In this document: positions 1 to 64,000 of the stretch, one piece after another
How positions within the stretch are numbered: the stretch's first letter is position 1
Layout: the number at the start of each line of letters is the position of its first letter
NCBI GenBank assembly: GCA_017991415.1
Contig: JAGOQR010000001.1
Location: 109,385-173,384, forward strand
Direction of reading: 5' to 3'
Source: Candidatus Magasanikiibacteriota bacterium
GTDB lineage: Bacteria; Patescibacteriota; Patescibacteriia; Magasanikbacterales; GWA2-37-8
DNA: 64,000 bases
Notes under the pieces: model-generated
What the model saw: only the letters and a program-made list of their open reading frames with translations
Database searches by the model: none
What the model was told of the DNA's origin: nothing
Made by a program: the position numbers and the translations under genes

Positions 1-263
1 AAAATCCCAATAAACGTCTGCGGTAAGCGCAAAACCATTTGGCACTTTCATGCCTTTGGAAGTTAGTTTGGCGTACATTTCACCAAGGGAAGCATTTTTT
101 CCACCAACTGATGGAATGTCTTTGATGGTTAAATCTTTAAACCAGCTAATATACATAAGAGAGGCTTTAAACGAAAATTTTAATTCGTATTCAGGCTAGT
201 AAATTATACCACGTTTATAGTATTTTGAAAAATATGCACATCACTCACACAAAACAGCTCTAT

Positions 264-2294
<2,031 letters not shown>

Positions 2295-2320
2295 CTAAAA
2301 TCTTGTTCAAACCTAATAAC

Positions 2321-3142
2321 TTACAATAATCCCATATACCAATGCACAATACTCTCTCCCCAAGACAAGCAAACAAAAGTGCCGATGGCTAAATAGGTAC
2401 CAAATGGGGTAGCTGACATGAGTGTTTTTTTCTTTGCCACTAATAAAACCACACTACATAGAGCACCCACAACATACGCGATAAAAAGCGCCACAAAAAC
2501 AACTGGCCAACCAAGCAATAGGCCCATCATAAGCCCCAGGCGCACATCTCCCCCACCTATCCATTTGCCCTTAGAGATAACAAACTGCAAAAGAAAAAAC
2601 CCGCCTGCAGCGAGCGATCCAATAAGCATTGAAGTTAAGTTATAGTCTAAATAAAAATTAAAAAATAAAGCAGCAACTGAACCGACCCAAACGAGCTCAG
2701 ATAAAATTTCTTGGTACAAATAATCGTAGACAAAAATAGTAATGAGCAAAATTGAGAAAGCGATGTCCCGTAAAAAATGTACTGGATTAAAATTAAATGT
2801 ACTAAGGTTCTGCCAGGTAACAAGCAATAAAATAAGCGGCGTAATTATTTCTACCATAATAAAATGTCTCGGAATAGGATTTTTACAGGTGCGACACTTT
2901 CCTCCGAGCACTAAAAAACTAATGACAGGTATATTTTCATACCAAGCTAATTGACGTCGACAGATAATACACATACTTCTCCCCGTAGTAATCCGAAAGT
3001 TTTCTCTCGTTCGCCAAACCCAAGCATTTAAAAAACTGCCGAAAGAAAGCCCGAGCAAAAAGATAATTGGGTAGAGAAGATCGCCAAGAGAAAAAAGATA
3101 ATACATATATTTTTTGAATAATACCCATTGTACCATAGTCAT
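2321..3142 (-). CDS. pilD: Prepilin leader peptidase (A24 family, PilD-like)
   Basis: 273 aa polytopic membrane protein. N-terminal CxxC...CxxC zinc motif (CIICRRQ...CRTCKNPI) typical of prepilin peptidases. Confidence 0.8.
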   Translation of the reverse strand: MTMVQWVLFKKYMYYLFSLGDLLYPIIFLLGLSFGSFLNAWVWRTRENFRITTGRSMCIICRRQLAWYENIPVISFLVLGGKCRTCKNPIPRHFIMVEIITPLILLLVTWQNLSTFNFNPVHFLRDIAFSILLITIFVYDYLYQEILSELVWVGSVAALFFNFYLDYNLTSMLIGSLAAGGFFLLQFVISKGKWIGGGDVRLGLMMGLLLGWPVVFVALFIAYVVGALCSVVLLVAKKKTLMSATPFGTYLAIGTFVCLSWGESIVHWYMGLL

Positions 3143-3198
3143 AAAAAAACAAAAACCCTCCGAAAAGAAGGTCTTTGTTTTTCTAAAATATAGAAATC

Positions 3199-3633
3199 TT
3201 AGTCGGCAATTCCAGATGGACTGAGAGTAACTCCGCCACTGAGGCCGTTCATAGTAGTTTCCAAGGTAGCAGTTACACTATATGAGCTTGAAGCTGCAGT
3301 ATAGACGTAAGACTGTGTTCCAAGTGGGTCTGATGGAACTTGACCCATGTAAGGGTTAGCACACCCGGCTGTACCGAAACCAGAGGCATTAAGACAAGCG
3401 TAGTTGGTACTTCCTAAAGTAACGCCAGAACCGGTTGGATATGCGGTTTGATCGGTATAATAAAGTTCTAAAGCGGTTTGCAATTGTTTTAAATCTGAAA
3501 GACGTCTCGCATCGCGAGCTTTTTGTCTTGCATTTCCCAAAGCTACAACAGCCAAGGTTGACAATAAACCGATTATAGCTATTACTACCAACAACTCAAT
3601 TAAAGTAAAGCCTTTTGCATTCATTTTCTTCAT
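3199..3633 (-). CDS. Type IV pilin / pseudopilin
   Basis: N-terminal class III signal KGFTLIELLVVIAIIGLL (prepilin cleavage/methylation motif). 144 aa. Confidence 0.8.
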   Translation of the reverse strand: MKKMNAKGFTLIELLVVIAIIGLLSTLAVVALGNARQKARDARRLSDLKQLQTALELYYTDQTAYPTGSGVTLGSTNYACLNASGFGTAGCANPYMGQVPSDPLGTQSYVYTAASSSYSVTATLETTMNGLSGGVTLSPSGIAD

Positions 3634-3707
3634 ATTTTCACCCCCTTTCTATTATGTAACATAAAATTTTATAAATCAAAATAAAAACTCAAAATATTAT
3701 ACCACAA

Positions 3708-4091
3708 CTATAGCTTTAATAATTTTCTTACTTTATCCACAACCTCGGAAGGTTTGAAATGGGTTTTAATAAGATAATCAGCAGCTCCTTTTTCTAAACC
3801 GCGCTGCACATCGTCTTGTTGACCCAGATTAGTAAGTAAAATTATGGGGATATCCTTGCTTGCATTGTCGGATTTAATTGCTTCTAAAACTGAAAAACCA
3901 TCTAGTTTTGGCAACAAAATATCGAGCAAAACTAAATCTGGCATTTTTTTCTTAATGTCAGTTACCGCTTTCTCTCCATCGTTTGCCATACTTACTTTAA
4001 AACCTTCCATCTCAAATTTTTTCTGATAAATTTCTGCTAAAAAAAGATCGTCTTCGACAATTAATATATGAGTTTGCTTGCTTGAAGGCAT
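3708..4091 (-). CDS. Stand-alone response regulator receiver domain (CheY-like)
   Basis: ILIVEDD...DLVLLDILLP...K pattern of a REC domain. 127 aa, sits inside the pilus cluster (PilH-like position). Confidence 0.75.
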   Translation of the reverse strand: MPSSKQTHILIVEDDLFLAEIYQKKFEMEGFKVSMANDGEKAVTDIKKKMPDLVLLDILLPKLDGFSVLEAIKSDNASKDIPIILLTNLGQQDDVQRGLEKGAADYLIKTHFKPSEVVDKVRKLLKL

Positions 4092-4161
4092 ATAGCGCGA
4101 TTTATATTACCAATTCCTATCTATAAAATAGATATAAAAAAATATTAAATTATGTATATTA

Positions 4162-5301
4162 TTATACCATACTGCGTAAAGCCAAACCAATAGCGACAGA
4201 AAGTCTCGGACCGATTTGACGTAAGACTGGCTTCAAACCATCTTGATAAACAACCCGAGCCCAAGAATCTCCTACATAACATTTTATTCTAAACTTACCT
4301 TCTATATATTTAGCCAGATATGGCATTAGGGCTGTACCGCCAGTTAAAATTATTTTTTCTGGACGCTTGCCTTCGTTACCAGTTTGACGCAAATAGACCT
4401 CGAGACTTATTTCTATCTCTTTCAACATTGGATCTATGACTGGCATAAGAATATCGAGCCACTTCTGCTCGCTTACGTTATTATTATTGGCCGAAGGCAG
4501 AAAGTCAAATAGATCGTACTTAATTTTTTCTACCAAATCTGATTCCACCCCTAAAATATTTTGTAAAATTTTATCCATTTTATCTCCTCCAGACTCGATT
4601 GTCTGATGAGTAATAGGAGCGCCATGATCAATAATAAAAAAATTTGTTCTCTCTGAACCAATATCAATAATCATGGCCACCGCTTGATCGCGACCCATAA
4701 GACACCTGGTGAGAGCAGTTGATTCTGGCTCGAGCGCTTCCAAAGTCAAACCAGATCGAGAAAAAACTTTTGAATAAAATTCTATTAGTTTGTATGGAAC
4801 AGCATTTACAAGCACTCGTTGACTCTGGTCAGAAGACAGCCCAGTAAGCACTTGAAAATCAAGCGCCATCTCTTCGAGCGGTACTGGTAATAATTTTTTT
4901 ACTTCTGCTTTAATAAGATGGTCTAGCTCTTCTTTTTTTACGAGAGGTAATGTAACAACTGCGTGAAAAACCGAAGACACTGGCAGGCTCACCACCGCTG
5001 TTTTGGAAATAATTTTGGAAGCTTTGCAAAGACCTTTTATAATTCCACTATATTTTTCAATATTTTCATCTGTAAACTGATCGGTAACAGAGCTGACAGA
5101 TTTCTTGGGGTCCTGGCCTATAAGATTTGCTAGATTTTTATCTTCTCGTACCTGCAATTTATGAATATCTTGTTTCGCAGAAGTAAGACCGTATGAAAAC
5201 AAAACGGGCCGTTTTTTTTCTAGCCTTAATTCTACTAATTTGATACCACTAGACCCAACATCAATACCTAGATACGACTTTTGCTTTAAAAAACCGAACA
5301 T
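4162..5301 (-). CDS. pilM: Type IV pilus assembly ATPase-like protein PilM
   Basis: Actin-like fold start LGIDVGSSGIKLVEL. 379 aa, located in the pilus gene context. Confidence 0.7.
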   Translation of the reverse strand: MFGFLKQKSYLGIDVGSSGIKLVELRLEKKRPVLFSYGLTSAKQDIHKLQVREDKNLANLIGQDPKKSVSSVTDQFTDENIEKYSGIIKGLCKASKIISKTAVVSLPVSSVFHAVVTLPLVKKEELDHLIKAEVKKLLPVPLEEMALDFQVLTGLSSDQSQRVLVNAVPYKLIEFYSKVFSRSGLTLEALEPESTALTRCLMGRDQAVAMIIDIGSERTNFFIIDHGAPITHQTIESGGDKMDKILQNILGVESDLVEKIKYDLFDFLPSANNNNVSEQKWLDILMPVIDPMLKEIEISLEVYLRQTGNEGKRPEKIILTGGTALMPYLAKYIEGKFRIKCYVGDSWARVVYQDGLKPVLRQIGPRLSVAIGLALRSMV

Positions 5302-5434
5302 ACCAGCAGGATTATAAAAGTTACCGGCGAAAGATTAATTACATTATACCAAATAATAAGGCGTACGTGTATAGTCCATTTGATAACTGGGGATAAATAA
5401 GGTAAAATATTATATACATTTATTAGTTTATCTT

Positions 5435-6811
5435 ATGGCTGTGCAAATCTTTAATACACTAAGTCGTGCTACCGAAGAGTTTAAAACCATCAAAAAAAAC
5501 CATGTTGGCTTATACACCTGCGGACCAACAGTTTATAATTATGCTCATATAGGCAACCTGCGTACCTATATTTTTGAAGACACCTTAAAACGAGTTTTGT
5601 TATACAACAACTACAAAGTAAAGCACATAATGAATATTACCGATGTTGGTCATCTCACCGACGATGCCGATGCTGGCGAAGATAAAATGGAAAAAGGATC
5701 TGCCCGAGAAGGGAAGACTGCCAAACAAATTGCCAAATTTTATACTGCCGCATTTAAAAAAGATTTGGAAGATTTACATATTATCGCTCCTACCAAATTT
5801 ACCAAGGCTACAGATAATATAAAAGAGCAAATTAACCTCATAAAAAAATTAGAGAAAAATGGTTTTACTTACCAAACACCCGATGGTATATATTTTAATA
5901 CAGCCAAACTTCCTGATTATGGCAAGTTGGCAAATTTAAAAAAACAAGAATTAAAAGCTGGCGCCAGAGTAGATATGGGAGAGAAAAAAAATATTACGGA
6001 TTTTGCTTTGTGGAAATTTTCTCCTGCAAATCAAAAACGTCAAATGGAATGGAAGAGTCCTTGGGGCATCGGTTTTCCTGGCTGGCACATTGAGTGTTCG
6101 GCTATGGCGGCCAAATACTTGGGACAACCATTTGATATTCATTGTGGCGGCATCGATCATATTCCCGTACATCACACCAACGAAATAGCCCAAAGCGAAG
6201 CAGCGTATGGCAAACCACTTGCCAACTACTGGATGCATGGTGAATTCTTAATCCTCGAAGAGGAAAAAATGTCCAAATCATCTGGAGATTTTTTAACCTT
6301 AGCCCTACTAAAAAATAAAGGGTTTAACCCTCTCGCCTATCGCTACCTATTACTCCAAACACACTACCGTAAACAGCTCAATTTTTCTTGGGAATCGTTA
6401 CAGGCTGCTCAAAACGGCCTCGAACACTTACACAATATTATTCTCGGCTATGGTCGTGCCGGTGCGGGCTGTGAGGAATACGAAAAAAAGTTTACCGAAG
6501 CCATAAATGATGATTTGGATACTCCAAAAGCCATAGCACTACTTTGGGAACTTATCAAAGACCCAATTTACCCAGGTGAATCCAAGAAAAAAACAATTCT
6601 CAAATTTGATAAAGTGCTTGGCTTGGGACTCGACAAAATAAAAAAGAAGAGAGCTGCAATTTCACAAGATATACAAAAATTATTAACCGAAAGAAACAAA
6701 GCCAGAACGGAAAAAAACTGGAAAGAAAGCGATCGACTTCGCCTAGAAATCGAAGGTATGGGATATACACTTAAAGACACACCAAATGGCACAGAAATAA
6801 CCAAACAATAA
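5435..6811 (+). CDS. cysS: Cysteinyl-tRNA synthetase
   Basis: Class I motifs HIGN ([10 protein letters not shown]) and KMSKS, plus CGG...H zinc ligands. 458 aa. Confidence 0.93.
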
Positions 6812-6812
6812 T

Positions 6813-7367
6813 ATGTCGATGTTTAAAATCCCCCACCTAACCACCAATACATTTTCCTTGCGAGAAAAATTTAGAATTTCGGAATTATTACTTTTTATTT
6901 TTATAGAAATATTTTTTCTAAATACTATCGTCAACTTATTGTTAAAATATAATGCTGGTTCGAGCGCTACCCTTATCACGCCTATCTTAACCGCCACAAC
7001 CATTGCTACTTTTTTTATTGTAGAAAAATATCGAGATCTCGAAGTGCATACCCACAGCATTAAAATCTACCATTGGGATCGACTAAAAACAGAAATTAAC
7101 AAAGACGATTTAGATAGAATTGAAATTAACCATGGTTTTAACGTACGCCCTTCCCTATTCAGCGTCCAACCTCACCACTACACCCATTATGTATCTATCC
7201 AATTTGTCCTTAAAAATGGAGAGGTCATAAAAAAATATAAACTCAACAACAGCAATATTCCTACCTTTAGCCACCTTCTCAAAGAACTTGGCTACCCCGT
7301 TATCACAGAAACAAACCATATCAAAACAGTACTCACAAAAATAAGGCCTATAGCCACTTCAAAATAG
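6813..7367 (+). CDS. Hypothetical membrane protein
   Basis: 184 aa with two predicted TM helices near the N-terminus. Starts 2 nt after the cysS stop. Confidence 0.4.
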   Translation: MSMFKIPHLTTNTFSLREKFRISELLLFIFIEIFFLNTIVNLLLKYNAGSSATLITPILTATTIATFFIVEKYRDLEVHTHSIKIYHWDRLKTEINKDDLDRIEINHGFNVRPSLFSVQPHHYTHYVSIQFVLKNGEVIKKYKLNNSNIPTFSHLLKELGYPVITETNHIKTVLTKIRPIATSK

Positions 7368-7390
7368 AACAAAAAGACGCTGATGCAAGA

Positions 7391-7419
7391 TTGACAAAAG
7401 CGTCTTTTTTTGATATAAT
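7391..7419 (+). promoter_or_regulatory. Consensus sigma70-type promoter TTGACA-N17-TATAAT upstream of high-GC island 1
   Basis: Exact TTGACA (7391-7396) and TATAAT (7414-7419) with a 17-nt T-rich spacer. The -35 lies in the loop of an AAAAAGACGC/GCGTCTTTTT hairpin. It is followed by a ~95-nt leader with a CGAAGC...GCTTCG hairpin and an AAGGAGAG SD. Confidence 0.6.
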
Positions 7420-7518
7420 GCTTCGTTGTTCTTTACAAATTTTGAGACTCTGATTGACCCACCTATCGAAGCAGTCGCTTCGGTGGTTCTATAGGGTCTC
7501 AACGATAAGGAGAGTCCG

Positions 7519-8523
7519 ATGAAGAACTTGTTTTGGTCCATCTTGACGATGGCCGCCATCATGCTCAGTCTCAGCGCGTGCGACGACTACCAAGTGATGC
7601 CGCACAGCACCTGCACCCAGGACAGCGAGTGCCCAAACACCAGCGTGTGCATCGAGAATTCTTGCGTGCTCCAAGTACCGCTCACCTGCGTGGAGCTCGG
7701 CTGCCCAAATGGCACCGAGTGCCAAGATGACGTATGTGTTGAGTTGGCGCCGCCACACAATGACTGCGATGCCTTTCAGTGGATGACGACTTCCCAGTGG
7801 TATTGCAACTATACTGAGGGAGAACCAGCACCAGAACCGTGGATTTGCCATCTCAATACCACAGACGGTACTGCAAGCGATGGCAGCTGCAACATTCAAT
7901 GCGCTGGCAACTTCTGGCTACCAACCCAGGAGTTCGATATCGACATGAACGCATCGCCGCCGCAGCTAAAAACAGACTACTACGGTCGAGAGTTTACATG
8001 TACCCAATACGTGTACATACCTCCATCGGCAACCTGTGGTATTGCTGTTCAGGTTCCAAATAGCCTTTCGGTGTTTGTTCAGCCGACTGGCAACGCAAAC
8101 CTGCTCTGGTTCGACTTCGTCAAAGTCGGGCCAGATTCACCTGAATGTTCTCCAGAAATCGTCAGGATCGAAATCTTGGAGATGGACAACGCGTTTGGCT
8201 TTATCCCGAATCCAAAGATGCAGATCGGAATTAACAACTCCTTTCTCGTCGCTCCTCTAGCAAACTATGGGGAAGCCGATAGTCTCCTGCCATGGTGGAG
8301 CAAGACTTACTACCAATGGGATGGCGTCGCGCCAGTCGGCAAGAAGACCACTATCCTGTTCAACTGCGATGGCAACTGCGGTCCGCCCAACATGCCGTCT
8401 AACCCCATCGTGCTTCACACCAAACTCTTGCGCTACTGGTGGAGGAAGAACCCAACAGCGCCAACGGTCTCTGGCAACGCGGGGGCAGAACACACGATCT
8501 ACTTCACCCCTCCTACCCTCTGA
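7519..8523 (+). CDS. Cysteine-rich secreted lipoprotein (high-GC island 1)
   Basis: Signal peptide with lipobox LSLSAC. About 58% GC against a ~35% background. An N-terminal cluster of CxxxC motifs resembles EGF-like Cys repeats. 334 aa. The many overlapping ORFs on both strands are GC artefacts. Confidence 0.6.
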   Translation: MKNLFWSILTMAAIMLSLSACDDYQVMPHSTCTQDSECPNTSVCIENSCVLQVPLTCVELGCPNGTECQDDVCVELAPPHNDCDAFQWMTTSQWYCNYTEGEPAPEPWICHLNTTDGTASDGSCNIQCAGNFWLPTQEFDIDMNASPPQLKTDYYGREFTCTQYVYIPPSATCGIAVQVPNSLSVFVQPTGNANLLWFDFVKVGPDSPECSPEIVRIEILEMDNAFGFIPNPKMQIGINNSFLVAPLANYGEADSLLPWWSKTYYQWDGVAPVGKKTTILFNCDGNCGPPNMPSNPIVLHTKLLRYWWRKNPTAPTVSGNAGAEHTIYFTPPTL

Positions 8524-8656
8524 CCAACCCTCCTTCTTGGCCTCACAACGCCGACCAGGAGATTCGATGCACACAAGGTGCATGCGAACGTGAACGGCTG
8601 CTACGAGAATGCAGCCGATTGAATTAAATTTCTAAACTCTTGGAAATTTATCCAAA

Positions 8657-8690
8657 CAAAAAACCGACTCATAAACAAAGTCGGTTTTTT
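8657..8690. terminator. Bidirectional intrinsic terminator
   Basis: AAAAAACCGACT-cataaacaa-AGTCGGTTTTTT hairpin with A/T runs on both sides. Sits between the convergent genes at 7519-8523 and 8700-9650. Confidence 0.7.
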
Positions 8691-8699
8691 ATTTTTAAG

Positions 8700-9650
8700 T
8701 TAATCCATCCATTTTTTAGCTTTAAAAGCGACAAGCATAGACAAAGCGCCTGCTAGTGTAACCAAGGAAATTATCCAAAAACCATAGGGGCTGGTAACAA
8801 ACGGCGTACCGCCAGCATGGATAGCAAAAATAGTAGCTACCAGAGTAAGCGGGAACGTGGTTACAGAGATAATCGTGAGTGTCTTCATAATCTCGTTCAT
8901 ACGAAGTCCTACCACAGATTCGTTTGTTTCGTCGAGCGCATCGGCACTTTCTTTGTGACTTTCGAGGGTATGCCAAATATCCATAGTATAGTCACGAACA
9001 GTATTTATATAGCTTTGATATGCCAGCAAGTTAAGATCTCGGCCGCCAATAGAAACGAGGCGATCCAAGACAATTTTATGACTTTGCATGGCTCTACGAA
9101 AGTTAGTCACGTTCATTTTGAGACGCAAAATTTCTTCGGCCATTTTTCTATCAGGAATTCTGGTAAACAAAATTTTATCAATTGAATTTATATCTTCATT
9201 TATATGAAGCAAAATAGGAAAAATAGATTCGAGCAATCGATTAAGAATTTCAAAAAAAATGTGAGTAGCTGCTCCTTGAAAATATAATTCTCGCACCTCT
9301 GTTTTTTTCTGACACTCCTTAAAAAAATTGTCTATGACTTGTAAGCTATTGTCATGAACAGTAATTAGGTTGCTGCCACTTAAGAAAAAATCTACTTCTG
9401 TAAACCCAAGGCGCCTAGTCGCGCGATCAAAAACAGGAAAATGCAACACCAAAAAATAGTAACTATCTCTTTTAACGAACTTTGGACGTTGAAATGAGGG
9501 TAAGCTTTCTCGCACCTCCTGATCAGCAAGATTAAATCTTTTTTGCAATGTTCGTAAAACTTTTTCTTCTGGCTGCGTAACATTTACCCACTGCAAACTG
9601 CTGCTTTGTATTTCATTTATATTCTTCATAGAAGAAAAAGATTGAACCAA
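8700..9650 (-). CDS. CorA-like divalent cation transporter (atypical pore motif)
   Basis: 316 aa with a cytoplasmic N-domain and two C-terminal TM helices. The conserved LTxxTxxFxPxT stretch is present, but the GMN motif is replaced by AIHAGG. Confidence 0.55.
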   Translation of the reverse strand: MVQSFSSMKNINEIQSSSLQWVNVTQPEEKVLRTLQKRFNLADQEVRESLPSFQRPKFVKRDSYYFLVLHFPVFDRATRRLGFTEVDFFLSGSNLITVHDNSLQVIDNFFKECQKKTEVRELYFQGAATHIFFEILNRLLESIFPILLHINEDINSIDKILFTRIPDRKMAEEILRLKMNVTNFRRAMQSHKIVLDRLVSIGGRDLNLLAYQSYINTVRDYTMDIWHTLESHKESADALDETNESVVGLRMNEIMKTLTIISVTTFPLTLVATIFAIHAGGTPFVTSPYGFWIISLVTLAGALSMLVAFKAKKWMD

Positions 9651-9791
9651 ATATTAAACTCGTGTTTACATTATACCACATTGTGAGCGAAGCAAAAATA
9701 TGCTATCATACTTTATATGTTACGAAAGTATTTTTTTTAAAATTAAAGATGTTCCAACCGATTACAGTAAAGATCTGCTTATCAATTACGT

Positions 9792-10283
9792 ATGGCGTTT
9801 AAACCTCTCGAAGAAAAACCCCGCCCAGAAAGAACAGATACTGCCAAAGCTCCTCACCAAGAGCTTGATTTGCAATTAGAAAAAGAAGGTGACGATGAAA
9901 AAGAACAACAAAATAAAGAACAAAGAATAGCCCCCGAGACTACTGGCCCACAAAAACTAAAATCTATCCTCAAAAAAAGACCTGCCATGCCGCTACCGGT
10001 AAAAGACGAGGTAATTATTAAAATAGAAAAAATAATGGAAGAAAGTCTCAACGATTCGTACCAACGCCTATCCCCTGTAGCTAAACAAGAATTCAAATTA
10101 AAAGGTGAACAAACAGCCACTCAAATTCGAGAACTCCTCAAAAGCAGTCACATAAAAGTAAAAAAAATATTACGATTAATTTTTGATTGGCTTCGCATGC
10201 TTCCTGGCGTCAACCATTTCTTTTTAGAACAAGAGGCAAAAATAAAAACAGATCGAATTATCGCTTTAAAAAAGAAGGAATAA
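9792..10283 (+). CDS. Hypothetical charged (Lys/Glu-rich) protein
   Basis: 163 aa. Stop lies 3 nt before the start of the VirD4-like gene, so it is probably co-transcribed. Confidence 0.4.
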   Translation: MAFKPLEEKPRPERTDTAKAPHQELDLQLEKEGDDEKEQQNKEQRIAPETTGPQKLKSILKKRPAMPLPVKDEVIIKIEKIMEESLNDSYQRLSPVAKQEFKLKGEQTATQIRELLKSSHIKVKKILRLIFDWLRMLPGVNHFFLEQEAKIKTDRIIALKKKE

Positions 10284-10286
10284 AAA

Positions 10287-12845
10287 ATGATTAACGAAAT
10301 CCTAAGTACTATTATTAGCTTGATTAGCAGCTTGTCAGAAAACAATCTATTTTTGACTATTTTGCCCTGGGCGCTTGGACTCATATTTATTATTTCCCTA
10401 CTCTATATTCTAAAAGCGGTTGTTACCGCCAAAGGACGCCAAAGCAAAGCCTTTCATAAAACAGTACTTCTCATAAAAGTACCGAAAGAGAAAAAAGGTG
10501 AAAAACCAGATTCAGCCAGCGCCGAAGATAATATCAACCATGTTCGTGAAGAAATAGCCGTATCCGAAACATTATTCTCTGCTATTGCTGGTTTAAAAAA
10601 AGAAAAAGGCATAATGGCTTGGCTCCGTGGACGCAACGACCATGTGGCTTTTGAAATTGTCGTCAAAGATAGCAAAATATCTTTTTATATTATTGTTCCC
10701 GACAAAATAAGAGGCTTTGTTGAACAGCAAGTACATGCACAATATCCTCATGCAGAAATTACCGAAGAACCAGATTATAACGCCTTCAAACCCCAAAGCC
10801 ATATTGTCGGATCTTACTTGTGGCTCAAACATAAATCTGCCTTTCCTCTCAAAAGCTATAAAAAACTAGATAGCGACCCGCTTGTGGCGCTTCTTAATCC
10901 ACTAAGCAAAATTAACGAAGACGAAGGAGCTATTATTCAATACATTGTTCGACCAGCCTCTAGTTTTTGGAGAAAAGAAGGCGTACACATGATTCGCGAT
11001 ATCAAAAAAGGCGAAAAATTTGAAGACGTAGCCAAACGAGGAGAATTTATGCGCGCAATGAGCGGCTGGACCAAATATATATTCCCTAAAAAGAAAAAAG
11101 ATAACCAACAAATTATTGAACCAAAATACCAACTCACCCAAATGGAAGAAGAGATGGTAAAAAACATGGAAGAAAAAATTAGCCGCGGTGGCGTAGAGGC
11201 AACTATTCGTTTAATTAGCTCTGCAAACAACAAAGAAAAGGCTGTAATGAATTTAGAAAATATTATCAATGCTTTTTCTCAGTATAACTTATACAGATAT
11301 GGCAACACCTTAAGCGCTATTGTTCCTCGACGACCAAATGCTCTTATCCGTGATTACATATATAGAAGCATGCGCGAGAAGCACTACATGGTTTTTAACA
11401 CCGAAGAAATGGCTAGTTTTTGGCACCTACCAATCCCCTCTACCGAAACTCCAAACATCAACTGGCTTGGCGCTCGCAAAGCACCGCCACCAACCAACAT
11501 TCCAAAAGAAGGTATCACTCTTGGCAGATCAGTCTATAGAGGCGAAGAAACAATTATCAAAATGAAACGCGAAGACCGCCGTCGTCATTTATATACTATT
11601 GGTAAATCCGGTAGTGGTAAATCTGTCTTTATTCAAAATCTAGCGGTACAAGACATTATAAACGGTGAAGGTGTTTGTGTTATCGATCCACACGGAGATT
11701 TTGTGGATTATGTATTACAACATGTACCAAAAGAACGCGCCGAAGATGTTATTTACTTTAACCCTTCCGATGTTGAGCGGCCAATCGGTCTCAACATGAT
11801 TGACGTAAACAGCGAAGAACAAAAAGATTTTGCCACCCAAGAAATGATTTCGATTTTCTACAAACTCGTTACTGATCCGTCCATGATTGGCCCAATGTTT
11901 GAACACAACATGCGTAATGTTATGTTAACACTCATGGCTGACACCGAAAATCCTGGTACTATCGCCGAAATTCCTCGCATGTTTACCGACGACGAATTTG
12001 TAAAAAGCTGGAAGAAAAAACTAACTGACCCAATGGTGCTTGCCTTTTGGGATAAAGAAATGGCCAAAACCTCAGATTTCCATAAATCTGAAATGCTTGG
12101 TTATTTAATCTCCAAAGTTGGTCGCTTTGTAGAAAATGCCATGATCCGAAATATCATTGGCCAAACCCATTCTGGATTTAACTTCCGCGAAGTCATGGAT
12201 CAAAAAAAGATCTTGCTTGTTAACCTGGCCAAAGGCTTAGTTGGAGAAATCAACTCCAACTTGCTTGGTTTAATTATTGTATCCAAATTACAAATGGCTG
12301 CCCTCGAACGAGCTTCGCTCCCCGAAGAAAAACGTCACGACTTTTATTTATACATCGATGAGTTCCAGAATTTTATTACCGAATCTATTGCCACAATTCT
12401 CTCCGAGGCGCGTAAATACCGTTTAGAACTTATTATCGCCCACCAGTACATGAAACAACTCGAAGATAACAAAGGCAAAACTACCGTACGCGATGCCGTA
12501 CTTGGTAACGCAGGTACAATTGTATCGTTCCGCATTGGTGTAGAAGATGCAGAAATTTTATCCAAAGAATTTGCCCCGGTATTTAGCGCCTACGACCTGG
12601 TAAACGTAGAACAATATACTGCCTACACCAAACTTCTTATTGACAATACAGCTGCCAAACCGTTTAATATGTTTACCTACCCCCCACGACCTGGCAACAA
12701 ACAGCTCGCAGCTGCCATCAAAGAGCTTTCAAGGCTCAAATATGGTCGCCCACGAGAAATTGTCGAAGCCGAAATTGCCGAACGAGCCCAATTGGGGGTT
12801 ACCATTCAAAAAGGAAAAACCGAACTGAGCGAAGTTGGGTTATAA
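10287..12845 (+). CDS. Membrane-anchored type IV secretion coupling-protein-like ATPase (VirD4/TraG/TraD family)
   Basis: 852 aa. N-terminal TM helices. Walker A TIGKSGSGKS followed by DPHGDF. C-terminal DEFQNF...ARKYRLELIIAHQYMKQL matches the TraG-D_C / coupling-protein motif. Confidence 0.6.
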   Translation: MINEILSTIISLISSLSENNLFLTILPWALGLIFIISLLYILKAVVTAKGRQSKAFHKTVLLIKVPKEKKGEKPDSASAEDNINHVREEIAVSETLFSAIAGLKKEKGIMAWLRGRNDHVAFEIVVKDSKISFYIIVPDKIRGFVEQQVHAQYPHAEITEEPDYNAFKPQSHIVGSYLWLKHKSAFPLKSYKKLDSDPLVALLNPLSKINEDEGAIIQYIVRPASSFWRKEGVHMIRDIKKGEKFEDVAKRGEFMRAMSGWTKYIFPKKKKDNQQIIEPKYQLTQMEEEMVKNMEEKISRGGVEATIRLISSANNKEKAVMNLENIINAFSQYNLYRYGNTLSAIVPRRPNALIRDYIYRSMREKHYMVFNTEEMASFWHLPIPSTETPNINWLGARKAPPPTNIPKEGITLGRSVYRGEETIIKMKREDRRRHLYTIGKSGSGKSVFIQNLAVQDIINGEGVCVIDPHGDFVDYVLQHVPKERAEDVIYFNPSDVERPIGLNMIDVNSEEQKDFATQEMISIFYKLVTDPSMIGPMFEHNMRNVMLTLMADTENPGTIAEIPRMFTDDEFVKSWKKKLTDPMVLAFWDKEMAKTSDFHKSEMLGYLISKVGRFVENAMIRNIIGQTHSGFNFREVMDQKKILLVNLAKGLVGEINSNLLGLIIVSKLQMAALERASLPEEKRHDFYLYIDEFQNFITESIATILSEARKYRLELIIAHQYMKQLEDNKGKTTVRDAVLGNAGTIVSFRIGVEDAEILSKEFAPVFSAYDLVNVEQYTAYTKLLIDNTAAKPFNMFTYPPRPGNKQLAAAIKELSRLKYGRPREIVEAEIAERAQLGVTIQKGKTELSEVGL

Positions 12846-12911
12846 AATAAAAAAATCGATTCTCCTGTCTACTGCCGACAGATTTATTTTGTTCAGTAAT
12901 GATCATAAAAT

Positions 12912-14552
12912 ATGAGCACTATATATAGAAAATATCGCCCACAAATATTCTCTGATGTTACAGGCCAAGAACACATTATCAAGACCATTACGAACGAAGT
13001 GGCTACCAGCAAAATAGCTCATGCTTATTTATTTTGCGGACCACGCGGCACAGGCAAAACCACTCTCGCTCGCCTCTTGGCAAAAGCGGTAAACTGTCAA
13101 AATAAAAAAGATGGCGAATACGAACCATGTAATACCTGCTCTTCCTGCCAAGAATTAATGGGCGGGCACAGTATTGATATTATCGAAGTAGATGCTGCCT
13201 CGCACACTGGTGTAGATAACGTCCGCGAAAATATAATTGAGAACGCTCAATTTAAACCAACAAAATCAAAATATAAAGTATTTATTATCGACGAAGTCCA
13301 CATGCTTTCGACCAGTGCTTTTAATGCTCTGCTCAAAACCCTCGAGGAGCCACCTGCTCATGCGATTTTTATTCTTGCCACTACCGAATCACACAAACTT
13401 CCTGCCACCATAATCTCCCGCTGCCAACGCTTTAATTTCAAAAAAGTTGGCTATACAGACATGACAAAACGCCTCGAAGCTATTTGTAAAAACGAAGCAG
13501 TTACCGTAGATACAAAAGTTTTAGATAGGATCATCAATAAAAGTGATGGCTGCGTACGAGACGCCGAGAGTTTGCTCGGTCAAATTTTAAGTTTGGATTT
13601 AAAAAATATTTCTTCCGAAGATGCCGAACTCATTTTGCCAACTTCACACATTGGCTCAATTTTGGAATTTATCAACCTGACGGTAGACAAAGAGCCTGGT
13701 AAAGCTATAGAACTAATCCAAAAATTAATTACCGATGGCGTAAACCTAGAACAATTTGCCTACGACAGCATCGAAGCGCTGCGGCTTGCCATGATAATCC
13801 ACGCTGGCTCTCAAACTAAAAATTTTAATACTGATTATGGACAAGAAGATTTAAAATTATTAAAAATAATTTCAGAAAAAATAACCAGCAATCAAATTAT
13901 CCGACTTCTCGAATCACTCATTGCTCGGCATCGAGAAATCAAATCTGCTCCTTTACCCCAATTACCGTTGGAATTATTTGCCGTTGAATTTGGAACGGGA
14001 TTAGAACACGCTGCAAATACTCAAAGTCCCCAGACAACTCCAGCACCAGTCAAACCTACAGAACCTGTGCACCAACCCAGCCCCACTCCCGAAATTACAA
14101 ATCAAACTATAGTACCAAATGACGCACCTAATACGCCCACTCCTCCAGAAGAAAAACCAATCAACCACCCAATAACCGAAGCCATCAAAGAAACCATCTC
14201 TCATATTACCCATAAAGAAACTAAAACCACACTAGAAGAAGTAAAAGCAAAATGGGGAGAAATAACCGCTATAGTAGCCAAAAGCAATCATTCATTAAGC
14301 TTCATTCTCAAAATGAGCGAGCTTGTTGCAGTAAATAATGGACACCTCCACATTACCGTTCCCTATTCTTTTCATAAAGATAAATTAAGTGAGATTAAAA
14401 CAAGAAAAACTATCGAACAAGCAATAGCCGATATTTTTTCAGAAAACATTGGCCTTATTTGTGATGTGGCCGAAAATAATAACCAACAAAATAACGAAGA
14501 AGATTCCGAACTAAATAAATTAGCTGCCGATTTTGGCGGCGAAGTGTTGTAA
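12912..14552 (+). CDS. dnaX: DNA polymerase III subunit gamma/tau
   Basis: YRKYRPQIFSDVTGQEHI...LFCGPRGTGKTT (AAA+ clamp loader), Zn module CNTCSSCQ, SRC motif. 546 aa. Confidence 0.9.
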   Translation: MSTIYRKYRPQIFSDVTGQEHIIKTITNEVATSKIAHAYLFCGPRGTGKTTLARLLAKAVNCQNKKDGEYEPCNTCSSCQELMGGHSIDIIEVDAASHTGVDNVRENIIENAQFKPTKSKYKVFIIDEVHMLSTSAFNALLKTLEEPPAHAIFILATTESHKLPATIISRCQRFNFKKVGYTDMTKRLEAICKNEAVTVDTKVLDRIINKSDGCVRDAESLLGQILSLDLKNISSEDAELILPTSHIGSILEFINLTVDKEPGKAIELIQKLITDGVNLEQFAYDSIEALRLAMIIHAGSQTKNFNTDYGQEDLKLLKIISEKITSNQIIRLLESLIARHREIKSAPLPQLPLELFAVEFGTGLEHAANTQSPQTTPAPVKPTEPVHQPSPTPEITNQTIVPNDAPNTPTPPEEKPINHPITEAIKETISHITHKETKTTLEEVKAKWGEITAIVAKSNHSLSFILKMSELVAVNNGHLHITVPYSFHKDKLSEIKTRKTIEQAIADIFSENIGLICDVAENNNQQNNEEDSELNKLAADFGGEVL

Positions 14553-14592
14553 TAAAAAAATAAATGTCTGACCTCTATAAGAGCAGAAAAGG

Positions 14593-14622
14593 CTTGACTT
14601 GCGCTATTTCTATGATACAATC
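14593..14622 (+). promoter_or_regulatory. Candidate promoter for tRNA-Gln
   Basis: TTGACT-N16-TACAAT located ~30 nt upstream of the tRNA 5' end. Confidence 0.45.
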
Positions 14623-14653
14623 CTAGACGCTTTGCAGAACTACAATACAAACA

Positions 14654-14724
14654 CTCCGAGGTGGTCTAATGGTAGGACAGCAGACTCTGAATCTGCTTAT
14701 CTTGGTTCGAATCCAAGCCTCGGA
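14654..14724 (+). tRNA. tRNA-Gln (anticodon CUG)
   Basis: Hand-folded cloverleaf. 7/7 acceptor stem TCCGAGG/CCTCGGA, D-arm GTCT-AATGGTA-GGAC, anticodon stem GCAGA/TCTGC with loop CTCTGAA (U33, C34 U35 G36, A37). T-arm CTTGG-TTCGAAT-CCAAG, discriminator A. CCA is not encoded. Confidence 0.85.
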
Positions 14725-14878
14725 ACAACTCTGAAAAAGCCCCAATTTTTTCGACAATTCGCCAGCCCCGTTTGGCTAAGAATTCAATTTTTGCCACTCA
14801 GAACAAAGTTAAAGGGAGTGAGCAGACAATATAATTGAGCCAAATCTAGGAAATAAATTAAACGATTAATTAAAATAT

Positions 14879-14901
14879 AAAACCGCGCAATGCGCGGTTT
14901 T
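14879..14901. terminator. Intrinsic terminator after tRNA-Gln
   Basis: AAAACCGCGCA-A-TGCGCGGTTTT. Confidence 0.7.
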
Positions 14902-15007
14902 ATTATGAGTGAGGCGTACCTTTCTAGCGCCATTGATGAATAGCAGTAACAATCAGTTCTCTTTCTCCGCAAGCTCTCTATAGACCAGTATCTTTTACTC
15001 AAGTCCC

Positions 15008-15316
15008 TCATTTGCCTTGTATGTTGTACTTAGGTTTGTACTTCGGAATTTCGGCAAGCTCATGCTTTTCCGTCTCTGCGACGGTGTCGCACTGTTCATA
15101 ACCGAAATGGGTGACGTCAGGCCATTTTCTCTCACTCAGGTGTTGAAGCAATCTGCCGCGCACACCACCATCAGCAACCGATTTGCCAATATAGTAAATG
15201 GTAAGCTTTCCTTCCGGTGTTTTAACGCCACAGTAATACACGCCAATAACATTAGAATTCCAACTGGTGAGAGTTGTGGAATCAAATGGATATGGACCTT
15301 TGAATGCGTAAATCAT
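15008..15316 (-). CDS. GIY-YIG nuclease domain protein
   Basis: GVYYCGV...IYYIGKS...R...LQH...E pattern of the GIY-YIG fold. 102 aa, sits immediately downstream of the tRNA. Confidence 0.65.
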   Translation of the reverse strand: MIYAFKGPYPFDSTTLTSWNSNVIGVYYCGVKTPEGKLTIYYIGKSVADGGVRGRLLQHLSERKWPDVTHFGYEQCDTVAETEKHELAEIPKYKPKYNIQGK

Positions 15317-15464
15317 AATCTCTTTATCTTCTCGTTTTAGTTGGTAGACAGTTCGACTAGGCCGCTACTTATTACCTTGTACTTTAGCATAAGTGTTTTT
15401 AGTGTCAAGTTTATCCACACCCAATGTTTGATTTTTAGACACTATTAGTGTATATTGTTAGTAT

Positions 15465-16160
15465 ATGAGAAAAAACTATCATATTGCCATAAAGCAATTG
15501 CGTATACAAAGAGGATTTTCGCAATCAGAGATTGCCCAAAAAATGGGTATCTCTCGCACCTCATACATCTCTTTTGAACAAGGTAAGCGTGATATTAGCC
15601 TATCCGAAGCGGCTCAACTAGCCGATATTTTTGGTATTTCCTTAGAAGAAATGGAGAGCGGTACTATTGCAAATTATGAAAAGTACAAAGAAATGATTTT
15701 AGCCTTTTTGCGGTGTGTTGCATCAGTTGATGGAAAAATTCCAAAAACCAAATTAGCCAAGTTGGTTTATCTTGCTGATTTTTCTTGGTTTTATAAACAT
15801 TTGGAAAGTATGAGCGGGATGCAATACCGTAAAATACAATATGGCCCAGTACCGGATAGTTATTTTCGGGCTATTGATGAGCTGGAGGAGTCGGGTAAAA
15901 TCGTAATTGACAGAAAAGAGAAAGAGGGAAGAGAGATGTTGCTCATTTCCGAATCGCAAAGTAATATAAATAAAAAAGTTTCTACATTATTTAAAGACGA
16001 GCTGTCTTTGATTAAAAATATTGCAAAAAAATGGAAAGATAAAAAAACAAATGAAATTGTTAATTTTACGCATAATCAGTTGCCGTATTTGATATCCCGC
16101 GATAACGAGATCATCCCGTATGAATTGATTACACAGGAGGATCCGGAGTATGTCTACTAA
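15465..16160 (+). CDS. HTH-XRE regulator fused to a Panacea (SocA-like, DUF4065) antitoxin domain
   Basis: The N-terminus has an XRE helix-turn-helix (QSEIAQKMGISRTSYISFEQGKR). The C-terminal segment KLAKLVYLADFSWF...YGPVPDSY resembles the Panacea/DUF4065 antitoxin domain. Its stop overlaps the start of the downstream gene by 11 nt. Confidence 0.6.
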   Translation: MRKNYHIAIKQLRIQRGFSQSEIAQKMGISRTSYISFEQGKRDISLSEAAQLADIFGISLEEMESGTIANYEKYKEMILAFLRCVASVDGKIPKTKLAKLVYLADFSWFYKHLESMSGMQYRKIQYGPVPDSYFRAIDELEESGKIVIDRKEKEGREMLLISESQSNINKKVSTLFKDELSLIKNIAKKWKDKKTNEIVNFTHNQLPYLISRDNEIIPYELITQEDPEYVY

Positions 16161-16542
16161 CTATAGTGTTGTATTTGCAGATTTTGCCGAAAGGCATTTC
16201 ATCAAAAGTTTTAAAAAGAAGTATAAAAATGCGTGGGATTATACGCTAGCCGCTCTCCGTTCTGAATTTGAAAATTTTGATTTATTGTTTCAAAAGAGCA
16301 TCGCAGAAAAAATTTACCAATCCTCCGTATTAGATATTTGTAAAACAGAATTTAGGATTGCTGGAACAGATGTGTCGCGGCGTGCATCAGGAAATCGTTG
16401 TATTGTGGCTATTCACAAAGAAACAAATACTGTCCATGTTCTTTTAGTTTACCATAAAAATGATATTGGAGATGATAACGAGACATCAAAATGGAAGAGT
16501 GTAATTAAGGCAAATTTTCCGCAATATAAACAAATTCTATAA
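16150..16542 (+). CDS. Candidate toxin, RelE/ParE-superfamily-like (divergent)
   Basis: 130 aa. C-terminal pattern NRCIVAIHKETNTVHVLLVYHKND parallels the RelE/ParE C-terminus (GYRLVYQVIDEKVVVFVISVGKRE). Translationally coupled to the Panacea antitoxin. Confidence 0.45.
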   Translation: MSTNYSVVFADFAERHFIKSFKKKYKNAWDYTLAALRSEFENFDLLFQKSIAEKIYQSSVLDICKTEFRIAGTDVSRRASGNRCIVAIHKETNTVHVLLVYHKNDIGDDNETSKWKSVIKANFPQYKQIL

Positions 16543-16645
16543 CCTTCTAAAAATTTTTGACCATTAAATATAATAAAATTAAGAACTTAATTTTTTTATT
16601 AAAGGCAAGGTTTCGCTATGTTAGAGCCAGGCGGCTAATTAAAAG

Positions 16646-17056
16646 TTGCATATGCTTACAGAAAATGATGTAGTTAAAATCTTGGCTATTTATTTAGAAA
16701 AGGAGGGTTATAAAATAATTCAAAAGTTAACTACTTTAGAAAAAGGTTTTGATATTGTTGCAGAAAAAAATAGAATAACTCTATATATAGAAGCAAAGGG
16801 AGGAACGAGCTCAAAGAAAGGGTCACGTAGGTATGAAAAGCCGTTTACTAAAAATCAAGTCGGTACACATGTTTCCGTGGCAATAATGGCTTCTTTGAAA
16901 ATATTATCCAAGGGTAATAAAAAGTTTAAAAAAGTAGCAATGGCATTTCCAGATAATGAAAATCATAGGGCTGTAATTGCTCCAATAGCGCCATTGTTAA
17001 AAAAAATTGGAATTATGATATTTTTGGTAAATGAAAATTTAGTCACTAAGATATGA
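16646..17056 (+). CDS. Small PD-(D/E)xK nuclease-fold protein
   Basis: GFDIVAEKN...LYIEAKG gives a D-x(n)-E-x-K arrangement. 136 aa. Confidence 0.45.
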   Translation: MHMLTENDVVKILAIYLEKEGYKIIQKLTTLEKGFDIVAEKNRITLYIEAKGGTSSKKGSRRYEKPFTKNQVGTHVSVAIMASLKILSKGNKKFKKVAMAFPDNENHRAVIAPIAPLLKKIGIMIFLVNENLVTKI

Positions 17057-17229
17057 GAAATCAAAACATAATCATCCTAAAGATAATTATTGCGGTTAGT
17101 GCTATTTTGTCGGTTCTATTTTTTACTTTATATAAATGGAAGACGCTACGTCATTTGAAAAAGAAACAATATATCGTGAAGCTATAAAATATCAGTACGA
17201 AGTCGCTTTTTGGAAAATATGGACCTTCG
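17053..17229 (+). CDS. Small membrane protein (58 aa), translationally coupled to the PD-(D/E)xK gene
   Basis: ATGA start/stop overlap with the preceding gene. Single hydrophobic helix IIILKIIIAVSAILSVLFFTLY. Below the ORF-track length cutoff, found by manual translation. Confidence 0.25.
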
Positions 17230-17280
17230 GCGCCTTTGTCTTTGCCGGTGCATTGCTTTTAATAATTGTTATACCAAAGG

Positions 17281-17372
17281 AAAGAAAAACTTGAAATCGT
17301 CAAAAAGCGCGCTCACCTGGGCGAGGCGGGCGGAATTCCTCCCCAACCCCCTCCTTCCGCCCGCTATTCCGT
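17281..17372 (+). repeat. Left copy of a ~90-bp GC-rich inverted repeat pair (partner at 59896-59981)
   Basis: AAAGAAAAACTTGAAATCGT...GGCGGGCGGAATTCCTCCCCAACCCCCTCCTTCCGCCCGCTATTCCGT. Contains a 9-bp GC stem CGGGCGGAA/TTCCGCCCG. About 88% identical to the reverse complement of 59896-59981. Confidence 0.8.
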
Positions 17373-17410
17373 TAAATCCGTTCGAATTTTCGTATATTCA
17401 CTGAACCAAT

Positions 17411-17444
17411 AAAAAAACAGCTATATAAGCTGTTTTTTTATTTT
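17411..17444. terminator. Intrinsic terminator
   Basis: AAAAAAACAGCTTATATAGCTGTTTTTTTATTTT-type hairpin (ACAGCT/AGCTGT stem) plus a T-run. Confidence 0.65.
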
Positions 17445-17509
17445 ATACACATGGCAATACTGCGCTCTAACTTATTGACACAGCGAATAATTTACTTTAT
17501 TTTATAGCC

Positions 17510-18160
17510 ATGGACATCAAAATCGAAATCCTCATCGGCGCTCCTACCTCGGTTCTGGGCGCCCTGGGTATTCGAGGCGCCAAGATTACCCTCACACCAA
17601 GGCAAAAGGGTAAGAGCCTCCCCCGCTTATGGATTGACAAAAAAGAGCACTTCTCCTACTTCTTCACCATCGAAGAGGCCCAAAAAGGACTAGACCGCAT
17701 CCTGATTTCTAGACCTAGGATTAAGATCAAGATTTTGCGGAGGCTGCGCAAAGCGGGTCTGTTCTGGGATATGGAGTCAGTCCTGTCCTACTGCCAGAAA
17801 CTCGCTGTTATCAAAGATTCAACATACGACTTCGTGAAGTGCACGCGTTGCGCCTACGCGTCGCTGGTGCCCCACGGCTGGATAGTCACAGAAGGGAAAC
17901 TGATCCAGACAAAGATTCCGATACTGCTCCACCAACAGGTCACAAACCTGAAAGACCTCATCTTTAGGTTCTGTGCCGAAGGAGTCTGGCTTGGCGAGAT
18001 CCCTCTCAAAGCAGCCCTTTGGGTGATCCATCAAGGCGCAAAGGCGCAAATGGGAGCAGACTCTCGAGGCCTTCTAAGACTGCTGCTACAAGACCCAATT
18101 CGACACCTCCGGGGGCCACTTCCAACAGACCACCACATCTGTCGCGAAACAGGTCCATAA
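17510..18160 (+). CDS. Hypothetical protein (high-GC island 2)
   Basis: 216 aa ORF at about 55% GC with no recognisable domain. TTGACA-N19-TTTTAT lies directly upstream and there is no SD. It is the least convincing of the seven high-GC islands. Confidence 0.4.
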   Translation: MDIKIEILIGAPTSVLGALGIRGAKITLTPRQKGKSLPRLWIDKKEHFSYFFTIEEAQKGLDRILISRPRIKIKILRRLRKAGLFWDMESVLSYCQKLAVIKDSTYDFVKCTRCAYASLVPHGWIVTEGKLIQTKIPILLHQQVTNLKDLIFRFCAEGVWLGEIPLKAALWVIHQGAKAQMGADSRGLLRLLLQDPIRHLRGPLPTDHHICRETGP

Positions 18161-18290
18161 ACTTCAATCTCTCTGTACGGGGAGATCGGCAATACCAATT
18201 TCAAGCGTGGAGGCCTTGAAAAAACCTTGTCAGCTGCCGCTACCAGCTGAAATTTCCAATGAATATCATGTATATCATGGTAACTGTTGG

Positions 18291-18330
18291 GAAAAAAACA
18301 TCCCATGTTTAGCATAGGATGTTTTTATTT
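18291..18330. terminator. Intrinsic terminator
   Basis: AACATCC...GGATGTT hairpin followed by TTTTATTT. Confidence 0.5.
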
Positions 18331-18411
18331 ACCTTTAATAAACAATTTTTGAATCATATGGTACAATAGGCGGACAATGCCTAGGCTTCATTAACTTAAT
18401 AATTACACTCT

Positions 18412-19059
18412 ATGGACTATAAAGTAATAACTCAAAAAATCTTAGATATTCATACCACAGAAGGTTTTGATGAAATTGATTTTACCGACCATTTAGAAGA
18501 TTTTTTTCATTTAAAATTGGAAGAAAAAATGCAAGTAACACAAGAACACATTATAGAAATAACTTATTTTATCTTCCAAGAAAAATCTGGTGTCATTAAA
18601 ATAGAAACATCGGAAATAGAAAATGATCCTACGTACTATGATAAAAAACGGGAGGAAGTAGATGACCAAGAAGAAGGTGCTCGTGAAATCAGCAATGACA
18701 ATGAACTAACCCCTATCGAAGTAATAATTGGCGGAGAAAAAGATATACTTTTATACCAACTACTTTCCAAATTTGATGAATTACGTGATGATTTTGAAGA
18801 AATAATACAAGGGATTGATACCAAAAAAGAAAGTACCTCTGAAACAGTACTCTTAATAGACAAAACATTAACAGCTTACGAAGCTCTCATACAAAAAATT
18901 ACTGGAAAAAAAGAAACTATTTTTGAAATTAAAAATTTACTAAACACCTACCTAAGAGAGTACGCAGCCGAAATACACCGAAAAGAAGAACCTTCTGACA
19001 TAAAACAAGAATTTCCTGAGGCAAAAGTAATTAGACTGCCTCCTTTCCTAAAGAAGTAG
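18412..19059 (+). CDS. Hypothetical acidic protein
   Basis: 215 aa, rich in Glu/Asp, with no motif recognised. Confidence 0.4.
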   Translation: MDYKVITQKILDIHTTEGFDEIDFTDHLEDFFHLKLEEKMQVTQEHIIEITYFIFQEKSGVIKIETSEIENDPTYYDKKREEVDDQEEGAREISNDNELTPIEVIIGGEKDILLYQLLSKFDELRDDFEEIIQGIDTKKESTSETVLLIDKTLTAYEALIQKITGKKETIFEIKNLLNTYLREYAAEIHRKEEPSDIKQEFPEAKVIRLPPFLKK

Positions 19060-19063
19060 CCCA

Positions 19064-19855
19064 CTAAAATTTCTTTCCTTCTAAAAATAGAAACAGTGGA
19101 AATTCTTTGCGAGCTTTATCTTCGGCAGCAAATCGAGGGCCGCGCGTTGGCTCTCGATGCGAGATCCACTCTTCGCATTTGGTTATACCAAAACCATTTT
19201 TACGAAACATTTTAAAATACCATTGAAGTGGTCGATGAAACGAAACTGTTTTTTCTGACTTTTTTTGACCTGGATGCATATCTATTTCTATTTTTGCCTC
19301 AGATAAATACTCATCCATACGACGATATTGCACTTTTATCTTTTCATCCCAACCCCAGCTAGAAATTTTTGGCCCACGAAATGCTGGGTGATTGAGCACT
19401 ACATACATGCTCCCCTTTTCTTTTAAAACTCGATTGCATTCTTGCAATACTCCGTCTACATTTTGAATGTTCTGTAGCGCAAGTACTATTAAAATAGAAT
19501 CAACAGAATTGTCTGCACAAAATTGAATATCATCGGCAGGAGAAACATAGTATTCTATATTTGTTTTGGCCAAGCCCCGTGACGAAGCATCTTTGGAAAT
19601 ACCACCGTGTTTTTTTGCTAAATTTATAAGCTCCGAAGAAATATCTGAAGCAATGACATAGGCTCCTGTTTCGGCAATCACTCGAGAAAAAAAGCCTTGC
19701 CCACATGCCAAATCTAAAACAACTTGGTTTTTACCCACATTCATAGAACGCATTAAATTTGGCAAAATAACTCGACTCTGAAACGAATCATCATCTTTTT
19801 CGAGCATGGTATCGTACCACTGCGCAACCTTACCCCAAGAGGTATTTTTTGACAT
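19064..19855 (-). CDS. Class I SAM-dependent methyltransferase
   Basis: SAM-binding motif I VLDLACGQGFFS. 263 aa. Confidence 0.75.
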   Translation of the reverse strand: MSKNTSWGKVAQWYDTMLEKDDDSFQSRVILPNLMRSMNVGKNQVVLDLACGQGFFSRVIAETGAYVIASDISSELINLAKKHGGISKDASSRGLAKTNIEYYVSPADDIQFCADNSVDSILIVLALQNIQNVDGVLQECNRVLKEKGSMYVVLNHPAFRGPKISSWGWDEKIKVQYRRMDEYLSEAKIEIDMHPGQKKSEKTVSFHRPLQWYFKMFRKNGFGITKCEEWISHREPTRGPRFAAEDKARKEFPLFLFLEGKKF

Positions 19856-19937
19856 AAAATAAGAATTAACAACAGGTCTATTCTAACCCAAATAAAGTCC
19901 ACCGTCAATCCAACAAACTTGCTAAAATAGGCTAAAA

Positions 19938-20807
19938 ATGATACTATTTTGCCATATGACACATATTATTGATGGCAAAAAAATTGCAACAAAAATAGAA
20001 AAAGAGGCTGCTAGGCAAGTAACCCTACTCAAGGCTCGAGGCATTGTGCCAAAACTAGCAGTTGTTTTGGTTGGTCAAGATAAGCCATCCCTTACCTATA
20101 TAAGCCGAAAAAAACAAGCCGCCGAACGAGTTGGCACTGATTTTGCCTTGCATCAATTTCCAAAAAATATTTCTAAAGAAGATCTCATTGCCGCTGTTAC
20201 AGACATTCAAAAAGATCCTGCTCTTACTGGCCTCATTATCCAACTTCCATTACCAGAACGATTGTACAACTCCGATGTTTTAAATACTATTAACCCTGCC
20301 ATTGATGTAGACTGTCTTACCGATAGCAATATTGGCAAGCTAGTCATGAAAACAAATCTTATAGAACCTCCGACTCCTTGGGCTGTAATTAAAACGCTCA
20401 AAGAAATAAAATTCAAATTAGCTGGTAAAAATATTACGATTGTTGGTGCAGGTGCACTGGTTGGCAAACCGCTGGCCATTATGATGGTAAACGAACTAGC
20501 AAGCGTAACAACCTGCAACAATCACACCCAAAATCTTAAAAAGAAATGTCTCGAAGCAGATGTAATAATTTCTGCTGTCGGCAAAAAAAATCTCATCACC
20601 GCCGATATGGTAAAAAAAGGTGCTATAGTAATTGATACAGGTATTGTCTATGTAGACGGCAAAATGCATGGCGATGTCGACTTCAGCCCAGTTGTCAAAA
20701 AAGCAAGCTTCATTACACCTACTCCAGGCGGTATTGGCCCTATTACCGTGGCCAAACTACTTCTTAATACAGTTACTTGCGCAAAAAAAATAAATAAGAT
20801 ACTGTAA
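19938..20807 (+). CDS. folD: Bifunctional methylenetetrahydrofolate dehydrogenase/cyclohydrolase FolD
   Basis: IIDGKKIA..., VGQDKPSLTYISRKKQAAERVG, and the NAD-binding TPGGIGPITVAKLL motif. The true start is probably the internal Met at ~19956 (MTHIIDGKK). Confidence 0.85.
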   Translation: MILFCHMTHIIDGKKIATKIEKEAARQVTLLKARGIVPKLAVVLVGQDKPSLTYISRKKQAAERVGTDFALHQFPKNISKEDLIAAVTDIQKDPALTGLIIQLPLPERLYNSDVLNTINPAIDVDCLTDSNIGKLVMKTNLIEPPTPWAVIKTLKEIKFKLAGKNITIVGAGALVGKPLAIMMVNELASVTTCNNHTQNLKKKCLEADVIISAVGKKNLITADMVKKGAIVIDTGIVYVDGKMHGDVDFSPVVKKASFITPTPGGIGPITVAKLLLNTVTCAKKINKIL

Positions 20808-20831
20808 AATAAAAGGAGGGCAACAACCGTC

Positions 20832-21077
20832 ATGTCAAGAAAAATGAGTGGCAAGGTTTACCTCTGGTGCACTGATTTTAGACACCCAAACAAATCCGAC
20901 AATGACTGCTCGGGCGAGCTCATCAATGTCGGAGGCGAAAACGGATCTATCATCGAAACCAGGCTGAGGTGCAATAACAACAAGTGTCAACGAGTTGTTA
21001 CAATTTCAGTCGCTGAGCTTGCGTCACTTATTGAGCAAATAAGACAGCGACGCTACCAAAAAAGCACCAAGGACTAG
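20832..21077 (+). CDS. Small zinc-ribbon-like protein
   Basis: 81 aa with a C-x12-C...C-x4-C arrangement, preceded by a strong SD AAGGAGG. Confidence 0.35.
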   Translation: MSRKMSGKVYLWCTDFRHPNKSDNDCSGELINVGGENGSIIETRLRCNNNKCQRVVTISVAELASLIEQIRQRRYQKSTKD

Positions 21078-21413
21078 GTGCGAAAGCGGGCAATATGGTG
21101 TGCGCAAAGAGTTTGTCGGATTCTCTGCAAAAACCGTCATCTTTTTTGCACAAACTAATATTTACATATTAATCCACATACTTAATTTGACACCAAAAAA
21201 TAGAGGTGTTAGGCTAAACATACAATTTAATATTATATATCTGTGGAAGTGAGGTTCAATTCCTCCACTGTGCCGCAACGGTAAACCCCGATTAAATCGG
21301 GGAAGTCCGATCTTCAGATATAAACCCTTCTAAAAAGGGTTTCGTCCCGAGCAGGAAACAAAAATATGTTTATTTTTTGAATCTTTCCTGTTCGGTAAAG
21401 ATTTTTTTGTTAT

Positions 21414-21995
21414 ATGAATAAATATATCCGTCGCACACTGCTCCTACTTATTTTTACTGCTGTTTCTGCTGCCGCCTACCTATTTTCTTCATCGCACCAG
21501 AATGCTTCTCCACCACCAAAACCTATTATACTCTCGCCTCAAACAAAAACTGAAAAATTAATACCTGCTGTTTTAGAAAATAAAAACAGCGAGGCGAATA
21601 CCAACACCAAGACATCCCCGCCCACAGCCACACAAAAAAATACAACTACAACTCCTACTCCACCCACCACCACAAACCAATCACCCAAGGAAATTTCTGA
21701 AACTATACCGATAACAATTGTTATTTCTGACACTTCTTACCCAATTCACGCATTACCCAACTCAACAGCCTATCAAGTAATGGATACACTGAGACAAGAA
21801 AACAAAATATCGTTCTCTACAAAAAACTTTTCTGGACTTGGCTACTTTGTCCAAGAAATTAACGGAATAAAAAATAGCCCGAGCACAGGTTTTTACTGGA
21901 CATTCTATATTAATAATCAAGAAGCAAAGGTAGGAATTTCAAACTACACAATCAAAGCAAACGATATACTTACTTGGAAATTTGAAAATAAATAA
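21414..21995 (+). CDS. Secreted/membrane-anchored hypothetical protein with a Thr/Pro-rich linker
   Basis: N-terminal hydrophobic signal, low-complexity TTTPTPPTTT region. 193 aa. Overlaps the next gene by 14 nt. Confidence 0.4.
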   Translation: MNKYIRRTLLLLIFTAVSAAAYLFSSSHQNASPPPKPIILSPQTKTEKLIPAVLENKNSEANTNTKTSPPTATQKNTTTTPTPPTTTNQSPKEISETIPITIVISDTSYPIHALPNSTAYQVMDTLRQENKISFSTKNFSGLGYFVQEINGIKNSPSTGFYWTFYINNQEAKVGISNYTIKANDILTWKFENK

Positions 21996-24210
21996 AATTG
22001 TTATGAAAAAAATATTTGCCTTACCGTACATATTTATACTGTCACTTGCCATCTGGTCTACACCAGTTTTGGCGGACACAACTACTACACCCGTTATTAT
22101 AGACGAAACGATAACGTCAACCCCATCTATAGACCCTGTACCTACACCAAGTTCTACAGTAATTGTACGCTACCAAGACCGAATTATTTTAAATAGCCAA
22201 ATCTTACTTACAAGCACTATTTATCATGACCAAATAAATAATCTTGACTATCCACTCGCCACCCCAACTGTTTTTTTAAGCCTTGTGCTTGCAGATCAAC
22301 AAAATGAGGCATTTACCATTTCTGATGCGCAATACAACCAAGACTATAATAGCTTTTATCTTTCCTGCCTTGCCTTACCTACTGCCTCAAGCACTGAAAA
22401 CGCTTGCTACAACTGGAATTATATCGTCGATAACAACTATCCAACTGTTGGCATGGATAAATATACGCTCACTGGCGGAGAAACTATTTACATATATTTT
22501 TCCAACCCATGGCAAATCACTGCTTCTACAAGCACCTTCCAGGTAGGAACGACAACAACGCTCCAAACCTGGCGCTATCAATTTGAAAATTTAATTGAAC
22601 CGTGGACTTTGGATGGAAACAACCTAGTAAGTATTTCTATACCAAATCCGAATCCAACTGGTTGGTGGGATCAGACCATTCCCGTAACTACTACCCAAAC
22701 GAACGCAAGCGGTACTGTAGATTACATCTTTACTACCACTGGCACGTACTATGCGCAAATTACCTCGCTTGATTTTAGCAAATGGAGCAACCCAATCACT
22801 CTCCTTGTTCAAGAAAATACACCCCCAACTTCTACTACAGAACAACCTCCATCCGGCGGAGGTTCTGGCTCAGGATCAACTGCACCAAGTATTAGCAACA
22901 GCGAAATTACAAGTGCTGTACAAAAAATACTTAATTTCCTAAAATCTAAGCAATCTGCAGACGGATCCATTCTCGACCTTGCCACTTCCGACTGGTCAGC
23001 AATGTCATTTGGGGCGAATACTATATATACGCAAGATATTAAAACTTCAACACTCTCGCTGTACGATTACCTAAATACCTCTTCGATTACTTCTGGCACC
23101 GATACACTTAATACATGCACTGAATACCCTCGACACATACTGGGATTGCTTTCGGCTGGTTTTGCCAAAACTAACACCCAAATTATTGATTTAAAAAATA
23201 AGATTACAACCGAGTGTCTTACCGAGAGCTTAGTTGGCCAACCAGGAATTAATGATGATATTTTTATCGTACTAGCGCTTCTTGCTACCGATGAAAGCCC
23301 TTCAAGCCAAATAATAAGCGCAGCTATTAATGCTATTACAGCGGATCAACAAACAGATGGGTCGTTTACTTGGAACGGATATTCTGGCCAAGACGTAACT
23401 GGTGCAGCTATAAACGCTCTTCGGTACGCTTCTACGTTTGGCATCTCTATAAATAACACAGTTTTTGAAAAAGCAAAAAACTATCTGCACACCACCCAAC
23501 TTACTGATGGTGGCTGGACAGGATATGGCACTGTTTCTGATGCCCTCACTACCAGTTGGGCCATGTATGGTATAAACTCTTTAAACGAAGGACAGGCACA
23601 ATGGACAAACGCTCAGGGAAATAACCCGTGGACTGTATTAACAACCCAGCTTACTGCCGACGGATACTACTCGAGCCCTTGGTCAGCAGACCATATCGAT
23701 TGGTTTGGCACCAAACACGCCATCCCCGCTCTACTTGGTAAATCTTGGCCAATTGTTCTAGCACCAGCAGCTACGCCTTCTTCTGGCGGCACAGGTGGCG
23801 GAACCACCATTTCCGAAGCCTCGACTTCTAGCTCTATTGTAAGTATAATAACAACCACTACAGTAGCTACTACAACCCCCGAAACAACGACTACTACCCA
23901 ACTTATTTCTACCGAAAATACCGATAATTTTGGAGAAATATTAGGCATTAAAATAGAATCCGAAAAACCCGTAGTTATAGCTGCCACCCTGAGCCCTGAA
24001 AATACAGAAACTATAGTTTCTCCTCAGAATTCGAACAACAATACAACCAGCACATCGGTAGATACTAATGAACAATATACCGAAGCAGCTCCAGACGAAA
24101 GCACTCAATTACCCGCTCCTCGTAACTGGGCAAGGATACTACTTATACTTTCTTTGGCTGGCATCGCTCTTATCGGAATATTTGTAGGAGCAAAACAACT
24201 TAAAAAATAA
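21982..24210 (+). CDS. Large cell-surface protein with prenyltransferase/squalene-cyclase-like (alpha-alpha toroid) repeats
   Basis: 742 aa. Signal peptide. Repeated Q-x2-DG-[SG]-[WF] motifs (DQQTDGSFTW, TQLTDGGWTGYG). Thr-rich linkers and a C-terminal TM anchor. Confidence 0.5.
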   Translation: MKINKIVMKKIFALPYIFILSLAIWSTPVLADTTTTPVIIDETITSTPSIDPVPTPSSTVIVRYQDRIILNSQILLTSTIYHDQINNLDYPLATPTVFLSLVLADQQNEAFTISDAQYNQDYNSFYLSCLALPTASSTENACYNWNYIVDNNYPTVGMDKYTLTGGETIYIYFSNPWQITASTSTFQVGTTTTLQTWRYQFENLIEPWTLDGNNLVSISIPNPNPTGWWDQTIPVTTTQTNASGTVDYIFTTTGTYYAQITSLDFSKWSNPITLLVQENTPPTSTTEQPPSGGGSGSGSTAPSISNSEITSAVQKILNFLKSKQSADGSILDLATSDWSAMSFGANTIYTQDIKTSTLSLYDYLNTSSITSGTDTLNTCTEYPRHILGLLSAGFAKTNTQIIDLKNKITTECLTESLVGQPGINDDIFIVLALLATDESPSSQIISAAINAITADQQTDGSFTWNGYSGQDVTGAAINALRYASTFGISINNTVFEKAKNYLHTTQLTDGGWTGYGTVSDALTTSWAMYGINSLNEGQAQWTNAQGNNPWTVLTTQLTADGYYSSPWSADHIDWFGTKHAIPALLGKSWPIVLAPAATPSSGGTGGGTTISEASTSSSIVSIITTTTVATTTPETTTTTQLISTENTDNFGEILGIKIESEKPVVIAATLSPENTETIVSPQNSNNNTTSTSVDTNEQYTEAAPDESTQLPAPRNWARILLILSLAGIALIGIFVGAKQLKK

Positions 24211-24226
24211 ATCATAATAAAAAACT

Positions 24227-24757
24227 ATGCAAAAATACCTTCCTGCTTTTCTACTAATTCTTCTTGGTATCACCTCCAGACTACTCCCTCACCCGGCCAA
24301 TTTTACTCCTATCGCTGCCATTGCCTTATTTTCTGGATTATACTTACCAAAAAAATTTGCCGTTATTATTCCCCTGCTCGCACTTATTGCAAGCGACTTT
24401 ATACTTGGCTCTTACATGTGGCAAGTAATGATAGCGGTGTACAGTAGCTTTATGGTTACCGCCTTTATCGGCTTAACAATCAAACATAATAAAAAATTAT
24501 CTACCGTAGTAGGCGGAACTCTATTTAGTAGCATCCTGTTTTTTATCACTACCAACTGGGCCGTCTGGGCATTTGGCACTATGTACGCGCATACTACAAA
24601 CGGCCTCATCCAAAGCTACCTTATGGCCTTACCATTCTTCAAAAATAGCTTACTCGGTGATTTGTTCTATACAGGCATTCTTGTTGGCGCCATGGAACTT
24701 ATACAATATTCTATTCTTAACAAAAATAAACAGTCTGCAAGCGAAGTAATCGCCTAA
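24227..24757 (+). CDS. Polytopic membrane protein
   Basis: 176 aa with about 5 TM helices. Confidence 0.45.
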   Translation: MQKYLPAFLLILLGITSRLLPHPANFTPIAAIALFSGLYLPKKFAVIIPLLALIASDFILGSYMWQVMIAVYSSFMVTAFIGLTIKHNKKLSTVVGGTLFSSILFFITTNWAVWAFGTMYAHTTNGLIQSYLMALPFFKNSLLGDLFYTGILVGAMELIQYSILNKNKQSASEVIA

Positions 24758-24763
24758 TAAATA

Positions 24764-24796
24764 AAAAAGACTTTGCAATTGCAAAGTCTTTTTTAT
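24764..24796. terminator. Bidirectional intrinsic terminator
   Basis: Perfect palindrome AAAAAAGACTTTGCAATTGCAAAGTCTTTTTT between convergent genes. Confidence 0.8.
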
Positions 24797-26200
24797 TTAA
24801 CCCCACATTAATTCTGGAGGTTCTGGCGGTTCTTCTTCTTTTGGTGGTGGCGTAGCCACTTTCTTTTTTAATGGACTTTCAGCAAAAACTTCAATTGGAA
24901 GATTAATTGGAGGTTCGGCACGTTTTCCGCCGGTCTTTTGTAATAACGGAGTTTTAACAAGAGGCAATGGAAAGTGCCAAAGAGTAGCTAATTCTTGAGT
25001 ATTTAAGATATAAGGGTTTTTACCAATTTTTAATTTTCGTTTCTTGTATGCTTTTACAAACATTTTTTTAAGATCTGCAGTTCGCGAATTTTTAAATGCA
25101 TAGTGAGCAGTAGTTGCTGCCGCAGGCACAAGCGCGTTACGACCACTATAATTAAACTGATTTAAAGAACCCACAAACCCGTCAAGACAACGACTCGGAT
25201 TAAAAACTTCTTTATTAGCGGCATATAATACTCTGGCCTTTGTCTTAAAACCAACCTTAGATATTTTTTCCTCTATAGCTGCAATAGTATCTTTTACCCC
25301 GGGGCTTAAATCCGAAATCTTACCTGGCGGCTCTTCTTTATGCTCGTCGTGACCTTCGGCTGGTGGCCTGATAGCATTTAGAATACCATCAAAGAACATA
25401 TTTAAAAGTTTAAAAAAGAAAAACTGCTCATGATGGCCTTTTTTATGCTCAATGATTTCTTTAACAAGTTCTATCCCCTTCTCTTTCCAATGAGATCCGA
25501 CTGGTTCAATAATGATTTGAAACCACAAATTTTCTCCTGGACCAATACGAGTAAAATTTTCTAAGATAGAAGCCATTGGATCGTTAAAATTAAAATCTGT
25601 AGTTACACTATGCTCAAACTCCGAATATGTTCTTATTGGATACGGATCAGCCGCTGCAAGCGCAAACTCTATACCAAACATGTTATGAGTCTCATTAGGG
25701 TATGTGCTCGGAATCATGCCAACATAATCCTCTACTTCGGTAATTTCAGCCATTGGATATTGAGCATAAATAGCTGCCTCTACAAGATCTCTATGGGTAA
25801 CTTCGGTATAAATTAAAAACTGAATATAGCCTTCCAAACTAATTATCTCTAGACTAAACCATCGCTGCTTTGCCCCTCCCCAATATTTTTGACCGAAGTT
25901 TGGCTCGTCAAGTGCACCACTGAGATGAGCAAAAATTTGCTCGACAGCCTTTGGGCTCTGGACAGTATCGGTTGGCACATCAACAGCCAAAACTACCCAC
26001 TGCCAATGATGCGTATTGAGATCCTGCCTTAAATCTAGCCACAAATGGGCTCCTATAAAGAAAAAAACGAGCGCCAAAGCTACCCAGCCAATAATAGCAA
26101 ACACAACTATTACCAAATCAAGCGTTGGTAGATTTAGAATTGTATCCCAAAAAGAAAGATCAATTGTGAGCCCAAATGGCAGTTCAGACAAAGGAGACAT
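24797..26200 (-). CDS. Membrane protein paralogous to the N-terminal domain of the VirD4-like ATPase (no ATPase domain)
   Basis: 467 aa. Two N-terminal TM helices. The segment YAQYPMAEITEVEDY aligns with HAQYPHAEITEEPDY of the 10287-12845 product over ~150 aa. Pro/Glu-rich C-terminus. Confidence 0.5.
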   Translation of the reverse strand: MSPLSELPFGLTIDLSFWDTILNLPTLDLVIVVFAIIGWVALALVFFFIGAHLWLDLRQDLNTHHWQWVVLAVDVPTDTVQSPKAVEQIFAHLSGALDEPNFGQKYWGGAKQRWFSLEIISLEGYIQFLIYTEVTHRDLVEAAIYAQYPMAEITEVEDYVGMIPSTYPNETHNMFGIEFALAAADPYPIRTYSEFEHSVTTDFNFNDPMASILENFTRIGPGENLWFQIIIEPVGSHWKEKGIELVKEIIEHKKGHHEQFFFFKLLNMFFDGILNAIRPPAEGHDEHKEEPPGKISDLSPGVKDTIAAIEEKISKVGFKTKARVLYAANKEVFNPSRCLDGFVGSLNQFNYSGRNALVPAAATTAHYAFKNSRTADLKKMFVKAYKKRKLKIGKNPYILNTQELATLWHFPLPLVKTPLLQKTGGKRAEPPINLPIEVFAESPLKKKVATPPPKEEEPPEPPELMWG

Positions 26201-26473
26201 GTAGAAAAATTAATGCTTAAGGATTGATATGATACCGCCGTAAATTATAAACATACCAAAGACAGTCCACCACCACCCAAAATCACTCGAAATCCATCCG
26301 CTATAATAAGCTAATACGCAGATAATAGTGGCGCACATGGCAGTTAAATGACGAATTGTATCATCTGACATAGAAATTGATTAAATACAAGCGAGTTATT
26401 TGCTTATTATTGTAACATATTTTTAAGCAAAACAAAAACCTGTCTTTTGGACAGGTTTTTGTTTTTTAAAGAG

Positions 26474-27382
26474 CTAGGCTTTTCTTTGTTGCCATTTGTA
26501 TACGTATACAAGAAGCGGGCTGGCAATAAAGATAGAAGAATAAGCACCGCTGGCAATACCAATAAGCAAGGCAAGGGCAAAATAATGGATACTAAAGCCT
26601 CCGATAAAAAATAGGGCAAAAAGCGGCAACATTGTTTTGAAGGTTGTGTTTATAGAACGCATGAGGGTTTGGTTCAAACCATCGTTTACCACGTCGGCAA
26701 AGTTTTCTGAACTGTGTCGCAACAAATTTTCACGAATACGATCGTATACCACAATAGTATCGTTTACTGAATAACCGAGCACAGTCAAAATTGCCACCAC
26801 AAAAGCAGTGTCAACTTCTACACCATAAAATTTTCCTAAAAAGGCAAAAACACCCATTACCAAAAGTACGTCGTGAAAAAGAGCGGCAATAGCCAGGGCA
26901 CCGTATTTCCAACTGGCTACAGGTCTAGAAACTTTTCTAAACGCATACGCCACATACCCGATGATACCAAGATTTACTAAAATAGCTGCCCAGATTGATT
27001 TAGATCTTAGCTGCTTACTAATAGATGGCCCGATAGTCTCGAATCTATTTTCAAGAACAGTATTACCGTTATTTTGAAACTTGTTTGTTATTTCCTTAAC
27101 CACAGCTTGATGCTCTTGTTCGTTCAAAAAATCGGTTCTAATAATTAGACCCTTATCGCCTGTCTTTTGTAAGGCAGCGTTTTTTATACCCAAACCATCA
27201 AACACACTCTTAACCTCAGAATTTTCAGGTCTATTTGTAAATGACACTTCTAATAAAGATCCACTCGTAAAGTCAATACCTGGTTTCAAACCCCACATAG
27301 CAAGGAAAACGATAGCAGTAACTGTAACCAAAGCACTTACAATTAAAAGGAATTTTGAATACTTAATAAATGGTATAGACAT
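26474..27382 (-). CDS. secF: Protein translocase subunit SecF
   Basis: 302 aa, six TM helices, SecD/SecF family signature. Confidence 0.85.
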   Translation of the reverse strand: MSIPFIKYSKFLLIVSALVTVTAIVFLAMWGLKPGIDFTSGSLLEVSFTNRPENSEVKSVFDGLGIKNAALQKTGDKGLIIRTDFLNEQEHQAVVKEITNKFQNNGNTVLENRFETIGPSISKQLRSKSIWAAILVNLGIIGYVAYAFRKVSRPVASWKYGALAIAALFHDVLLVMGVFAFLGKFYGVEVDTAFVVAILTVLGYSVNDTIVVYDRIRENLLRHSSENFADVVNDGLNQTLMRSINTTFKTMLPLFALFFIGGFSIHYFALALLIGIASGAYSSIFIASPLLVYVYKWQQRKA

Positions 27383-27441
27383 AGAATGATTATATGATTG
27401 AAACGGACATCTTAAGAATGATTGTTTGAGCCCCTATTAAT

Positions 27442-29256
27442 TTATACCTTTTCTTTTTTAGAATAGCCTAAGAAGAGCACATTGCCTTCGTCCTTCTTAA
27501 CTAACAACAGAATGGCTCTTAAGATAGTGCGAGTAAGCACAATAGCAGAGAACATACTTACCAGCACACCAATGGCCAATACTACGGCAAACCCTTTTAC
27601 AAAGCCACCCATCCAAACCATAAATATACAACTAATTAAGGTAGTTATGTTGCTATCACGAATAGAAGGCCAAGCTCTGACAAAAGCCTCTTCTACTGCA
27701 TTTTTTAAGCTTCTACCAGATCGCAACTCTTCTTTTAAACGCTCGAATACAAGCACATTAGCATCCACAGCCATACCAATAGAAAGAATAAAACCAGCAA
27801 TACCAGACAATGTTAGAGTAACTCCAATAGTTTTGAAAAGCACCAAGTTAATAAGCACGTACATGCTTAGAGAAATTGCTGCAATAAAACCTGGCAAGCG
27901 GTAATAAAGAACCATGTAGATGAGAACTGCAATCAAACCATAGATACCGGCCATGAAACTTTTTTGTAAAGAATCTGCGCCCAAAGTAGCATCAACTTTT
28001 TGCTGACTGATGAGCTCTACCGGCACTGGCAACGCACCTGAGTTAAGGCGCTGAGCTAACAAGCGAGCTTCTTGCAAAGAAAAGCTTCCGCTAATTACCG
28101 CACTTCCACCAAGAATCGGTTCGTTTACCTGAGGAATACTAATTGCAGATCCGTCCAAGAATATTGCAACAGACTTACCAACGTTACGTTTTGTTAAATC
28201 TGCAAACAATTGAGTACCCTCATCATCAAAATTTAAGGCTACCTGCACCTGGCCAGTCTGAGTACTCTGGCTTACTTCTGCTCTTTTGAGCTGCTTACCC
28301 GATAAACCACTGGCTTTCCACTGTTCGGCAGGAGGTACAATGTCAGTTGGCTTTTTAGTTTTAAATAAAATTCGAGCAATGTTATACGTTTTAGGAGTAC
28401 TTGTATCATTTACATCTTTTGGTTGTGCAGAAAGTCTCTTGATAACATTTATACCATCAAAACTTTTTATTAATTCTGTACTTACTTCGCCATCTTTGTG
28501 CTTTTCTGCCCAGGCATAAAAATCGGGCACGATTGTGTTATCCAGAAAACCAAGATCGCCACCTGTTGATTTTGTTTGCTCATCTTCTGAATATTTTGTA
28601 ACTGCTTCAGCAAAATCCATTCCAGCAGCAATGTCTTTTTGAGCTGCTTTTGCTTTTTTCTGAGCCTCAGCATTAAACGTATCCATTTCTTTTTGTTCAG
28701 CAGCAGTAAGCGCTCGTAATGGCTCATTACTTTCTTCTTTAAATTCTAAAATTGGAGTTTCTCCAATCATCTTGATAGCTTGATTAACATCGGTAACACC
28801 TGGCAATTCTACAATTACATGATAATCATTATTAACACGAGTAGTTTGTACAAGTGGCTCTGAGACCCCCAAACCACCGCGCACACGACGCTCTATCACA
28901 TCGCGCACACCTTCTACTGCACTTGCTTTATCACTATCTGGAATAAGGGCTGTATTAGCTTGATATACCAAATGAGCACCACCTTGCAAGTCTAAACCGA
29001 GGTTAAAACCAGACGCAGGCAACTTTGGCAAACCAATATTAGCTTTTTGATTAACCCAATCTATGCCTCTGTTGGCATAAACAGGAAAAACAACGAGCAA
29101 ACAAAAAACTGTCAATAAAAATATAGAAAAAATACGCCATTTAACGGTTTGTTTTGAGATGCTTTTGACCTGATTTTTTACAGCCATAATGGATGAATTT
29201 AAAGAGTAGGAATAACAATTTGCTCTAATCTTAATTGATTTGGATATTTTTGGCAA
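27442..29256 (-). CDS. secD: Protein translocase subunit SecD
   Basis: 604 aa with a large periplasmic loop and C-terminal SecDF TM bundle (GIAGFILSIGMAVDANVL). Gene order is secD then secF. Confidence 0.85.
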   Translation of the reverse strand: MPKISKSIKIRANCYSYSLNSSIMAVKNQVKSISKQTVKWRIFSIFLLTVFCLLVVFPVYANRGIDWVNQKANIGLPKLPASGFNLGLDLQGGAHLVYQANTALIPDSDKASAVEGVRDVIERRVRGGLGVSEPLVQTTRVNNDYHVIVELPGVTDVNQAIKMIGETPILEFKEESNEPLRALTAAEQKEMDTFNAEAQKKAKAAQKDIAAGMDFAEAVTKYSEDEQTKSTGGDLGFLDNTIVPDFYAWAEKHKDGEVSTELIKSFDGINVIKRLSAQPKDVNDTSTPKTYNIARILFKTKKPTDIVPPAEQWKASGLSGKQLKRAEVSQSTQTGQVQVALNFDDEGTQLFADLTKRNVGKSVAIFLDGSAISIPQVNEPILGGSAVISGSFSLQEARLLAQRLNSGALPVPVELISQQKVDATLGADSLQKSFMAGIYGLIAVLIYMVLYYRLPGFIAAISLSMYVLINLVLFKTIGVTLTLSGIAGFILSIGMAVDANVLVFERLKEELRSGRSLKNAVEEAFVRAWPSIRDSNITTLISCIFMVWMGGFVKGFAVVLAIGVLVSMFSAIVLTRTILRAILLLVKKDEGNVLFLGYSKKEKV

Positions 29257-29291
29257 GGGTCCCCCTCTTTATATAGAGGGGATAAATAATA

Positions 29292-29507
29292 CTACTCGCC
29301 AATATAGGTAAATCGGGGCATAGTTTTACCCTCAACCTCAACGTTTTCGGTAAATACACCTAACGGCCTAACCCATAACGAAAATTCACTTGCATATAAC
29401 GGCCGATACACTACCATATCTTCCAAGGTAGACTCCAGTTTAGCCACTCCAATAACTTCGTATTCTTTGTTTTTATAATGTCGATATTTACCAAGCTTAA
29501 GTGACAT
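29292..29507 (-). CDS. DUF1653-like small protein
   Basis: 71 aa. YRHYKNKEYEVIGVAKLESTLEDMVVYRPLY pattern. Confidence 0.45.
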   Translation of the reverse strand: MSLKLGKYRHYKNKEYEVIGVAKLESTLEDMVVYRPLYASEFSLWVRPLGVFTENVEVEGKTMPRFTYIGE

Positions 29508-29527
29508 ATAAAACGAAGAGTAAAATT

Positions 29528-32305
29528 TTAAACATTACCGTGACACTTCTTGTACTTCTTTCCACTTCCACACGGACACAAATCATTTCTACCAATTATT
29601 TTTCCATCAGCGGTTTTTTCTTTTCCAGAATTACTGGAAACTTCTATCTCACCATCTATCGCCTTACTCGCACCGCTAAAATTTAAGTTGTGTTGTTTAC
29701 CCATCACTGATGGTGCGATTTGAATTCCTAAATTTACTTTGTAAATTAGATAGACTACTTCTTTTTGAATAAGATTGAGCAACTCATTAAACATGCGGAA
29801 TGTTTCTTTTTTATACTCTACAAGCGGATCTTGTTGAGCATAGCCGCGTAGTCCAATACCAGTTCGCAAATAATCTACGGCCACCAGATGCTCTACCCAC
29901 AAATTATCCATAGCACGAAGCAACACCTGCTTTTCTATCTCAAGCAACATGCCTGGCTCTGGCACAGCCTTAATAAGCAAGGTTTCATATTTTTCATTTG
30001 CCAGCTGCACAAAAAACTCGATCATCTTGGTACGAATTTCGACATCGTCTAATTTTCCTTTATGCTCCCCTTTCGACAAAAGTGTAACTGCGCTTTTCTC
30101 TTCGTCGGACAAAGCAAAAATAGTAGATACTGTTTCTAAAATTTCTTTGATATTCCATTCGTTTTTATCTTCGGTATTAGTATGGAAAGAAATAACCTGC
30201 TCTATCTCCTGCTCTACCATATCCAAAATAATCTGGCGCATGGTTTTTGCACCATCTGGCACTGTGCCATTTTTTTCATTACTAAATGTTTCCAAAACTT
30301 CTCGGCGCTTGGCATAAATAACTTCTCGATGACGATTAAGCACATCATCGTACTCTAATAAGTGCTTACGAGAATCAAAGTGCATACCCTCTACTTTTTT
30401 CTGTGCAGACTCTATAACTCGAGTAATTATTTTTTGTTCAATCGGCATATCATCTGGAACCTTAAGCGTTTCCATTACACCGCGAATACGTTCGCCAGCA
30501 AAAATACGCATTAGGTCATCGTCTGTCGAAAGATAAAACTGAGATTCACCTGGGTCACCCTGACGACCACTACGACCTCGTAGCTGATTATCAATACGGC
30601 GACTCTCGTGACGCTCAGTACCAATCACAAACAAACCACCTGCTTCACGGACTTTAGCTGCTTCTTCGGGCACCACCGGATTACCACCAAGTAAAATATC
30701 AACACCACGACCAGCCATGTTGGTTGCAAGCGTTACTGCACCAGCACGCCCAGCTTGGGCTACAATCTCACCTTCGCGCTCATGATTTTTTGCATTTAAA
30801 ATCTCATGTTTAATACCTTCTCGTTCCAAATACAGACTAAGCGCCTCGTTTTTGTCTACGGCCACTGTACCAATAAGTACAGGCTGCCCTTTTTCTTGCA
30901 ACTCTTTTACTTTAAGAGCAATGGCTTTATATTTTGCTTCTTCGGTTTTGTAAATTCGATCAGGGTGATTGATACGTTGATTGATTTTGTTTGGCGGAAT
31001 TACAACAACTTCTAATTTATAAATCTTACCAAACTCTTCGGCTTCGGTTACAGCCGTCCCTGTCATACCAGACAATTTTGGATATAATCTAAAATAATTT
31101 TGGAAAGTTACCGTCGCCATTGTCTGACTCTCTTGTTGAATTTTTACTTTTTCTTTTGCTTCTATAGCCTGATGCAACCCTTCACTATAACGGCGACCTG
31201 GCATTTTACGACCGGTAAACTCATCTACAATAATTACTTCTCCGTTTTCTACGATATAATCTCGATCAAGCATAAATAATGCCTGAGCACGGAGCGCCTG
31301 CTCCATATGATGAACTGTTTTTATACCACCTTCAGCATAAATATTATCTATACCTAACCACTTTTCCATTTTATTAATACCAGCTTCGGTAAGTGTAGAA
31401 GAGCGCATTTTTTCATCAACATTATAGTCTTCGTCGAGCACCAACCCTTTTACTAATTCAGCAAATTTATAGTACATGTCATTGGCATCTTCGGCTGGTG
31501 CAGAAATAATAAGCGGTGTTCTGGCTTCGTCAATTAAAATAGAATCAACTTCATCGACAATAGCGAAAAAGAATGGACGTTGAGCCATGTCTTGTTTATT
31601 TTGCACCATGTTGTCACGCAAATAATCGAAGCCAAACTCGTTGTTGGTTCCATAGGTAATATCACAAGCATACGCTTCCTGCCTTGTACAACTTTCTAGA
31701 TACTCTACTTCCACTTTAAACATACCTTTAGCATCACGTTCTTTATCAGCTGGACTTCCTTCGGACAAATCTTCTTCTGGCTTAATAGATTTTGCAGCAT
31801 TATATCTAAAAGATTTTAATTGCTGCTGAATAATACCAACACTCAGACCCAGCGCATCATAAATTTGGGCCATCCACACGGCATCGCGTTTTGCCAAATA
31901 ATCATTGACAGTTACTACATGCACACCTTTCCCAGCCAAAGCATTTAGGTATGTTGGTAATGTTCCTACGAGTGTTTTTCCTTCACCGGTTCCCATTTCG
32001 GCAATGCTGCCGCGATGAAGCACAATACCACCAATAAGCTGCACATCGAAATGACGCATACCGGTAATGCGCTTGGAAGTTTCTCGCACTACGGCATATG
32101 CTTCTGGTAAAATATGATCAAGCGTTTCGCCATTATTCAAGCGACTTCTAAATTCCGTAGTTTTGTTGCGCAAATCTTCGAGAGTTAATTTCTCCATTTC
32201 TGGTTCGAGGGTATTTATTTTTTCTACTATCGGACGAATACTTGCCACCGCTTTCGCATTAGGATCTCCAAATATTTTAGATAAAAAAGACATATAGTTT
32301 AGCAC
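29528..32305 (-). CDS. secA: Preprotein translocase ATPase SecA
   Basis: 925 aa with DEAD-like motor motifs and a C-terminal zinc finger CPCGSGKKYKKCHG. Confidence 0.93.
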   Translation of the reverse strand: MLNYMSFLSKIFGDPNAKAVASIRPIVEKINTLEPEMEKLTLEDLRNKTTEFRSRLNNGETLDHILPEAYAVVRETSKRITGMRHFDVQLIGGIVLHRGSIAEMGTGEGKTLVGTLPTYLNALAGKGVHVVTVNDYLAKRDAVWMAQIYDALGLSVGIIQQQLKSFRYNAAKSIKPEEDLSEGSPADKERDAKGMFKVEVEYLESCTRQEAYACDITYGTNNEFGFDYLRDNMVQNKQDMAQRPFFFAIVDEVDSILIDEARTPLIISAPAEDANDMYYKFAELVKGLVLDEDYNVDEKMRSSTLTEAGINKMEKWLGIDNIYAEGGIKTVHHMEQALRAQALFMLDRDYIVENGEVIIVDEFTGRKMPGRRYSEGLHQAIEAKEKVKIQQESQTMATVTFQNYFRLYPKLSGMTGTAVTEAEEFGKIYKLEVVVIPPNKINQRINHPDRIYKTEEAKYKAIALKVKELQEKGQPVLIGTVAVDKNEALSLYLEREGIKHEILNAKNHEREGEIVAQAGRAGAVTLATNMAGRGVDILLGGNPVVPEEAAKVREAGGLFVIGTERHESRRIDNQLRGRSGRQGDPGESQFYLSTDDDLMRIFAGERIRGVMETLKVPDDMPIEQKIITRVIESAQKKVEGMHFDSRKHLLEYDDVLNRHREVIYAKRREVLETFSNEKNGTVPDGAKTMRQIILDMVEQEIEQVISFHTNTEDKNEWNIKEILETVSTIFALSDEEKSAVTLLSKGEHKGKLDDVEIRTKMIEFFVQLANEKYETLLIKAVPEPGMLLEIEKQVLLRAMDNLWVEHLVAVDYLRTGIGLRGYAQQDPLVEYKKETFRMFNELLNLIQKEVVYLIYKVNLGIQIAPSVMGKQHNLNFSGASKAIDGEIEVSSNSGKEKTADGKIIGRNDLCPCGSGKKYKKCHGNV

Positions 32306-32408
32306 GGCTACTTTAACAAACGAGGAATAAACTGCTTATATATTACTAAAAACAGGCCTCTATAAGGCCTGCCTATTTTATCATAGAGGGTCCAGATAAT
32401 CAAGGATT

Positions 32409-32720
32409 TTAGGCTTTATTTTGTAAAATCAAAAGCTCCTTTATTCGAGCCATTTCCCGCTCTACTACATCACCGTCGTACTCTCCTGAATGAGCGGTAA
32501 CACCCTCATAAATTGGTCGTTTTTGATCCAGATGCAAATCAAAAATCACCGTATCATTTTCTATTTTAATATAGACATGGAATCGAGGATAAAAATCTCT
32601 ATGGATACGTTTGGCAAAGCTCGTTTTACCCATGCGTCTATCTATAATTTTGGCATAGCCACAGCGCAAAATATTTTTTTCTGGATCGCTTATTTCGTTT
32701 TTATTAAATCTAATAATCAT
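32409..32720 (-). CDS. Hypothetical protein
   Basis: 103 aa, no motif recognised. Confidence 0.35.
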   Translation of the reverse strand: MIIRFNKNEISDPEKNILRCGYAKIIDRRMGKTSFAKRIHRDFYPRFHVYIKIENDTVIFDLHLDQKRPIYEGVTAHSGEYDGDVVEREMARIKELLILQNKA

Positions 32721-32726
32721 AAAAAA

Positions 32727-33275
32727 TTAAACGGCACGAATAAAACAGGCATGGCATACTGGCTGGTACGTAAACGTACCGTCATCTGGTATAACAGGCG
32801 GCATTCCCGCGGTCACCGGTGCACCACTATTGAAAACTTGAGAGTACACTGCTTGTGGTTTTCGACAAATCTCACACACAGCTCTCTTGTACTTCACTTC
32901 TTTTGGACCAAGTTCCAATAAATTTTTTATAATATCGAACATTTTTCCCTTGTAGTCCAAATCTAGGCCCGCACCAACCACCTTAACACCTTTTTTCAAC
33001 AAAGTTGCCAACGCATCAAATTCTTTTGAATCAAACATGTGCAATTCATCTATTCCAACAACTGAAGCTGCATCAGCAGCAATATCGTGCAGACTGTTTA
33101 TTTTTTTCGCCTCAAGCGCCATACCATTTCGAGATGAGATTTGTGCGTCTCGCACATTTCGACTGGACTGATAAAGAGCAAATGGAATATCCGTATACTT
33201 AAGCGGAGCAAAATAACTTATCAGGTCAAAAGACTTTCCGCTTTTCATTGGGCCAAGAATTAACGTGAGATCCAT
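32727..33275 (-). CDS. tdk: Thymidine kinase
   Basis: P-loop GPMKSGKS and C-terminal zinc ribbon CEICRK...CHAC. 182 aa. Confidence 0.85.
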   Translation of the reverse strand: MDLTLILGPMKSGKSFDLISYFAPLKYTDIPFALYQSSRNVRDAQISSRNGMALEAKKINSLHDIAADAASVVGIDELHMFDSKEFDALATLLKKGVKVVGAGLDLDYKGKMFDIIKNLLELGPKEVKYKRAVCEICRKPQAVYSQVFNSGAPVTAGMPPVIPDDGTFTYQPVCHACFIRAV

Positions 33276-33370
33276 ACATAATAAAAATCGAAAATAAAAC
33301 TAGCTAAATTATACAGTAAATTTGTAAAAAAATAAAAGTCGCCTCTGGACCATCTTGCCAGAAAACGACC

Positions 33371-34249
33371 TCATGGAAAGTGCAACCTAACCCCTGCCTG
33401 GCCATAGAGCGCCCAGTGATCAGTGGCGAGCAAACCGCCTTTAATCAAGGCAAAAAAACAATACCTACCACTATCATGACTACACCAGGTTCCTCCCAAC
33501 CCGGTAAGAAACATGGTATTGCTCTTACTAATCTTCGTCAAGGACTCTTTGTCCAAGGCGCTAAGAAGCGCTTGAGCAGACATGTCGGCATTAATTCGCC
33601 CATCTAACCCGGCTGTCTGCAGTGAAACAAGCGGGTCAACAGAAAATCTGCCAACAGGAATACTCAAACCGAGACTCAGGCCAATACTAGTCAACCCTCC
33701 GGTCACACCAATATGCTGTTTGGCAAAGTCAGAAAAATCAAACTTACCATCAGTCACTTCTCCCACTCGGACCAAGACCTTTTGAACATCAGTTTCCAAA
33801 AAGCTAATCCACTGGAGCTGACCGCTGCCAAACAACTCAAGACCTTGAGGAATCGCCAGTCGCCACGACAGAGAAAGGCCGAGTCCCGCACCTTCGGCAA
33901 GCAAGTCGGATTCCAGATTATTGCTCTGGTAACCCAAACTGTAGCCGCCTTCGATGAACTGGATCCCCACCCCCATCTGAAGACCGGGAATGTTCCTAGC
34001 TTCGACAACACAGTCCAAGCTCAGCGAGTGCGTACTGCTAGCGATCTTCACAGTCGTACTGTGAACAGACGAAGCCGAGAAGAATTCCCAGGAATCAGCC
34101 GCACTACACGGAAATTGGCCAGCAGGCTCCAGCTCAACTTCTGGAACAGAAGCTGGCGGACTCGCCATCGCCGGTAGCAACAAAGCTATCGAGCTCACAC
34201 AAAAGACCAAGAGCCACCGAACAACAGACTCCGGAAAGTTGATGTGCAT
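33371..34249 (-). CDS. Secreted hypothetical protein (high-GC island 3)
   Basis: 292 aa at about 58% GC, with a signal peptide and Gly/Ser/Leu-rich alternating segments suggestive of beta-rich structure. The 3' UTR folds into a G-U-containing 12-bp stem plus U-run terminator at ~33300-33345. Confidence 0.5.
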   Translation of the reverse strand: MHINFPESVVRWLLVFCVSSIALLLPAMASPPASVPEVELEPAGQFPCSAADSWEFFSASSVHSTTVKIASSTHSLSLDCVVEARNIPGLQMGVGIQFIEGGYSLGYQSNNLESDLLAEGAGLGLSLSWRLAIPQGLELFGSGQLQWISFLETDVQKVLVRVGEVTDGKFDFSDFAKQHIGVTGGLTSIGLSLGLSIPVGRFSVDPLVSLQTAGLDGRINADMSAQALLSALDKESLTKISKSNTMFLTGLGGTWCSHDSGRYCFFALIKGGLLATDHWALYGQAGVRLHFP

Positions 34250-34305
34250 CGTTTTGTGCCCCCTATATTAAAGCTTAGGCTTGCGCGTACTTTATGTCAA
34301 ATAGA

Positions 34306-34878
34306 TTATATATAAAATTTTGAATATTTCTGTCTAAACTTTGCCAATTTAGGAGCAATGACTGCCTGACAATAAGCTTGATCTGGATTGCGGGAAAAAT
34401 AATGCTGATGATACTCTTCGGCTTCAAAAAATTCTGGTAACGGCAACACTTCTGTTACAAACGGATCGTCATATACTTTTTCTTGTGTTAATTCTTTGAT
34501 AATTCTTTCTGTAGCTTCTTTTTGTTTTTCATTAGTATAAAAAACTACGGAACGATATTGCGTACCAATATCATGTCCTTGACGATTAAGCGTAGTTGGA
34601 TCATGAATCACAAAAAAGATATACAATATATCTTCGCGTGTTATCTGCATTGGATCAAACGTAATTTTTACCACTTCGGCATGGCCAGTACGACCGCTGC
34701 ATACCTGCTCATAGAGAGGCTTGTCGACAGAACCCCCAGCGTACCCAGAGACCGCTGACTCTACTCCTTTTGTACGAGAATAAGCGGCTTCTAAACACCA
34801 AAAACAGCCACCGCCCAGTACTATTGTTTCTAAATTTGACATATATAATAAAAAAATTACATAGCAATAATACCGCAT
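34306..34878 (-). CDS. msrA: Peptide methionine sulfoxide reductase MsrA
   Basis: Active-site motif GGGCFWC. The true start is probably the internal Met (MSNLETIV...) at about 34842. Confidence 0.85.
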   Translation of the reverse strand: MRYYCYVIFLLYMSNLETIVLGGGCFWCLEAAYSRTKGVESAVSGYAGGSVDKPLYEQVCSGRTGHAEVVKITFDPMQITREDILYIFFVIHDPTTLNRQGHDIGTQYRSVVFYTNEKQKEATERIIKELTQEKVYDDPFVTEVLPLPEFFEAEEYHQHYFSRNPDQAYCQAVIAPKLAKFRQKYSKFYI

Positions 34879-34905
34879 TCATGCCCATCTTACAATTAAA
34901 AAAAA

Positions 34906-34940
34906 TAAAAAAGGCTCATTGTTTAGAGCCTTTTTTATTT
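34906..34940. terminator. Intrinsic terminator
   Basis: AAAAAAGGCTC-attgtttA-GAGCCTTTTTTATTTT. Confidence 0.7.
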
Positions 34941-34948
34941 TAAAATAT

Positions 34949-36226
34949 TTAGTATCTTCTGCGGAAATTTCTGTTGCCACCGCTATTTCCACCGCCATAT
35001 CCGCCGCCTGAAGAACGTCTTGGTGGAAAATTACCTCGGCGTCTATTATCTTCTTCTTTAAAGAAACTTGGCGCAGCATTAGCTCGACGTGGAGGCAAGA
35101 CCGGCAAAGACATAACAGGAATAGTCTTTTTGATAAGGCGTTCGATTTGTTTAATATCGCTTCTTTCATCTGGAGAAGCAAAAGAGATTGCTTTACCAAA
35201 ACTTTCGGCACGACCAGTACGACCGATACGGTGCACGTAATCTTCAGAATTATCTGGAAGATCGTAGTTAATTACCAAAGAAATACCAGTTACATCAATA
35301 CCGCGAGAAGCAATATCGGTTGCCACGAGCACTCTATATTTTCCGGTTTTAAATCCTTGCAATGCTTCTTTGCGCTGACCCAACGATCTGTTGGAATGAA
35401 TTTCTGCAGCGGTATGACCCATGCCACGTACGTTCATATTAATTCTTTTTGCACCATGTTTAGTGCGAGAGAAAATTAATACCGAACCAGTGGTCTCGGA
35501 TAAAATCTTGTCGAGTAACTGAGTTTTAGCGTCTTTATTTACGATAAATAATTCCTGTTCTACATTTTTGGAAGAAGTACCTGCTGGAGCTACTTCAATG
35601 CGCAACGGAATTTTCATATAGCGACTAGCAATTTCGGCAATCGCGCGAGGCATAGTAGCCGAAAACATAAGCGTCTGGCGATCGGTAGGTACCAAGGATA
35701 AAATCTGTTTAATCTGCGGCATAAACCCAATATCAAACATGCGATCAGCTTCATCAAGCACCACAATTTTCATGCGGTTAAGCGTTAAGTTTCTTTGTTC
35801 CAAGTGGTCTACAAGTCTGCCTGGCGTTGATACAATAATATGTGGCCCACGAGCCAACATTTGTCTTTGTTGATACGCAGAAGCACCACCAATAAGCACA
35901 GCTGTGCGAAGCCCTAACGGACGACCAACTTTTTGCAATACTTCATCTACCTGAAGCGCTAATTCGCGAGTAGGTAACAAAATTAACCCTTGAGCTGGGC
36001 CAGGAGCCTGTGAAAGCAATTGAATCATTGGGATACCAAAAGCCATGGTTTTACCCGTACCAGTCTGGGCAATACCAACGATATCTTTACCTTGCAAAGC
36101 CTGAGGAATACACTGATGCTGGATAGGTGTGGGCGTAACATATTTCAATCGCTCCAAATTATCTAAGAGTTTCGGAGCAATGCCAAGGTCGCTAAAACGA
36201 GCTTGGACTTGTGCGTTCTGTGTCAT
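34949..36226 (-). CDS. DEAD-box ATP-dependent RNA helicase
   Basis: Q-motif region, AQTGTGKT, DEAD (VLDEADRMFD), SAT, HRIGRTGRAG, and a Gly/Arg-rich C-tail. Confidence 0.9.
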   Translation of the reverse strand: MTQNAQVQARFSDLGIAPKLLDNLERLKYVTPTPIQHQCIPQALQGKDIVGIAQTGTGKTMAFGIPMIQLLSQAPGPAQGLILLPTRELALQVDEVLQKVGRPLGLRTAVLIGGASAYQQRQMLARGPHIIVSTPGRLVDHLEQRNLTLNRMKIVVLDEADRMFDIGFMPQIKQILSLVPTDRQTLMFSATMPRAIAEIASRYMKIPLRIEVAPAGTSSKNVEQELFIVNKDAKTQLLDKILSETTGSVLIFSRTKHGAKRINMNVRGMGHTAAEIHSNRSLGQRKEALQGFKTGKYRVLVATDIASRGIDVTGISLVINYDLPDNSEDYVHRIGRTGRAESFGKAISFASPDERSDIKQIERLIKKTIPVMSLPVLPPRRANAAPSFFKEEDNRRRGNFPPRRSSGGGYGGGNSGGNRNFRRRY

Positions 36227-36368
36227 ACTAAATTGTTTAGTGACCCGATAAAACTTTGGTCACTATAACTATGACACAAGAGATTCGAGTCTAAGGTTAG
36301 CTAAAATGCTACCTATAACTTAAGAAGGCACTAGTATAGCATAAAATAGGGGTTTTGTCAAGGTAATA

Positions 36369-36398
36369 TTGACAAGGCTTACTATTTTTTGTTATATT
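36369..36398 (+). promoter_or_regulatory. Promoter module TTGACA-N18-TATATT upstream of high-GC island 4
   Basis: Similar to the island 1 and island 5 promoters (TTGACAAGGCTTACTATTTTTTGTTATATT). The downstream leader has a GGCTATAAATTTATAGCC palindrome and an AAGGAG SD 8 nt before the ATG. Confidence 0.45.
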
Positions 36399-36522
36399 TG
36401 TTTATTCTCCTAATTTTAAGGGGTTTTTGACTCTTTACAAAATGCATATAAGTTACAGGGCAGGAATTTTATGGCTATAAATTTATAGCCCTAGAGTCCT
36501 TGTCCTGTGGCAAGGAGCTGCA

Positions 36523-37146
36523 GTGATGTATCGCGAAAGCGAAAGGACGACCGTGAGACTCACAAACATATACGTTTGCACCTCCTCCGCTGAGCTGCAA
36601 AATGCTCTTCAGGCTGCATTCCAGCCCTTTGAGTCCCTACCGAAGGGCAACTCTGGCGAAATGCTCGCTTGGGCCATGATCCGCTGGGTCCGCACAAAGA
36701 CCAAAGACGATGATCAGCTTAGCGCGGCGACTGCAGTTCTTCGACTCGTTCAACAGGCCAGAACTAAGGAGCACTGCACTGTCGAATTCGGGACCTCCCA
36801 CGTGAGCCTTCATACCCCTTACACCTCACGCACACAGATCAGTCTATATTGGTACCACAATGACAACTATCACGTTGAGGTAAAATTCGGAAACAGAGGC
36901 TCTGAGACGCGGGCGATGATAATCCTGGAAACGGCCGAACGAAATGGAGTAAAATTCGATGCTTACCACGATCAAAAACGCATCGAACGCCGAGAGGTAC
37001 TGGGTGCTCTGCTCCACCGAGCCATACAGCAACTCGAGCAGATCGAAGCTTCCCCGGTGAGAAAGGGCTTTCCCAGGCGCTACAAGACTGCGGCCATAAC
37101 CAAAGCTCGGGCCACTGTCGCCTTTTTCGAAGGTCTCACAGCGTAG
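36523..37146 (+). CDS. Hypothetical cytoplasmic protein (high-GC island 4)
   Basis: 207 aa at about 57% GC, with no signal peptide and no motif recognised. Confidence 0.45.
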   Translation: MMYRESERTTVRLTNIYVCTSSAELQNALQAAFQPFESLPKGNSGEMLAWAMIRWVRTKTKDDDQLSAATAVLRLVQQARTKEHCTVEFGTSHVSLHTPYTSRTQISLYWYHNDNYHVEVKFGNRGSETRAMIILETAERNGVKFDAYHDQKRIERREVLGALLHRAIQQLEQIEASPVRKGFPRRYKTAAITKARATVAFFEGLTA

Positions 37147-37258
37147 CCGGTCATCAGTACCTGCAGCGATGATCCCGGCAAGATAAAACCACCCTCGAAC
37201 GCACTGTGCTTATAATAATTTGTAAGTAGAATGCGAGGGTGGTTAACAAAAATAATTG

Positions 37259-37294
37259 AAAAAGCAGACTATTACTAGTCTGCTTTTTCTTTTG
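37259..37294. terminator. Intrinsic terminator
   Basis: AAAAAGCAGACTA-ttac-TAGTCTGCTTTTTCTTTT. Confidence 0.7.
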
Positions 37295-37307
37295 TTGAAA
37301 ATACTAA

Positions 37308-37562
37308 TTAGGAAAGGTGCTTAGAAACGAGTTTAGTCATTTCAAACATGTTTACTTTAGCCTTACCACCAAACACTACTTTCAAGGCTTCGTCAGCATT
37401 GATATCGCGTTTATTTTTTTCATCCTGAAGGTTTTTACCTTTGATGTAAGCCCATAATTTTTTAACCACTTCAGAGCGTGGCATAGGACCTTTACCAACA
37501 ACAGCAGCGAGTTCAGCGCTGATAGTCATTGGTTTCATAAAAGCAGAGTTTGCTTTTGGCAT
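37308..37562 (-). CDS. SWIB/MDM2 domain protein
   Basis: 84 aa. KPMTISAELAAVVG...MPRSEVVKKLWAYIKGKNLQD matches the SWIB fold consensus. Confidence 0.6.
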   Translation of the reverse strand: MPKANSAFMKPMTISAELAAVVGKGPMPRSEVVKKLWAYIKGKNLQDEKNKRDINADEALKVVFGGKAKVNMFEMTKLVSKHLS

Positions 37563-37716
37563 ATAACTTTTATTTTAGCGAAGTCATGTCTTGACGTGAG
37601 CCAAGACGCTGAATTCAATTAGTTAATTATTAATTATGATTATACCAGACGGCTTCTTGTAAAGCCAGGTACGGTTATCAGTATAACACCTATTCAAAAA
37701 TAGTACAATTTACGGA

Positions 37717-38316
37717 TTAGGCCGAAGCTTTTTTAAAGGCTTCACGTTCGCTTAGGCGAGCCATCCAGGCCAAAATATTTGGATAGCTAGAAATATCAAA
37801 ATTGGCAAAAGGAGCTACTTGCACAACCGACATAGCCGTAATATCAGCTAACGTAAACTTACCCAAGGCCATATATTCTTTATCCGCTAAATGCGCCTCA
37901 AGCACACCGAGATATCGTGGCAATTCGTTCTCACGAGCATTTTTCGTCATTTCGGAGTCTGGAGTATTCTGATATTTTTGCATCACAAGCGGATGGAATG
38001 ATTCGGACAAATGAGTAATAGACCAAATGTTCCATTTGTTTACTTCGGCATGTTCTTGAGCAGTAGCACCGACAAATTGAAAGCCATTATATTTTTCCAT
38101 TAAATAATAATTTATGGCTACAGATTCCCACAATACAAAGCCATCATCAATAATAGTTGGCACTTTACCGTTAGGGTTAAGTTTTAAATATTCGGCCGAT
38201 TTGTGCTCTTGTTTAGAAAAATCAAGTAGCATGGTTTCGTACGGAATTCCAAGCTCTTCCATGAGCCAATAACACCGAAACGCGCTAGACTTTTTTGAAC
38301 CGTAGATCTGGATCAT
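37717..38316 (-). CDS. Glutathione S-transferase family protein
   Basis: N-terminal thioredoxin-like GST domain (IQIYGSKKSSAFRCYWLMEELGIPYE...NPNGKVPT). 199 aa. Confidence 0.8.
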   Translation of the reverse strand: MIQIYGSKKSSAFRCYWLMEELGIPYETMLLDFSKQEHKSAEYLKLNPNGKVPTIIDDGFVLWESVAINYYLMEKYNGFQFVGATAQEHAEVNKWNIWSITHLSESFHPLVMQKYQNTPDSEMTKNARENELPRYLGVLEAHLADKEYMALGKFTLADITAMSVVQVAPFANFDISSYPNILAWMARLSEREAFKKASA

Positions 38317-38350
38317 ATGATTATATTAATTTATTGAATTATTACTATAT

Positions 38351-38830
38351 TTACAATGCCCCAACTGGCTCATCATCCGCAATACCTTGTAGTGAAGCTA
38401 ATTCTAAATATATTTCACTTCCAACTTCTTCATCCTCTGTAAATTTCCATCTTTGCTCTTCGTTTATAAATAATTTTTTATAAGCCTTGCCAAGCAGACG
38501 AAATGTTTCCGACCGCTCCAAGCCGTAGTCTCTTTCTATTTTTAAAACGTCCTGTAAAACCTTCCGTGCTTTTGCCTGCAACTCTCTTTCATCATCTTCA
38601 ACAGCTAATTCAAAATGCTGCACTCGTTCCGCCCTCAACTGAAGATAATCAGGAAACATTTCTGTTACTTTTTTCACTAACGCCTTGAGTCGGTGTATTA
38701 TAAACTGCTCCCGTTCCAGTTCATTCTCTATAGAAGCTGCGGATGGATCAAAATTTTGATTACTTTTTTCAGTCCTGTTTTGGGCATCTTTTTGTGCTGC
38801 AGCACGATCTGGAGAACTAAATCTTTTCAT
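38351..38830 (-). CDS. Hypothetical protein
   Basis: 159 aa, charged. Probably the last gene of the ABC transporter operon. Confidence 0.4.
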   Translation of the reverse strand: MKRFSSPDRAAAQKDAQNRTEKSNQNFDPSAASIENELEREQFIIHRLKALVKKVTEMFPDYLQLRAERVQHFELAVEDDERELQAKARKVLQDVLKIERDYGLERSETFRLLGKAYKKLFINEEQRWKFTEDEEVGSEIYLELASLQGIADDEPVGAL

Positions 38831-38836
38831 ATTAAA

Positions 38837-39592
38837 TTATTTTAATATCAGATTTCGTTTGGCGGATATTTGCATAGCCACAAAAAATAGCATCGAAAAT
38901 CCAAGCATAACCAGTACCGAAACAGCCGGATTTAAATCTGAGTAATCAGTCAAACTATATCTAAAAAAGTTAATATTGTGGTGAATTGGATTAAACAAAC
39001 TAATCACATTCCATGGGTGGGGTAAGTTAGCTACCGGGTAAAACACGCCAGCCAAAAATATCATCGGTTGCATCACAAAACTGGTCATCAGGGTAAGAGC
39101 TTCAAAATTCTTTGCCCAAAAACCAAAGGCCACGCCAAGCATGCCAAATTCTAATCCGGTAATAAATAAAGCAAATAAAAAATATAACGGATGCGCAGGC
39201 AAGCCAAGCCCCGGAATAAACCAGATAGTAGCAAGCAGGGCGATCACAACCGTAATTACCCCGCGGGTAAAGGCGGCCATTGCATAGGCAATACCAATGC
39301 GCCAGACTGCGATTGGTGCAAGCTGCAAGTCTATAATATTACCCAAATTTTTGGCAATCACAAGCGCAAATGACGGATTGGAAAAACTACTATTAACAAT
39401 AAGCATGGCCAACAAGCCAGTATATACAAACGTTAGGTACGGCAATGATCCGACGGCGCGGCCAGAAGTAACAATACCAAATACGCCTAAGTATAAAGCA
39501 ATAGAGACAATCGGATTAAACACCGTATCAATCCAAATTTTTTGAAATCGTTTTACTTCTCGAGCGTATAATGCCCACATGTTTATTTGCAT
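38837..39592 (-). CDS. ABC-2 family transporter permease
   Basis: 251 aa with six TM helices. Confidence 0.7.
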   Translation of the reverse strand: MQINMWALYAREVKRFQKIWIDTVFNPIVSIALYLGVFGIVTSGRAVGSLPYLTFVYTGLLAMLIVNSSFSNPSFALVIAKNLGNIIDLQLAPIAVWRIGIAYAMAAFTRGVITVVIALLATIWFIPGLGLPAHPLYFLFALFITGLEFGMLGVAFGFWAKNFEALTLMTSFVMQPMIFLAGVFYPVANLPHPWNVISLFNPIHHNINFFRYSLTDYSDLNPAVSVLVMLGFSMLFFVAMQISAKRNLILK

Positions 39593-39599
39593 ACAGTAT

Positions 39600-40508
39600 C
39601 TAGCCCTTATTATTTGTTAATTTTAAAAAGATATATTCAAGCGAAGCTGCTTCGGAACGAATAGATTTTAAATTGTGATTATAATGATTGGTTAATTTGC
39701 TCATATCAGTAGCCAGGTCGGTTGAAATGGGATATTCATATTCCACACCCACTTCGGATACACCTGGCAGTGGCGAAACAGAGCGATCAAAAAGTTCAAA
39801 GTGAATAGTATTTTTTGAAAACTCTTGTTGAATATCTTTTAATTTTCCACTCTTAATGAGATGACCGTGATCAATTAAGGCAATAGACTCACAAAGCTGC
39901 TCTGCTTCTTCTAAATAATGGGTAGTAAAAACAATAGTTGTCCCCTCCTCGTTTAACCTACGAACGAGACTCCAAATTTTTTGACGTAAGCTCACATCTA
40001 CACCAGCTGTTGGCTCATCCAAAATTAATAATTTTGGTTTATGCAAAATTGCTTTGGCCACCATCAAGCGTCTTTTCATGCCGCCAGACAAATTACGAGC
40101 ACGTTCGTGTATTTTATCCTCTAACCCAAGATCTTCTAACACAGATTTTATTCGGGCCTTACGTTCGCCACGAGGCACACCGTACATACCACCAAAATAA
40201 TATAATACTTCTTCTACCGTAAAAGCCATCTCTACCACAATTTCTTGTGGTACCACCCCAATAAGCTGCTTAGTTTTATTAGCATCTTTTAAAACATTTA
40301 AATCAAAAACATCTATATTGCCGCTACTTGGCAACAAAACACCGCTAATCATATTGATTAGTGTTGATTTTCCAGCTCCATTAGGACCAAGCAGGCCATA
40401 GATTTTACCTGCTTCAATGTTTAACGAAACATTGTCGACAGCTTTAAAATCCTCACCTTTGGTATTTTTGAATGTTTTGGTGACATTGTTTATTTTCAGT
40501 GGGAGCAT
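39600..40508 (-). CDS. ABC transporter ATP-binding protein
   Basis: Walker A GPNGAGKST, signature LSGGMKRRL, Walker B LLILDEPT. Confidence 0.88.
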   Translation of the reverse strand: MLPLKINNVTKTFKNTKGEDFKAVDNVSLNIEAGKIYGLLGPNGAGKSTLINMISGVLLPSSGNIDVFDLNVLKDANKTKQLIGVVPQEIVVEMAFTVEEVLYYFGGMYGVPRGERKARIKSVLEDLGLEDKIHERARNLSGGMKRRLMVAKAILHKPKLLILDEPTAGVDVSLRQKIWSLVRRLNEEGTTIVFTTHYLEEAEQLCESIALIDHGHLIKSGKLKDIQQEFSKNTIHFELFDRSVSPLPGVSEVGVEYEYPISTDLATDMSKLTNHYNHNLKSIRSEAASLEYIFLKLTNNKG

Positions 40509-40604
40509 ACGAAAAATTCTTAAATTTGCGATAAAGGTGAACTTCTAACCAGCTGAACAAGGCTGCATCATTATAATTCTAGAAATAAACAAAGGCAACT
40601 ACAC

Positions 40605-41051
40605 CTATTTATTCGAAGCCCGAGCTACGGCTTGGTTCAGAATATCTTCCAGCTCCTGAGTAGCGTTTTTATTTAACAAATTCAATTGATGAATGAAGGT
40701 CGCGCGCAGATTGGCTGGCACCGCCAATTCAAAAAACTTGCGAAAGATTTCTGCTTTTTCTTGCGGATAGATAAATGTTTTCCAGCCACGTGCAGAAAAT
40801 TCCTCAGCACAACCAGCCAAATACCGAGGATCTTCTACTTCAATTTTTTCTCGATCCACATCAATCTGCCCTTCTGCAAAATGTTCGGCGCGTACATATA
40901 CCCCTTTAGATACAAGGTCTTTTAACAAGGCAGGTATTTTTTTAGTTAGACCAGGCGTACAAAAAACTAATTCTAAACCACTATCTATTTTTTTAAAAAT
41001 GGCACTTGTTTTATAATCTTGACTGCAGATACAGAAAAAAAGCATTAACAT
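40605..41051 (-). CDS. Hypothetical protein
   Basis: 148 aa. Confidence 0.35.
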   Translation of the reverse strand: MLMLFFCICSQDYKTSAIFKKIDSGLELVFCTPGLTKKIPALLKDLVSKGVYVRAEHFAEGQIDVDREKIEVEDPRYLAGCAEEFSARGWKTFIYPQEKAEIFRKFFELAVPANLRATFIHQLNLLNKNATQELEDILNQAVARASNK

Positions 41052-41059
41052 ATAAATAA

Positions 41060-42793
41060 TTATTGATTATTAACAAAGTAGTCCAAATCTAAAAAGTTAT
41101 CATTTTCGTCTCTCCAGTCAGTATTAAAGAGGAGAGGCTCAGAATTGTCATTTAGAATCGAAAAAAGTTGCTGTTTTTCATCTTCAGTAAATAAACCCGC
41201 ACGAAAAGTTGTAAAATCTAAATCGTTCGCATTTACAATTTGATCAACTGCGGACAATAATTTTTCTGCTCTAGCATTACCAAAGGATTTACTTTGCTCA
41301 TCTATTTCTTGAGCGTCAAAAAATAATACTTCCAATGACTGATCGGATGGCGGTAAGGTTTTTAACTTTTTTACTCCTGTTTTATCAGCTTGAAGACTGG
41401 CTAATAAAAACTCTCGGTCTTGACAAAACACTATATACTTAAGTACTAAGCCTCGTTCAGCGTCGGTTAATTTAGAATCTAAAAAAGCAACTAATTCTTG
41501 TCGGCCTTGCTGCTGCAAGGCTTTATCAATTGCCTTATCTGCATTAAGTTCATGCTGATCAAGCCATGCTTGGTATCTATCGCGCATTAAAGGTGATAAA
41601 GTTTTAAACTGAGCTTCAATTTCTTTATACCTTTTATATGCTTGCTCTTTATTCATCTTACTTGTAATTTCTAACCGAGCTTGTAACGCCTTATCTCGAT
41701 CAAAATTGGGGTCCATTTTTTTAACAAACTCATCCACCAGTTTATAGTCTGCTTCTGGTAAATTTAATTCACCATCAAAATAAGCCCCTCCAATTTCTGC
41801 CCAATATTCTTCGGCTTTTATATTCAATTCTTCTTCTTTATCTTCATTACTAATTGATTCAACATATGCTGATATATACCGATCTTCAGATTGGACACGA
41901 TCATATACTGCTACTTTCAAACTTGCTCGTTCAGTTTTAGTAAGCCTCCCACTTCTCTTCCAGTCTCCCGCATGACTACCTTCATGGGCGAGCGTCCTAC
42001 TCCATATCGATCGTGAAGACGCGCTTTCTTTTGTCACAGAAATAAGTTCTGTGCCAAAAATTTCAATCCCATATGCCGCACCTTTCATTCCTCTCCAAAA
42101 AACTATACTGGTGTCAGCACCGCCCAAACCACCCTCAGCAGTCGCCACTGCCTGAGAATGTTTATGCAATTCTGATCCATAACTTTCATGCATCGCATAC
42201 CTCTCATTTATAAAATCAATCAACCCAATTTCATTAGTAAACCCCTTTGGAAATGTTGCTAAAATGGCATCAATACGTTCTGGCGTAGCCTCAGAATCTA
42301 AATTCTGCAGATTATCATAATTAATAGCTAGATGATGATTAGTATCATACTCTCTAGAATCAAGCCGCCTGCTGAGCTTATAAAGCTGACCTCCAAGAGA
42401 TGCTGCTAACCCAAGATAGACGGCTGCCCATTGCAATTTATACTTTGTTTGCACTTCCCTCAACGCAGCAACTAACTGCTTGTCTCCTGCTTCTTTCTCA
42501 TCCACATTCCAATCCTCATTATTATTTTCTAGTTCTAAAGCTTCTTTTTCTAATCTATTAAGAACCTGACTCATATGACCCATACGCACCTGTTCTGCAA
42601 ATTCTTCATCTGTATCAAGCAGTTCATAAAAAAGATCTGGATACCCTCTATCAACCCAAATTTGACTACCTCTCACAAGATTTTCATCTCCTAAAAACTG
42701 CTCTATGCGCTTCTGCATATCAATTGCCTGAACATCAAGCTTCTTATTGTTATGATCATGCGCAATAACAGACTCTCCTCTTCCTCTTTCCAT
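41060..42793 (-). CDS. Acidic hypothetical protein with an HExxH zincin-like motif
   Basis: 577 aa with no signal peptide. LAHEGSHAGDW contains HEGSH. Confidence 0.4.
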   Translation of the reverse strand: MERGRGESVIAHDHNNKKLDVQAIDMQKRIEQFLGDENLVRGSQIWVDRGYPDLFYELLDTDEEFAEQVRMGHMSQVLNRLEKEALELENNNEDWNVDEKEAGDKQLVAALREVQTKYKLQWAAVYLGLAASLGGQLYKLSRRLDSREYDTNHHLAINYDNLQNLDSEATPERIDAILATFPKGFTNEIGLIDFINERYAMHESYGSELHKHSQAVATAEGGLGGADTSIVFWRGMKGAAYGIEIFGTELISVTKESASSRSIWSRTLAHEGSHAGDWKRSGRLTKTERASLKVAVYDRVQSEDRYISAYVESISNEDKEEELNIKAEEYWAEIGGAYFDGELNLPEADYKLVDEFVKKMDPNFDRDKALQARLEITSKMNKEQAYKRYKEIEAQFKTLSPLMRDRYQAWLDQHELNADKAIDKALQQQGRQELVAFLDSKLTDAERGLVLKYIVFCQDREFLLASLQADKTGVKKLKTLPPSDQSLEVLFFDAQEIDEQSKSFGNARAEKLLSAVDQIVNANDLDFTTFRAGLFTEDEKQQLFSILNDNSEPLLFNTDWRDENDNFLDLDYFVNNQ

Positions 42794-42992
42794 AAAACTT
42801 CTTTAAGAAATAAATCTATAATACTGAATTAATATAATAGCTCTAAAGAAGAATAAAATCAAACGAATTAGTAAAAAAATAGAGACTAAAATCTTTTTTA
42901 AATAAAAGCGCACCGTGGGTACAGTGCGCGAGGACGGCAGCGAGATGTCGTCGAAGACGAACAAGTCGCATGTTGCTGAAAGAACGAAGGAA

Positions 42993-43652
42993 CTAGTGCA
43001 AGCAGCGAAACTTGGCAGGCGCGGGACGATTCGCATCGTCTTCGGCCAACCTAGCTGCTGGAGCCGTGTAGCTCGAGTCGCAACTTGCGTGGCGGCAGAT
43101 TTCTTTCACATCTGCGCCAGTGACACGCCAACTGCTTGCTGGCGTAGTCATCACAGCGTGCGATCCTTCGGCAAGATGCTCTGCACCGAGCGCATGACCG
43201 AGCTCGTGAGCGACTACGTTCTGCATCATCCAGGTGCAGGACGTGTTGGGAGCACAAGCGCCGTTGCCATAGACGAAGACGTTGTCTCCGTCATACTCTC
43301 CGGCGAGCGAATCGCTCTCATCTTCGGGACGAGCTCCTTCCCACAGATCCCTACCCTCTTCGGTGGGGTAGTTCTCGTAGATCCAGTACACACACCGGAT
43401 TCCGCTGTTCTCTCCGCTACCGTAGAGACCCGGCTTCTCGCTGCCGTAGACGAAGAACTTGTTCTTGTTCTCGTATCGGGCATTGAGATTGAGATCGTCG
43501 ATAGCCGCCTTGATCTGGTCGATCTGCGGCTGAAGCCAGCCGCCACAGGCATAAACCGTGACGGTTTCCTGCCTGGCCACCTCTGGAAGAGGGGGCGCTC
43601 CTTCGCAGGCCGTAAGCACTGCGAAGCAACACAGAAGAATGAAACACTTCAT
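42993..43652 (-). CDS. Lipoprotein metzincin-type zinc metalloprotease (high-GC island 5)
   Basis: Signal peptide with lipobox VLTAC. Extended zinc-binding motif VVAHELGHALGAEH (HExxHxxGxxH). About 62% GC. 219 aa. Confidence 0.6.
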   Translation of the reverse strand: MKCFILLCCFAVLTACEGAPPLPEVARQETVTVYACGGWLQPQIDQIKAAIDDLNLNARYENKNKFFVYGSEKPGLYGSGENSGIRCVYWIYENYPTEEGRDLWEGARPEDESDSLAGEYDGDNVFVYGNGACAPNTSCTWMMQNVVAHELGHALGAEHLAEGSHAVMTTPASSWRVTGADVKEICRHASCDSSYTAPAARLAEDDANRPAPAKFRCLH

Positions 43653-43722
43653 GTGAGACTCCTCTCAGGCTTTGGCCTGTCGATTGTCATAGTGCCAACT
43701 GTAGGCACGATGATATAATCGC

Positions 43723-43751
43723 ATTATACCAAAAAACAAGGCTTTTGTCAA
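43723..43751 (-). promoter_or_regulatory. Consensus promoter TTGACA-N17-TATAAT for the metzincin gene, near-identical to the island 1 promoter
   Basis: Minus-strand sequence is AAGGCTTGACAAAAGCCTTGTTTTTTGGTATAATGC, against island 1's TTGACAAAAGCGTCTTTTTTTGATATAATGC. The -35 again lies in a hairpin. The leader has an AGGAG SD 6 nt before the ATG. Confidence 0.55.
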
Positions 43752-43820
43752 GCCTTTTCTGCTTATTTTTTGCTAATTATAGAGAAAAAATATACTCCTT
43801 CCACTCATTCTATCTGCCTA

Positions 43821-44243
43821 TCACCTACCCTTCCGAACAAAACTACTTGACTCAAAAAATTTATGAGAAAACCGATACACAACCGTTAGAAAAAACCAGT
43901 ATACCGCATGCTCAATATCAATAAATCCGTATACATTAAGTGGACGAGCGCTATAGTCCCACAACCGATACCCGAGCAAATACAAAGAAACTACTCCCCC
44001 AAAAAATTCCAAAGCCACACATAAAACCGTACCTATAATTACCTGAGGCCAAAATGAAATATTGCCAACAGAAAAAAATGCGTAAAGCATAACTGCGCCA
44101 AATGCATAAATAAAAGCAAAGAATGGCATGAGTGTTCCTGGCATATACTCGCCAATCACGAGCGAACGATAAGCAGTATCCAAAACCCATCCAAAAAATC
44201 CACCACCAATAAAAATAGCTAGATACAAATAGATTTTACGCAT
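43821..44243 (-). CDS. Membrane protein
   Basis: 140 aa with four TM helices. Confidence 0.4.
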   Translation of the reverse strand: MRKIYLYLAIFIGGGFFGWVLDTAYRSLVIGEYMPGTLMPFFAFIYAFGAVMLYAFFSVGNISFWPQVIIGTVLCVALEFFGGVVSLYLLGYRLWDYSARPLNVYGFIDIEHAVYWFFLTVVYRFSHKFFESSSFVRKGR

Positions 44244-44246
44244 AGC

Positions 44247-44579
44247 TTATAATGGCGTGTTAAGCGAAAACCCTTGTTTACGCCAAGCGAGCAGGCCGCT
44301 CGTCATACTGTATAGTTCCGCTGGCAAGCCTAGAGCCTCTAACTGCGCTAATGCAAGCTGGCTACGGCCACCAGACAAACAATACAAATATATTTTTTGA
44401 TACAGACGCAATTCGTCGACATGATTCATAATTACATCGAGAGGAATATTTTTTGCGCCTATAATCGCCCCCTTTTCAAACTCAGCTGGGGTGCGCACAT
44501 CAATAATAACACTATCTGACGGCATGCCTTGTTCAATTAAGGCATGTACCGCTTCAACGGAAATTTGTTTACCAGTCAT
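44247..44579 (-). CDS. Rhodanese-domain sulfurtransferase
   Basis: Active-site loop CLSGGRS. 110 aa. Confidence 0.75.
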   Translation of the reverse strand: MTGKQISVEAVHALIEQGMPSDSVIIDVRTPAEFEKGAIIGAKNIPLDVIMNHVDELRLYQKIYLYCLSGGRSQLALAQLEALGLPAELYSMTSGLLAWRKQGFSLNTPL

Positions 44580-44593
44580 ATAAAAATGTAAAC

Positions 44594-45736
44594 CTACTGT
44601 TTTTTAATAAGTGTTTTAATTACCCAACGACCTTCATCAATACGATACCACCCATTTTTTTCTTCAAGAATTTTTACAACATCTTTTTTATTCAACTTAG
44701 CGGCAGCTGCATATTTTACTCCTGGACCAATACGCACATTTAATCCATCGGTAGTTGGATTACCTCGTCCCAAAATTGTAAGCGCACCCATCATTACCGG
44801 CAGCGTACGACTTGGTTCTACAAAATACTGGCCTGGCAAATTATACCCACAACTAGCACTACCTCCACCATCGGCTTGCAACTGATTTTCTTCTGCCACA
44901 CCTGCCACCAATAAAGCTCTGCTTGCCTCACCCACGGTGGCCGATTGACTACAATAAATAACCAGCTCTTGTTTATCTGGCATTACCCCAATAAATAACC
45001 GGGCCGTACCAACTCCGTCGCTTTTACCAACATCTGGCCCAAAACTTTCAAAAGCCTGGTCGCCACTGGCAACACCTGCAAAAATATCTGCATCAAACTG
45101 TTGAATATTTGCCTTGCCCGTACGGTTATTGACCAGCAACATACGGCGGGAACTATTCATATCAAAATCCGGACGACTACCGCTAGACACAACTGTTTTA
45201 CCATTAACTGTATATTTGAGCGCCATGCTTAGATCTGAGGTTGGCAACGTAATATTAAAGAAAGATGCATTCCACACAAACTTATTATCTGCTGATACTA
45301 ACTTACCTCGCTCGGCCACAAATCGCGGAAAAGCAAAATTATGGTATTGACTTGTCACTACTGGCACAGCTACTGGTGTTGTTGATGCGGTTGATGAAGC
45401 CGATCCAAACGGATCAGTTGTGGTTGCAATAATTGATGGTGTTGAATAGGTTGTATTAACTGCAGTTGCAAAAGACGCATTGGCTGGACCCCAATCTAAC
45501 GGCTCAGTAGTGGTAGAAAAAATAAAATTAATTTCATTCATCGGCAAATAAATACGAGTTACAAAATCCAGCGCACCACTACCACTTGGCGCTTTAAAAA
45601 AACTGGCAATGCCGGGCGCTTTTGCCCAAGTAATCGGCGTATAGCCTTCGGGTGTCACTGGTTTCCAAGCCGCCGATACCGGCGTAACGGCAAAAGTAAA
45701 AAGAATAACAAAAATTATAGATAGTCTTTTTAACAT
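44594..45736 (-). CDS. Secreted protein with C-terminal SH3b domain
   Basis: Signal peptide. C-terminal GLNVRIGPGVKYAAAAKLNKKDVVKILEEKNGWYRI is bacterial SH3_3-like. Confidence 0.5.
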   Translation of the reverse strand: MLKRLSIIFVILFTFAVTPVSAAWKPVTPEGYTPITWAKAPGIASFFKAPSGSGALDFVTRIYLPMNEINFIFSTTTEPLDWGPANASFATAVNTTYSTPSIIATTTDPFGSASSTASTTPVAVPVVTSQYHNFAFPRFVAERGKLVSADNKFVWNASFFNITLPTSDLSMALKYTVNGKTVVSSGSRPDFDMNSSRRMLLVNNRTGKANIQQFDADIFAGVASGDQAFESFGPDVGKSDGVGTARLFIGVMPDKQELVIYCSQSATVGEASRALLVAGVAEENQLQADGGGSASCGYNLPGQYFVEPSRTLPVMMGALTILGRGNPTTDGLNVRIGPGVKYAAAAKLNKKDVVKILEEKNGWYRIDEGRWVIKTLIKKQ

Positions 45737-45806
45737 AAATTAATGAAGCTAAAAATTAACATTTAATTTATTATAACACAAAAATAAATATAGTGCTCTA
45801 AAGAGA

Positions 45807-45835
45807 TTGACAAGCGCCACTTTTTATGCTAAAAT
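45807..45835 (+). promoter_or_regulatory. Promoter module TTGACA-N17-TAAAAT upstream of high-GC island 6
   Basis: TTGACAAGCGCCACTTTTTATGCTAAAAT. It is followed by a nested-hairpin leader at 45851-45898 (AGCCCCTA...CCCGTAGC-aaatcc-GCTACGGG...TAGGGGGCT), then an AAAGGA SD and a GTG start. Confidence 0.45.
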
Positions 45836-45960
45836 TAGAAGTTAATTTTCAGCCCCTATACTGGTGCCCGTAGCAAATCCGCTACGGGAGTCCGTAGGGG
45901 GCTGACACGCCTCCTTAAATAGTTTTAATTGGCTCAACAAGATCAACGAAAGGACTACCA

Positions 45961-46467
45961 GTGCCCACTCGTCTTTCCCTTCTGGCCCTCGTGCTCGCAG
46001 CTTGCACCGCGGTGCACCGCCCCAACCTCTCCGACGACACGGTCAACAAGAAGACCAACGTCTTCTGGCAGATCGAGGTGCTCAGCCCGCCGCCGAACTG
46101 CGGCCTGATCGTGTTCCATAACCAGCCCGGCGAAACCACAGCTCTGCCGATGCAAGTCGTGGAGGGCAAGGCCAACGTATTCAGTGCCACGTCCCCCATC
46201 GATACGCCGCTCAAGTTCATGATCGAGGTGAAGATTCGCGACAACACCAACGAGTGTGTCTCCTGGACGAACTACTGCGGCCCCATCACCATGCGGCATG
46301 GCCGTTCGCTCCAGACTTTGCACAAAACACGCCCAATCTTCTGGGCGCTCATGTCCTTCGCCGAGGGCGATGGCATCTCGAGCTTGAACTCAAGTACTGT
46401 CGAGCCGTTTCCAGGCTGGACACCGCTCACCTGCGAGTACCGTTCGTTCGGCTGGAACGAGAACTGA
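45961..46467 (+). CDS. Lipoprotein, hypothetical (high-GC island 6)
   Basis: GTG start 6 nt after the AAAGGA SD. Lipobox LAAC. 168 aa at about 60% GC. Confidence 0.5.
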   Translation: MPTRLSLLALVLAACTAVHRPNLSDDTVNKKTNVFWQIEVLSPPPNCGLIVFHNQPGETTALPMQVVEGKANVFSATSPIDTPLKFMIEVKIRDNTNECVSWTNYCGPITMRHGRSLQTLHKTRPIFWALMSFAEGDGISSLNSSTVEPFPGWTPLTCEYRSFGWNEN

Positions 46468-46603
46468 TCAGGCCACCAAGCCAGATCCCTGAGCGACTCG
46501 GACGCACTGCGCGACCGATGCGACTCAGAAATACATCCGGGCCGCTCACGCAATGTAATAATTACTTGTTACGTTGCGTGAGCTCGGATGTATATTACAT
46601 TTT

Positions 46604-46640
46604 TAAAAAAACCTTTCTCTAATCAGAAAGGTTTTTTTAT
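46604..46640. terminator. Intrinsic terminator
   Basis: AAAAAAACCTTTCT-ctaatc-AGAAAGGTTTTTTTATT. Just upstream is a long imperfect palindrome at 46532-46597. Confidence 0.7.
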
Positions 46641-46674
46641 TAGTTGAATTTATAAATGAACTTTTATATATTTT

Positions 46675-47088
46675 CTATCTCCAGATTCCAATAATTGCAC
46701 CTGCGGCCAATAATGTTACAAGCATATGACCAATGCCAAGCCAAAACAACACTTGTTTACCACCCCATAATTCTTCTCCCAATTTAAGCGGCACTACAAA
46801 ACCAAACCACATCACAAATCCAGATAAGAGACCGCCACCGAGGGTGGCATGCCCAAAACCAATCGTTATGCCTGCAAGAGTATAAAACATAAGCAAGCTC
46901 GCTACAAATTGCGCAGCATATGTTGCTATCATTTTATTCTTCATTGCAGCCTGCTGTTCTGGAGTCCATGCTGCCATACCTTTGGCTGCCATAAATTTTT
47001 TACCAAATAATGGTCCATACCAAATACTACCAATAACCATAGATACAATTGCCGAAACGAGCACTGCCCACAAGTTAACATCCCACAT
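46675..47088 (-). CDS. Membrane protein
   Basis: 137 aa with four TM helices. Confidence 0.4.
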   Translation of the reverse strand: MWDVNLWAVLVSAIVSMVIGSIWYGPLFGKKFMAAKGMAAWTPEQQAAMKNKMIATYAAQFVASLLMFYTLAGITIGFGHATLGGGLLSGFVMWFGFVVPLKLGEELWGGKQVLFWLGIGHMLVTLLAAGAIIGIWR

Positions 47089-47305
47089 ATATAAAAGTTA
47101 ATAATAAAAGCTATAATATATTATATAAAATTTTATCTGCCTGAGCAAACCTTTTATATTACCTGTGGATAATCAATGTAAAGTTAACTTGACATTGATT
47201 ATTTATTACTTTACAATTACAAAATAATTAATTTTAATTTTTTGCTCTAGACAAAAAATTAATAAAGCTAATTCTAATTTATATTAGAATTTTAATTTAA
47301 AATGT

Positions 47306-47857
47306 ATGCAAAATAAATTTGCCATCGGATTTACTTTACTACTTGGAGCAATAATCCTAACTGGGGCTGGCTGTGCCACTACTCGCACAGCAGATCTTTC
47401 TCCAAGCCAACCAGTCGACACAATGGAAAAGAAAGATACAATGAATAATGAAGAAAAAAATACAGCGACGATGGAGAAAGAAAAAACTATGACTCCAGAA
47501 GAAAAAATGATGGCTGAAAAAGAAGCTATGATGGAGAAAAATACAACTGGTAAATATGTAGATTATTCTCCAACAGCTCTTGCCGAGGCAACAAAAAATA
47601 ATGGTAAGGCTATATTATTTTTCTGGGCTTCTTGGTGCCCTGATTGCAAGGCAAGCAACGCAAACTTTCTTGCAAACCTAGACAAAATTCCACAAAACGT
47701 AACTATACTCAAAACTAATTACGACACAGAGAAGGCACTTAAAACAAAATACGGCGTTACCTATCAACACACCTTTATCCAAGTAGACGGAGCAGGAAAC
47801 CAAATTGGCAGATGGAACGGCGGCAGCATTGTCGAGTTAATTAGTAATATAAAATAA
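47306..47857 (+). CDS. Thioredoxin-fold lipoprotein (TlpA/ResA-like thiol-disulfide oxidoreductase)
   Basis: Lipobox LTGAGC and thioredoxin motif WASWCPDCK. Confidence 0.7.
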   Translation: MQNKFAIGFTLLLGAIILTGAGCATTRTADLSPSQPVDTMEKKDTMNNEEKNTATMEKEKTMTPEEKMMAEKEAMMEKNTTGKYVDYSPTALAEATKNNGKAILFFWASWCPDCKASNANFLANLDKIPQNVTILKTNYDTEKALKTKYGVTYQHTFIQVDGAGNQIGRWNGGSIVELISNIK

Positions 47858-47858
47858 A

Positions 47859-49514
47859 ATGTTGCAAATCATTTTTTCTTTTCTCGCGGGCGTGCTCACT
47901 ATTGGCGCGCCCTGCATCCTGCCAATGTTGCCTATTATTTTGGGCGTATCAGTAGGCCATACAAGCAAAACACGACCGCTATTTATCACGCTCGGTTTTA
48001 TTACTACATTTTCGGTAGCAGGACTTACTTTGTCTATAATTGTACAAAAGTTAATGATTGCACCCGACTTACTCCGCAATGTTGCAGTGATTGGCCTCGC
48101 CATTTTTGGCGCTCTCATGTTATTTCCAAAACTATTTGAGATACTAGCGCAACGCTTATCTGGTTTTTCTACCAAAGCACAACAAATAAGCCAAAAAGCT
48201 GGAAACAAAAACTTTGGTGGTTTTGTCCTTGGTATGATTCTAGGTCTCATCTGGACACCGTGCGCAGGGCCAATTCTTGGTAGCATCCTTACGCTTATTG
48301 CCACCCAATCAAGTTTTGGGCAAGCAATACCTATGCTTATCGCCTACTCTGCTGGGGCAGGCGTACCTATGCTTGCTATTTCTTATGGCGGGCAAGCTAT
48401 TACTACCAAAGTACGCTCTATCGCTCAATACGCAAACACTATCCAAAAATTATTTGGAGCGATTATTTTATTGCTCGCTATAGCCATGTATTTCCAATAC
48501 GATTTAAAACTTCAAGCTAAACTACTAGACTATTATAGCTTTCCAACCTTAGAAGAAAAACTAATTAAACCTAGATTAAATGTAGCTCCTGAAAATAACA
48601 AAAAAAGCTCTCAAACTGCAACGAACTTTCCAAACTACGGACAAGCTCCTGATTTTAAAAACATAGCTGCATGGATTAATACAGAGAGCGGCCTATCCAT
48701 AGAGGATCTTAAAGGCAAAGTAGTATTAATAGATTTCTGGACATATTCTTGCATTAATTGTATTCGCACATTACCCTATGTCACCTCGTGGTATGAAAAA
48801 TATAAAGACCAAGGGTTTGTTATTATTGGTGTACATACACCAGAATTTGAATTTGAAAAAGTATTAGATAATGTACAAACCGCGGTCAATCGACATGGAA
48901 TAAAATATCCCGTCGCTTTGGATAATAATTTTGGTACGTGGAATAATTACAGCAATCGTTACTGGCCAGCACACTATCTCATTGACCGTGACGGCAATAT
49001 ACGATACTATCATTTTGGCGAAGGAAAATACGAAGAAACAGAAAATGCGATTACGGAGTTGCTTGGTATGGGCAAAATTATTGCCAAGGAAACACCGGAA
49101 TCAAATCCAACTATACGTACTCCAGAAATTTATTTCGGCACAGATCGGATAGAATATCTGACAGGCTCCCAATCACCTGCCAAATCTGCTGCAGAATTTT
49201 TTCTTCCATCACAATTGGAAACAAATCATTTTGCCCTACAAGGCATTTGGAAATTTACTCCGGAACACGCCGAGCTAACAGAAGGCAAAGGCGCAATCAA
49301 AATGAATTTCTTTGCTGGCAAAATCCACATGGTAGCCAGAGCGCAGAGACCAGTGACCGTACAAATTACCGTGGACGGAAAAAAACAAAAACCTGTTACC
49401 ATTTCTGGATCTGACCTGTATACACTATTTGATTCGACCGATTATACTACTCACGAAATTATTATAGAAATTCCCGAACCTGGACTAGAGGCATACACAT
49501 TCACTTTTGGATAA
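47859..49514 (+). CDS. CcdA/DsbD-type disulfide reductant transporter fused to a thioredoxin-like domain
   Basis: N-terminal CcdA-like TM domain with paired Cys (APCILP...TPCAGP). C-terminal redoxin domain with WTYSCINC. 551 aa. Confidence 0.7.
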   Translation: MLQIIFSFLAGVLTIGAPCILPMLPIILGVSVGHTSKTRPLFITLGFITTFSVAGLTLSIIVQKLMIAPDLLRNVAVIGLAIFGALMLFPKLFEILAQRLSGFSTKAQQISQKAGNKNFGGFVLGMILGLIWTPCAGPILGSILTLIATQSSFGQAIPMLIAYSAGAGVPMLAISYGGQAITTKVRSIAQYANTIQKLFGAIILLLAIAMYFQYDLKLQAKLLDYYSFPTLEEKLIKPRLNVAPENNKKSSQTATNFPNYGQAPDFKNIAAWINTESGLSIEDLKGKVVLIDFWTYSCINCIRTLPYVTSWYEKYKDQGFVIIGVHTPEFEFEKVLDNVQTAVNRHGIKYPVALDNNFGTWNNYSNRYWPAHYLIDRDGNIRYYHFGEGKYEETENAITELLGMGKIIAKETPESNPTIRTPEIYFGTDRIEYLTGSQSPAKSAAEFFLPSQLETNHFALQGIWKFTPEHAELTEGKGAIKMNFFAGKIHMVARAQRPVTVQITVDGKKQKPVTISGSDLYTLFDSTDYTTHEIIIEIPEPGLEAYTFTFG

Positions 49515-49713
49515 ACACATGATCAAAAATAATATAAAACGCTTACGGGAAACCCGAGGCTTCACCCAAGAAGATTTTGCCAGCGCGCTCAAAGTTTCTC
49601 GTCAGACTATTATTGCCATGGAAAAAGGAAACTACGAACCTTCACTCGGTTTGGCTTTAAAGGTAGCAAAGTTTTTTGATTTGCCAGTGGAAAAAATTTT
49701 TAACTCTAATTAA
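49507..49713 (+). CDS. XRE-family HTH transcriptional regulator
   Basis: 68 aa. FTQEDFASALKVSRQTIIAMEKGNYEPS forms the helix-turn-helix. Confidence 0.8.
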   Translation: MDKHMIKNNIKRLRETRGFTQEDFASALKVSRQTIIAMEKGNYEPSLGLALKVAKFFDLPVEKIFNSN

Positions 49714-49735
49714 TATAAAAATATTAAATTTTTCT

Positions 49736-50107
49736 ATGCCGCGCCTCAAAATTCTTATCTACTATATTTTGCTCCTGGTTCTTATCGCCTCAATTACCGG
49801 GTACTTACTATTCAAACCAATGGATGAAATGTCCATGCCAGCGCTTATTTCTGCCTGCACTTTTCTCGTATTGTATTCAATTTTTATTTCTTTAGCTGGA
49901 GAAACAAAATGTGAAGATGAGCGAGAGATATTACATCGCAATCTCTCTAACCGTGTAGCCACCATAGCTGCCACACTATTTATCTCTGGCGGACTTATCT
50001 ACCAAATTTTTGTTATACACCATATAGACTGGTGGCTGCTGATAACTTTGATTATTATCAACCTCACCAAAATTACGAGTTTAATTTATTTTCATTATAA
50101 AAAATAA
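49736..50107 (+). CDS. Small membrane protein partnered with the XRE regulator
   Basis: Four TM helices. The start is set at an internal Met to remove the 38-nt overlap of the ORF-track call 49676-50107. Confidence 0.45.
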   Translation: MPRLKILIYYILLLVLIASITGYLLFKPMDEMSMPALISACTFLVLYSIFISLAGETKCEDEREILHRNLSNRVATIAATLFISGGLIYQIFVIHHIDWWLLITLIIINLTKITSLIYFHYKK

Positions 50108-50138
50108 CCATCACTATTACTATCAGTAAATATAAAAA

Positions 50139-50178
50139 CACCTCGCATTTCTGCAAGGTGTTTTTATATTTTTGTAAG
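50139..50178. terminator. Intrinsic terminator
   Basis: AACACCTCGCA-tttc-TGCAAGGTGTT with one mismatch, plus TTTTTATATTTTT. Confidence 0.6.
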
Positions 50179-50266
50179 AGACCTCCGTATCTATAGACAT
50201 AATTTCATATACCCATAGATACGCAAGGAGGCCTCCTGGAAACAACGGCGTTGCCGTGTCGCCCGC

Positions 50267-50740
50267 TCACCCGTAGAACCCCAGCCACTTCTGATACCAG
50301 TGCGGCGGGTAGACCTCGTCGGCGCGCAGAACCTGGTCGTCCTCAGACGAGCTGACCTCAACAGGGTTGGTTCGCACATCCATGTTCACGAGGAACTGGA
50401 AGTCGCACGCCCCCTTGCCGAGGTAGGTCGAAATCACAGCCACACCCCGATCATCAGACCATACCCGACCGTAGTAGTCGAAGCCGCTGTACCCGACGAG
50501 CGGGATGCTGAGCTTGAACCCAACTAGCGCACAGAACGGCTTGGAGCTTCGTAGGACGATGTTGGCCATCCGCCCCTTCTCCTTGCTTCCCTCGTAGCGC
50601 CAGACGATCAGATGGTCCGACCGTTTGACGAAGTCCTGCATGAAGCCGAACTTCTTGAGGTGCTCGCGACCAAGGAAGATCGCAAGCGGCACGAAGACAA
50701 GAACCAGGGTGACCAGAACAATAATGAGAGCCGTCATCAA
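50267..50740 (-). CDS. Membrane-anchored hypothetical protein (high-GC island 7)
   Basis: 157 aa at about 58% GC, with an N-terminal TM helix. The likely ATG is at 50737 because the first codon of the track ORF is TTG. The promoter TTGACC-N17-TATGCT at 50783-50811 (minus strand) has the same architecture as the other islands. The leader has a CGACTGCA...TAGTCG hairpin and a GGAGG SD. Confidence 0.45.
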   Translation of the reverse strand: MMTALIIVLVTLVLVFVPLAIFLGREHLKKFGFMQDFVKRSDHLIVWRYEGSKEKGRMANIVLRSSKPFCALVGFKLSIPLVGYSGFDYYGRVWSDDRGVAVISTYLGKGACDFQFLVNMDVRTNPVEVSSSEDDQVLRADEVYPPHWYQKWLGFYG

Positions 50741-50864
50741 GCCTCCAGGTAATGCCGACTACACCATGCAGTCGAACAAAAGAGCATAACACAAAAACAA
50801 GCTCTGGTCAAGCCTGCAAGAAGAATAATTAAGAAGACCGCTACAAATTTTAGCCACTCATATC

Positions 50865-51491
50865 TTACCTTGTACTAAGAACTGTGGTATCACCCTTGGA
50901 TTCATGTTCTTTTTTATGAGCTATTAAATCAGAAATAATTTTTACCACAACAAGCACCACAACCATAGACTGCGGTAAACGCCAAACAATAATTGCTGCC
51001 GCGCCCAACAACACCGTAAATTGCATTACAAAAATTCTTTTATACGGTTTCTCCATAAGATACTTAAAACTTTCCTTGTTCAATGGCTGTAAATATTTTT
51101 TATTGGAGATATAATTTACAAAAAATGAATAGGCATGACTGAGACATAATGAAAATAGCCCCCAACGAATTAAAGGTATATTTTGAAATATTTCAACTAT
51201 CTGCTTCATCACAGGACCATAATCAAATCGTCCCAAAAAGAAAACAATGACAAAAAAGTGCGCGCCCATAAAAGCGCCGAAATGCACCATAAAAGCAAGA
51301 GTAGCGATTAATTTTGGGTTGGCAGGAACGCCTTGTCGATCAGACTCAGAAAGAGGCATCAATACTAATTGAACAAGAGTAAAAAAGCCAATAACCGCGC
51401 TCTCCACCCAATAGAGAAAGACAGTTTCAAACACATTCCAGCCAAAAAACAAAACACCTACCAAGGGTATGCAATTGGTGAGTATGAGCAT
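50865..51491 (-). CDS. Polytopic membrane protein
   Basis: 208 aa with about 6 TM helices. Confidence 0.45.
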   Translation of the reverse strand: MLILTNCIPLVGVLFFGWNVFETVFLYWVESAVIGFFTLVQLVLMPLSESDRQGVPANPKLIATLAFMVHFGAFMGAHFFVIVFFLGRFDYGPVMKQIVEIFQNIPLIRWGLFSLCLSHAYSFFVNYISNKKYLQPLNKESFKYLMEKPYKRIFVMQFTVLLGAAAIIVWRLPQSMVVVLVVVKIISDLIAHKKEHESKGDTTVLSTR

Positions 51492-51695
51492 TTGCGAAGA
51501 AGTGATTATTTTTTGAATATGCGTGTAATTAGAAAATAAAACTACCTAAGTAGGTTACCCCATAATCTGACTATTAACAAGGACAGTTATTTTCCAGCAT
51601 TGCAGTGACTATATGAAAAATTACAAAGAAATTTATATTATCATTCGCTTGTAACTATCCATATCCAATATTTACAATCTGCAAACAAGAATACA

Positions 51696-51780
51696 AAATA
51701 AAAATAGCTCTATATTCTAGAGTTATTTTTATTTGCAGGCCTTGCAGGATAAGATTGAAACATTTTTTGCTTATTTGCAA
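51696..51780 (+). repeat. Array repeat copy H (terminator hairpin plus conserved box)
   Basis: AAAAATAGCTCTAtattcTAGAGTTATTTTTATTTGCAGGCCTTGCAGGATAAGATTGAAAC... matches the family consensus ...TTATTTTTATTTGCAGGCCTTGTGGGATGAGAGCGAAAC... Confidence 0.7.
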
Positions 51781-51781
51781 A

Positions 51782-53371
51782 TTACTGTTCCACGGTAAAG
51801 ATAACTGGCTCTGATCGAGTGCCGATATAAGTCGCAGGCCCAACTGGCATTACCGTAACCTCGTAGGCATGGCGGCCGCCAGGAGCAAAATCAACGAGCG
51901 GTACAAGAACGGACAAATCAATAGTGTCTTTGATATTCCACCATGGATCATTAATCGAACAAGTCATGCAGGATATCACTACTTGATAACGCGTAGCCGC
52001 GTCTGCCCGTGTCCACGCTATTCTAACTGCGCCATCTTTGCCCATAAAATTATCTCCGGGTACAGGGGCAGTGATGGTTGGTTGAGTATTAAGTACAGTG
52101 GTTGATTGTGAACCCGAAGAATCTATAGTGTATAGACGATAATCAGACCACGGCCCCCAAATTCCAGATAGCGAATAACCACGAGCTCGAGTGCGGCAGG
52201 TAGCATCATAACTAATTGCAAAATTCGCCGTACGCAACAAAATTTCTTCCGTAGTAATATCGGAAACAAGACTATACTGCGACAAATCGTTTGGGCGCGC
52301 ACATTCGGTAGTCACTTGATATTTAATAGCGCCCTGCACCCACCCCCAAGCAATAGTAACCATGCGATTAGAGTTAGCAAACACCTGTCCAGAAACAGGC
52401 AAATCAATTGTTGGGGCGACCACATTAATTACAGAAGTATCAACCGTAAATGGCACATATTCAGACCAATTACCAAGCACACCAAATTTATCAACTGCCC
52501 GGATTCGCATGCGGAAGGTACCATCGCTGCCTAAAAATAGACCAGTAAAAATATTGGTAGCGCCCTGATTAGTTTCAGCCGCTGACACGGAATACGGTCG
52601 GTCATAGGCAATCCAGCAATCTGGCGTTCTCCAATCTACACAACGGTAATGATTGGTTTCAATAATATATTTGTCTGCTCCTGGTACCGCCGTCCATACC
52701 GGATCTAAATCTCTTTCCATGCCAGTAACTGGTTTGACTACCTGATTGTTATATGGAGTTACAAAACGCGGCGCAGGCAATACCGCTGGTTGGATGGCCT
52801 GAGGAGGCGTCACGGGAACCGAGACTGGTATAGACGGTTTTATTGACACAGCTCCGGATGAATTGTCTGTAATTGGTTTTTTGGGATCAGCTATTGTTTT
52901 GCGCGTAGCCCGGGAAATGCCAGTAACACGAAGCTTAATGTATGTATCATTTTTAGCATCATAAATAGCAAAGACACCGTTGCGAACTGCGTTAAGAGCT
53001 GTGGTCTCATACCCGTTCGTACCGATTTTTGGAATTGCAGCCGTAAAATACGGCAAACGAATAATACTATTGCCTTTACCCGGCTCTATTTGGGCAATAC
53101 CTTTTTTATTACTTATGAAAAAAGTAGCTGCGGCTGGTCCCGTCGTTTTTCCTCTAAAAACATTTTGCCCAGCTTTAGTATTAGCACCATTATAAGTAAG
53201 AGTAATATTTTTAGAAATCTGATTGCCTGCTTCTCCGGAATTTAGATAATAGGTAAAGCTAACAGTGCCGCTATAAACATACGTTGCTGCTGCAGCTGCT
53301 TTTGCATTTGCAAATAAGCATACAACTGCTAGCACAGCTGTTACCCCCATCCACGCTCGTACTTTTTTCAT
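51782..53371 (-). CDS. Secreted protein with three fibronectin-III-like repeats
   Basis: Signal peptide. Repeats WTAVPGADKYIIE / IAWGWVQGAIKYQVT / IAWTRADAATRYQVVI. 529 aa. Confidence 0.5.
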   Translation of the reverse strand: MKKVRAWMGVTAVLAVVCLFANAKAAAAATYVYSGTVSFTYYLNSGEAGNQISKNITLTYNGANTKAGQNVFRGKTTGPAAATFFISNKKGIAQIEPGKGNSIIRLPYFTAAIPKIGTNGYETTALNAVRNGVFAIYDAKNDTYIKLRVTGISRATRKTIADPKKPITDNSSGAVSIKPSIPVSVPVTPPQAIQPAVLPAPRFVTPYNNQVVKPVTGMERDLDPVWTAVPGADKYIIETNHYRCVDWRTPDCWIAYDRPYSVSAAETNQGATNIFTGLFLGSDGTFRMRIRAVDKFGVLGNWSEYVPFTVDTSVINVVAPTIDLPVSGQVFANSNRMVTIAWGWVQGAIKYQVTTECARPNDLSQYSLVSDITTEEILLRTANFAISYDATCRTRARGYSLSGIWGPWSDYRLYTIDSSGSQSTTVLNTQPTITAPVPGDNFMGKDGAVRIAWTRADAATRYQVVISCMTCSINDPWWNIKDTIDLSVLVPLVDFAPGGRHAYEVTVMPVGPATYIGTRSEPVIFTVEQ

Positions 53372-53477
53372 ATAAATTGGTTATATAAACTATGGCTGCT
53401 ATAATAGCACGATTCAAAATTCTGAACAATTAATATAAATACTAAAAACTTGTCGTTGATACGATAGCTTAGCTTAC

Positions 53478-53530
53478 AAAAAATCACTTAGCAGGCATTG
53501 TGGGATGAGATAGGAACTTATTTGGCTAAG
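53478..53530 (+). repeat. Array repeat copy A (conserved 40-nt box only)
   Basis: GCAGGCATTGTGGGATGAGATAGGAACTTATTTGGCTAAG. The TAG of GGCTAAG is the stop codon of the 53526-53963 gene. Confidence 0.7.
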
Positions 53531-53963
53531 ATATAGGGTACAAAACATACCAAGGGCTATTCGGCAACTGCTTTCTAACTCCAGCTCTTACTCTATCTAT
53601 ACTAGGAAAATCATACCAAGGATCAACCCAACCACCCTTCACTCTTAACAAGTAATGACCGATAGGATACTTGGTATTTTTGACTATTAAGGTAATAGAG
53701 CCTTCAATTTTAGAAAATTTATCGGCTTCTTGTAGGTTTATTTTGTATCTTTTGTTTTGATTGAAAAACTTACTTTTATAATCTAGGTTGTGAGTTTTTA
53801 AATATTTAACAATATCAAAAATCTTTATACCTTTTTCAATGGTATAAAATTTACTCTCAAAATCTTTTTTAACCTCATCGTAAGATTTATTTAATAGATT
53901 AGCTAAACAAGCGATCCCGCAGCCATTTATATCTTTTTGATGTTGGGGTTTTATCGGAGCCAT
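53526..53963 (-). CDS. Papain-like cysteine peptidase domain protein (C39-like)
   Basis: QHQKDINGCGIACLANLL matches the catalytic Cys context of C39/bacteriocin-processing peptidase domains. 145 aa stand-alone. Confidence 0.45.
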   Translation of the reverse strand: MAPIKPQHQKDINGCGIACLANLLNKSYDEVKKDFESKFYTIEKGIKIFDIVKYLKTHNLDYKSKFFNQNKRYKINLQEADKFSKIEGSITLIVKNTKYPIGHYLLRVKGGWVDPWYDFPSIDRVRAGVRKQLPNSPWYVLYPIS

Positions 53964-53971
53964 ACAGGGAT

Positions 53972-54676
53972 TTAGGAAACTACTTTATAGATGATATGTA
54001 GGTAGGAATTCTTAAGTTTTTGTACCTTGTCTAAACTTAAGGTTTTAATATATTTTAAATCGCTGTCTTTGCGCAAAGAAAGTCCGTCAACTAAAGAAGG
54101 GGTGTCTTTGCCGCCTACTATACATGGAACCACTACCACGGACAGCCGGTCAATAAGTCCTTTTCTAAATAATTCAGCATTCATACTCCCGCCGGATTGT
54201 AGAGTAATTTTTTTCATTTTAAACTTTTCTTTAAGATCAATAAATAATCTTGTTAAATCAACCTTTTTTGAATGAAATACGACTTCTAAATTATTTAGGT
54301 TGCGCATCATAAATGCCGAATGCTGCTTATTGGTAGTAACCAATATTAACCGCTTCACCCATTTTGTTAAATACAAGACACCTTTATCGGTCAGATGTGG
54401 TTTATTATCTACAATAATAAAAGTGCAAGGTGATTTTATCTGCGGTTCTTTTTTAGTGTTAACACCGATCTTGGCCATTACCCGACCTGTGTTAAATGAA
54501 TTAATATCCGTCGTTTTCTCAATATCATAATACTGATACAAGCCCTCTTTTACTCCCTTCACCTTTTTTAGATCAATATCAAAATCCCTGGAATCAATAT
54601 CTCCGGTTGATATTTTACCGTCTGCTGACATTAACATATACAGCGTTGTTTTGGGCGTATTTTTTGGCATGTACAA
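53972..54676 (-). CDS. Dihydrofolate reductase-like / RibD C-terminal domain family protein
   Basis: YMLMSADGKISTGD and C-terminal SGG...GLIDRL pattern. The track start is TTG; a likely ATG lies at 54670. Confidence 0.55.
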   Translation of the reverse strand: MYMPKNTPKTTLYMLMSADGKISTGDIDSRDFDIDLKKVKGVKEGLYQYYDIEKTTDINSFNTGRVMAKIGVNTKKEPQIKSPCTFIIVDNKPHLTDKGVLYLTKWVKRLILVTTNKQHSAFMMRNLNNLEVVFHSKKVDLTRLFIDLKEKFKMKKITLQSGGSMNAELFRKGLIDRLSVVVVPCIVGGKDTPSLVDGLSLRKDSDLKYIKTLSLDKVQKLKNSYLHIIYKVVS

Positions 54677-54751
54677 AAATTAATAATTAGTACATATACA
54701 ATGCCATTTATATTTTATATTGCAAGCCCGTTTATCCACATGGTTCTAGAT

Positions 54752-54826
54752 AAGAATAACCGCTTGGTTAAGCGACTATTTTTCTGTGCAGGCCTTGTGG
54801 GATGAGAGCGAAACTTATTTGGTTAA
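54752..54826 (+). repeat. Array repeat copy B
   Basis: AATAACCGCTTGGTTAAGCGACTATTTTTCTGTGCAGGCCTTGTGGGATGAGAGCGAAACTTATTTGGTTAA. Confidence 0.75.
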
Positions 54827-54842
54827 AAATGAAGATTAAAAT

Positions 54843-55556
54843 TTATTGCATAATCCTCTGAATCTCATTTTTTAGATGTTCGGCTGACCAACCAATCAAT
54901 AACCTTCCCTGCTCTTTGTCCACTACCCATTTTGGGTGCCTATCATGAATTCCATCTTTACTAAAATCTTTAAGCGGGTGCTTATCATCCCAATCATACC
55001 CAATATCTTTCTTAGGATAGTTAGCTGGCGGTACAGTTACTAGGTCCTCATCAATAGCCAGCACCATAGAAGTTTCAGTATTCCCTGCATGATCATCTAC
55101 CGGCCCATTAATCAACTCCATTGTTTTCTGCAAGACTGGCTCTGGATCAAGAGTTATATAATGTAATTTTACTGATCCTAACTCTGCGGTATATTTTTCA
55201 ATAAAACGATCAATCGTGCCTAGATTACCTCCATGCCAGGATATAAAAATAATGTTACTTGCATAATCCTTGAGCGACATAGAAATATCTCGAAGCATAA
55301 GCATTAGGGTTTCTTTTTCAACCCATACAGTGCCAGGAAAACCAATATGTTCTTTGGAACAAGTAATCTCTAGTGTTGGTAAGAAAATTGCTTCAGGGCA
55401 TTCTTTAATGGCTTTTTCCAACATAGCATTCTGGCAATAAGTATCTGTACCGATTGGTAAAAAAGGGCCATGCTGTTCGGTGGCACCCATTGGTAAAACA
55501 AATGTATATTTCTTTTCTTGATTGAAATCAGTTGTTTTGAGTTCTTTTAACAACAT
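54843..55556 (-). CDS. Creatininase-family amidohydrolase
   Basis: LPMGATEQHGPFLPIGTDT signature plus metal-binding His/Asp/Glu. 237 aa. Confidence 0.75.
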   Translation of the reverse strand: MLLKELKTTDFNQEKKYTFVLPMGATEQHGPFLPIGTDTYCQNAMLEKAIKECPEAIFLPTLEITCSKEHIGFPGTVWVEKETLMLMLRDISMSLKDYASNIIFISWHGGNLGTIDRFIEKYTAELGSVKLHYITLDPEPVLQKTMELINGPVDDHAGNTETSMVLAIDEDLVTVPPANYPKKDIGYDWDDKHPLKDFSKDGIHDRHPKWVVDKEQGRLLIGWSAEHLKNEIQRIMQ

Positions 55557-55584
55557 ACTAATTAAAATAATTATTGAGCCATGG

Positions 55585-55717
55585 TTATTCTATCTTTTCA
55601 GCTAATGGTAGTCAATTCGGTTCTAAATTTAGAAAAGGATATAAAAATAACCGCCTGATTAAGCGATTATTTTATTTGCAGGCGTTGTGGGATGAGAGCG
55701 AAACTTATTTGGCTAAG
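55585..55717 (+). repeat. Array repeat copy C (full: promoter, hairpin and box)
   Basis: On the minus strand, TTGACT (55610-55615) N17 TAGAAT (55587-55592) sits ~30 nt upstream of the 54843-55556 start. Then hairpin AAAAATAACCGCCTGATTAAGCGATTATTTT and box GCAGGCGTTGTGGGATGAGAGCGAAACTTATTTGGCTAAG, which ends 18 nt from the stop of the 55735-56337 gene. Confidence 0.8.
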
Positions 55718-55734
55718 AATGAAGAACAATTTTT

Positions 55735-56337
55735 CTAACTTACCCTTACAAAACCTAGTCGCTTTCGATATATCGAAAAAATCAACGCTACATTAGCTAT
55801 TAGTAGATATACTTGAAATGCCGAATTTACAATATCCCATTTTGGTATAGAAGGTAAAACTAACAATACACTGATAAGACTGGCAATAAAAAGATAACCT
55901 GATTCAGTTTCTGGATATTTCCAGGCTTTAACAATTGTAGGTAGAGTGGCAAGCCCATCACCTAATGCGGCAAATAAGATAGCCAAAGCTGGAGAATCAA
56001 TAACGAGCCAGATAATTAAGGCAATAATCGAACAAACTCCGCATAAAGAATCGAACAATGTTAATTTCCAATAACTATTTTTATTTACAAAAGAAACAAT
56101 AAATACGATAAGCGGAATAAAACCTGCAATAAAAATTCTAGATGTTGCCCATAAATCAGCTTGGGCCGAAAAAGCCGCAAATGCTCCGACGAGCGATGCA
56201 AATGCCCATAAACTCCACGAGATACGATTTGGTTTTGTCTTTCCTTTAAGCGTATCTTTAATATAACTGACCGAACCTGAGATGCTAATAACTGCACTTA
56301 CAACAACCAACCAATGAACAAAGGAAATACCAAACAT
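55735..56337 (-). CDS. Integral membrane protein
   Basis: 200 aa with about 6 TM helices. Confidence 0.45.
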   Translation of the reverse strand: MFGISFVHWLVVVSAVISISGSVSYIKDTLKGKTKPNRISWSLWAFASLVGAFAAFSAQADLWATSRIFIAGFIPLIVFIVSFVNKNSYWKLTLFDSLCGVCSIIALIIWLVIDSPALAILFAALGDGLATLPTIVKAWKYPETESGYLFIASLISVLLVLPSIPKWDIVNSAFQVYLLIANVALIFSIYRKRLGFVRVS

Positions 56338-56354
56338 AACATGTAAATAGGAAT

Positions 56355-56491
56355 GATACCTATTCTATCTTTTTTGCTAACCTTGGTCAATTTGGTTCCA
56401 AAGTAATAAAAGGATATAAAAATAATCACTTGGTTAGGCGGCTATTTTTGTTTGCTCCATTTGTGGGACGAGGTTAGAACTTGTTTGGCTA
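56355..56491 (+). repeat. Array repeat copy D (full, more diverged)
   Basis: Minus-strand promoter TTGACC-N17-TAGAAT, then hairpin AAAAATAATCACTTGGTTAGGCGGCTATTTTT and box GCTCCATTTGTGGGACGAGGTTAGAACTTGTTTGGCTAA. The TAG within the box is the stop codon of the 56489-57067 gene. Confidence 0.75.
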
Positions 56492-57067
56492 AATCTTAAT
56501 AAGATTAATATAATTGGCCAACTCTTTAAGCGCGATAGGTAAATCAATAAAGCCATCGGCTTCGGTAATATGTCCTGCATTATGTAGTGTTATTATTCTT
56601 GACCCAAGTTCACTAAACTTTTCTTTGTTTTTGCTGAATGCACCATACGGGTCATTGTCTGAAATAACTAATACAGATTGAGGTAAAAGTTGTTTTACTT
56701 GGGCTATATTAATTGGAGTTGTTAGCCATGGTTTTGCTATCTCTTTCACTTTGTCATTTTCAAGATTCTCTAAATCAAACCAACCTGCCACAAAAACAGC
56801 ACCTCCAACAGGCGCATTAACGGTTTCCAGATAACGAAGAATAGTTTGGCAGCCAATACTGTGCCCAACAAAGTAAGTATCTTTATCTGGTTTACCGACT
56901 AAACTGGCAAGGTAAGTAACCCACCGTTCAATGACTGGAGTATTGGTATCTGGCATCTCAGGAATAAAAACTAGATGCCCTAATTTTTCCAACTCGGCTT
57001 TTAACGAAGGCAGCCAATCTTTTTCTGGACTTCCTTCCCAACCGTGGATAATAAAAATTCTTTTCAT
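56489..57067 (-). CDS. Alpha/beta hydrolase (RBBP9/YdeN-like serine hydrolase family)
   Basis: IFIIHGWEGSPEKDW...VGHSIGC nucleophile elbow. 192 aa. Lies 6 nt downstream of the NUDIX gene, so probably in an operon with it. Confidence 0.6.
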   Translation of the reverse strand: MKRIFIIHGWEGSPEKDWLPSLKAELEKLGHLVFIPEMPDTNTPVIERWVTYLASLVGKPDKDTYFVGHSIGCQTILRYLETVNAPVGGAVFVAGWFDLENLENDKVKEIAKPWLTTPINIAQVKQLLPQSVLVISDNDPYGAFSKNKEKFSELGSRIITLHNAGHITEADGFIDLPIALKELANYINLIKI

Positions 57068-57073
57068 ATTAAT

Positions 57074-57628
57074 TTAAGCTCTGCCACTTCCATTTAAATA
57101 GTTCCATGCCTTCAAAATAAGCACACAGCTTTGGCCATGAGTAATCTTACTGTCCATAACCATTTGAACTGCTTTAGCTAACGGCAATTTAATGTGGGTA
57201 ATAATTTCAGTGCCTTCAAAGGCGGTATTAGTAAATGAGAGGCCTTTAGCTAGAAACAAATTTGCAGGTGAAAAGACAACACTGGTAAACGGATCCATTT
57301 TTCCGAGTTTTACCCAATTCTTTGCTATGCAGCCTAACTCTTCTTGCAATTCTCGTTTAGCTGCTTTAAGAATAGACTCGCCTTCATCGATAGCACCGCT
57401 AAATACCTCAACACTATTTTTACCGATTGCGTATTTGAATTCTTTGGTTAAGTATATATTTCCTTCTTCATCCATAGGCAGGATTGATACCCCAGGAACC
57501 ATCTCTACAATACCAAAGATTCCTGGATTACCATCTGGTCGTACTACCTGGTCTTCATGGACACTTATCCATTTATTTTTATATTTTATAGTGCTGCTTT
57601 TGATTTTCCATGGGCCATGCTTTTTCAT
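57074..57628 (-). CDS. NUDIX hydrolase
   Basis: Nudix box GAIDEGESILKAAKRELQEELG. 184 aa. Confidence 0.8.
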   Translation of the reverse strand: MKKHGPWKIKSSTIKYKNKWISVHEDQVVRPDGNPGIFGIVEMVPGVSILPMDEEGNIYLTKEFKYAIGKNSVEVFSGAIDEGESILKAAKRELQEELGCIAKNWVKLGKMDPFTSVVFSPANLFLAKGLSFTNTAFEGTEIITHIKLPLAKAVQMVMDSKITHGQSCVLILKAWNYLNGSGRA

Positions 57629-57660
57629 ACGAATAGGATTGAATTATTAACTTGTTTATT

Positions 57661-57789
57661 CTATCGTTTCGGCTAAGTATAGTCAATTTGGTTCGAATCC
57701 TATTGCCCCGTACAAAAATAACCGCTTGGTTAAACGATTATTTTTATTTGCAGGCCTTGTGGGATGAGATTGGAACGTATTTGGCTAAC
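57661..57789 (+). repeat. Array repeat copy E (full)
   Basis: Minus-strand TTGACT-N17-TAGAAT upstream of the NUDIX start, then hairpin AAAAATAACCGCTTGGTTAAACGATTATTTTTAT and box GCAGGCCTTGTGGGATGAGATTGGAACGTATTTGGCTAAC. Flanked by GGCTAAG (57671) and GGCTAAC (57783). Confidence 0.8.
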
Positions 57790-57858
57790 CTATAACAATC
57801 ACCAATTTAACTTTCCTTCATAATCTGTTAGAATACGTAAGAAAATAATAAACTTACT

Positions 57859-58716
57859 ATGTGGTTTCTTTTGTCTTTAGGCTCCGCTTTTTTTGATTCA
57901 CTTAAGGATGTAACCGCCAAAATTGTCTCAAAGGAAATTGACGCTTACACAGTCGCGTGGGCTAATCGTTTCTTTGGTCTTATTTTTATTCTTCCGGTCA
58001 TGCTCTTTAACATCCCGAATCATCTTGGCATAGAATTTTGGAAAGCTCTAGCTGTAGTTGGCGTACTTAATTCCATTAATTCTGTTCTGTACATCAAAGC
58101 TCTCAAGGATACACCCCTATCAATTGTTACCCCTATTACTTCTTTAACGCCCATTACTGTGTTACTTTTTTCATCCATCCTTGCCTCAGAAACACCTTCA
58201 CTCGTTGGCTTTTTAGGAATTATTATAGCGGTCATAGGCACCTATGTGTTACAAATCAGTCAGCGCCATACTGGTTTTTTAAAACCGCTCACCTCTCTAT
58301 GGACAAATGTTGGACAGCGGTATGTATTTATTGTTGTGATATTATGGGGCATCACATCAGTATTTGATAAAATTGCCATACAGCACTCTAACCCACTCTT
58401 CTATTTAGGCGCTGCTAATATTGTTTATACACTCGCCCTATTTCCATTTGTTATTTTTAAACCAGGACGTTTACAAATCGCAATTACAAATTATAAAAAA
58501 TTTCTTCCTGTTGGATTCTTTTATGCTGTTTCTACTGGACTGCAGTTTTTAGCTTTACCGTTTACTTTAGTATCATACGTTTTATCAATAAAACGTGCAT
58601 CGAGTGTATTTGGAGTAATATGGGGTAAATTCTTTTTCAACGAAACGAATTTAAGAGAACGAATGTTTGGATCATTAATAATAATTGCTGGCGTTATATT
58701 AATCATATTTGCTTAA
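57859..58716 (+). CDS. EamA/DMT-family transporter
   Basis: 285 aa with 10 TM helices in the duplicated EamA pattern. It is the only plus-strand gene in the array. Confidence 0.7.
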   Translation: MWFLLSLGSAFFDSLKDVTAKIVSKEIDAYTVAWANRFFGLIFILPVMLFNIPNHLGIEFWKALAVVGVLNSINSVLYIKALKDTPLSIVTPITSLTPITVLLFSSILASETPSLVGFLGIIIAVIGTYVLQISQRHTGFLKPLTSLWTNVGQRYVFIVVILWGITSVFDKIAIQHSNPLFYLGAANIVYTLALFPFVIFKPGRLQIAITNYKKFLPVGFFYAVSTGLQFLALPFTLVSYVLSIKRASSVFGVIWGKFFFNETNLRERMFGSLIIIAGVILIIFA

Positions 58717-58790
58717 AAAAATAACCGCTTGGTTGAGCGATTATTTTTGTTAGCAGGCCTTGTGGGATGAGATCGGAACTTATTTAGCTA
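58716..58790 (+). repeat. Array repeat copy F
   Basis: AAAAAAATAACCGCTTGGTTGAGCGATTATTTTTGTTAGCAGGCCTTGTGGGATGAGATCGGAACTTATTTAGCTAA. Begins at the EamA stop codon and acts as a convergent terminator. Confidence 0.75.
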
Positions 58791-58814
58791 AAAACATTGA
58801 TTAATTCTTACAAT

Positions 58815-59636
58815 TTATACTTCAAACTCTAAAATAAGTGGTAGATGATCTGAAATCGGCACATCAGGAACACTAAAATTAACGGGCTTAATACCACTAG
58901 AGACAAAAGCATAGTCTGCAAACTCTTGCCAACCATTAGGCCCAACACCATAGTGGGGATATAATTTTTTAAAAAGACTTCCACGGGTAGTTTTTATAGA
59001 AAATTCTTTAATCAAATTACGAAGACCTACTTTCTCAAACATGGCAATACTTTCCGTGTTTGGCAATAAGTTAAAGTCCCCAGTGATGATTCCTTCACCA
59101 TTCTCTCTTGTTATAAAATCTATAATCTTTTTCGATTGAATAAGGCGCTCATTTGTATCTAACTTATTCCCTGGCTCAGAGGTACCGTGCACATTACAAA
59201 CTGTAATGAGTTTATTATTAACAGCTAGCTGAAGATATTGCAGATTACAAGGAAGGGTAGAAAAATCTTTATAATCAAAGGAGTTTAGTTCTTTGAAAAT
59301 AAAAAACTCTCCGCTTTTTTTAATAGAATAATCTTTTTTAATAAAAACTGCCAAACCTGAATTAATTCCCGGGGCTTTAATAAGGGTTTGATCAAAATTT
59401 TCTTGAGCCAAACCGAAAAATCCTTGATGTTTATTTAAAATCTTTTGCACCTGTTTAAATAAATCTGCTCGATACCCTTGATTTTCAGAAATATTTTTAT
59501 TATTATCTAACATTTCCTGTAAACAAAATATATCAATAGTGTCGGCATTTACTCTAATAAAGTCTATGAGCGGCTCAAATATCTTACCGCCGTAGGTATT
59601 TAACGATATAATCTTCATACTTTTAAAACTTGACAT
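58815..59636 (-). CDS. Endonuclease/exonuclease/phosphatase (EEP) family protein
   Basis: N-terminal ...DIFCLQE (catalytic Glu), ...TGDFN..., C-terminal SDHLP. 273 aa. An alternative start Met lies at 59618. Confidence 0.6.
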   Translation of the reverse strand: MSSFKSMKIISLNTYGGKIFEPLIDFIRVNADTIDIFCLQEMLDNNKNISENQGYRADLFKQVQKILNKHQGFFGLAQENFDQTLIKAPGINSGLAVFIKKDYSIKKSGEFFIFKELNSFDYKDFSTLPCNLQYLQLAVNNKLITVCNVHGTSEPGNKLDTNERLIQSKKIIDFITRENGEGIITGDFNLLPNTESIAMFEKVGLRNLIKEFSIKTTRGSLFKKLYPHYGVGPNGWQEFADYAFVSSGIKPVNFSVPDVPISDHLPLILEFEV

Positions 59637-59649
59637 TGATTACGAATCT

Positions 59650-59760
59650 TATTCTATCTTTGTTAACCTACTTTAGTCAATAATCAGTTTTTTTCACAAC
59701 TATGCGCCCCTATAAAAAATAACCGCTTGGTTAAGCGGCTATTTTGTTTGCAGCGGGGAT
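59650..59760 (+). repeat. Array repeat copy G (promoter and hairpin, box absent)
   Basis: Minus-strand TTGACT-N18-TAGAAT upstream of the EEP gene, then hairpin AAAAAATAACCGCTTGGTTAAGCGGCTATTTTGTTTGCAG. The sequence then diverges. Confidence 0.7.
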
Positions 59761-59895
59761 ACGAAAAATTACGAGGGGAATTTATATTGGAAATGAGTGA
59801 GTAAAATGGATTAGCGGCAGTTGCGCCAAGTTTACTTGGTTGCAACCTGACGATGAGACATTTTCGAGCGAATGACAATATATGGTTTACCTATA

Positions 59896-59981
59896 CGGAA
59901 TAGGACGGGCGGAAGGAGGGGTTGGGGGAGGAATTCCGCCCGCCCACCGGCGCACTTTTTACGATTTCAAGTTTTTCTTTG
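59896..59981 (-). repeat. Right copy of the ~90-bp GC-rich inverted repeat pair (partner at 17281-17372)
   Basis: Reverse complement reads AAAGAAAAACTTGAAATCGTAAAAAGTGCGCCGGTGGGCGGGCGGAATTCCTCCCCCAACCCCTCCTTCCGCCCGTCCTATTCCGT. Lies 14 nt downstream of the CHAP gene stop. Confidence 0.8.
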
Positions 59982-59993
59982 ACGGCAAATTCT

Positions 59994-60776
59994 TTAAGAA
60001 AAATCTATAAATTTAGCCTGATATTTGTCTTTCCACTGGCTTTTGGGTAGAACGCGTTCAGAGTATATCCCTGGAGGTGGCCAATTTACCTCGGAAACTT
60101 TTATACTACCATCCTGATAAACTTCTTCTACAAAGGCAACATGCCCAACCGCAGGATTTTTTAAACTTCCAACAAACGACATGGCGCAACCAGCCTTTGG
60201 TTCATCTAAAACTTTGTATTGTCCACTTCTTTGAAAAATTCCTGCCCACAATCCACCATTACGGGGTCTTTCTTTTGGCCAATTAATAGCAATGCCCATT
60301 TGCTGAACTTTATAATGAACATACTCTACACACTGCAGATCATCTCTTCGCGCTCCTCCGCCAAACTCATCATTAATAATCTTACGCAATTTTATACTAT
60401 TTGCGTCGGTTGCTAAATTTTTTTCGTGATTTTGGAAAACCGGTAAGACATCCTGGGCAATTTCTTTTTTCTGTAAGTTTTCCAACGCTACCGGAGAATT
60501 TTCCTCTAAATAAAATTTAGAAACCCAACCAGTGTTGCCCTCTGAAACCACCTTAACCCAATCCCCACTCTCTTCTACGACTTCAACTTTAGTTCTAAAA
60601 ACAAGTTTTGCGATTATATTATCATTATTAACTTTATCTAGGCTAGAACGCATACGCAACCCATCGGAAGCGCTAACAAATAACTCCTTAGTTGAAAATT
60701 GTGGAGTAATATCCGCTACCTGTGTTTTTTCCTCAGAATCAAATGTTTGGCCGCATTTAGGACATGTTATAGGCAT
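59994..60776 (-). CDS. CHAP-domain amidase/peptidase with N-terminal zinc ribbon and SH3-like segment
   Basis: CPKCGQTF zinc ribbon, GWVSKFYL segment, and CHAP Cys/His context (DDLQCVEYVHY...GHVAFVEEV). 260 aa. Confidence 0.55.
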   Translation of the reverse strand: MPITCPKCGQTFDSEEKTQVADITPQFSTKELFVSASDGLRMRSSLDKVNNDNIIAKLVFRTKVEVVEESGDWVKVVSEGNTGWVSKFYLEENSPVALENLQKKEIAQDVLPVFQNHEKNLATDANSIKLRKIINDEFGGGARRDDLQCVEYVHYKVQQMGIAINWPKERPRNGGLWAGIFQRSGQYKVLDEPKAGCAMSFVGSLKNPAVGHVAFVEEVYQDGSIKVSEVNWPPPGIYSERVLPKSQWKDKYQAKFIDFS

Positions 60777-60877
60777 AAAATTATTTTAATTCATTCTTGT
60801 AATTATTACTGGTGAGATTGTACCACGGTGAAATATTACTACATTTCACCTTTGACAGCAAATTATTTGTTATTTAG

Positions 60878-63577
60878 TTATAAAGCGAACTTTGCTCTTA
60901 ACAGCTGCACATCTTTATTATTAAATTTCTTTTCCAAATTATCTAATATTTTCTTTTCTGTTTCTGGTGTCCAGTAAATTTTTAGCTTTTCTTTTGCACG
61001 AGTAATAGCAGTATAAAATATATTATGCGTAATCATCTCCTCTGTTTCATCGGTAATAACAACCTTGACTGAGTTATATTCTAAACCTTGAGCTTTATGC
61101 ATTGAGACAGCATAGGCTATCTGAAAAGGAACTACCGCTCTTGAAGAATCTTCGTCCTCATCTGTACTTTCTAGCTTGTTGACAAAAAATCTAATCACTG
61201 ATTTACCATTATCAGACTCTCCCAACAACTCTAATTCATGTCCATAAGTATCTAGTTCATTTATAGACTCATCGATTTCAATATCAAATTGTACCTTACC
61301 ATCAAGAATTTCTATACCAAGTATTTTTCCCTTAAGATTATTATGAATTAAAGGCTTAAATCTATTGGACTCATTGAATAGTATTGGATCATTAACTTTG
61401 TAAGTGTGGATGCCCCATTGTTTTGGTTCGTTTCCATTATTTCCTTGTAAAAATCTGTTGATATTATTTATTCCATACAGACCATCGTAGTTTAAACATA
61501 AAATTATTTCATCATCTTCCGAATGCTCAAATATTGAGTCGCTTAACGGCGTATTATAATTATTGTTTGTGATATGCTCTAGAATATCACCTTCGATATT
61601 TCTCACCTTATTCCACAAGGTAAGTAATTTTTCATTTTTAGTGCGATATGGTTTTGTCAACTCAAATACTGAAGTTTTTTGAAAAAATGACTCTGCTATT
61701 CCAAACCAGTTTCCAAAAAGTATAGATTCGATTTGGAAAATATCACCCACTAAAACCAATAATTTAAAAGATGCTTTTTTTAACACATTAAGCATATCTG
61801 AATTACTGACAGTACTACACTCATCAATAACCAACAAATCACACTCGGTGTTGCTATTATTTTTAGACAAAAAACTGGTTACTGTTTGAAATGTAGAATT
61901 TGTAACACCCACTCTTCTTTTTAAATTATTAACTGCTGGGTTGGTGTTGGCTAAATAAAGCTTCTTCTGATTTTTATGAAAATTAGAGATATGGGTTATT
62001 AATTTTGTTTTTCCAGTTCCTGCAGAACCATATATCATCGCTACACGTGAGCTTTCAAATATTTGCTTCATGATCTTCTTTTTTTCTTCACAATCAACAC
62101 CGTGGTCATCTGATTGTAGCCACTTATTAACAGAATTTGAATAATTTTTAAAGCCTGAAGAGGATAATTCTTTTAATTTCTCAATAATGTGAACGGTATC
62201 TTCTTCATAACCTTTTATGTAAATATGATCTTTATAATTTTCAAGTTTACGGTTACCGTGTGTATAGTATAATTTTTTATTATACACACCAATTAAACTC
62301 TCAACATCTTCAAAGCTAGTTATATTTTTTAAGGGAGTGTATAACTGCCCTTTTTGTTCAGTATTATTTTTTATAAATCTTGCAAACAATTCGTGCTTAT
62401 GACTTGTCGGATCTATACAATCAACTAAATCACGAAGTTTAGGGTTGTGTCCTATTGGTGAGGTATTAAACGGCATGTCGTCAAATGGTTTACACCCAAA
62501 TTTTAGATTTAAGTTTGATAATAAAGCACAAGTTTCATGGTTATATTGTAATTTGAGAACTTTATTATTGAGCGTGTATAATAAATATCTAACCATGTTA
62601 CATCCTGCCAAATCACTTTTTATTAATTCACGGCATTTATCTAAAACATTAAAAAAATGTGCCCCTTTGACTTTCGTTGTCACGACATTTTTTTTAAAAC
62701 GTTGGTAATATTCATCGGAAAATTCAACTACTTCTACCAAATTCAAACAAGTTTTAGTTAAAAGCGACATCAATTCCTTAGACTCTATTGAATCGGCTGA
62801 TATTTTTGGATGTTCGCCAAATATATCGGCAAGATGGTTAAGTTCGCATGGACGAATTGATACATTCCAACTATCGATAATTTTAATCGGCATCTTTTTG
62901 CCTAAAACCTCTATCACATCATCACTCGTGGCGAGTTTTACGGCATAGTTTGGCAATATATCTAATTTTGTAAAGGCGATGACTCTATCAAACTTACTTA
63001 CATTATCAATGGCTGTTGTGAAAGTTATTTCATAATATACTTCATTGTTAACAAAAAATGGTTTAACTTTTCTAATATAGTACCTGTCATCATAAGCACT
63101 CTTTTTTCTTTTTGATATTGGCTCGTTAATTTTTTCGGCTATCTTTTCATAATACTCCTTAAGTGCAGAATCAACTGTGATAGGAAAATTGTTGATATTT
63201 TCTAAAACATCAAAGTTATATCTATTCTTTAAAAAAGATTTTATTTTAAGTAAATACTCATAGTATTTTAGCATTAGTCTTTCTGATTTTTCTTCATCTG
63301 GAAGATAATGAGAAAGAGTTTGTTGAAGAAATTTGTGAAATTTACTTAAAAACCTTAAATCAGCTCTTGATGAAACATAGAGCTTTGCTTTATTTTGATA
63401 AATAACGTAACTATAATCATCTTCGCCAGATGCTTTCACCGCAACAGCTTCAACAAAGGTTCTCAGCTTATCTAAAATGTTTTGTGACAAAAATCCTCTT
63501 TCGTCTGCTTTTAATTTATTGATAAGTTTGCATATCGCATCGTCAGAAATACGAATTTGTTCATCTACCTTACTCAT
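60878..63577 (-). CDS. Superfamily I helicase (RecD/UvrD-like) with large N-terminal domain of unknown function
   Basis: Walker A IYGSAGTGKT, Walker B LLVIDECS, C-terminal VSMHKAQGLEYNSVKVV (motif VI region). The track ORF extends to 63682, but the overlap with the HNH gene suggests a start at the Met at ~63577. Confidence 0.65.
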   Translation of the reverse strand: MSKVDEQIRISDDAICKLINKLKADERGFLSQNILDKLRTFVEAVAVKASGEDDYSYVIYQNKAKLYVSSRADLRFLSKFHKFLQQTLSHYLPDEEKSERLMLKYYEYLLKIKSFLKNRYNFDVLENINNFPITVDSALKEYYEKIAEKINEPISKRKKSAYDDRYYIRKVKPFFVNNEVYYEITFTTAIDNVSKFDRVIAFTKLDILPNYAVKLATSDDVIEVLGKKMPIKIIDSWNVSIRPCELNHLADIFGEHPKISADSIESKELMSLLTKTCLNLVEVVEFSDEYYQRFKKNVVTTKVKGAHFFNVLDKCRELIKSDLAGCNMVRYLLYTLNNKVLKLQYNHETCALLSNLNLKFGCKPFDDMPFNTSPIGHNPKLRDLVDCIDPTSHKHELFARFIKNNTEQKGQLYTPLKNITSFEDVESLIGVYNKKLYYTHGNRKLENYKDHIYIKGYEEDTVHIIEKLKELSSSGFKNYSNSVNKWLQSDDHGVDCEEKKKIMKQIFESSRVAMIYGSAGTGKTKLITHISNFHKNQKKLYLANTNPAVNNLKRRVGVTNSTFQTVTSFLSKNNSNTECDLLVIDECSTVSNSDMLNVLKKASFKLLVLVGDIFQIESILFGNWFGIAESFFQKTSVFELTKPYRTKNEKLLTLWNKVRNIEGDILEHITNNNYNTPLSDSIFEHSEDDEIILCLNYDGLYGINNINRFLQGNNGNEPKQWGIHTYKVNDPILFNESNRFKPLIHNNLKGKILGIEILDGKVQFDIEIDESINELDTYGHELELLGESDNGKSVIRFFVNKLESTDEDEDSSRAVVPFQIAYAVSMHKAQGLEYNSVKVVITDETEEMITHNIFYTAITRAKEKLKIYWTPETEKKILDNLEKKFNNKDVQLLRAKFAL

Positions 63578-63581
63578 ATTA

Positions 63582-63998
63582 TTATCGATTCCCCTTTGCT
63601 CGATTGTGAGTTTTACAGAGCATCTGGCAGTTCTTGACTGAAGTCGCTCCACCCTTGCTCCATGCCGCGACATGGTCAGCATCCATATCGCTCAAACTCC
63701 AAATTTTTTCCTTATTAGCATCATGCCCAAGAGCGCAAAGCGGACAGTTTGATTCTTTTTTCTTTTCAGCTTTAGTAGTCTGTTCTTTGTATACTGATTT
63801 TTTAATTGCGTCATCAAAAACTCTAACATCAAGCAACTTTGTATCAGCAGAACCTCCTAAGATAAATTCAAAAATACCTTTGCGATTTTTGACATATGGA
63901 TCTCCGTACAGTTTTTGTACTTCTTCCGAAACCTTTTTTGGATTGTAGGATTTTTTATGGTAAGCCTCATACAACCGTCCCCACTCTAGTCCGCACAT
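63582..63998 (-). CDS. HNH endonuclease
   Basis: CPLCALGH...DADHVAAWSKGG...NCQMLCKTHNRAKG. May extend beyond the window edge at the N-terminus. Confidence 0.7.
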   Translation of the reverse strand: MCGLEWGRLYEAYHKKSYNPKKVSEEVQKLYGDPYVKNRKGIFEFILGGSADTKLLDVRVFDDAIKKSVYKEQTTKAEKKKESNCPLCALGHDANKEKIWSLSDMDADHVAAWSKGGATSVKNCQMLCKTHNRAKGNR

Positions 63999-64000
63999 CT

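Follow-up and report, generated by a model that had tools for sequence, protein, structure and literature searches.

Each member of a pair of inverted, GC-rich repeats in the 64,000-nt stretch of DNA analysed here (the window) is very probably the conserved distal-end module of an integrative island, of a family that is associated with a large serine recombinase (LSR) and found at tRNA 3′ ends in Patescibacteria. The two copies are not partners; each lies in a different tRNA-linked island. An insertion of 2,680 bp separates tRNA-Gln from its own terminator and has the left copy as its distal end, on the attR side; the right copy forms the distal end of a restriction-modification/defence-helicase island of 6.6 kb located 48 nt downstream of tRNA-Trp.

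The repeat pair and its parts

A first-pass annotation of this DNA had given the coordinates and sequence of both repeats correctly to within 1 nt. In a global alignment, positions 17281-17372 and the reverse complement of 59896-59981 are identical in 79 of 95 columns (83% with gaps counted, 95% over ungapped columns), with five indels of 1, 4, 2, 1 and 2 nt and a longest perfect common tract of 20 nt. The 20-mers GGCGGGCGGAATTCCTCCCC and AAAGAAAAACTTGAAATCGT each have two exact occurrences in the window, one per strand, against shuffle expectations of 0.00 and 0.01, respectively. The repeat has a GC content of 57% and its hairpin 72%, compared with 39% for the window. The lengths first reported for the pair were too short, however, as the homology extends to 17281-17406 (+) and 59749-59995 (-); with the 111-nt insertion in the right copy left out, the full modules are 72% identical over 147 aligned columns. 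Likewise, a GC stem around a C-rich loop had been rightly recognized, but it is longer than the 9 bp originally assigned to it.

The module has three parts: a segment of 18-37 nt identical to codons 28-40 of an LSR gene (modA), a GC hairpin with a highly conserved C-rich loop of 19 nt in which CCUCC occurs twice, and a terminal arm of ~35 nt. The two copies are laid out as follows:

17281..17406 (+): left copy, full end module; end at 17406/17407 fixed by the empty site in L056
17281-17301 (+): modA segment of the left copy, identical to LSR codons ~34-40
17302-17324 (+): spacer of the left copy with a small 5-bp hairpin
17325-17365 (+): GC hairpin of the left copy, 11 bp with a 19-nt C-rich loop
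17364-17372 (+): CTATTCCGT of the left copy
17373-17406 (+): terminal arm of the left copy, ending ...CACTGAAC
59749..59995 (-): right copy, full end module; identity with L029/L026 breaks exactly at 59749
59995-59961 (-): modA of the right copy, 35 nt, 100% identical to LSR codons 28-40
59945-59903 (-): GC hairpin of the right copy, 12 bp with a 19-nt C-rich loop
59902-59895 (-): TATTCCGT of the right copy
59784..59894 (-): 111-nt insertion in the right copy, between TATTCCGT and AAATTCC, absent from 99.7%-identical contigs
59783-59749 (-): terminal arm of the right copy, ending ...CCCCGCTGCA

An insert related to the 111-nt one is present in opposite orientation in the flank of another copy (L011, ~2886-2957).

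Two islands at two tRNA genes

The features that place the copies in their islands are:

14655..14726 (+): tRNA-Gln(CUG), attachment site of the left island, with attL at 14726/14727
14727..14795 (-): relic of an LSR gene 3′ end, antisense, abutting the end of tRNA-Gln (blastn, tblastn)
14727..17406 (+): tRNA-Gln island, 2,680 bp with a 4-bp ambiguity at GAAC, defined by the empty site in L056
17413..17444 (+): native tRNA-Gln terminator hairpin on the chromosomal flank (B′) side of attR; directly after the tRNA in L056
51723..59748 (-): cassette-like array of ~8 units, with one or two genes each, abutting the right copy
59749..64000 (-): in-window part of the tRNA-Trp-linked island, with the right copy as its distal end
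59994-60776: CHAP/SH3 gene of the tRNA-Trp-linked island
60878-63682: PDC-S53-type SF1 helicase gene of the same island

The left island is delimited by the related strain L056, in which tRNA-Gln (100% identical to 14653-14726) is joined directly to the counterpart of 17403-18627 (97.8%), with a junction that reads ...CCTCGGAAC and then CAATAAAAAACAGC.... The filled site recurs at 100% identity in L053, which comes from another sample. The junctions are precise and have only a few bases in common, GAAC being present at both ends, and the native terminator has been displaced by 2.68 kb. From the tRNA outwards, the island carries the LSR relic, a gene with HTH and SocA/Panacea domains (15465-16160; Pfam), three ORFs without an assigned function (16150-16542, 16646-17056 and 17137-17293) and the left copy. 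At 15-17 kb the GC skew turns positive, against negative values in the rest of the window, such that the island runs opposite to its surroundings. The relic matches the LSR 3′ end/tRNA junction of L018 as well as L005 in blastn, and LSR residues 455-495 in tblastn. Its sequence also follows the terminal arm of the module in related loci, as in L028 (...GCTGAAC, then AACTTTGAATGGG), and to judge from the sequence this arrangement of arm and LSR 3′ end may represent attP.

On the right, a type II restriction enzyme gene starts within the window, and beyond position 64000 the island continues with a methyltransferase, a control protein, a third copy of the repeat and tRNA-Trp. These lie on L051, a contig that is 100% identical to the window and reaches 2.7 kb further. 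The third copy (L051 113-189, ~2.5 kb past the right window edge) is an inverted, decayed module at the tRNA-proximal end of the island; the true inverted partner of the right copy is thus 6.55 kb away and outside the window. The order on L051 is tRNA-Trp in direct orientation with the arm, the inverted third copy and the cargo. A 48-nt spacer containing a terminator separates tRNA-Trp from the island, and the insertion is not exactly at the tRNA-Trp crossover. At the distal end, L029 and L026 match 59894-64000 and the terminal arm at 59749-59784 with 99.76% identity. This match stops with the final base of the arm; further on, they show only 68-78% identity to 32.7-47.1 kb and have no array. 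The layout of L051 had been predicted from the island reading, and the prediction held. An assembly chimera at the repeat is conceivable for L029; L026, which is listed under another record, matches it at 100% over the junction.

The window copies are mutually inverted for the sole reason that the strands of their tRNA genes differ (+ for tRNA-Gln, - for tRNA-Trp). It is very improbable that they serve as substrates for homologous or site-specific inversion, with the intervening 42.6 kb existing in two orientations, as had been suggested. In favour of inversion are their inverted arrangement, their length of about 90-125 bp and their similarity. Several assemblies do break off at the repeat (L054 begins at 17283, and L052 stops at 59966), which would fit alternative junctions but equally any multi-copy repeat. 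Every contig that spans a copy has the window orientation (L053 and L051, both at 100%, L029, L010, L005 and L022), and the GC skew of the segment is negative, like that outside it. The interior encodes SecA, SecDF and FolD and is therefore chromosome backbone. Efficient RecA recombination usually needs roughly 23-27 bp, more than the longest perfect tract that the copies share, and the two copies belong to separate islands. No inversion was found in any related assembled contig; a rare inverted subpopulation would show only in reads. L009 was considered as an inversion product and rejected, since it represents different islands with the same terminal gene.

Copies elsewhere, the recombinase and the hairpin

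The wider search proposed in the first-pass annotation yielded, besides the third copy in the same genome, ~50 more in MAGs of Patescibacteria and in metagenomes from groundwater, often with several on one contig. At nine loci, the module is closely followed downstream by an LSR gene with Resolvase, Recombinase and Zn_ribbon_recom domains. In all six of those where the 3′ end of the gene is visible, it runs into a tRNA. The last LSR codons come from the tRNA across the junction, and at the same number of LSR loci (6/6) the ending of the arm fits the identity of the tRNA (Trp in four, Asn in two). Arms end in ...GAAC at tRNA-Gln, ...CTGCA at tRNA-Trp and ...GAGCCA at tRNA-Asn. The unit in which the LSR travels is compact and has perfect inverted repeats of 77-78 bp. 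The layout of inverted copy, cargo and copy recurs in L024, L037 and L042, and in copies that stand alone, a terminator hairpin resembling those after real tRNA genes comes after the arm. Across different Patescibacteria classes, the nucleotide identity of the module is ~95% (about 90-95%).

We suggest that the islands target the 3′ end of tRNA genes and that the family is moved by an LSR. The module in its sense orientation would mark the far end of an island, with the last bases of the arm as the predicted crossover point, and the arm would imitate the end of the target tRNA and probably serve as the P arm of attP, one half-site of the recombinase. The likeness of the arms to tRNA is limited: it consists only of GTTCGAAT and GAAC for the left arm and tRNA-Gln, which alone is non-significant (551/2000 shuffles), and is modest for tRNA-Trp (40/2000 shuffles). 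Because the window encodes no LSR, the enzyme would have to be supplied in trans. No recombinase gene was found in the window or adjoining tRNA-Trp in L051, and we therefore only infer the mobility of these particular islands.

Could the ~130-bp module instead be a small mobile repeat of the non-autonomous, MITE/REP-like kind, inserting by itself, with its position at island edges being secondary? It is multi-copy, bears a hairpin and lies at contig ends in many assemblies; the hairpin has at least three different 5′ flanks, with the loop flipped relative to modA in Saccharibacteria-type loci, and other small inserts (111 nt and 37 nt) clearly hop into and around the module. We nevertheless consider self-insertion improbable. 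In the sole filled/empty comparison the inserted unit is the whole 2.68-kb island with the module at its end, and no target-site duplication or short TIR pair bounds a single module. Furthermore, the terminal arm co-varies with the type of the neighbouring tRNA, and modules occupy orthologous positions in L005, L022 and L010, genomes with only 67-80% identity in the flanking genes.

Measured from the crossover, the hairpin is 45-60 nt further inside and is therefore outside the minimal att site. Most likely it would block or terminate transcription at the edge of the island and, when the element is circular, that of the LSR gene; alternatively, it may be a putative accessory protein-binding site. 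A related but unlikely explanation is that the module is kept merely as a terminator or insulator after cargo genes and has no part in recombination. In its favour, stop codons precede many copies at related loci as well as both window copies, just as the annotation had it (the small TM ORF ends at TGA 17291-17293, and the CHAP gene has its TAA at 59994-59996); in a third context (L031, L032), a conserved ORF end has its stop directly before the hairpin, and on the antisense strand GCGCGCTTTTT follows the hairpin region. The geometry nonetheless departs, on both strands, from that of a canonical intrinsic terminator: the loop of the big hairpin measures 19 nt, no U-tract adjoins this hairpin in sense, and 11 nt separate the antisense T-run from the stem. 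Moreover, genuine terminators with an A-run, hairpin and T-run adjoin the module at 17413-17444 and 59715-59745. A terminator role alone would also leave unexplained the precise boundary at the arm end, the co-variation with tRNA type and the ~95% identity across classes.

The suggestion that the repeats are mobile or regulatory RNA elements fared differently in its two halves: the link to mobile DNA is supported, and a regulatory RNA is not. We regard it as highly unlikely that the repeat is a structured regulatory RNA (an sRNA, riboregulator or anti-Shine-Dalgarno mimic) with the hairpin as its functional core, despite the stable stem, the conserved loop with its two CCUCC motifs, the better-than-shuffled folding of the right copy (z = -2.9) and single stem substitutions that are mostly G-C to G-U. 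Rfam returned no match for the left copy at gathering thresholds, nor for the right and third copies even at E<=1. Compensatory changes are absent from all 12 stem pairs and the covariation score does not exceed that of shuffles, albeit in a weak test, as the 5′ arm was fixed by the way the copies were collected. The left copy folds with a z of only -0.95, the third copy has three unpaired G-to-A changes, and the copy in L043 is without the hairpin altogether. Neither a promoter nor a terminator frames the unit, and the module is always at an island edge, with no fixed distance from one kind of gene.

Relation to known systems

A close parallel to the proposed island family is provided by the tycheposons and related tRNA-targeting cargo islands of Prochlorococcus, a minority of which (27 of 937) use a large serine recombinase (Hackl et al., bioRxiv 10.1101/2020.12.28.424599). 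As described there, tycheposons likewise insert at tRNA 3′ ends with full and partial tRNA flanks, carry variable cargo including defence genes, and show tandem accretions, scattered partial tRNAs and degenerate recombinase fragments. The islands described here differ in residing in Patescibacteria rather than cyanobacteria, in having as their distal end a ~125-nt module with a GC hairpin and a recombinase-gene segment that is ~90-95% identical across classes, in the frequent presence of a second copy, inverted, at the end nearest the tRNA, and in a recombinase that travels as the compact unit with 77-78-bp repeats. No long distal module, inverted second copy or unit of this kind was found for tycheposons in the searched passages of that source (bioRxiv 10.1101/2020.12.28.424599).

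With other LSR elements (the phiC31, Bxb1 and TP901-1 integrases, SCCmec Ccr and TnpX/TndX), the family has in common the Resolvase, Recombinase and Zn_ribbon_recom architecture, precise junctions with few identical bases (here GAAC) and a recombinase gene that directly adjoins the att site. Classical LSR att sites are about 40-50 bp and are without a long conserved accessory region, whereas the putative site here is conserved for ~125 nt inward, hairpin included. That the last LSR codons are contributed by the tRNA is a further difference from classical elements. REP/BIME, Correia and MITE-like repeats also are dispersed, multi-copy, GC-rich hairpins in AT-rich intergenic DNA that often break assemblies. 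Unlike REP/BIME and Correia repeats, the module is tied to island edges and a recombinase family and is not a stand-alone insert in the one checkable case (L056); no RAYT/TnpA-like gene was present among the ORFs scanned.

The right copy, finally, heads the array that it was correctly said to adjoin, and this resembles integron arrays in its units of one or two genes, mixed functions, ~130-nt repeat and variable unit number. No tyrosine IntI was found, however, and the array has no R″/R′ (RYYYAAC...GTTRRRY) inverted core sites; the recombinase associated with it belongs to the serine type. Functions are unrelated between units, orientation is mostly common to them, and the repeat between them is composed of a partial tRNA-Trp 3′ half (...GGCCTGCA), a terminator hairpin and a TTGACT-N17/18-TAGAAT promoter. 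The association of repeat and array is also present in three other genomes (L009, L010 and L037), and the number of units varies among relatives from none in L029 to one in L010, at least two in L009 and ~8 in the window.

A probable distal-end module and its family

The two copies of the GC-rich repeat are very probably the conserved distal-end modules of two separate genomic islands that target tRNA genes and are associated with large serine recombinases (LSRs). The first-pass annotation had described an inverted pair of ~90-bp repeats that might mediate inversion of the DNA between them, or might be copies of a mobile or regulatory RNA element; the mobile-element reading survives in this specific sense, as the end modules of islands, while the inversion and regulatory-RNA readings are not supported. 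The pair lies where it was placed: when 17281-17372 and the reverse complement of 59896-59981 are aligned globally, 79 of 95 columns are identical (83% with gaps, 95% without), and two 20-mers are common to both copies, exact, and absent elsewhere in the window (0.00-0.01 expected). Its length was underestimated, however, with homology extending to 17406 on the left and from 59995 to 59749 on the right. Both copies fold as hairpins, with a GC stem of 11-12 bp and a 19-nt C-rich loop; the repeat has a GC content of 57% and the hairpin one of 72%, compared with 39% for the window. The principal features are as follows:

14655-14726, forward strand: tRNA-Gln(CUG)
14727-14795: antisense relic of an LSR gene 3' end, directly after tRNA-Gln
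17281-17406, forward strand: left copy
51723-59748, reverse strand: cassette-like array, about 8 units with ~130-nt repeats between units
59749-59995, reverse strand: right copy
59784-59894: 111-nt insertion within the right copy, located between TATTCCGT and AAATTCC
59994-60776: CHAP gene

Further copies exist elsewhere. In a scan of one genome per species, exact 20-mer matches identified 16 true copies, which sit in Patescibacteria MAGs (Magasanikbacteria, Paceibacterota, Saccharibacteria and several that are unclassified or oddly labelled), often two or three per contig, together with six chance matches in GC-rich coding DNA. Metagenomes, chiefly from groundwater, contributed 27 loci, and the distinct copies number 47 in total; among viral contigs the sole 20-mer match was a chance one in coding DNA. 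The module is a three-part mosaic of a 5' segment (modA or the alternative modB), a core (AAAAAGCGCGCC plus the hairpin) and mod3 (TATTCCGT plus a ~35-nt terminal arm), with small inserts (111 nt, 37 nt) in some copies. The 111-nt insertion is missing from two related contigs with 99.7% identical flanks (L029 and L026), is present in a third (L009) at ~83-95% identity, and looks like a small hairpin element that was recently mobile. A ~72-nt relative of it lies in the opposite orientation inside the modB of another locus (L011, ~2886-2957). The 37-nt insert is a two-hairpin module (TGAAATGTAGTAACATTTCACCACGAACCAATTCGTG) that interrupts modA at one fixed point in ~10 copies (L005 1850-1886, L021 5836-5872 and L022 226-262, for example), and a partial one is found just 5' of the window's CHAP gene (60827-60848), as though CHAP had inserted between the 37-nt module and modA. 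At least three kinds of flank accompany the hairpin: in six loci (L003, L007, L031, L032, L041 and L045) it follows the stop of another conserved ORF end (..W..KIRT.F..*), and three of these (L007, L041 and L045) have a loop that is flipped with respect to modA. One frame is open across both window copies, yet they differ by indels of 1, 4, 2, 1 and 2 nt, and the idea of a peptide-coding repeat therefore fails.

Several module-bearing MAGs are titled 'uncultured Gammaproteobacteria' (CAZLNR01, CAZQSS01, CAZVNO01 and CAZHFX01; loci L005, L009, L013, L017 and L022). The label looks doubtful because the other relatives of those MAGs here are Patescibacteria; nucleotide identity to the window's genes is ~80% for L005 and 66-69% for L022. 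The module is a recurrent contig breaker in these MAGs and should be a handy island-edge marker for assembly and annotation.

The regulatory-RNA reading found no support. There was no Rfam match to the right copy, or to a third copy on a contig reaching beyond the window (L051, 113-189), even at E<=1, or to the left copy at the gathering thresholds used for it. The whole window at gathering thresholds returned tRNA only, and L051 at E<=1 returned tRNA and two chance-level matches elsewhere. Across 25 distinct hairpins, bases are paired in 96% of cells and 0 of 12 stem pairs changed on both sides (covariation score 0.067 versus 0.071 in shuffles), in a test weakened by the fact that the search pattern fixes the 5' arm. 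The third copy, in the same genome, carries three unpaired G-to-A changes, and in locus L043 the hairpin is lost altogether. A consensus scan for intrinsic terminators left the main hairpin uncalled on either strand; its geometry combines the 19-nt loop with a sense tail of CCUAUUCCGU and an antisense T5 located 11 nt from the stem. The large hairpin may act as a barrier or terminator, or as an accessory binding site. Integron attI/attC sites were also considered and rejected, since none of the 39 window ORFs scanned with Pfam has the Phage_integrase domain of a tyrosine integrase (IntI) and inverted GTTRRRY (R''/R') cores are absent by inspection; the motifs seen by inspection in the module and array repeats are direct GGCTAA/GCCTGCA.

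Islands at tRNA-Gln and tRNA-Trp

The left island is delimited by an empty site. In L056, a contig from another sample retrieved by looking up the gene at 17510-18160, a tRNA-Gln 100% identical to that of the window is joined directly to the equivalent of 17403-18627 (97.8%), with a junction that reads ...CCTCGGAAC abutting CAATAAAAAACAGC..., and 14727-17406 is thus a 2,680-bp insertion between tRNA-Gln and its own terminator. A contig from yet another sample (L053) has the filled arrangement at 100%. After the LSR relic come an HTH/SocA-Panacea gene, three ORFs of unknown function and the left copy, whose arm ends ...CACTGAAC at 17406 and is followed by a terminator hairpin at 17413-17444. 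The left copy is the distal end of the island. GAAC is common to the attL, attR and attB of the left island, and the terminal arm is a putative P arm. The inferred attP, in which arm meets LSR end, is visible in locus L028 as ...GCTGAAC abutting AACTTTGAATGGG, and a left-island circle junction would read ..CACTGAAC abutting AACTCTGAAAAAGCC...

Island content varies, with L005 lacking the 16646-17056 gene, for whose product an exact-protein look-up matched no record, and L056 lacking the whole island. GC skew in the window is positive only at 15001-17000 (+0.07 and +0.16), coinciding with the left island, and is negative in the rest. For the left copy there is no inverted partner; its island has the LSR relic at the tRNA-proximal end instead. 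Mimicry of tRNA-Gln by the left arm is, taken alone, not significant: only GTTCGAAT and the terminal GAAC are common to the two, and 551 of 2000 shuffles score as well.

The boundary of the right island emerges from a comparison of relatives. L026 and L029, the latter from the 16.9-kb contig OBEQ011600154.1, are identical over all 1,982 nt of L026, junction included. L029 shares 99.76% identity with 59894-64000, and L026 and L029 alike match the arm at 59749-59784 with 100% identity. Past the arm's final base the array is missing from L029, whose identity to 32.7-47.1 kb is only 68-78%, with collinear order and unchanged orientation. The break places a segment that is mobile, or was transferred recently, on the side of CHAP and the helicase, with its end precisely at ...GCTGCA. 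It was predicted beforehand that a tRNA-Trp would lie past the edge of the window, and one is present in L051, which is 100% identical to 58902-64000 and reaches 2.7 kb further. At the start of this contig are the 3' two-thirds of tRNA-Trp, pointing the same way as the arm (Rfam tRNA, 44.8 bits), after which the order is:

1. 48-nt spacer with a terminator, between tRNA-Trp and the island
2. third copy of the hairpin plus modB, inverted and decayed (113-189)
3. control protein, type II methyltransferase, type II restriction enzyme
4. PDC-S53-type helicase, CHAP gene
5. right copy, 6.7 kb from tRNA-Trp

The true inverted partner of the right copy is therefore 6.55 kb away, at the window equivalent of ~66.5 kb, and is degenerate. 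The same architecture of inverted copy, cargo and copy is found in three other loci (L024, L037 and L042). No empty site was seen for tRNA-Trp, and in a comparison of the right arm with this tRNA 40 of 2000 shuffles score as well. The cargo (60878-64000; L051 381-5845) is a defence set in which the control protein accompanies a methyltransferase of the EcoRI_methylase family and a GmrSD_N/HNH restriction enzyme; the helicase is a full-length PDC-S53-type SF1 enzyme (1308 bits), and an exact-protein look-up of it matched no record. A link between the GAATTC of the hairpin and the EcoRI-family methyltransferase was rejected, the window containing 17 GAATTC sites against about 17-21 expected.

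As to the proposed 42.6-kb inversion, each contig spanning either copy keeps the orientation of the window (L053, L051, L029, L010, L005 and L022), and GC skew keeps its sign across both copies. No evidence of inversion was found in the related contigs, and a rare inverted subpopulation could be excluded by read-level data only. The 42.6 kb between the copies, which encode FolD, SecDF, SecA and a DEAD-box helicase in addition to the array, are chromosome and not an element. The window copies are mutually inverted because tRNA-Gln is on the forward strand and tRNA-Trp on the reverse strand, with each module pointing away from its own tRNA. L009, in which a homologue of the 16646-17056 gene adjoins the right copy's array side, was considered as an inversion product and rejected; the MAG behind it carries, separately, a left-type copy whose flanks are conserved (L005), and the 16646-17056 gene is therefore a terminal gene of different islands.

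The associated large serine recombinase

The connection to LSRs comes from modA, whose sequence recurs unchanged as codons 28-40 (KEFAVKEKLEIV) in the gene for a protein of 482-495 aa. This protein is intact in nine loci and is recognizable as an LSR from its Resolvase, Recombinase and Zn_ribbon_recom domains. A modB-core-mod3 unit lies 5' of every intact LSR gene. In 6/6 loci with a visible end, the LSR 3' end is inside a tRNA 3' end on the opposite strand, and the ending of the terminal arm matches the tRNA type in 6/6 LSR loci (...GCTGCA/G for Trp, ...GAGCCA for Asn). Straight after the arm, the final 77-78 nt of the LSR gene recur in inverted form; this repeat is 100% identical to the gene's own end within each of four loci and differs between loci. 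The LSR unit sits exactly between the tRNA 3' end and the terminal arm of the module, with the antisense tRNA supplying the last LSR codons.

Loci with a recombinase gene inside an island beside a tRNA: target tRNA and, where present, LSR gene flanked by perfect 77-78-bp inverted repeats

L011: tRNA-Trp
L018: tRNA-Asn; repeat-flanked LSR unit at 3838-5425
L024: tRNA-Trp; repeat-flanked LSR unit at 6051-7667, LSR gene at 6180-7667
L032: tRNA-Trp
L033: tRNA-Trp; repeat-flanked LSR unit at 1043-2678
L037: tRNA-Asn; repeat-flanked LSR unit at 79-1707, LSR gene at 112-1587

The window itself has no LSR gene by tblastn, just the ~70-nt relic of a 3' end at tRNA-Gln, and none adjoins tRNA-Trp in L051.

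A codon alignment of these six LSR genes gave a third-position identity of 0.57 gene-wide, with peaks at codons 31-40 (0.87), 41-50 (0.94), 51-60 (0.80), 411-430 (0.82-0.86) and 451-460 (0.85). Apart from 411-430, the peaks take in the two segments of which modA and modB hold copies, a small 7-bp hairpin between those segments (GCCTCGC-TTT-GCGAGGC) and the start of the 78-bp repeat. Such synonymous-site conservation indicates that nucleic-acid elements are probably embedded in the recombinase gene. On the basis of these peaks, island interiors resemble circular permutations of the LSR gene broken at the small hairpin, and both breakpoints look like they have been fused to the large hairpin. 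We rejected a crossover in the small hairpin as the origin of the junction between modA and the large hairpin: the junctions lack both small-hairpin arms, and conservative recombination there does not reproduce them.

A bolder interpretation, which we regard as improbable, is that Patescibacteria possess an undescribed recombination system in which cis-elements within the recombinase gene (codons ~31-58, where the 7-bp hairpin lies, and ~442-460) double as the functional ends of cargo islands. If this were true, the GC hairpin would serve as a site for recombination or docking that is specific to its structure, and the hairpin and LSR unit with its perfect inverted repeats would drive an integron-like accretion of single-gene cassettes at tRNA genes, by a serine enzyme and not a tyrosine one.

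The neighbouring array and proposed gene exchange at tRNA genes

The repeats between array units have three parts: a partial tRNA-Trp 3' half (...GGCCTGCA), for which 2-10 of 1000 shuffles score as well against tRNA-Trp, a bidirectional terminator of A-run, hairpin and T-run, and a sigma70-like promoter (TTGACT-N17/18-TAGAAT). The array genes have unrelated accessory functions, among them Exo_endo_phos, EamA, NUDIX, serine hydrolase, creatininase, RibD_C and a C39-like protein. Unit number varies among relatives, from 0 in L029 to 1 in L010, at least 2 in L009 and about 8 in the window, which is the pattern expected of successive integrations at one tRNA. Integrations of this kind have been described for tycheposon islands (10.1101/2020.12.28.424599), which are the closest analogue. 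A literature search for cassette or serine-recombinase systems of Patescibacteria returned nothing specific. The present locus is a Patescibacteria analogue of such islands whose end module is unusually long and peculiar.

Bacteria of the candidate phyla radiation have tiny genomes and few characterised mobile elements. The locus described here offers a concrete route by which defence and accessory genes may be exchanged among them, in the form of small islands inserted at tRNA 3' ends by a dedicated LSR family, and one filled/empty pair resolves this route to the base. Accretion at the tRNA-Trp site by the same route would also explain the neighbouring array. LSRs whose att sites are known are in demand for genome engineering, and natural attB/attP pairs can be predicted from these loci for three targets, tRNA-Gln, tRNA-Trp and tRNA-Asn. 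Elsewhere in the window, upstream of DnaX, the gene product of 10287-12845 is 852 aa long and has the domains of a type IV secretion coupling protein (T4SS-DNA_transf, TrwB_AAD_bind and TraG-D_C).

Follow-up and report, generated by a model that had tools for sequence, protein, structure and literature searches.

In Dehalococcoides, the ssrA-GIs are organized as tandem islands that are bounded by repeats of the t(m)RNA 3' end, with a conserved motif positioned upstream of the repeat (PMC3146451). The cis-mobilizable CIMEs, usually few in number and considered to be decayed forms of ICEs or IMEs, build up by accretion (PMC5704250), and partial tRNAs are found inside the tycheposon-shaped islands of Prochlorococcus (10.1101/2020.12.28.424599). 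Among the CPR/Patescibacteria, whose genomes are very small, the gain and loss of accessory genes is poorly understood.

With integrons proper, the gene for the IntI tyrosine recombinase lies adjacent to attI at the head of the array, and the attC sites consist of imperfect inverted repeats (R''-L''...L'-R', RYYYAAC/GTTRRRY) that fold as single-stranded hairpins; the cassettes are mostly promoterless and are expressed from a common Pc. Chromosomal integrons and CALINs include the Vibrio VCR arrays.

The locus described here lies within a 64,000-nt stretch of DNA (the window) from a Candidatus Magasanikiibacteriota bacterium. It is a tRNA-anchored hotspot at which unrelated genes are kept as uniform, apparently self-expressing mini-cassettes, and it probably arose by the site-specific accretion of CIME-like mini-cassettes at a tRNA-Trp gene, with the recombinase supplied in trans.

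The cassette array and its junctions

The array comprises seven boxes, seven related hairpins, and four near-consensus promoters in a single orientation (Table 1). A profile search of the 64-kb window recovered eight copies of the repeated element (E 1e-41 to 1e-16), all on the minus strand and all within 51.68-59.76 kb, with none in the remainder, and the box core GCAGGCCTTGTGGGATGAG was found six times at up to three mismatches compared to 0 occurrences expected in shuffles; the array claimed in the preliminary description was thereby confirmed. The repeated "element," however, is not a single unit but the junction of neighbouring cassettes, in which a 42-nt box terminating in the 7-nt core CTGC(A/T)AA forms the 3' end of cassette n, while the hairpin that follows, usually together with a promoter, forms the 5' end of cassette n+1.

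Seven units of 0.8-1.9 kb, each with one or two genes, account for nine genes in total. Two gene pairs are present rather than the one originally proposed, as the C39-like and RibD_C genes are 8 nt apart with no element in between. Of the functions first assigned to the cargo, RibD_C, creatininase, Ser_hydrolase, NUDIX, EamA, and EEP were supported by Pfam, the C39 match scored scarcely under the Pfam cut-off (21.5 vs 22 bits), and the FN3 domain proposed for the 529-aa protein was not detected by Pfam.

Table 1. Coordinates of the junctions, cargo genes, and adjoining features within the window.
Feature	Positions	Strand	Details
e1 hairpin 1	51699..51731	-	Unlike the family hairpin; followed by DUF6498 (50865-51491)
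e1 box 1	51732..51773	-	34/42 identical to e6; core CTGCAAA 51732-51738; array tail
Cargo	51782..53371	-	529-aa secreted-looking protein, no Pfam family
e2 box 2	53488..53529	-	Core CTGCTAA; no family hairpin after it
Cargo unit	53526..54676	-	RibD_C-like gene 53972-54676; C39-like gene 53526-53963
Junction e3	54752..54826	-	Box 3 54785-54826, core CTGCACA; hairpin 54752-54783
Cargo	54843..55556	-	Creatininase-family hydrolase (Pfam)
Junction e4	55587..55716	-	Box 4 55675-55716, core CTGCAAA; hairpin 55644-55673
e4 predicted promoter	55587-55615	-	TTGACT-17-TAGAAT
Cargo	55735..56337	-	200-aa membrane protein
Junction e5	56362..56492	-	Box 5 56451-56492, degenerate core GAGCAAA; hairpin about 56418-56449
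e5 predicted promoter	56362-56390	-	TTGACC-17-TAGAAT
Cargo unit	56489..57628	-	NUDIX 57074-57628; Ser_hydrolase 56489-57067 (Pfam)
Junction e6	57658..57788	-	Box 6 57747-57788, ends GGCCTGCAAAT; hairpin 57714-57745
e6 predicted promoter	57658-57686	-	TTGACT-17-TAGAAT
Cargo	57859..58716	+	EamA transporter, inverted orientation; own promoter-like site 57807-57834
Junction e7	58717..58791	-	Box 7 58750-58791, core CTGCTAA; hairpin 58717-58748
Cargo	58815..59618	-	EEP-family nuclease/phosphatase (Pfam)
Head junction e8	59651..59753	-	Core CTGCAAA 59747-59753; hairpin 59716-59745
e8 predicted promoter	59651-59680	-	TTGACT-18-TAGAAT
Defence island	59886..64000	-	Strain-variable; GC-rich repeat, CHAP-SH3, RecD2-like helicase, GmrSD/HNH

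A complete element had been proposed for each boundary, with every unit under its own promoter. This holds at e4, e5, and e6, the only junctions to combine promoter, box, and family hairpin; e3 has a box and hairpin with merely a weak promoter, e7 lacks a promoter, e2 lacks the family hairpin, e1 has no promoter and a hairpin of a different type, and e8 is without a box, no box-like sequence being found beside its core (59754-59805). The distal junctions e1, e2, and e5 are degenerate. Near-consensus promoters, TTGAC(T/C)-17/18-TAGAAT, are confined to e4, e5, e6, and e8, where they constitute the four top sigma-70-like matches of the region; each of these four cassettes thus has a 10/12 sigma-70 match approximately 30 nt ahead of its ATG, with a terminator-like hairpin before it. 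Judged by their sequences, the hairpins and promoters would act as terminators and promoters, respectively. The hairpins are not the equally good two-way terminators previously envisaged, since those of e5 and e6 pair fully, through G.U pairs, only in the minus-strand (cassette-sense) transcript; that of e7 is placed so as to terminate both EEP and EamA. Likewise, the GGCTAA(G/C) direct repeats said to bracket the element have an exact second copy solely in e6 (TTAGCC being a direct and not an inverted repeat), while the TAG of GGCTAAG/GGCTAAA does serve as the stop codon of the upstream gene at e2 and e5. Junction e6 also contains an inverted T-arm-like sequence, GGATTCGAACC.

The box is strongly conserved and, in the cassette-sense transcript, always lies downstream of the stop codon and ahead of the terminator, a position that would suit a 3'-UTR regulatory element retained for a role in the mRNA, e.g., as a binding site for a protein or small RNA. 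This explanation is nevertheless very improbable. On either strand, the box folded no better than shuffles, and that of e6 folded worse (z -0.07 to +1.5); RNAalifold identified 0 compensatory pairs among the element copies, and the A/T-flanked terminator helix of the hairpin is their sole conserved structure. With Rfam, tRNA-Gln alone reached its gathering score and only terminator-driven chance matches appeared at E <10, none of them a box family. The structured 3'-UTR RNA entertained in the preliminary description is thus not borne out. Moreover, the inverted EamA gene terminates ahead of any box, and a role in RNA leaves unexplained the identity of the box with a tRNA end, the empty site, and the core indel described below.

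The tRNA-Trp insertion site

The preliminary description did not include the anchor of the array, a tRNA-Trp gene that lies just outside the window, approximately 2.7 kb past position 64000. The core CTGC(A/T)AA corresponds to the last three bases of this tRNA together with the first four bases of its trailer, and it is present at 6/8 junctions of the window, the exceptions being e3 and e5. The longer 11-mer GGCCTGCAAAT, which forms the tRNA-Trp 3' end and trailer both in L094, of the window's lineage, and in strain L001, occurs within the window in the boxes of e1 and e6 only. The stretch common to tRNA and box is limited to 7-11 nt, and the conserved non-tRNA motif spans about 31-35 nt; farther upstream than the 11-mer, the box shows weak similarity to the tRNA (p 0.013-0.32).

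The empty site was found in two relatives (L101 and L102), in which rpmG is followed by tRNA-Trp ending ...GCGGGCCTGCTAAC, a terminator, and DUF6498, with no box. In a further relative, L097, the terminator and DUF6498 of the empty site lie directly behind a box with the core CTGCTAA, the arrangement expected of an attR, and L097 matches the empty site precisely from the end of the core onward. The window has the same box-core-terminator-DUF6498 layout at its e1 end, and e1 is therefore an attR-like junction adjoining DUF6498, equivalent in position to the tail of L097. By analogy with L101 and L097, hairpin 1 of e1 may represent the original terminator side (B') of tRNA-Trp.

Upstream of the array in both L094 and L001 is a defence island, preceded by tRNA-Trp. 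Past the end of the window, the island continues with an EcoRI-like methylase and an HTH gene before tRNA-Trp is reached; the tRNA-proximal genes of L094 and L001 are either HTH, methylase, GmrSD, and helicase, or HTH, restriction enzyme, and methylase. Taken jointly with the accretion model as a whole, the DNA from approximately 51.7 kb to past the end of the window was probably inserted at the 3' end of tRNA-Trp. An insertion 3' of a tRNA, repeats that copy the tRNA, strain variation, and atypical composition (cargo GC of 31.5-44.6% vs 39.8% for the core genome) are all in evidence, as for tRNA-linked islands.

With its tRNA-Trp anchor just outside the window, the array can be placed among the tRNA-linked tandem islands. 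As with the ssrA-GIs of Dehalococcoides (PMC3146451), the units follow one another in tandem directly behind a t(m)RNA gene present in single copy, direct repeats of this gene's 3' end mark the boundaries of each unit, a conserved motif that does not match the RNA gene immediately precedes the repeat, and content is strain-variable with disrupted local synteny. The ssrA-GIs, however, are many kb in length, whereas none of the one- or two-gene units here carries an integration module, the tRNA repeat is short relative to the long non-tRNA motif, and every unit has a terminator and most have a promoter. The islands shaped by tycheposons resemble the present locus in occurring beside tRNA genes of a streamlined host genome, with later integrations pushing earlier ones inward and partial-tRNA att remnants left scattered (10.1101/2020.12.28.424599). 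Unlike tycheposons, which have a tyrosine recombinase, often replication genes, and cargo of up to 10 kb or more, the locus contains no such modules, and in place of a plain tRNA fragment its att remnant takes the form of a distinct, conserved box.

Variation among strains and relatives

Only two array alleles were seen among 11 contigs of the species, the array being otherwise identical in all strains. The alleles differ by two cassettes, EEP and EamA; the segment EEP-e7-EamA is absent from strains L001, L003, and L004. In these three, a hybrid junction reads as the left part of e8 up to CTGCAAA and as the right part of e6 thereafter, which places the break inside the 7-nt core. The comparison of gene order among strains thus confirmed presence/absence of units exactly at an element boundary, and this indel, the empty site, and the repeat end common to tRNA-Trp together support the cassette and recombination interpretation advanced earlier.

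The junctions could also be viewed as mere homology for RecA-mediated swapping, deletion, or duplication of modules after natural transformation, with no site-specific enzyme involved. Components of a type IV pilus (PilM, a prepilin peptidase, and a pilin-like protein) are encoded in the window and could serve DNA uptake, and the adjoining defence island is swapped between conserved flanks. The indel itself sits in a diverged tract: divergence at its flanks exceeds that of the remaining array, with 12 SNPs across 350 nt of NUDIX on one side and 96% identity for the opposite flank, and the polymorphism may consequently reflect homologous import rather than recent excision. Yet the break occurred within 7 nt of identity and not in the 20-nt identity within the adjacent hairpin, the match to the empty site begins precisely at the core, which coincides with the tRNA 3' end, and it would remain unexplained how unrelated genes first acquired the same box. 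As an account of the array, homologous recombination by itself is accordingly quite improbable.

Beyond the species, the boxes of L096, L097, and L100 retain 81-90% identity, compared to 56% identity for the orthologous DUF6498 protein. This similarity ends at the core, and quite different hairpins follow it in L097 and L100; the left and right halves of the element occur separately in these two genomes. None (0/9) of the cargo genes was found in the DsbD-anchored loci of the four closest relatives (L014-L016 and L018).

A unidirectional array of unrelated, mostly single-gene cassettes, each closed by a lineage-typical repeat, with crossover at the end of the repeat and variation near the array head invites comparison with integrons and CALINs, in particular the Vibrio VCR arrays, or with a promoter-carrying MITE. 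That the locus is a true example of either is barely credible. No intI, and no attI beside an integrase, was found; the repeat is linear and unstructured, with neither an attC-type fold nor a GTTRRRY/RYYYAAC inverted pair; and the cassettes, anchored on a tRNA gene, have promoters and terminators of their own. Membership among the integrons was accordingly rejected, the array and its gain and loss at boundaries being the only features that fit. With respect to a MITE, the element is restricted within the 64 kb to one locus and one orientation, has no terminal inverted repeats, with no end-to-end pairing detected in the 141-nt junction, and consists of halves with separate histories in other genomes.

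Putative cassette mobility and a proposed mechanism

The absence of an integrase or transposase noted in the preliminary description was upheld: neither Pfam nor NCBIfam identified an integrase, serine recombinase, or transposase among window ORFs of at least 100 aa, nor was any recombinase found between tRNA-Trp and the array in the islands of strains L001 and L094. Searches of IMG/VR and of phage and plasmid collections returned no circular form or attP-bearing element, and no inverted core-type half-sites were seen in the box. The absence of an integrase at the tRNA-proximal end fits the integrase-less definition of a CIME and not that of an autonomous island. Like CIMEs (PMC5704250), the units are att-flanked, lack integrase and transfer genes, and have built up in tandem at the 3' end of the target gene; unlike them, seven uniform minimal units are present with no helper element visible. 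That these seven have both ends in common points to the minimal form as the unit that is propagated.

A less dynamic alternative is that successive integrase-bearing islands at tRNA-Trp decayed to one or two genes each, leaving the boxes as dead att remnants and the cassettes immobile today. Consistent with this, there is no recombinase in cis, the array is identical across strains save for the one indel, e1, e2, and e5 have degenerated, and the formation of CIMEs through decay is documented (PMC5704250). But seven independent decays would be needed, each trimmed to exactly hairpin, promoter, cargo, and box, and no integrase fragments or other junk were seen among the units. Dead scars would also not be expected to show the box conservation observed across lineages against the more diverged DUF6498 protein, and the strong promoters have been conserved. 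Such a fossil origin is judged unlikely.

In the favored model of accretion, a cassette would start with a terminator hairpin, in most cases followed by a sigma-70-type promoter, then carry its one or two cargo genes, and close with the 42-nt box and its terminal core. Cassettes would be gained and lost through site-specific recombination at the core, either of the tRNA end with a box or of one box with another, and as a result internal junctions would read P-O-P' and the far end P-O-B'. The hairpin that directly follows the core would take the place of the native tRNA terminator and insulate the cassette, while the promoter would render the cargo self-expressing. The recombinase is presumably encoded elsewhere, with single cassettes as its putative mobile units, and given the 7-nt overlap at the tRNA end, it is most likely a tyrosine recombinase.

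Read conservatively, the locus provides clean, base-resolved attB, attR, and tandem P-O-P' junctions in an uncultivated lineage. A more tentative possibility is that it represents an undescribed gene-capture platform of the CPR, integron-like in function but of different construction, comprising a chromosomal recombinase acting in trans, a tRNA-Trp entry site, the 42-nt linear box as recognition site, and self-equipped one- or two-gene cassettes; tiny CPR genomes would then possess a plug-and-play rack for accessory genes. If the cassettes are indeed mobilized by a trans-acting recombinase, they would constitute a second, independently evolved answer to the problem that integrons solve, and the 42-nt box would offer a simple marker for mining such pools of cassettes in metagenomes from groundwater and elsewhere. 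The hydrolases, transporter, nuclease/phosphatase, and NUDIX enzyme of the array adjoin the strain-variable defence island, which across strains has been swapped between conserved flanks.

Composition of the array and of its repeat

The window is bacterial chromosomal DNA encoding LigA, CysRS, DnaX, SecA, SecDF and parts of a type IV pilus, and its nearest loci belong to Candidatus Magasanikbacteria, a lineage of the CPR, in which a DsbD-like neighbour shares 79-84% amino-acid identity. Seven units holding nine genes occupy 51.7-59.8 kb, their cargo being a secreted-looking 529-aa protein, a C39-like and RibD_C pair, a creatininase-family hydrolase, a 200-aa membrane protein, a Ser_hydrolase and NUDIX pair, EamA (+ strand), and an EEP-family nuclease/phosphatase; there are thus two gene pairs, not the single one initially reported. 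The GC content of the cargo (31.5-44.6%, against 39.8% for the core genome) would fit acquisition from diverse sources, as would the lack of every cargo gene from the loci anchored on DsbD in the nearest relatives.

The array of repeats claimed in the preliminary description proved to be real, albeit with corrections, because the box core (at most three mismatches) occurs six times against none expected, a profile search of the window recovered eight copies in a single orientation confined to 51.7-59.8 kb, the region's top four promoter-like matches all belong to the repeat-borne TTGAC(T/C)-17/18-TAGAAT, and an A/T-flanked hairpin is the sole conserved helix of the repeat. The same profile detected no copies in 87 loci from relatives, and the repeat matches no Rfam family. 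A copy of the element had been proposed for each junction; box, family hairpin and near-consensus promoter were found together only at e4, e5 and e6, whereas e8 (the array head) lacks the box, e7 the promoter and e2 the family hairpin, and e1 (the tail) carries a different hairpin. Through G.U pairs, the hairpins of e5 and e6 pair fully only in the cassette-sense RNA, which points to RNA-level selection for termination in that direction. That of e7, where two convergent genes meet, is good on either strand.

Other origins of the 42-nt box that ends each cassette were considered. Its reading as a relic coding tail, (L)QALWDE(I/S)(G/E)TYLA on the + strand, was rejected since substitutions follow no codon periodicity, the variable columns of 11 copies being split 7/3/8 over third, first and second positions. 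The box did not match a tRNA model and, 5' of a common 11-mer, resembles the 3' half of tRNA-Trp weakly (p 0.013-0.32), so a tRNA origin is no more than possible. The left side of e8 as a degenerate box was not significant, in a comparison of a segment that omitted the core. A Xer/dif-type module seems unlikely, since by eye the sites repeat directly instead of forming inverted 28-bp pairs. Also discarded were an in-CDS box match (L098) as a chance hit, the DsbD-anchored loci of relatives (L014-L093), with neither box nor array genes, creatininase homologues in unrelated contexts (L007, L010, L012), and L009, a locus whose box-plus-hairpin family differs from that of the window.

A composite junction anchored at tRNA-Trp

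Rather than a single unit, the repeat forms a composite junction, and it splits at the 7-nt core CTGC(A/T)AA between box and hairpin, as seen from a strain indel, from box homologues followed by other hairpins, and from the ends of the EamA unit. Three strains (L001, L003 and L004) lack EEP-e7-EamA and are elsewhere ~99.5-99.9% identical over 12.9 kb. Their hybrid junction equals e8-left as far as the end of CTGCAAA, beyond which it is e6-right, and hence the break lies inside the seven shared bases; a 20-nt identity further along, within the hairpin, is not where it falls. A relaxed 21-nt pattern scan of metagenomes recovered true box homologues in L096, L097 and L100, 81-90% identical to the window's over 42 nt, and in L097 and L100 the hairpin after the core is quite different; a stricter degenerate pattern gave no matches in genome, metagenome or viral contig collections. 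The inverted EamA unit is bounded by a hairpin and a box, one on each side, and lacks an element-type promoter.

Two same-species contigs reaching past 64 kb, L094 (window type) and L001, were found to carry the 3' part of a tRNA (anticodon CCA, ending ...GAGCGGGCCTGCAAAT); a defence island that varies between strains separates it from the array. By the coordinates of L094, the tRNA 3' end lies ~2.7 kb past the window end. Within the window, the 11-mer GGCCTGCAAAT is confined to the ends of boxes e1 and e6. At its other end, the array closes with box 1, core and hairpin, then a DUF6498 gene. With this gene as anchor, a relative was found, L101/L102 (66% amino-acid identity, downstream synteny conserved), where the site is uninterrupted: rpmG, tRNA-Trp ...GCGGGCCTGCTAAC, a terminator hairpin and DUF6498, with the box absent. 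L097 carries a box with CTGCTAA at its end, joined to the same terminator as in L101/L102 and to DUF6498 (56% amino-acid identity to the window copy), and homology to the empty site begins exactly after the core.

Judged from these sequence comparisons, the arrangement fits serial site-specific insertion at the tRNA-Trp 3' end. A cassette landing behind the tRNA would have to bring a terminator, hence the hairpin directly after the core; its promoter would serve expression of the cargo in a foreign context, and the box would be the recombination arm ending each cassette. Such a layout would account for the "modular element" originally perceived. Tandem islands bounded by t(m)RNA 3'-end repeats are documented, as is a conserved motif just 5' of the repeat that is unmatched to the RNA gene (PMC3146451). 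CIMEs without integrase are known to pile up by accretion (PMC5704250), and later integrations push earlier ones inward, leaving partial tRNAs (10.1101/2020.12.28.424599).

Relation to known systems and mobility

The earlier intuition of cassettes was correct in kind. The system, a tRNA-Trp-anchored tandem array of mini-cassettes, shows the features that define tRNA-linked tandem islands without an integrase (CIME-like). It is unusual among these in its units of one or two genes (0.8-1.9 kb), in the uniformity of both cassette ends over seven units, in the long conserved non-tRNA arm (~31-35 nt) beside 7-11 nt of tRNA identity, in how strongly that arm is conserved between lineages that share just 56% identity in an orthologous protein, and in its CPR host. 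In outline the system resembles an integron, with an array that runs one way, a repeat closing each cassette at its 3' end, crossover at the repeat end and variation near the array head. Membership is contradicted by the lack of IntI, by a box that as single-stranded DNA lacks structure (z -0.07 to +1.5) as well as inverted R/L boxes, and by cassettes having their own promoters. A dedicated capture system analogous to integrons, served by a trans-acting recombinase, seems rather unlikely. Nor is the system a promoter-carrying MITE, as also suggested previously: its copies keep to a single locus and orientation, terminal inverted repeats are absent, and the two halves can separate.

As noted from the outset, no integrase or transposase is visible in the window: Pfam and NCBIfam identified no recombinase or transposase among its ORFs of at least 100 aa, nor in the tRNA-Trp-to-array islands of two strains. 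The recombinase, and with it mobility at the level of cassettes, is inferred. Searches of INPHARED phages, PLSDB plasmids, viral contigs and IMG/VR, by box or by tRNA-Trp end, revealed no phage, plasmid or viral contig bearing an attP. Only two array alleles were seen among 11 contigs, and since the indel sits in a more diverged tract, with 12 SNPs over 350 nt of NUDIX on one side and 96% identity on the other, the polymorphism may have entered by homologous recombination with DNA of a lineage in which the event took place earlier.

Neighbouring repeats and tRNA-linked sequences

Features of the array, its neighbourhood and related loci (att nomenclature: P/P', cassette-side arms; O, core; B/B', tRNA-Trp-side arms)
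Feature	Location	Content
B-O-B'	L101	
P-O-B'	L097 tail; window e1	
P-O-P'	window e2-e7	internal junctions
B-O-(P')	L001 and L094	tRNA end
GC-rich repeat	window 17270-17375, 59886-59995; L001:124-189, 4811-4915; L094:124-189	~90-110 nt, ...GGGCGGAATTCCTCCCCCAACCCCTCCTTCCGCCCG...
Defence island, window type	window 59994-64000 and beyond (L094:381-6729)	HTH, 77-aa protein, EcoRI-like methylase, GmrSD/HNH, RecD2-like helicase, CHAP-SH3
Defence island, L001	L001:377-4811	HTH, MvaI/BcnI-type restriction enzyme, LexA-S24-C5-methylase fusion, two unknown proteins
Second small repeat	window ~59795-59880; L016:121-164, 2737-2959	GAAATGAGTGAG, hairpin, TTCGAGCGAATGA
T-arm-like fragment at e6	window 57688-57700, + strand	TTGGTTCGAATCC
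T-arm-like fragment, inverted	L009:9925-9948	
tRNA-Gln	window 14655-14726	T arm at 14702
HTH-SocA/Panacea antitoxin-like gene	window 15465-16160	
tRNA-Asn-like 3' halves	L015:12336-12455, 14141-14260, 21070-21189	three 75-nt copies
tRNA-Asn 3'-end duplicate	L016:12290-12475	17 nt, second terminator
L009 repeat family	L009:5637-5786, 9888-9918, 10719-10865, 11577-11636	
Logan contig starts	L001:1, L004:1, L094:1	tRNA-Trp position 8

Strains carry different defence genes between tRNA-Trp and the array, within conserved flanks. An inverted pair of a dispersed GC-rich repeat, in an otherwise 39% GC genome, brackets this island; the repeat belongs to no Rfam family. The second small repeat family lies beside the array head and has four copies, three in tandem, in a related Magasanikbacteria MAG (L016). 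Because three independent Logan contigs start at the same base of tRNA-Trp, the assembly graph appears to branch there, suggesting alternative upstream contexts or co-occurring relatives sharing the tRNA.

The promoter side of e6 bears a fragment that exactly matches the T arm of tRNA-Gln in the window, on the strand opposite the cassettes and abutting the hairpin directly; it may represent an arm-type site or a relic of another tRNA integration. In another genome, L009 (a 568-kb contig of a JGI CPR genome), a similar fragment follows a hairpin 5' of the creatininase gene. There, a different repeat family has the same layout as the window array, with an 86-100-nt box right after the epimerase and creatininase stop codons, then a hairpin resembling the terminator of that genome's own tRNA-Asn. 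In two close relatives (L015, L016), tRNA-Asn repeats occupy the same neighbourhood, downstream of DsbD-HTH-p143, and tRNA-end repeats appear to be common in these genomes. Near the other GC-rich repeat copy of the window, ~0.7 kb downstream of tRNA-Gln, lies an HTH-SocA/Panacea antitoxin-like gene, and this neighbourhood may be a second small tRNA-linked islet.

Follow-up and report, generated by a model that had tools for sequence, protein, structure and literature searches.

Type II restriction-modification (R-M) operons of the PvuII and EcoRV type are organized as C.M.R and are controlled by a C protein. The DUF262-type architecture is better known from the modification-dependent type IV enzymes GmrSD, BrxU, and SspE; in GmrSD/BrxU-like enzymes, DUF262 is joined to a C-terminal His-Me finger nuclease (DUF1524), and the protein acts alone on modified DNA. 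In group III Schlafen proteins (SLFN11/13) and in Dna2, a nuclease-type N-terminal region is fused to a single-stranded DNA (ssDNA)-binding SF1 helicase. The genomes of candidate phyla radiation (CPR) bacteria are tiny, and little work has addressed the immune systems they encode. PrrC has the triad R320-x3-E324...H356 (PMC1484252), and in DARNA (PD-T7-3), a HEPN tRNase activated by ssDNA, a canonical R117-x4-H122 motif is combined with a Pds5-like C-terminal domain, and both a helicase and an OB-fold are lacking (bioRxiv 10.64898/2026.02.22.705581). The PDCs are 145 candidates defined by genes in or beside R-M or other defense systems (Payne et al. 2024, bioRxiv 10.1101/2024.01.29.577857).

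We analyzed a window of 64,000 nucleotides from Candidatus Magasanikbacteria (CPR), together with 2.7 kb of sequence past its edge (contig L001). The window holds one half of a stretch of about 6.6 kb, situated between tRNA-Trp and a cassette-like array, that we take, with a probability of about 75%, to be a low-GC defense island comprising two immune modules independent of each other and a resident gene. Three ORFs were recovered in this part of the window, all on the minus strand, at 63582 to 63998, 60878 to 63577, and 59994 to 60776. Beyond the window, upstream of the endonuclease (REase) gene at its edge, L001 carries genes for a methyltransferase (MTase), a 77-aa membrane protein, and a C protein, followed by tRNA-Trp, and the island has six genes in all, the other two encoding a helicase and a CHAP protein. 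These R-M genes and the tRNA were found where integrase or phage genes had been proposed to be sought; neither the island nor the 2.7 kb past the window contains a replication, structural, integrase, or recombinase gene. Integration of the island in tRNA-Trp was rejected, as the 3' end of the tRNA does not recur as a direct repeat in the window. The preliminary description had treated the three ORFs as one unit, and while the ORFs are real, they probably do not form a single nuclease-helicase machine.

The first ORF had been described as a 138-aa HNH endonuclease, which proved to be an artifact of the window edge. Positions 63582 to 64000 (minus strand) hold the last 138 to 139 codons, including the HNH domain (Pfam, 3.7e-7), of a gene that continues past the edge and encodes a 389-aa protein (L001 1972 to 3141, window equivalent 64751 to 63582), of which the fragment is the C-terminal third. 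The full-length protein joins GmrSD_N (DUF262; Pfam, 2.5e-20), a ParB-like NTPase domain with DGQQR, to HNH and matches the PADLOC model REase_II (PDLC03418) over positions 8 to 371 of 372 (4.7e-79), compared to positions 253 to 371 of 372 for the window fragment. The MTase gene neighbors the REase gene, runs in the same direction, and is separated from it by 4 nt; its product, which carries an NPPF motif, matches PADLOC MTase_II (1.4e-116) and Pfam EcoRI_methylase (1.5e-129). The C protein is an HTH_3 protein that matches the PADLOC Control_protein model, tandem palindromes lie upstream of its gene, and the 77-aa membrane protein is encoded between the C and M genes. The PADLOC models give a complete type II R-M system (control protein, MTase_II, and REase_II), and we conclude that this is probably a C-protein-controlled type II operon with an EcoRI-family N6-adenine methyltransferase and a DUF262+HNH endonuclease, in which host DNA would be methylated and unmethylated incoming DNA cut. 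A GmrSD/BrxU-like type IV enzyme was also considered and was rejected despite the GmrSD_N match, as HNH takes the place of DUF1524 at the C terminus and the locus also encodes a cognate MTase and a C protein. A scan of the window for palindrome avoidance was uninformative on specificity, with GAATTC at expectation (18 observed versus 18.1 expected) and no avoidance of CAATTG either, and a specificity guess on this basis was dropped.

The stop codon of the endonuclease gene (63582 to 63584) is 4 nt from the ATG at 63577 of the helicase gene (60878 to 63577, minus strand), the spacing originally reported. The helicase is 899 aa long rather than the alternative 934 aa, because its homologues all begin at the equivalent Met; this agrees with the estimate of about 900 aa made beforehand. 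It matches the PADLOC model PDLC05035 (PDC-S53) essentially end to end (E = 0, 1308.1 bits, residues 1 to 896 against profile positions 1 to 893 of 900), and by this profile match it is a stand-alone, single-gene member of candidate defense family PDC-S53. The reading of the locus as antiphage defense was sustained by the PADLOC models, which identify both a complete type II R-M system and this candidate; for the helicase itself, the defense role is a candidate one suggested by genomic context. We found the name PDC-S53 in no searchable paper, and it is absent from papers reporting tests of other PDCs.

The third gene (59994 to 60776, minus strand) encodes a 260-aa protein with CHAP (7e-14) and SH3_3 (4e-8) domains by Pfam, as the preliminary description had proposed. 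The zinc ribbon also assigned to this protein needs two CxxC/CxxH knuckles and thus four metal ligands, whereas only one CxxC (C5, C8) is present; C5-x2-C8 is kept in close relatives only and is replaced by hydrophobic N termini in other homologues. The catalytic Cys149 is nearly invariant among 12 homologues (Ser in one) and His212 is invariant. Orthologues with 79 to 92% identity were found in Patescibacteria (CPR) only, and the GC content of the gene (38.7%) is near genomic. The CHAP gene is preceded by a conserved 101-nt intergenic region (60777 to 60877, minus strand) that includes a short hairpin and the sequence TGGTACAAT, which resembles an extended -10 element: L001 positions 5855 to 5899 align at 87% with positions 8879 to 8923 of a second genome's locus, L020, upstream of the orthologous CHAP gene. 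In all three genomes examined, the CHAP gene adjoins defense cargo, which would also suit a mobile unit; in the relatives this cargo is different and lacks the helicase. A phage endolysin was rejected, as the protein has no relative in IMG/VR and no PADLOC match. The CHAP protein is likely a peptidoglycan hydrolase specific to its lineage, encoded by a gene that has a promoter region of its own. This gene is likely the conserved flank of a hotspot at which defense cargo is exchanged and the fixed boundary of the island, rather than a helicase partner.

The inverted repeat and the array that had been placed beside the three genes are both there. A GC-rich 66-nt repeat is located at 59896 to 59961, with a 39-nt inverted-repeat arm at 59906 to 59944, and the last array repeat is at 59680 to 59745. 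The inverted partner of the 66-nt repeat lies beyond the window (window equivalent 66599 to 66534, L001 about 124 to 189), and in the composite of window and L001 the two copies, 91% identical, bracket the six-gene island. This bracketing raises the possibility that the whole 6.6-kb unit, CHAP gene included, is a mobile element whose CHAP protein would serve in wall lysis during transfer or as an abortive-lysis effector. L020 fits such a proposal, as it has the same frame with a 118-nt inverted repeat (97%), in the order left repeat and 72 nt, a different cargo, 45 nt and CHAP, and right repeat, while its outer flanks are non-syntenic and a large serine recombinase lies next to the frame. The absence of a signal peptide from the CHAP protein and the setting of a relative at L018, where CHAP comes immediately after M and R, the helicase is missing, and ImmA-like and other element-type genes lie alongside, point the same way. 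We nevertheless consider a mobile unit unlikely: no recombinase lies inside it or in the 2.7 kb past the window, the GC content of the CHAP gene matches the genome, L018 has no such inverted repeats, and the CHAP protein has neither a PADLOC match nor a relative in IMG/VR. Furthermore, the repeat core recurs at 17332 to 17358, and because of this third copy the inverted repeats may not be the ends of an element but simply dispersed repeats. A stable hairpin or terminator was rejected, since the inverted repeat folded no better than shuffled sequences (RNA fold z-scores of -1.3 to 0), and an Rfam search returned tRNAs only. The array was also rejected as an integron, as no integrase was found among ten ORFs at 41 to 51.5 kb and the hairpin of its repeat (11-bp stem, 4-nt loop) is terminator-like, not attC-like.

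A word-filtered search recovered more than 3,700 helicase homologues, each about 900 aa long, and the N-terminal domain, which falls into 821 clusters at 50% identity, is always fused to the helicase among family members. We sampled the neighborhoods of 92 other helicase loci and clustered the neighbors into families. No family recurs in more than 10 of the 92 loci, so the helicase has no obligatory partner gene; the neighbors most commonly encode subunits of type I R-M systems or recombinases, and copies of the helicase lie embedded in type I R-M operons, recurring between hsdS/hsdM and hsdR. These data bear on whether the helicase cooperates with the DUF262+HNH nuclease, and perhaps with CHAP as well, in one system in which the helicase feeds or targets DNA for the nuclease. 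The two genes are on the same strand 4 nt apart, two-gene nuclease-helicase systems such as Gabija and Hachiman are known, and the order C-M-R(DUF262-HNH)-helicase recurs at a single other locus, L038, where the gap is 5 nt and the helicase is 60% identical to this one. Yet 90 of the 92 loci have no DUF262-HNH, EcoRI-type MTase, or CHAP gene nearby, and when every fetched helicase locus was searched by tblastn with the L001 proteins as queries, the R-M proteins turned up only in L038 and CHAP in none. The DUF262-HNH nuclease is likewise absent beside the closest relatives of this helicase (P0002, L024, and P0005; 75 to 78%) and beside the closest relative of the L038 helicase (L069; 88%). Moreover, the nuclease is a full-length type II REase match with its own MTase and C protein, L018 has M-R-CHAP and lacks the helicase, and GC content differs between the helicase (30.7%) and REase (39.3%) genes. 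A cooperating system, and with it the nuclease-helicase pair or trio first described, is therefore improbable. We consider it likely that the R-M operon and the helicase are independent modules, not one machine together with CHAP, and that the helicase was acquired separately, even though it is probably cotranscribed with the endonuclease gene; because L038 repeats the gene order, there may be a functional link between the helicase and this type of R-M system. Helicase identity is 62 to 78% across CPR, Nanoarchaeota, Clostridium, and Virgibacillus, and this identity, together with the unrelated neighborhoods, indicates horizontal transfer.

The C-terminal half of the helicase (residues ~500 to 899; 60881 to 62080, minus strand) had been described as RecD/UvrD-like, which Pfam bears out, with matches to AAA_30 (7.5e-21), UvrD_C_2 (3.7e-12), AAA_19, and Viral_helicase1. 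Its motor motifs are intact and invariant in the homologue alignment (GSAGTGKT, Walker A; IDECS, Walker B; GD..Q; HKAQGLE; and TAITRA), and in Foldseek its best match is RecD2 (3e1s, 7e-12), followed by RecD, Pif1, and Dda. It is an intact SF1B motor of the 5'-3' ssDNA translocase type with a RecD2-like two-RecA fold. Such a motor could serve a prophage, plasmid, or integrative element in replication or recombination, as a Dda/RecD-like helicase, and the locus would then be a degraded replication module of a mobile element. IMG/VR contigs contain about 60 full-length copies, depositors have annotated phage copies as 'Dda-like' or 'RecD-like helicase', and on small plasmids the helicase adjoins rep genes. 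This explanation is very improbable, as the island and the sequence past the window contain none of the expected genes, copies favor the ends of prophage contigs and are embedded in type I R-M operons, and none was found in virulent phages. In a Terrisporobacter phage, the helicase lies beside the repressor, on the strand opposite the polymerase, SSB, and exonuclease genes. The helicase is accordingly not part of a prophage replication module, a possibility the preliminary description had raised. The other possibility it raised, a housekeeping RecD2/PcrA-type repair helicase, is effectively refuted: the top NCBIfam match is indeed RecD2 (TIGR01448, 3e-33), but it covers only the motor (residues 401 to 882) at 114.8 bits against a curated cutoff of 500, identity is 62 to 78% across these taxa in unrelated neighborhoods, the gene has 30.7% GC against a background of about 40%, and no conserved synteny was seen around the helicase among the loci compared.

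The N-terminal ~500 aa were said to match nothing recognizable, and Pfam indeed returned no family for them. Domain analysis of a confident AlphaFold model (pLDDT 89.7) gave predicted folds: a HEPN-like helical bundle (residues ~1 to 150; 63128 to 63577), an OB-fold-like five-stranded beta-barrel (residues ~160 to 240; 62858 to 63100), and a further, mainly helical conserved region (residues ~241 to 500; 62078 to 62857), all on the minus strand. This last region, delimited by model and conservation, has no Pfam or significant PDB match, and its conserved positions include IRPCE (241 to 245), F365, P369, and H377. In the model, the first bundle has the four-helix up-down arrangement of the HEPN fold, and its conserved residues are R39, E43, H81, S89-H90-Y91, R100, K104, and Y105. 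The canonical HEPN catalytic motif, Rx4-6H, is absent, and there is no Rx4H motif in this helicase because position 44 is Ala; in the family alignment, R39 is invariant and position 40 is N, T, D, or H, while His44 occurs in only 23 of 63 members. Pfam HEPN families were not matched even at E <= 1 across 30 family members, and searches for a HEPN or PrrC sequence link with residues 1 to 156 gave noise in Pfam (E <= 1, 30 members) and in a PDB profile search (E <= 10). Foldseek matched the N-terminal domain to no PDB entry at E < 1e-3, the best, nonsignificant match being Dna2 (5eaw, E of 0.05). The likeness to HEPN in the predicted model is thus one of fold, with no sequence link to Pfam or PDB.

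These predicted folds suggest a tentative mechanism, possible but less likely than not, in which the OB-fold and motor would engage phage ssDNA or replication intermediates; this would turn on the N-terminal bundle, which would bring about abortive infection through an RNase-type activity like that of PrrC, DARNA, or Schlafen. Another option is that phage replication is disrupted by the motor itself. A broader and more doubtful proposal is that PDC-S53 is a one-protein 'second-strike' sensor-effector that habitually resides inside R-M operons. Its SF1B motor and OB-fold would detect phage ssDNA, replication intermediates, or R-M failure, a noncanonical HEPN-like RNase (R39/E43/H90/R100/Y105) would be switched on to cause abortive infection, and the family would have spread by horizontal transfer, at 60 to 78% identity, with a range reaching from CPR bacteria and Nanoarchaeota as far as Firmicutes prophages. 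If this were true, PDC-S53 would be a prokaryotic counterpart of PrrC/RloC and, by architecture, of Schlafen-type RNase-helicase factors.

All parts of the locus fall in catalogued families, and the island is a small, ordinary one. Its value as a lead comes from PDC-S53, which is very widespread and unusually well conserved. The N-terminal fold of this family is absent from the searchable literature, and the model provides a first concrete hypothesis for the 'unknown' half, a HEPN-like bundle and an OB-fold, with residues to mutate. The relatives also point to a CPR defense hotspot framed by conserved repeats and the CHAP gene.

Compared to known systems, the R-M operon shares with C.M.R type II operons the C protein, an EcoRI_methylase MTase, a same-strand endonuclease, and tandem palindromes upstream of C, while its endonuclease is DUF262+HNH and a 77-aa membrane protein is encoded between C and M. 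The helicase has no sequence relationship to DARNA. Like PrrC/RloC, it would combine an NTPase and a HEPN-like bundle in one polypeptide, and both recur in type I R-M systems; the R39-x3-E43...H90 pattern resembles the PrrC triad as a pattern match only, its NTPase is an SF1B helicase where theirs is an ABC ATPase, its domains come in the opposite order, and no sequence similarity was detected. The helicase matches Pfam SLFN-g3_helicase (4e-9) and, in Foldseek, SLFN11 (7zep, 8.8e-4), but likeness to Schlafen and Dna2 is confined to the motor, their N-terminal SLFN core or PD-(D/E)xK nuclease standing in place of the predicted HEPN-like bundle and OB-fold. The closest counterpart is PDC-S53 itself, which this helicase resembles end to end as a single gene embedded in or beside R-M and defense systems; this copy is appended to an R-M system of type II, not type I, in a CPR genome, and shows no family-level differences.

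At the right end of the window, the preliminary description had grouped three minus-strand ORFs into a nuclease-helicase-amidase trio suggestive of anti-phage defense. We found that this trio does not form a unit; it resolves into a type II R-M system, a member of the PADLOC phage defense candidate family PDC-S53, and a resident hydrolase gene. The defense interpretation holds in part, in that PADLOC models recognize the type II R-M and PDC-S53 genes, but not for a dedicated trio, and the observation is partly confirmed with members that belong to catalogued kinds. The first ORF (63582-63998, minus strand), the 3' part of an REase gene, has the expected HNH domain by Pfam, but its reported size of 138 aa does not stand, as the ORF begins 2 nt from the window edge and the full frame has 389 aa. 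The longest helicase ORF spans 60878-63682 (minus strand), and the start proposed for it, an ATG at 63577, separated by 4 nt from the TAA stop codon of the preceding ORF, is upheld by 27 homologues that align from the same Met. Because of this ATG position and the homologue alignment, we take the product (60878-63577) to be 899 aa rather than the 934 aa of the longest ORF. The CHAP gene (59994-60776, minus strand) encodes a 260-aa protein with the predicted CHAP and SH3_3 domains (Pfam), but its supposed zinc ribbon is a single C5-x2-C8 pair, kept among close relatives only.

Two contigs identical to the window were found by exact-protein look-up; in these, the HNH frame is a 389-aa REase with an N-terminal GmrSD_N domain (DUF262, DGQQR motif) and a C-terminal HNH domain. 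Contig L001, which overlaps window positions 58902-64000 exactly, reaches window-equivalent position 66722. Going upstream from the helicase, the coding-strand order in L001 is the 389-aa DUF262-HNH protein, a 378-aa EcoRI_methylase-family protein (NPPF motif; Pfam EcoRI_methylase, 1.5e-129), a 77-aa protein, and a 68-aa HTH_3 protein. PADLOC assigned REase_II (full length, 4.7e-79), MTase_II (1.4e-116), and Control_protein (2.1e-18). The nuclease in question thus belongs, as restriction subunit, to a conventional type II R-M operon under C-protein control. Judging by its families, such a system would methylate host DNA and cleave unmodified DNA under the timing control of the C protein. The 77-aa ORF between the C and M genes (L001 594-827, window-equivalent 65896-66129) has a C-terminal transmembrane helix, gave no family match, and is missing from the otherwise similar operon of L038, a groundwater metagenome contig. 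Upstream of the C gene, at a distance of 26 nt, are two 18-bp palindromes in tandem, ATTGTA-N6-TACAAG and ATTGTA-N6-TACAAT (L001 320-355, window-equivalent 66368-66403). Tandem palindromes ahead of a C gene are the layout expected for a C-box, and these are probably the C-box operator. About 315 nt further upstream, beyond the C gene, a minus-strand tRNA-Trp(CCA) gene (L001 1-65, window-equivalent 66658-66722; Rfam, 44.8 bits; anticodon loop CUCCAAA) sits directly outside the island with its 3' end pointing to it, and no direct repeat of this 3' end was found in the window. Inspection past position 64000, suggested as a check for integrase or phage genes, turned up no integrase, phage, or replication gene up to window-equivalent 66722.

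The PADLOC PDC-S53 model matches helicase residues 1-896 at profile positions 1-893 of 900, with a score of 1308 bits, while all other PADLOC defense models (PDC-S68, type IV RecD, GajB, and MkoA) gave weak, motor-only matches. PDC-S53 is a catalogued single-gene candidate family; the PDCs are 145 candidates that Payne et al. drew from genes lying within type I R-M, BREX, and DISARM systems (10.1101/2024.01.29.577857). The name PDC-S53 was not found in the literature searched. The family is large and strikingly uniform, with more than 3,700 homologue matches. The best 120 share 62 to 78% identity at a length of ~900 aa; their sources are Patescibacteria, Nanoarchaeota, Clostridium, and Virgibacillus. 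As proposed, the C-terminal half is RecD/UvrD-like (Pfam AAA_30, AAA_19, Viral_helicase1, and UvrD_C_2 at residues ~500-870), and the best Foldseek matches of the motor to the PDB are RecD2, RecD, Pif1, and Dda. Every helicase motif is invariant in the homologue alignment, and by these matches and motifs the motor is an intact SF1B helicase. A RecD2 orthologue was rejected as an identity for this protein at 114.8 bits against a cutoff of 500.

Pfam finds nothing in residues 1-500, in agreement with the earlier failure to recognize this region. In a HMMER search with residues 1-480, we obtained 821 clusters at 50% identity in which, fragments aside, the proteins are ~900 aa long with the domain at the N terminus; the N-domain is therefore never found apart from the motor. 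Foldseek gave nothing for the N-domain at E<1e-3, with Dna2 the best match (0.05), followed by RPA70N and LEF-3. In the predicted structure, residues 1-156 form a HEPN-like bundle, a likeness at the level of the fold only, and no link to HEPN families emerged from Pfam (30 members scanned, E<=1) or from a PDB profile search. A canonical HEPN Rx4-6H motif is absent from this helicase, where residue 44 (window 63446-63448) is Ala. R39 is invariant and is followed by N, T, D, or H, and a His stands five residues past it in 23 of 63 PDC-S53 members; in this one third or so of the family, residues 39-44 read R-N-x-x-x-H, which is canonical HEPN-like. PDC-S53 may comprise separate lineages with and without the motif. 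Conserved N-domain residues are R39, E43 (89%), H81, S89-H90-Y91 (H90, 98%), R100, K104, and Y105.

We collected 92 helicase-homologue loci from genome, metagenome, phage, and plasmid sources and clustered their neighbor ORFs all against all. No neighbor family occurs in more than 10 of the 92 loci, the commonest being HsdS (10 loci), HsdR (9), large serine recombinase (8), HsdM (7), Dcm (5), RhuM (4), and TnpV (4). Type I R-M subunits are present in 15 of the 92, with HsdR plus HsdS or HsdM near the helicase in 6. Individual homologues lie between hsdS and hsdR in a Peregrinibacteria genome, downstream of GajA/GajB in one locus, inside an integrase-bounded element in Clostridium beijerinckii, and beside Fic, DUF2779, Mrr, and an NgoFVII-type R-M in a nanoarchaeon. 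When the L001 proteins were used in tblastn, L038 alone among the other loci had an EcoRI-type MTase and a DUF262-HNH REase beside the helicase; there (1-5360), the C-M-R-helicase order and spacing are as here, with a 5-nt gap, and identities are 51% for M, 37% for R, and 60% for the helicase. R-M systems of this C-M-R type are missing beside the nearest relatives of both the L038 helicase (L069, 88%) and the window helicase (75 to 78%), so either the arrangement has more than one origin or the flanking genes are exchanged rapidly. The adjacency fits a general tendency of this gene to lie within R-M operons or at their tail ends and not a dedicated partnership. Full-length copies occur in 2 of 50,697 phage records and 6 of 72,556 plasmids. 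The 37 copies in IMG/VR contigs of 30 kb or longer are enriched at contig ends: 15 are within 3 kb of one, compared to 5.2 expected, and of the 18 IMG/VR copies within 5 kb of an end, 17 have that end downstream of the gene. In Terrisporobacter phage TPDSL_ph1, the helicase gene adjoins the repressor gene and runs on the other strand from the genes for the polymerase, SSB, and exonuclease. This placement and the contig-end bias mark an accessory ("moron") position in prophages, not that of a replication module.

The CHAP protein has orthologues at 79 to 92% identity in Patescibacteria only, with a nearly invariant catalytic Cys and an invariant His among its homologues; it has no PADLOC match and no relative in IMG/VR. 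In L018, a related MAG (CHAP, 85%), the order is Ymh, EcoRI-type MTase (42%), DUF262-HNH (35%), and CHAP, with 46 nt from R to CHAP and no helicase. In L020, a Magasanikbacteria MAG (CHAP, 83%), an HTH protein, a 315-aa protein, a LexA-fused Eco57I-like methyltransferase, and DUF3644 lie upstream of CHAP. DNA comparison identified conserved segments at the far end (L001 188-259 and L020 4680-4750, 87%) and at the near end, where L001 5855-5899 matches a stretch directly preceding CHAP in L020; the cargo enclosed by these segments is unrelated. Inverted repeats bracket this frame both here (66 nt, 91%; 59896-59961 and window-equivalent 66599-66534, L001 124-189) and in L020 (118 nt, 97%; 4561-4678 and 9809-9926), and the genes outside them show no synteny between L001 and L020. 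The island has a GC content of 33.9%, compared to 39.9% for window positions 1-51700 (37.6 to 43.0% in 6.5-kb windows), with 30.7% in the helicase and 38.7% in the CHAP gene. On the simplest reading, CHAP and the repeats are the fixed frame of a hotspot with turnover of defense cargo, and the helicase is a compositionally foreign addition inserted at the precise junction of the REase stop codon with the upstream region of CHAP.

The repeat is GC-rich, 66 to 118 nt long, with the core CGGGCGGAAGGAGGGGTTGGGGGAGGAATTCCGCCCGCC, and ends in a T-run. The pairing of copies at 17.3 and 59.9 kb that was singled out earlier is not unique, as the 59.9-kb copy also pairs with the one just past the window. 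With the third copy at 17295-17380, there are three copies in 67 kb here, and the repeat occurs again in L020; it is absent from L018, and the predicted folding of the 66-nt repeat is no better than that of shuffled sequence. That the framed unit is itself mobile seems to us unlikely. We also observed that L020 2994-3098, in the body of a large serine recombinase gene, is 100% identical, inverted, to 4488-4564 and 4702-4728, in the region just outside the left repeat of the island, which may reflect an invertible segment or an assembly artifact.

The cassette-like array beside the island (51723-59760) contains eight copies of a 50- to 150-nt repeat, starting at approximately 51723, 53479, 54717, 55586, 56361, 57657, 58717, and 59680; the copies separate individual genes of unrelated function (EEP nuclease/phosphatase, EamA, NUDIX, serine hydrolase, creatininase, RibD_C, and others). 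The repeat holds a terminator-like hairpin, AATAACCGCTT-GGTT-AAGCGATTATT, between A and T runs and ends beside a TATTCTATC box where each gene begins. The ten ORFs examined at 41 to 51.5 kb include no integrase. The first cassette beside the island, an EEP-family gene (58815-59636), has a homologue with 36% identity in another metagenome locus, where it follows a PDC-S53 helicase gene at a distance of ~550 nt (L049 3416-4174; L050 9252-10091); this may be coincidence or a recurrent neighbor.

The analysis shows the gene content, the family memberships, an intact motor, and the predicted folds. Our preferred model for PDC-S53 is a specific two-step mechanism, which we hold tentatively, at a probability of about 0.3. 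First, a predicted OB-fold in the N-domain and the 5'-3' SF1B motor would engage phage single-stranded DNA or replication intermediates; second, this engagement would license the N-terminal HEPN-like bundle to cleave RNA, aborting infection. Alternatively, the bundle could be regulatory, and the motor itself could strip or unwind phage replication complexes. The two-step model has a precedent in architecture in the Schlafen group III proteins, which provide an example of a nuclease-helicase layout, and Pfam SLFN-g3_helicase matches the helicase at 4e-9. PrrC and RloC, in which an NTPase and a HEPN-like RNase are embedded in type I R-M systems, and DARNA, a single-stranded-DNA-activated HEPN tRNase (10.64898/2026.02.22.705581), offer further precedents. 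The R-x3-E...H pattern of the helicase also recalls the anticodon nuclease triad of PrrC (R320, E324, and H356; PMC1484252), a likeness of pattern only that we regard as a lead.
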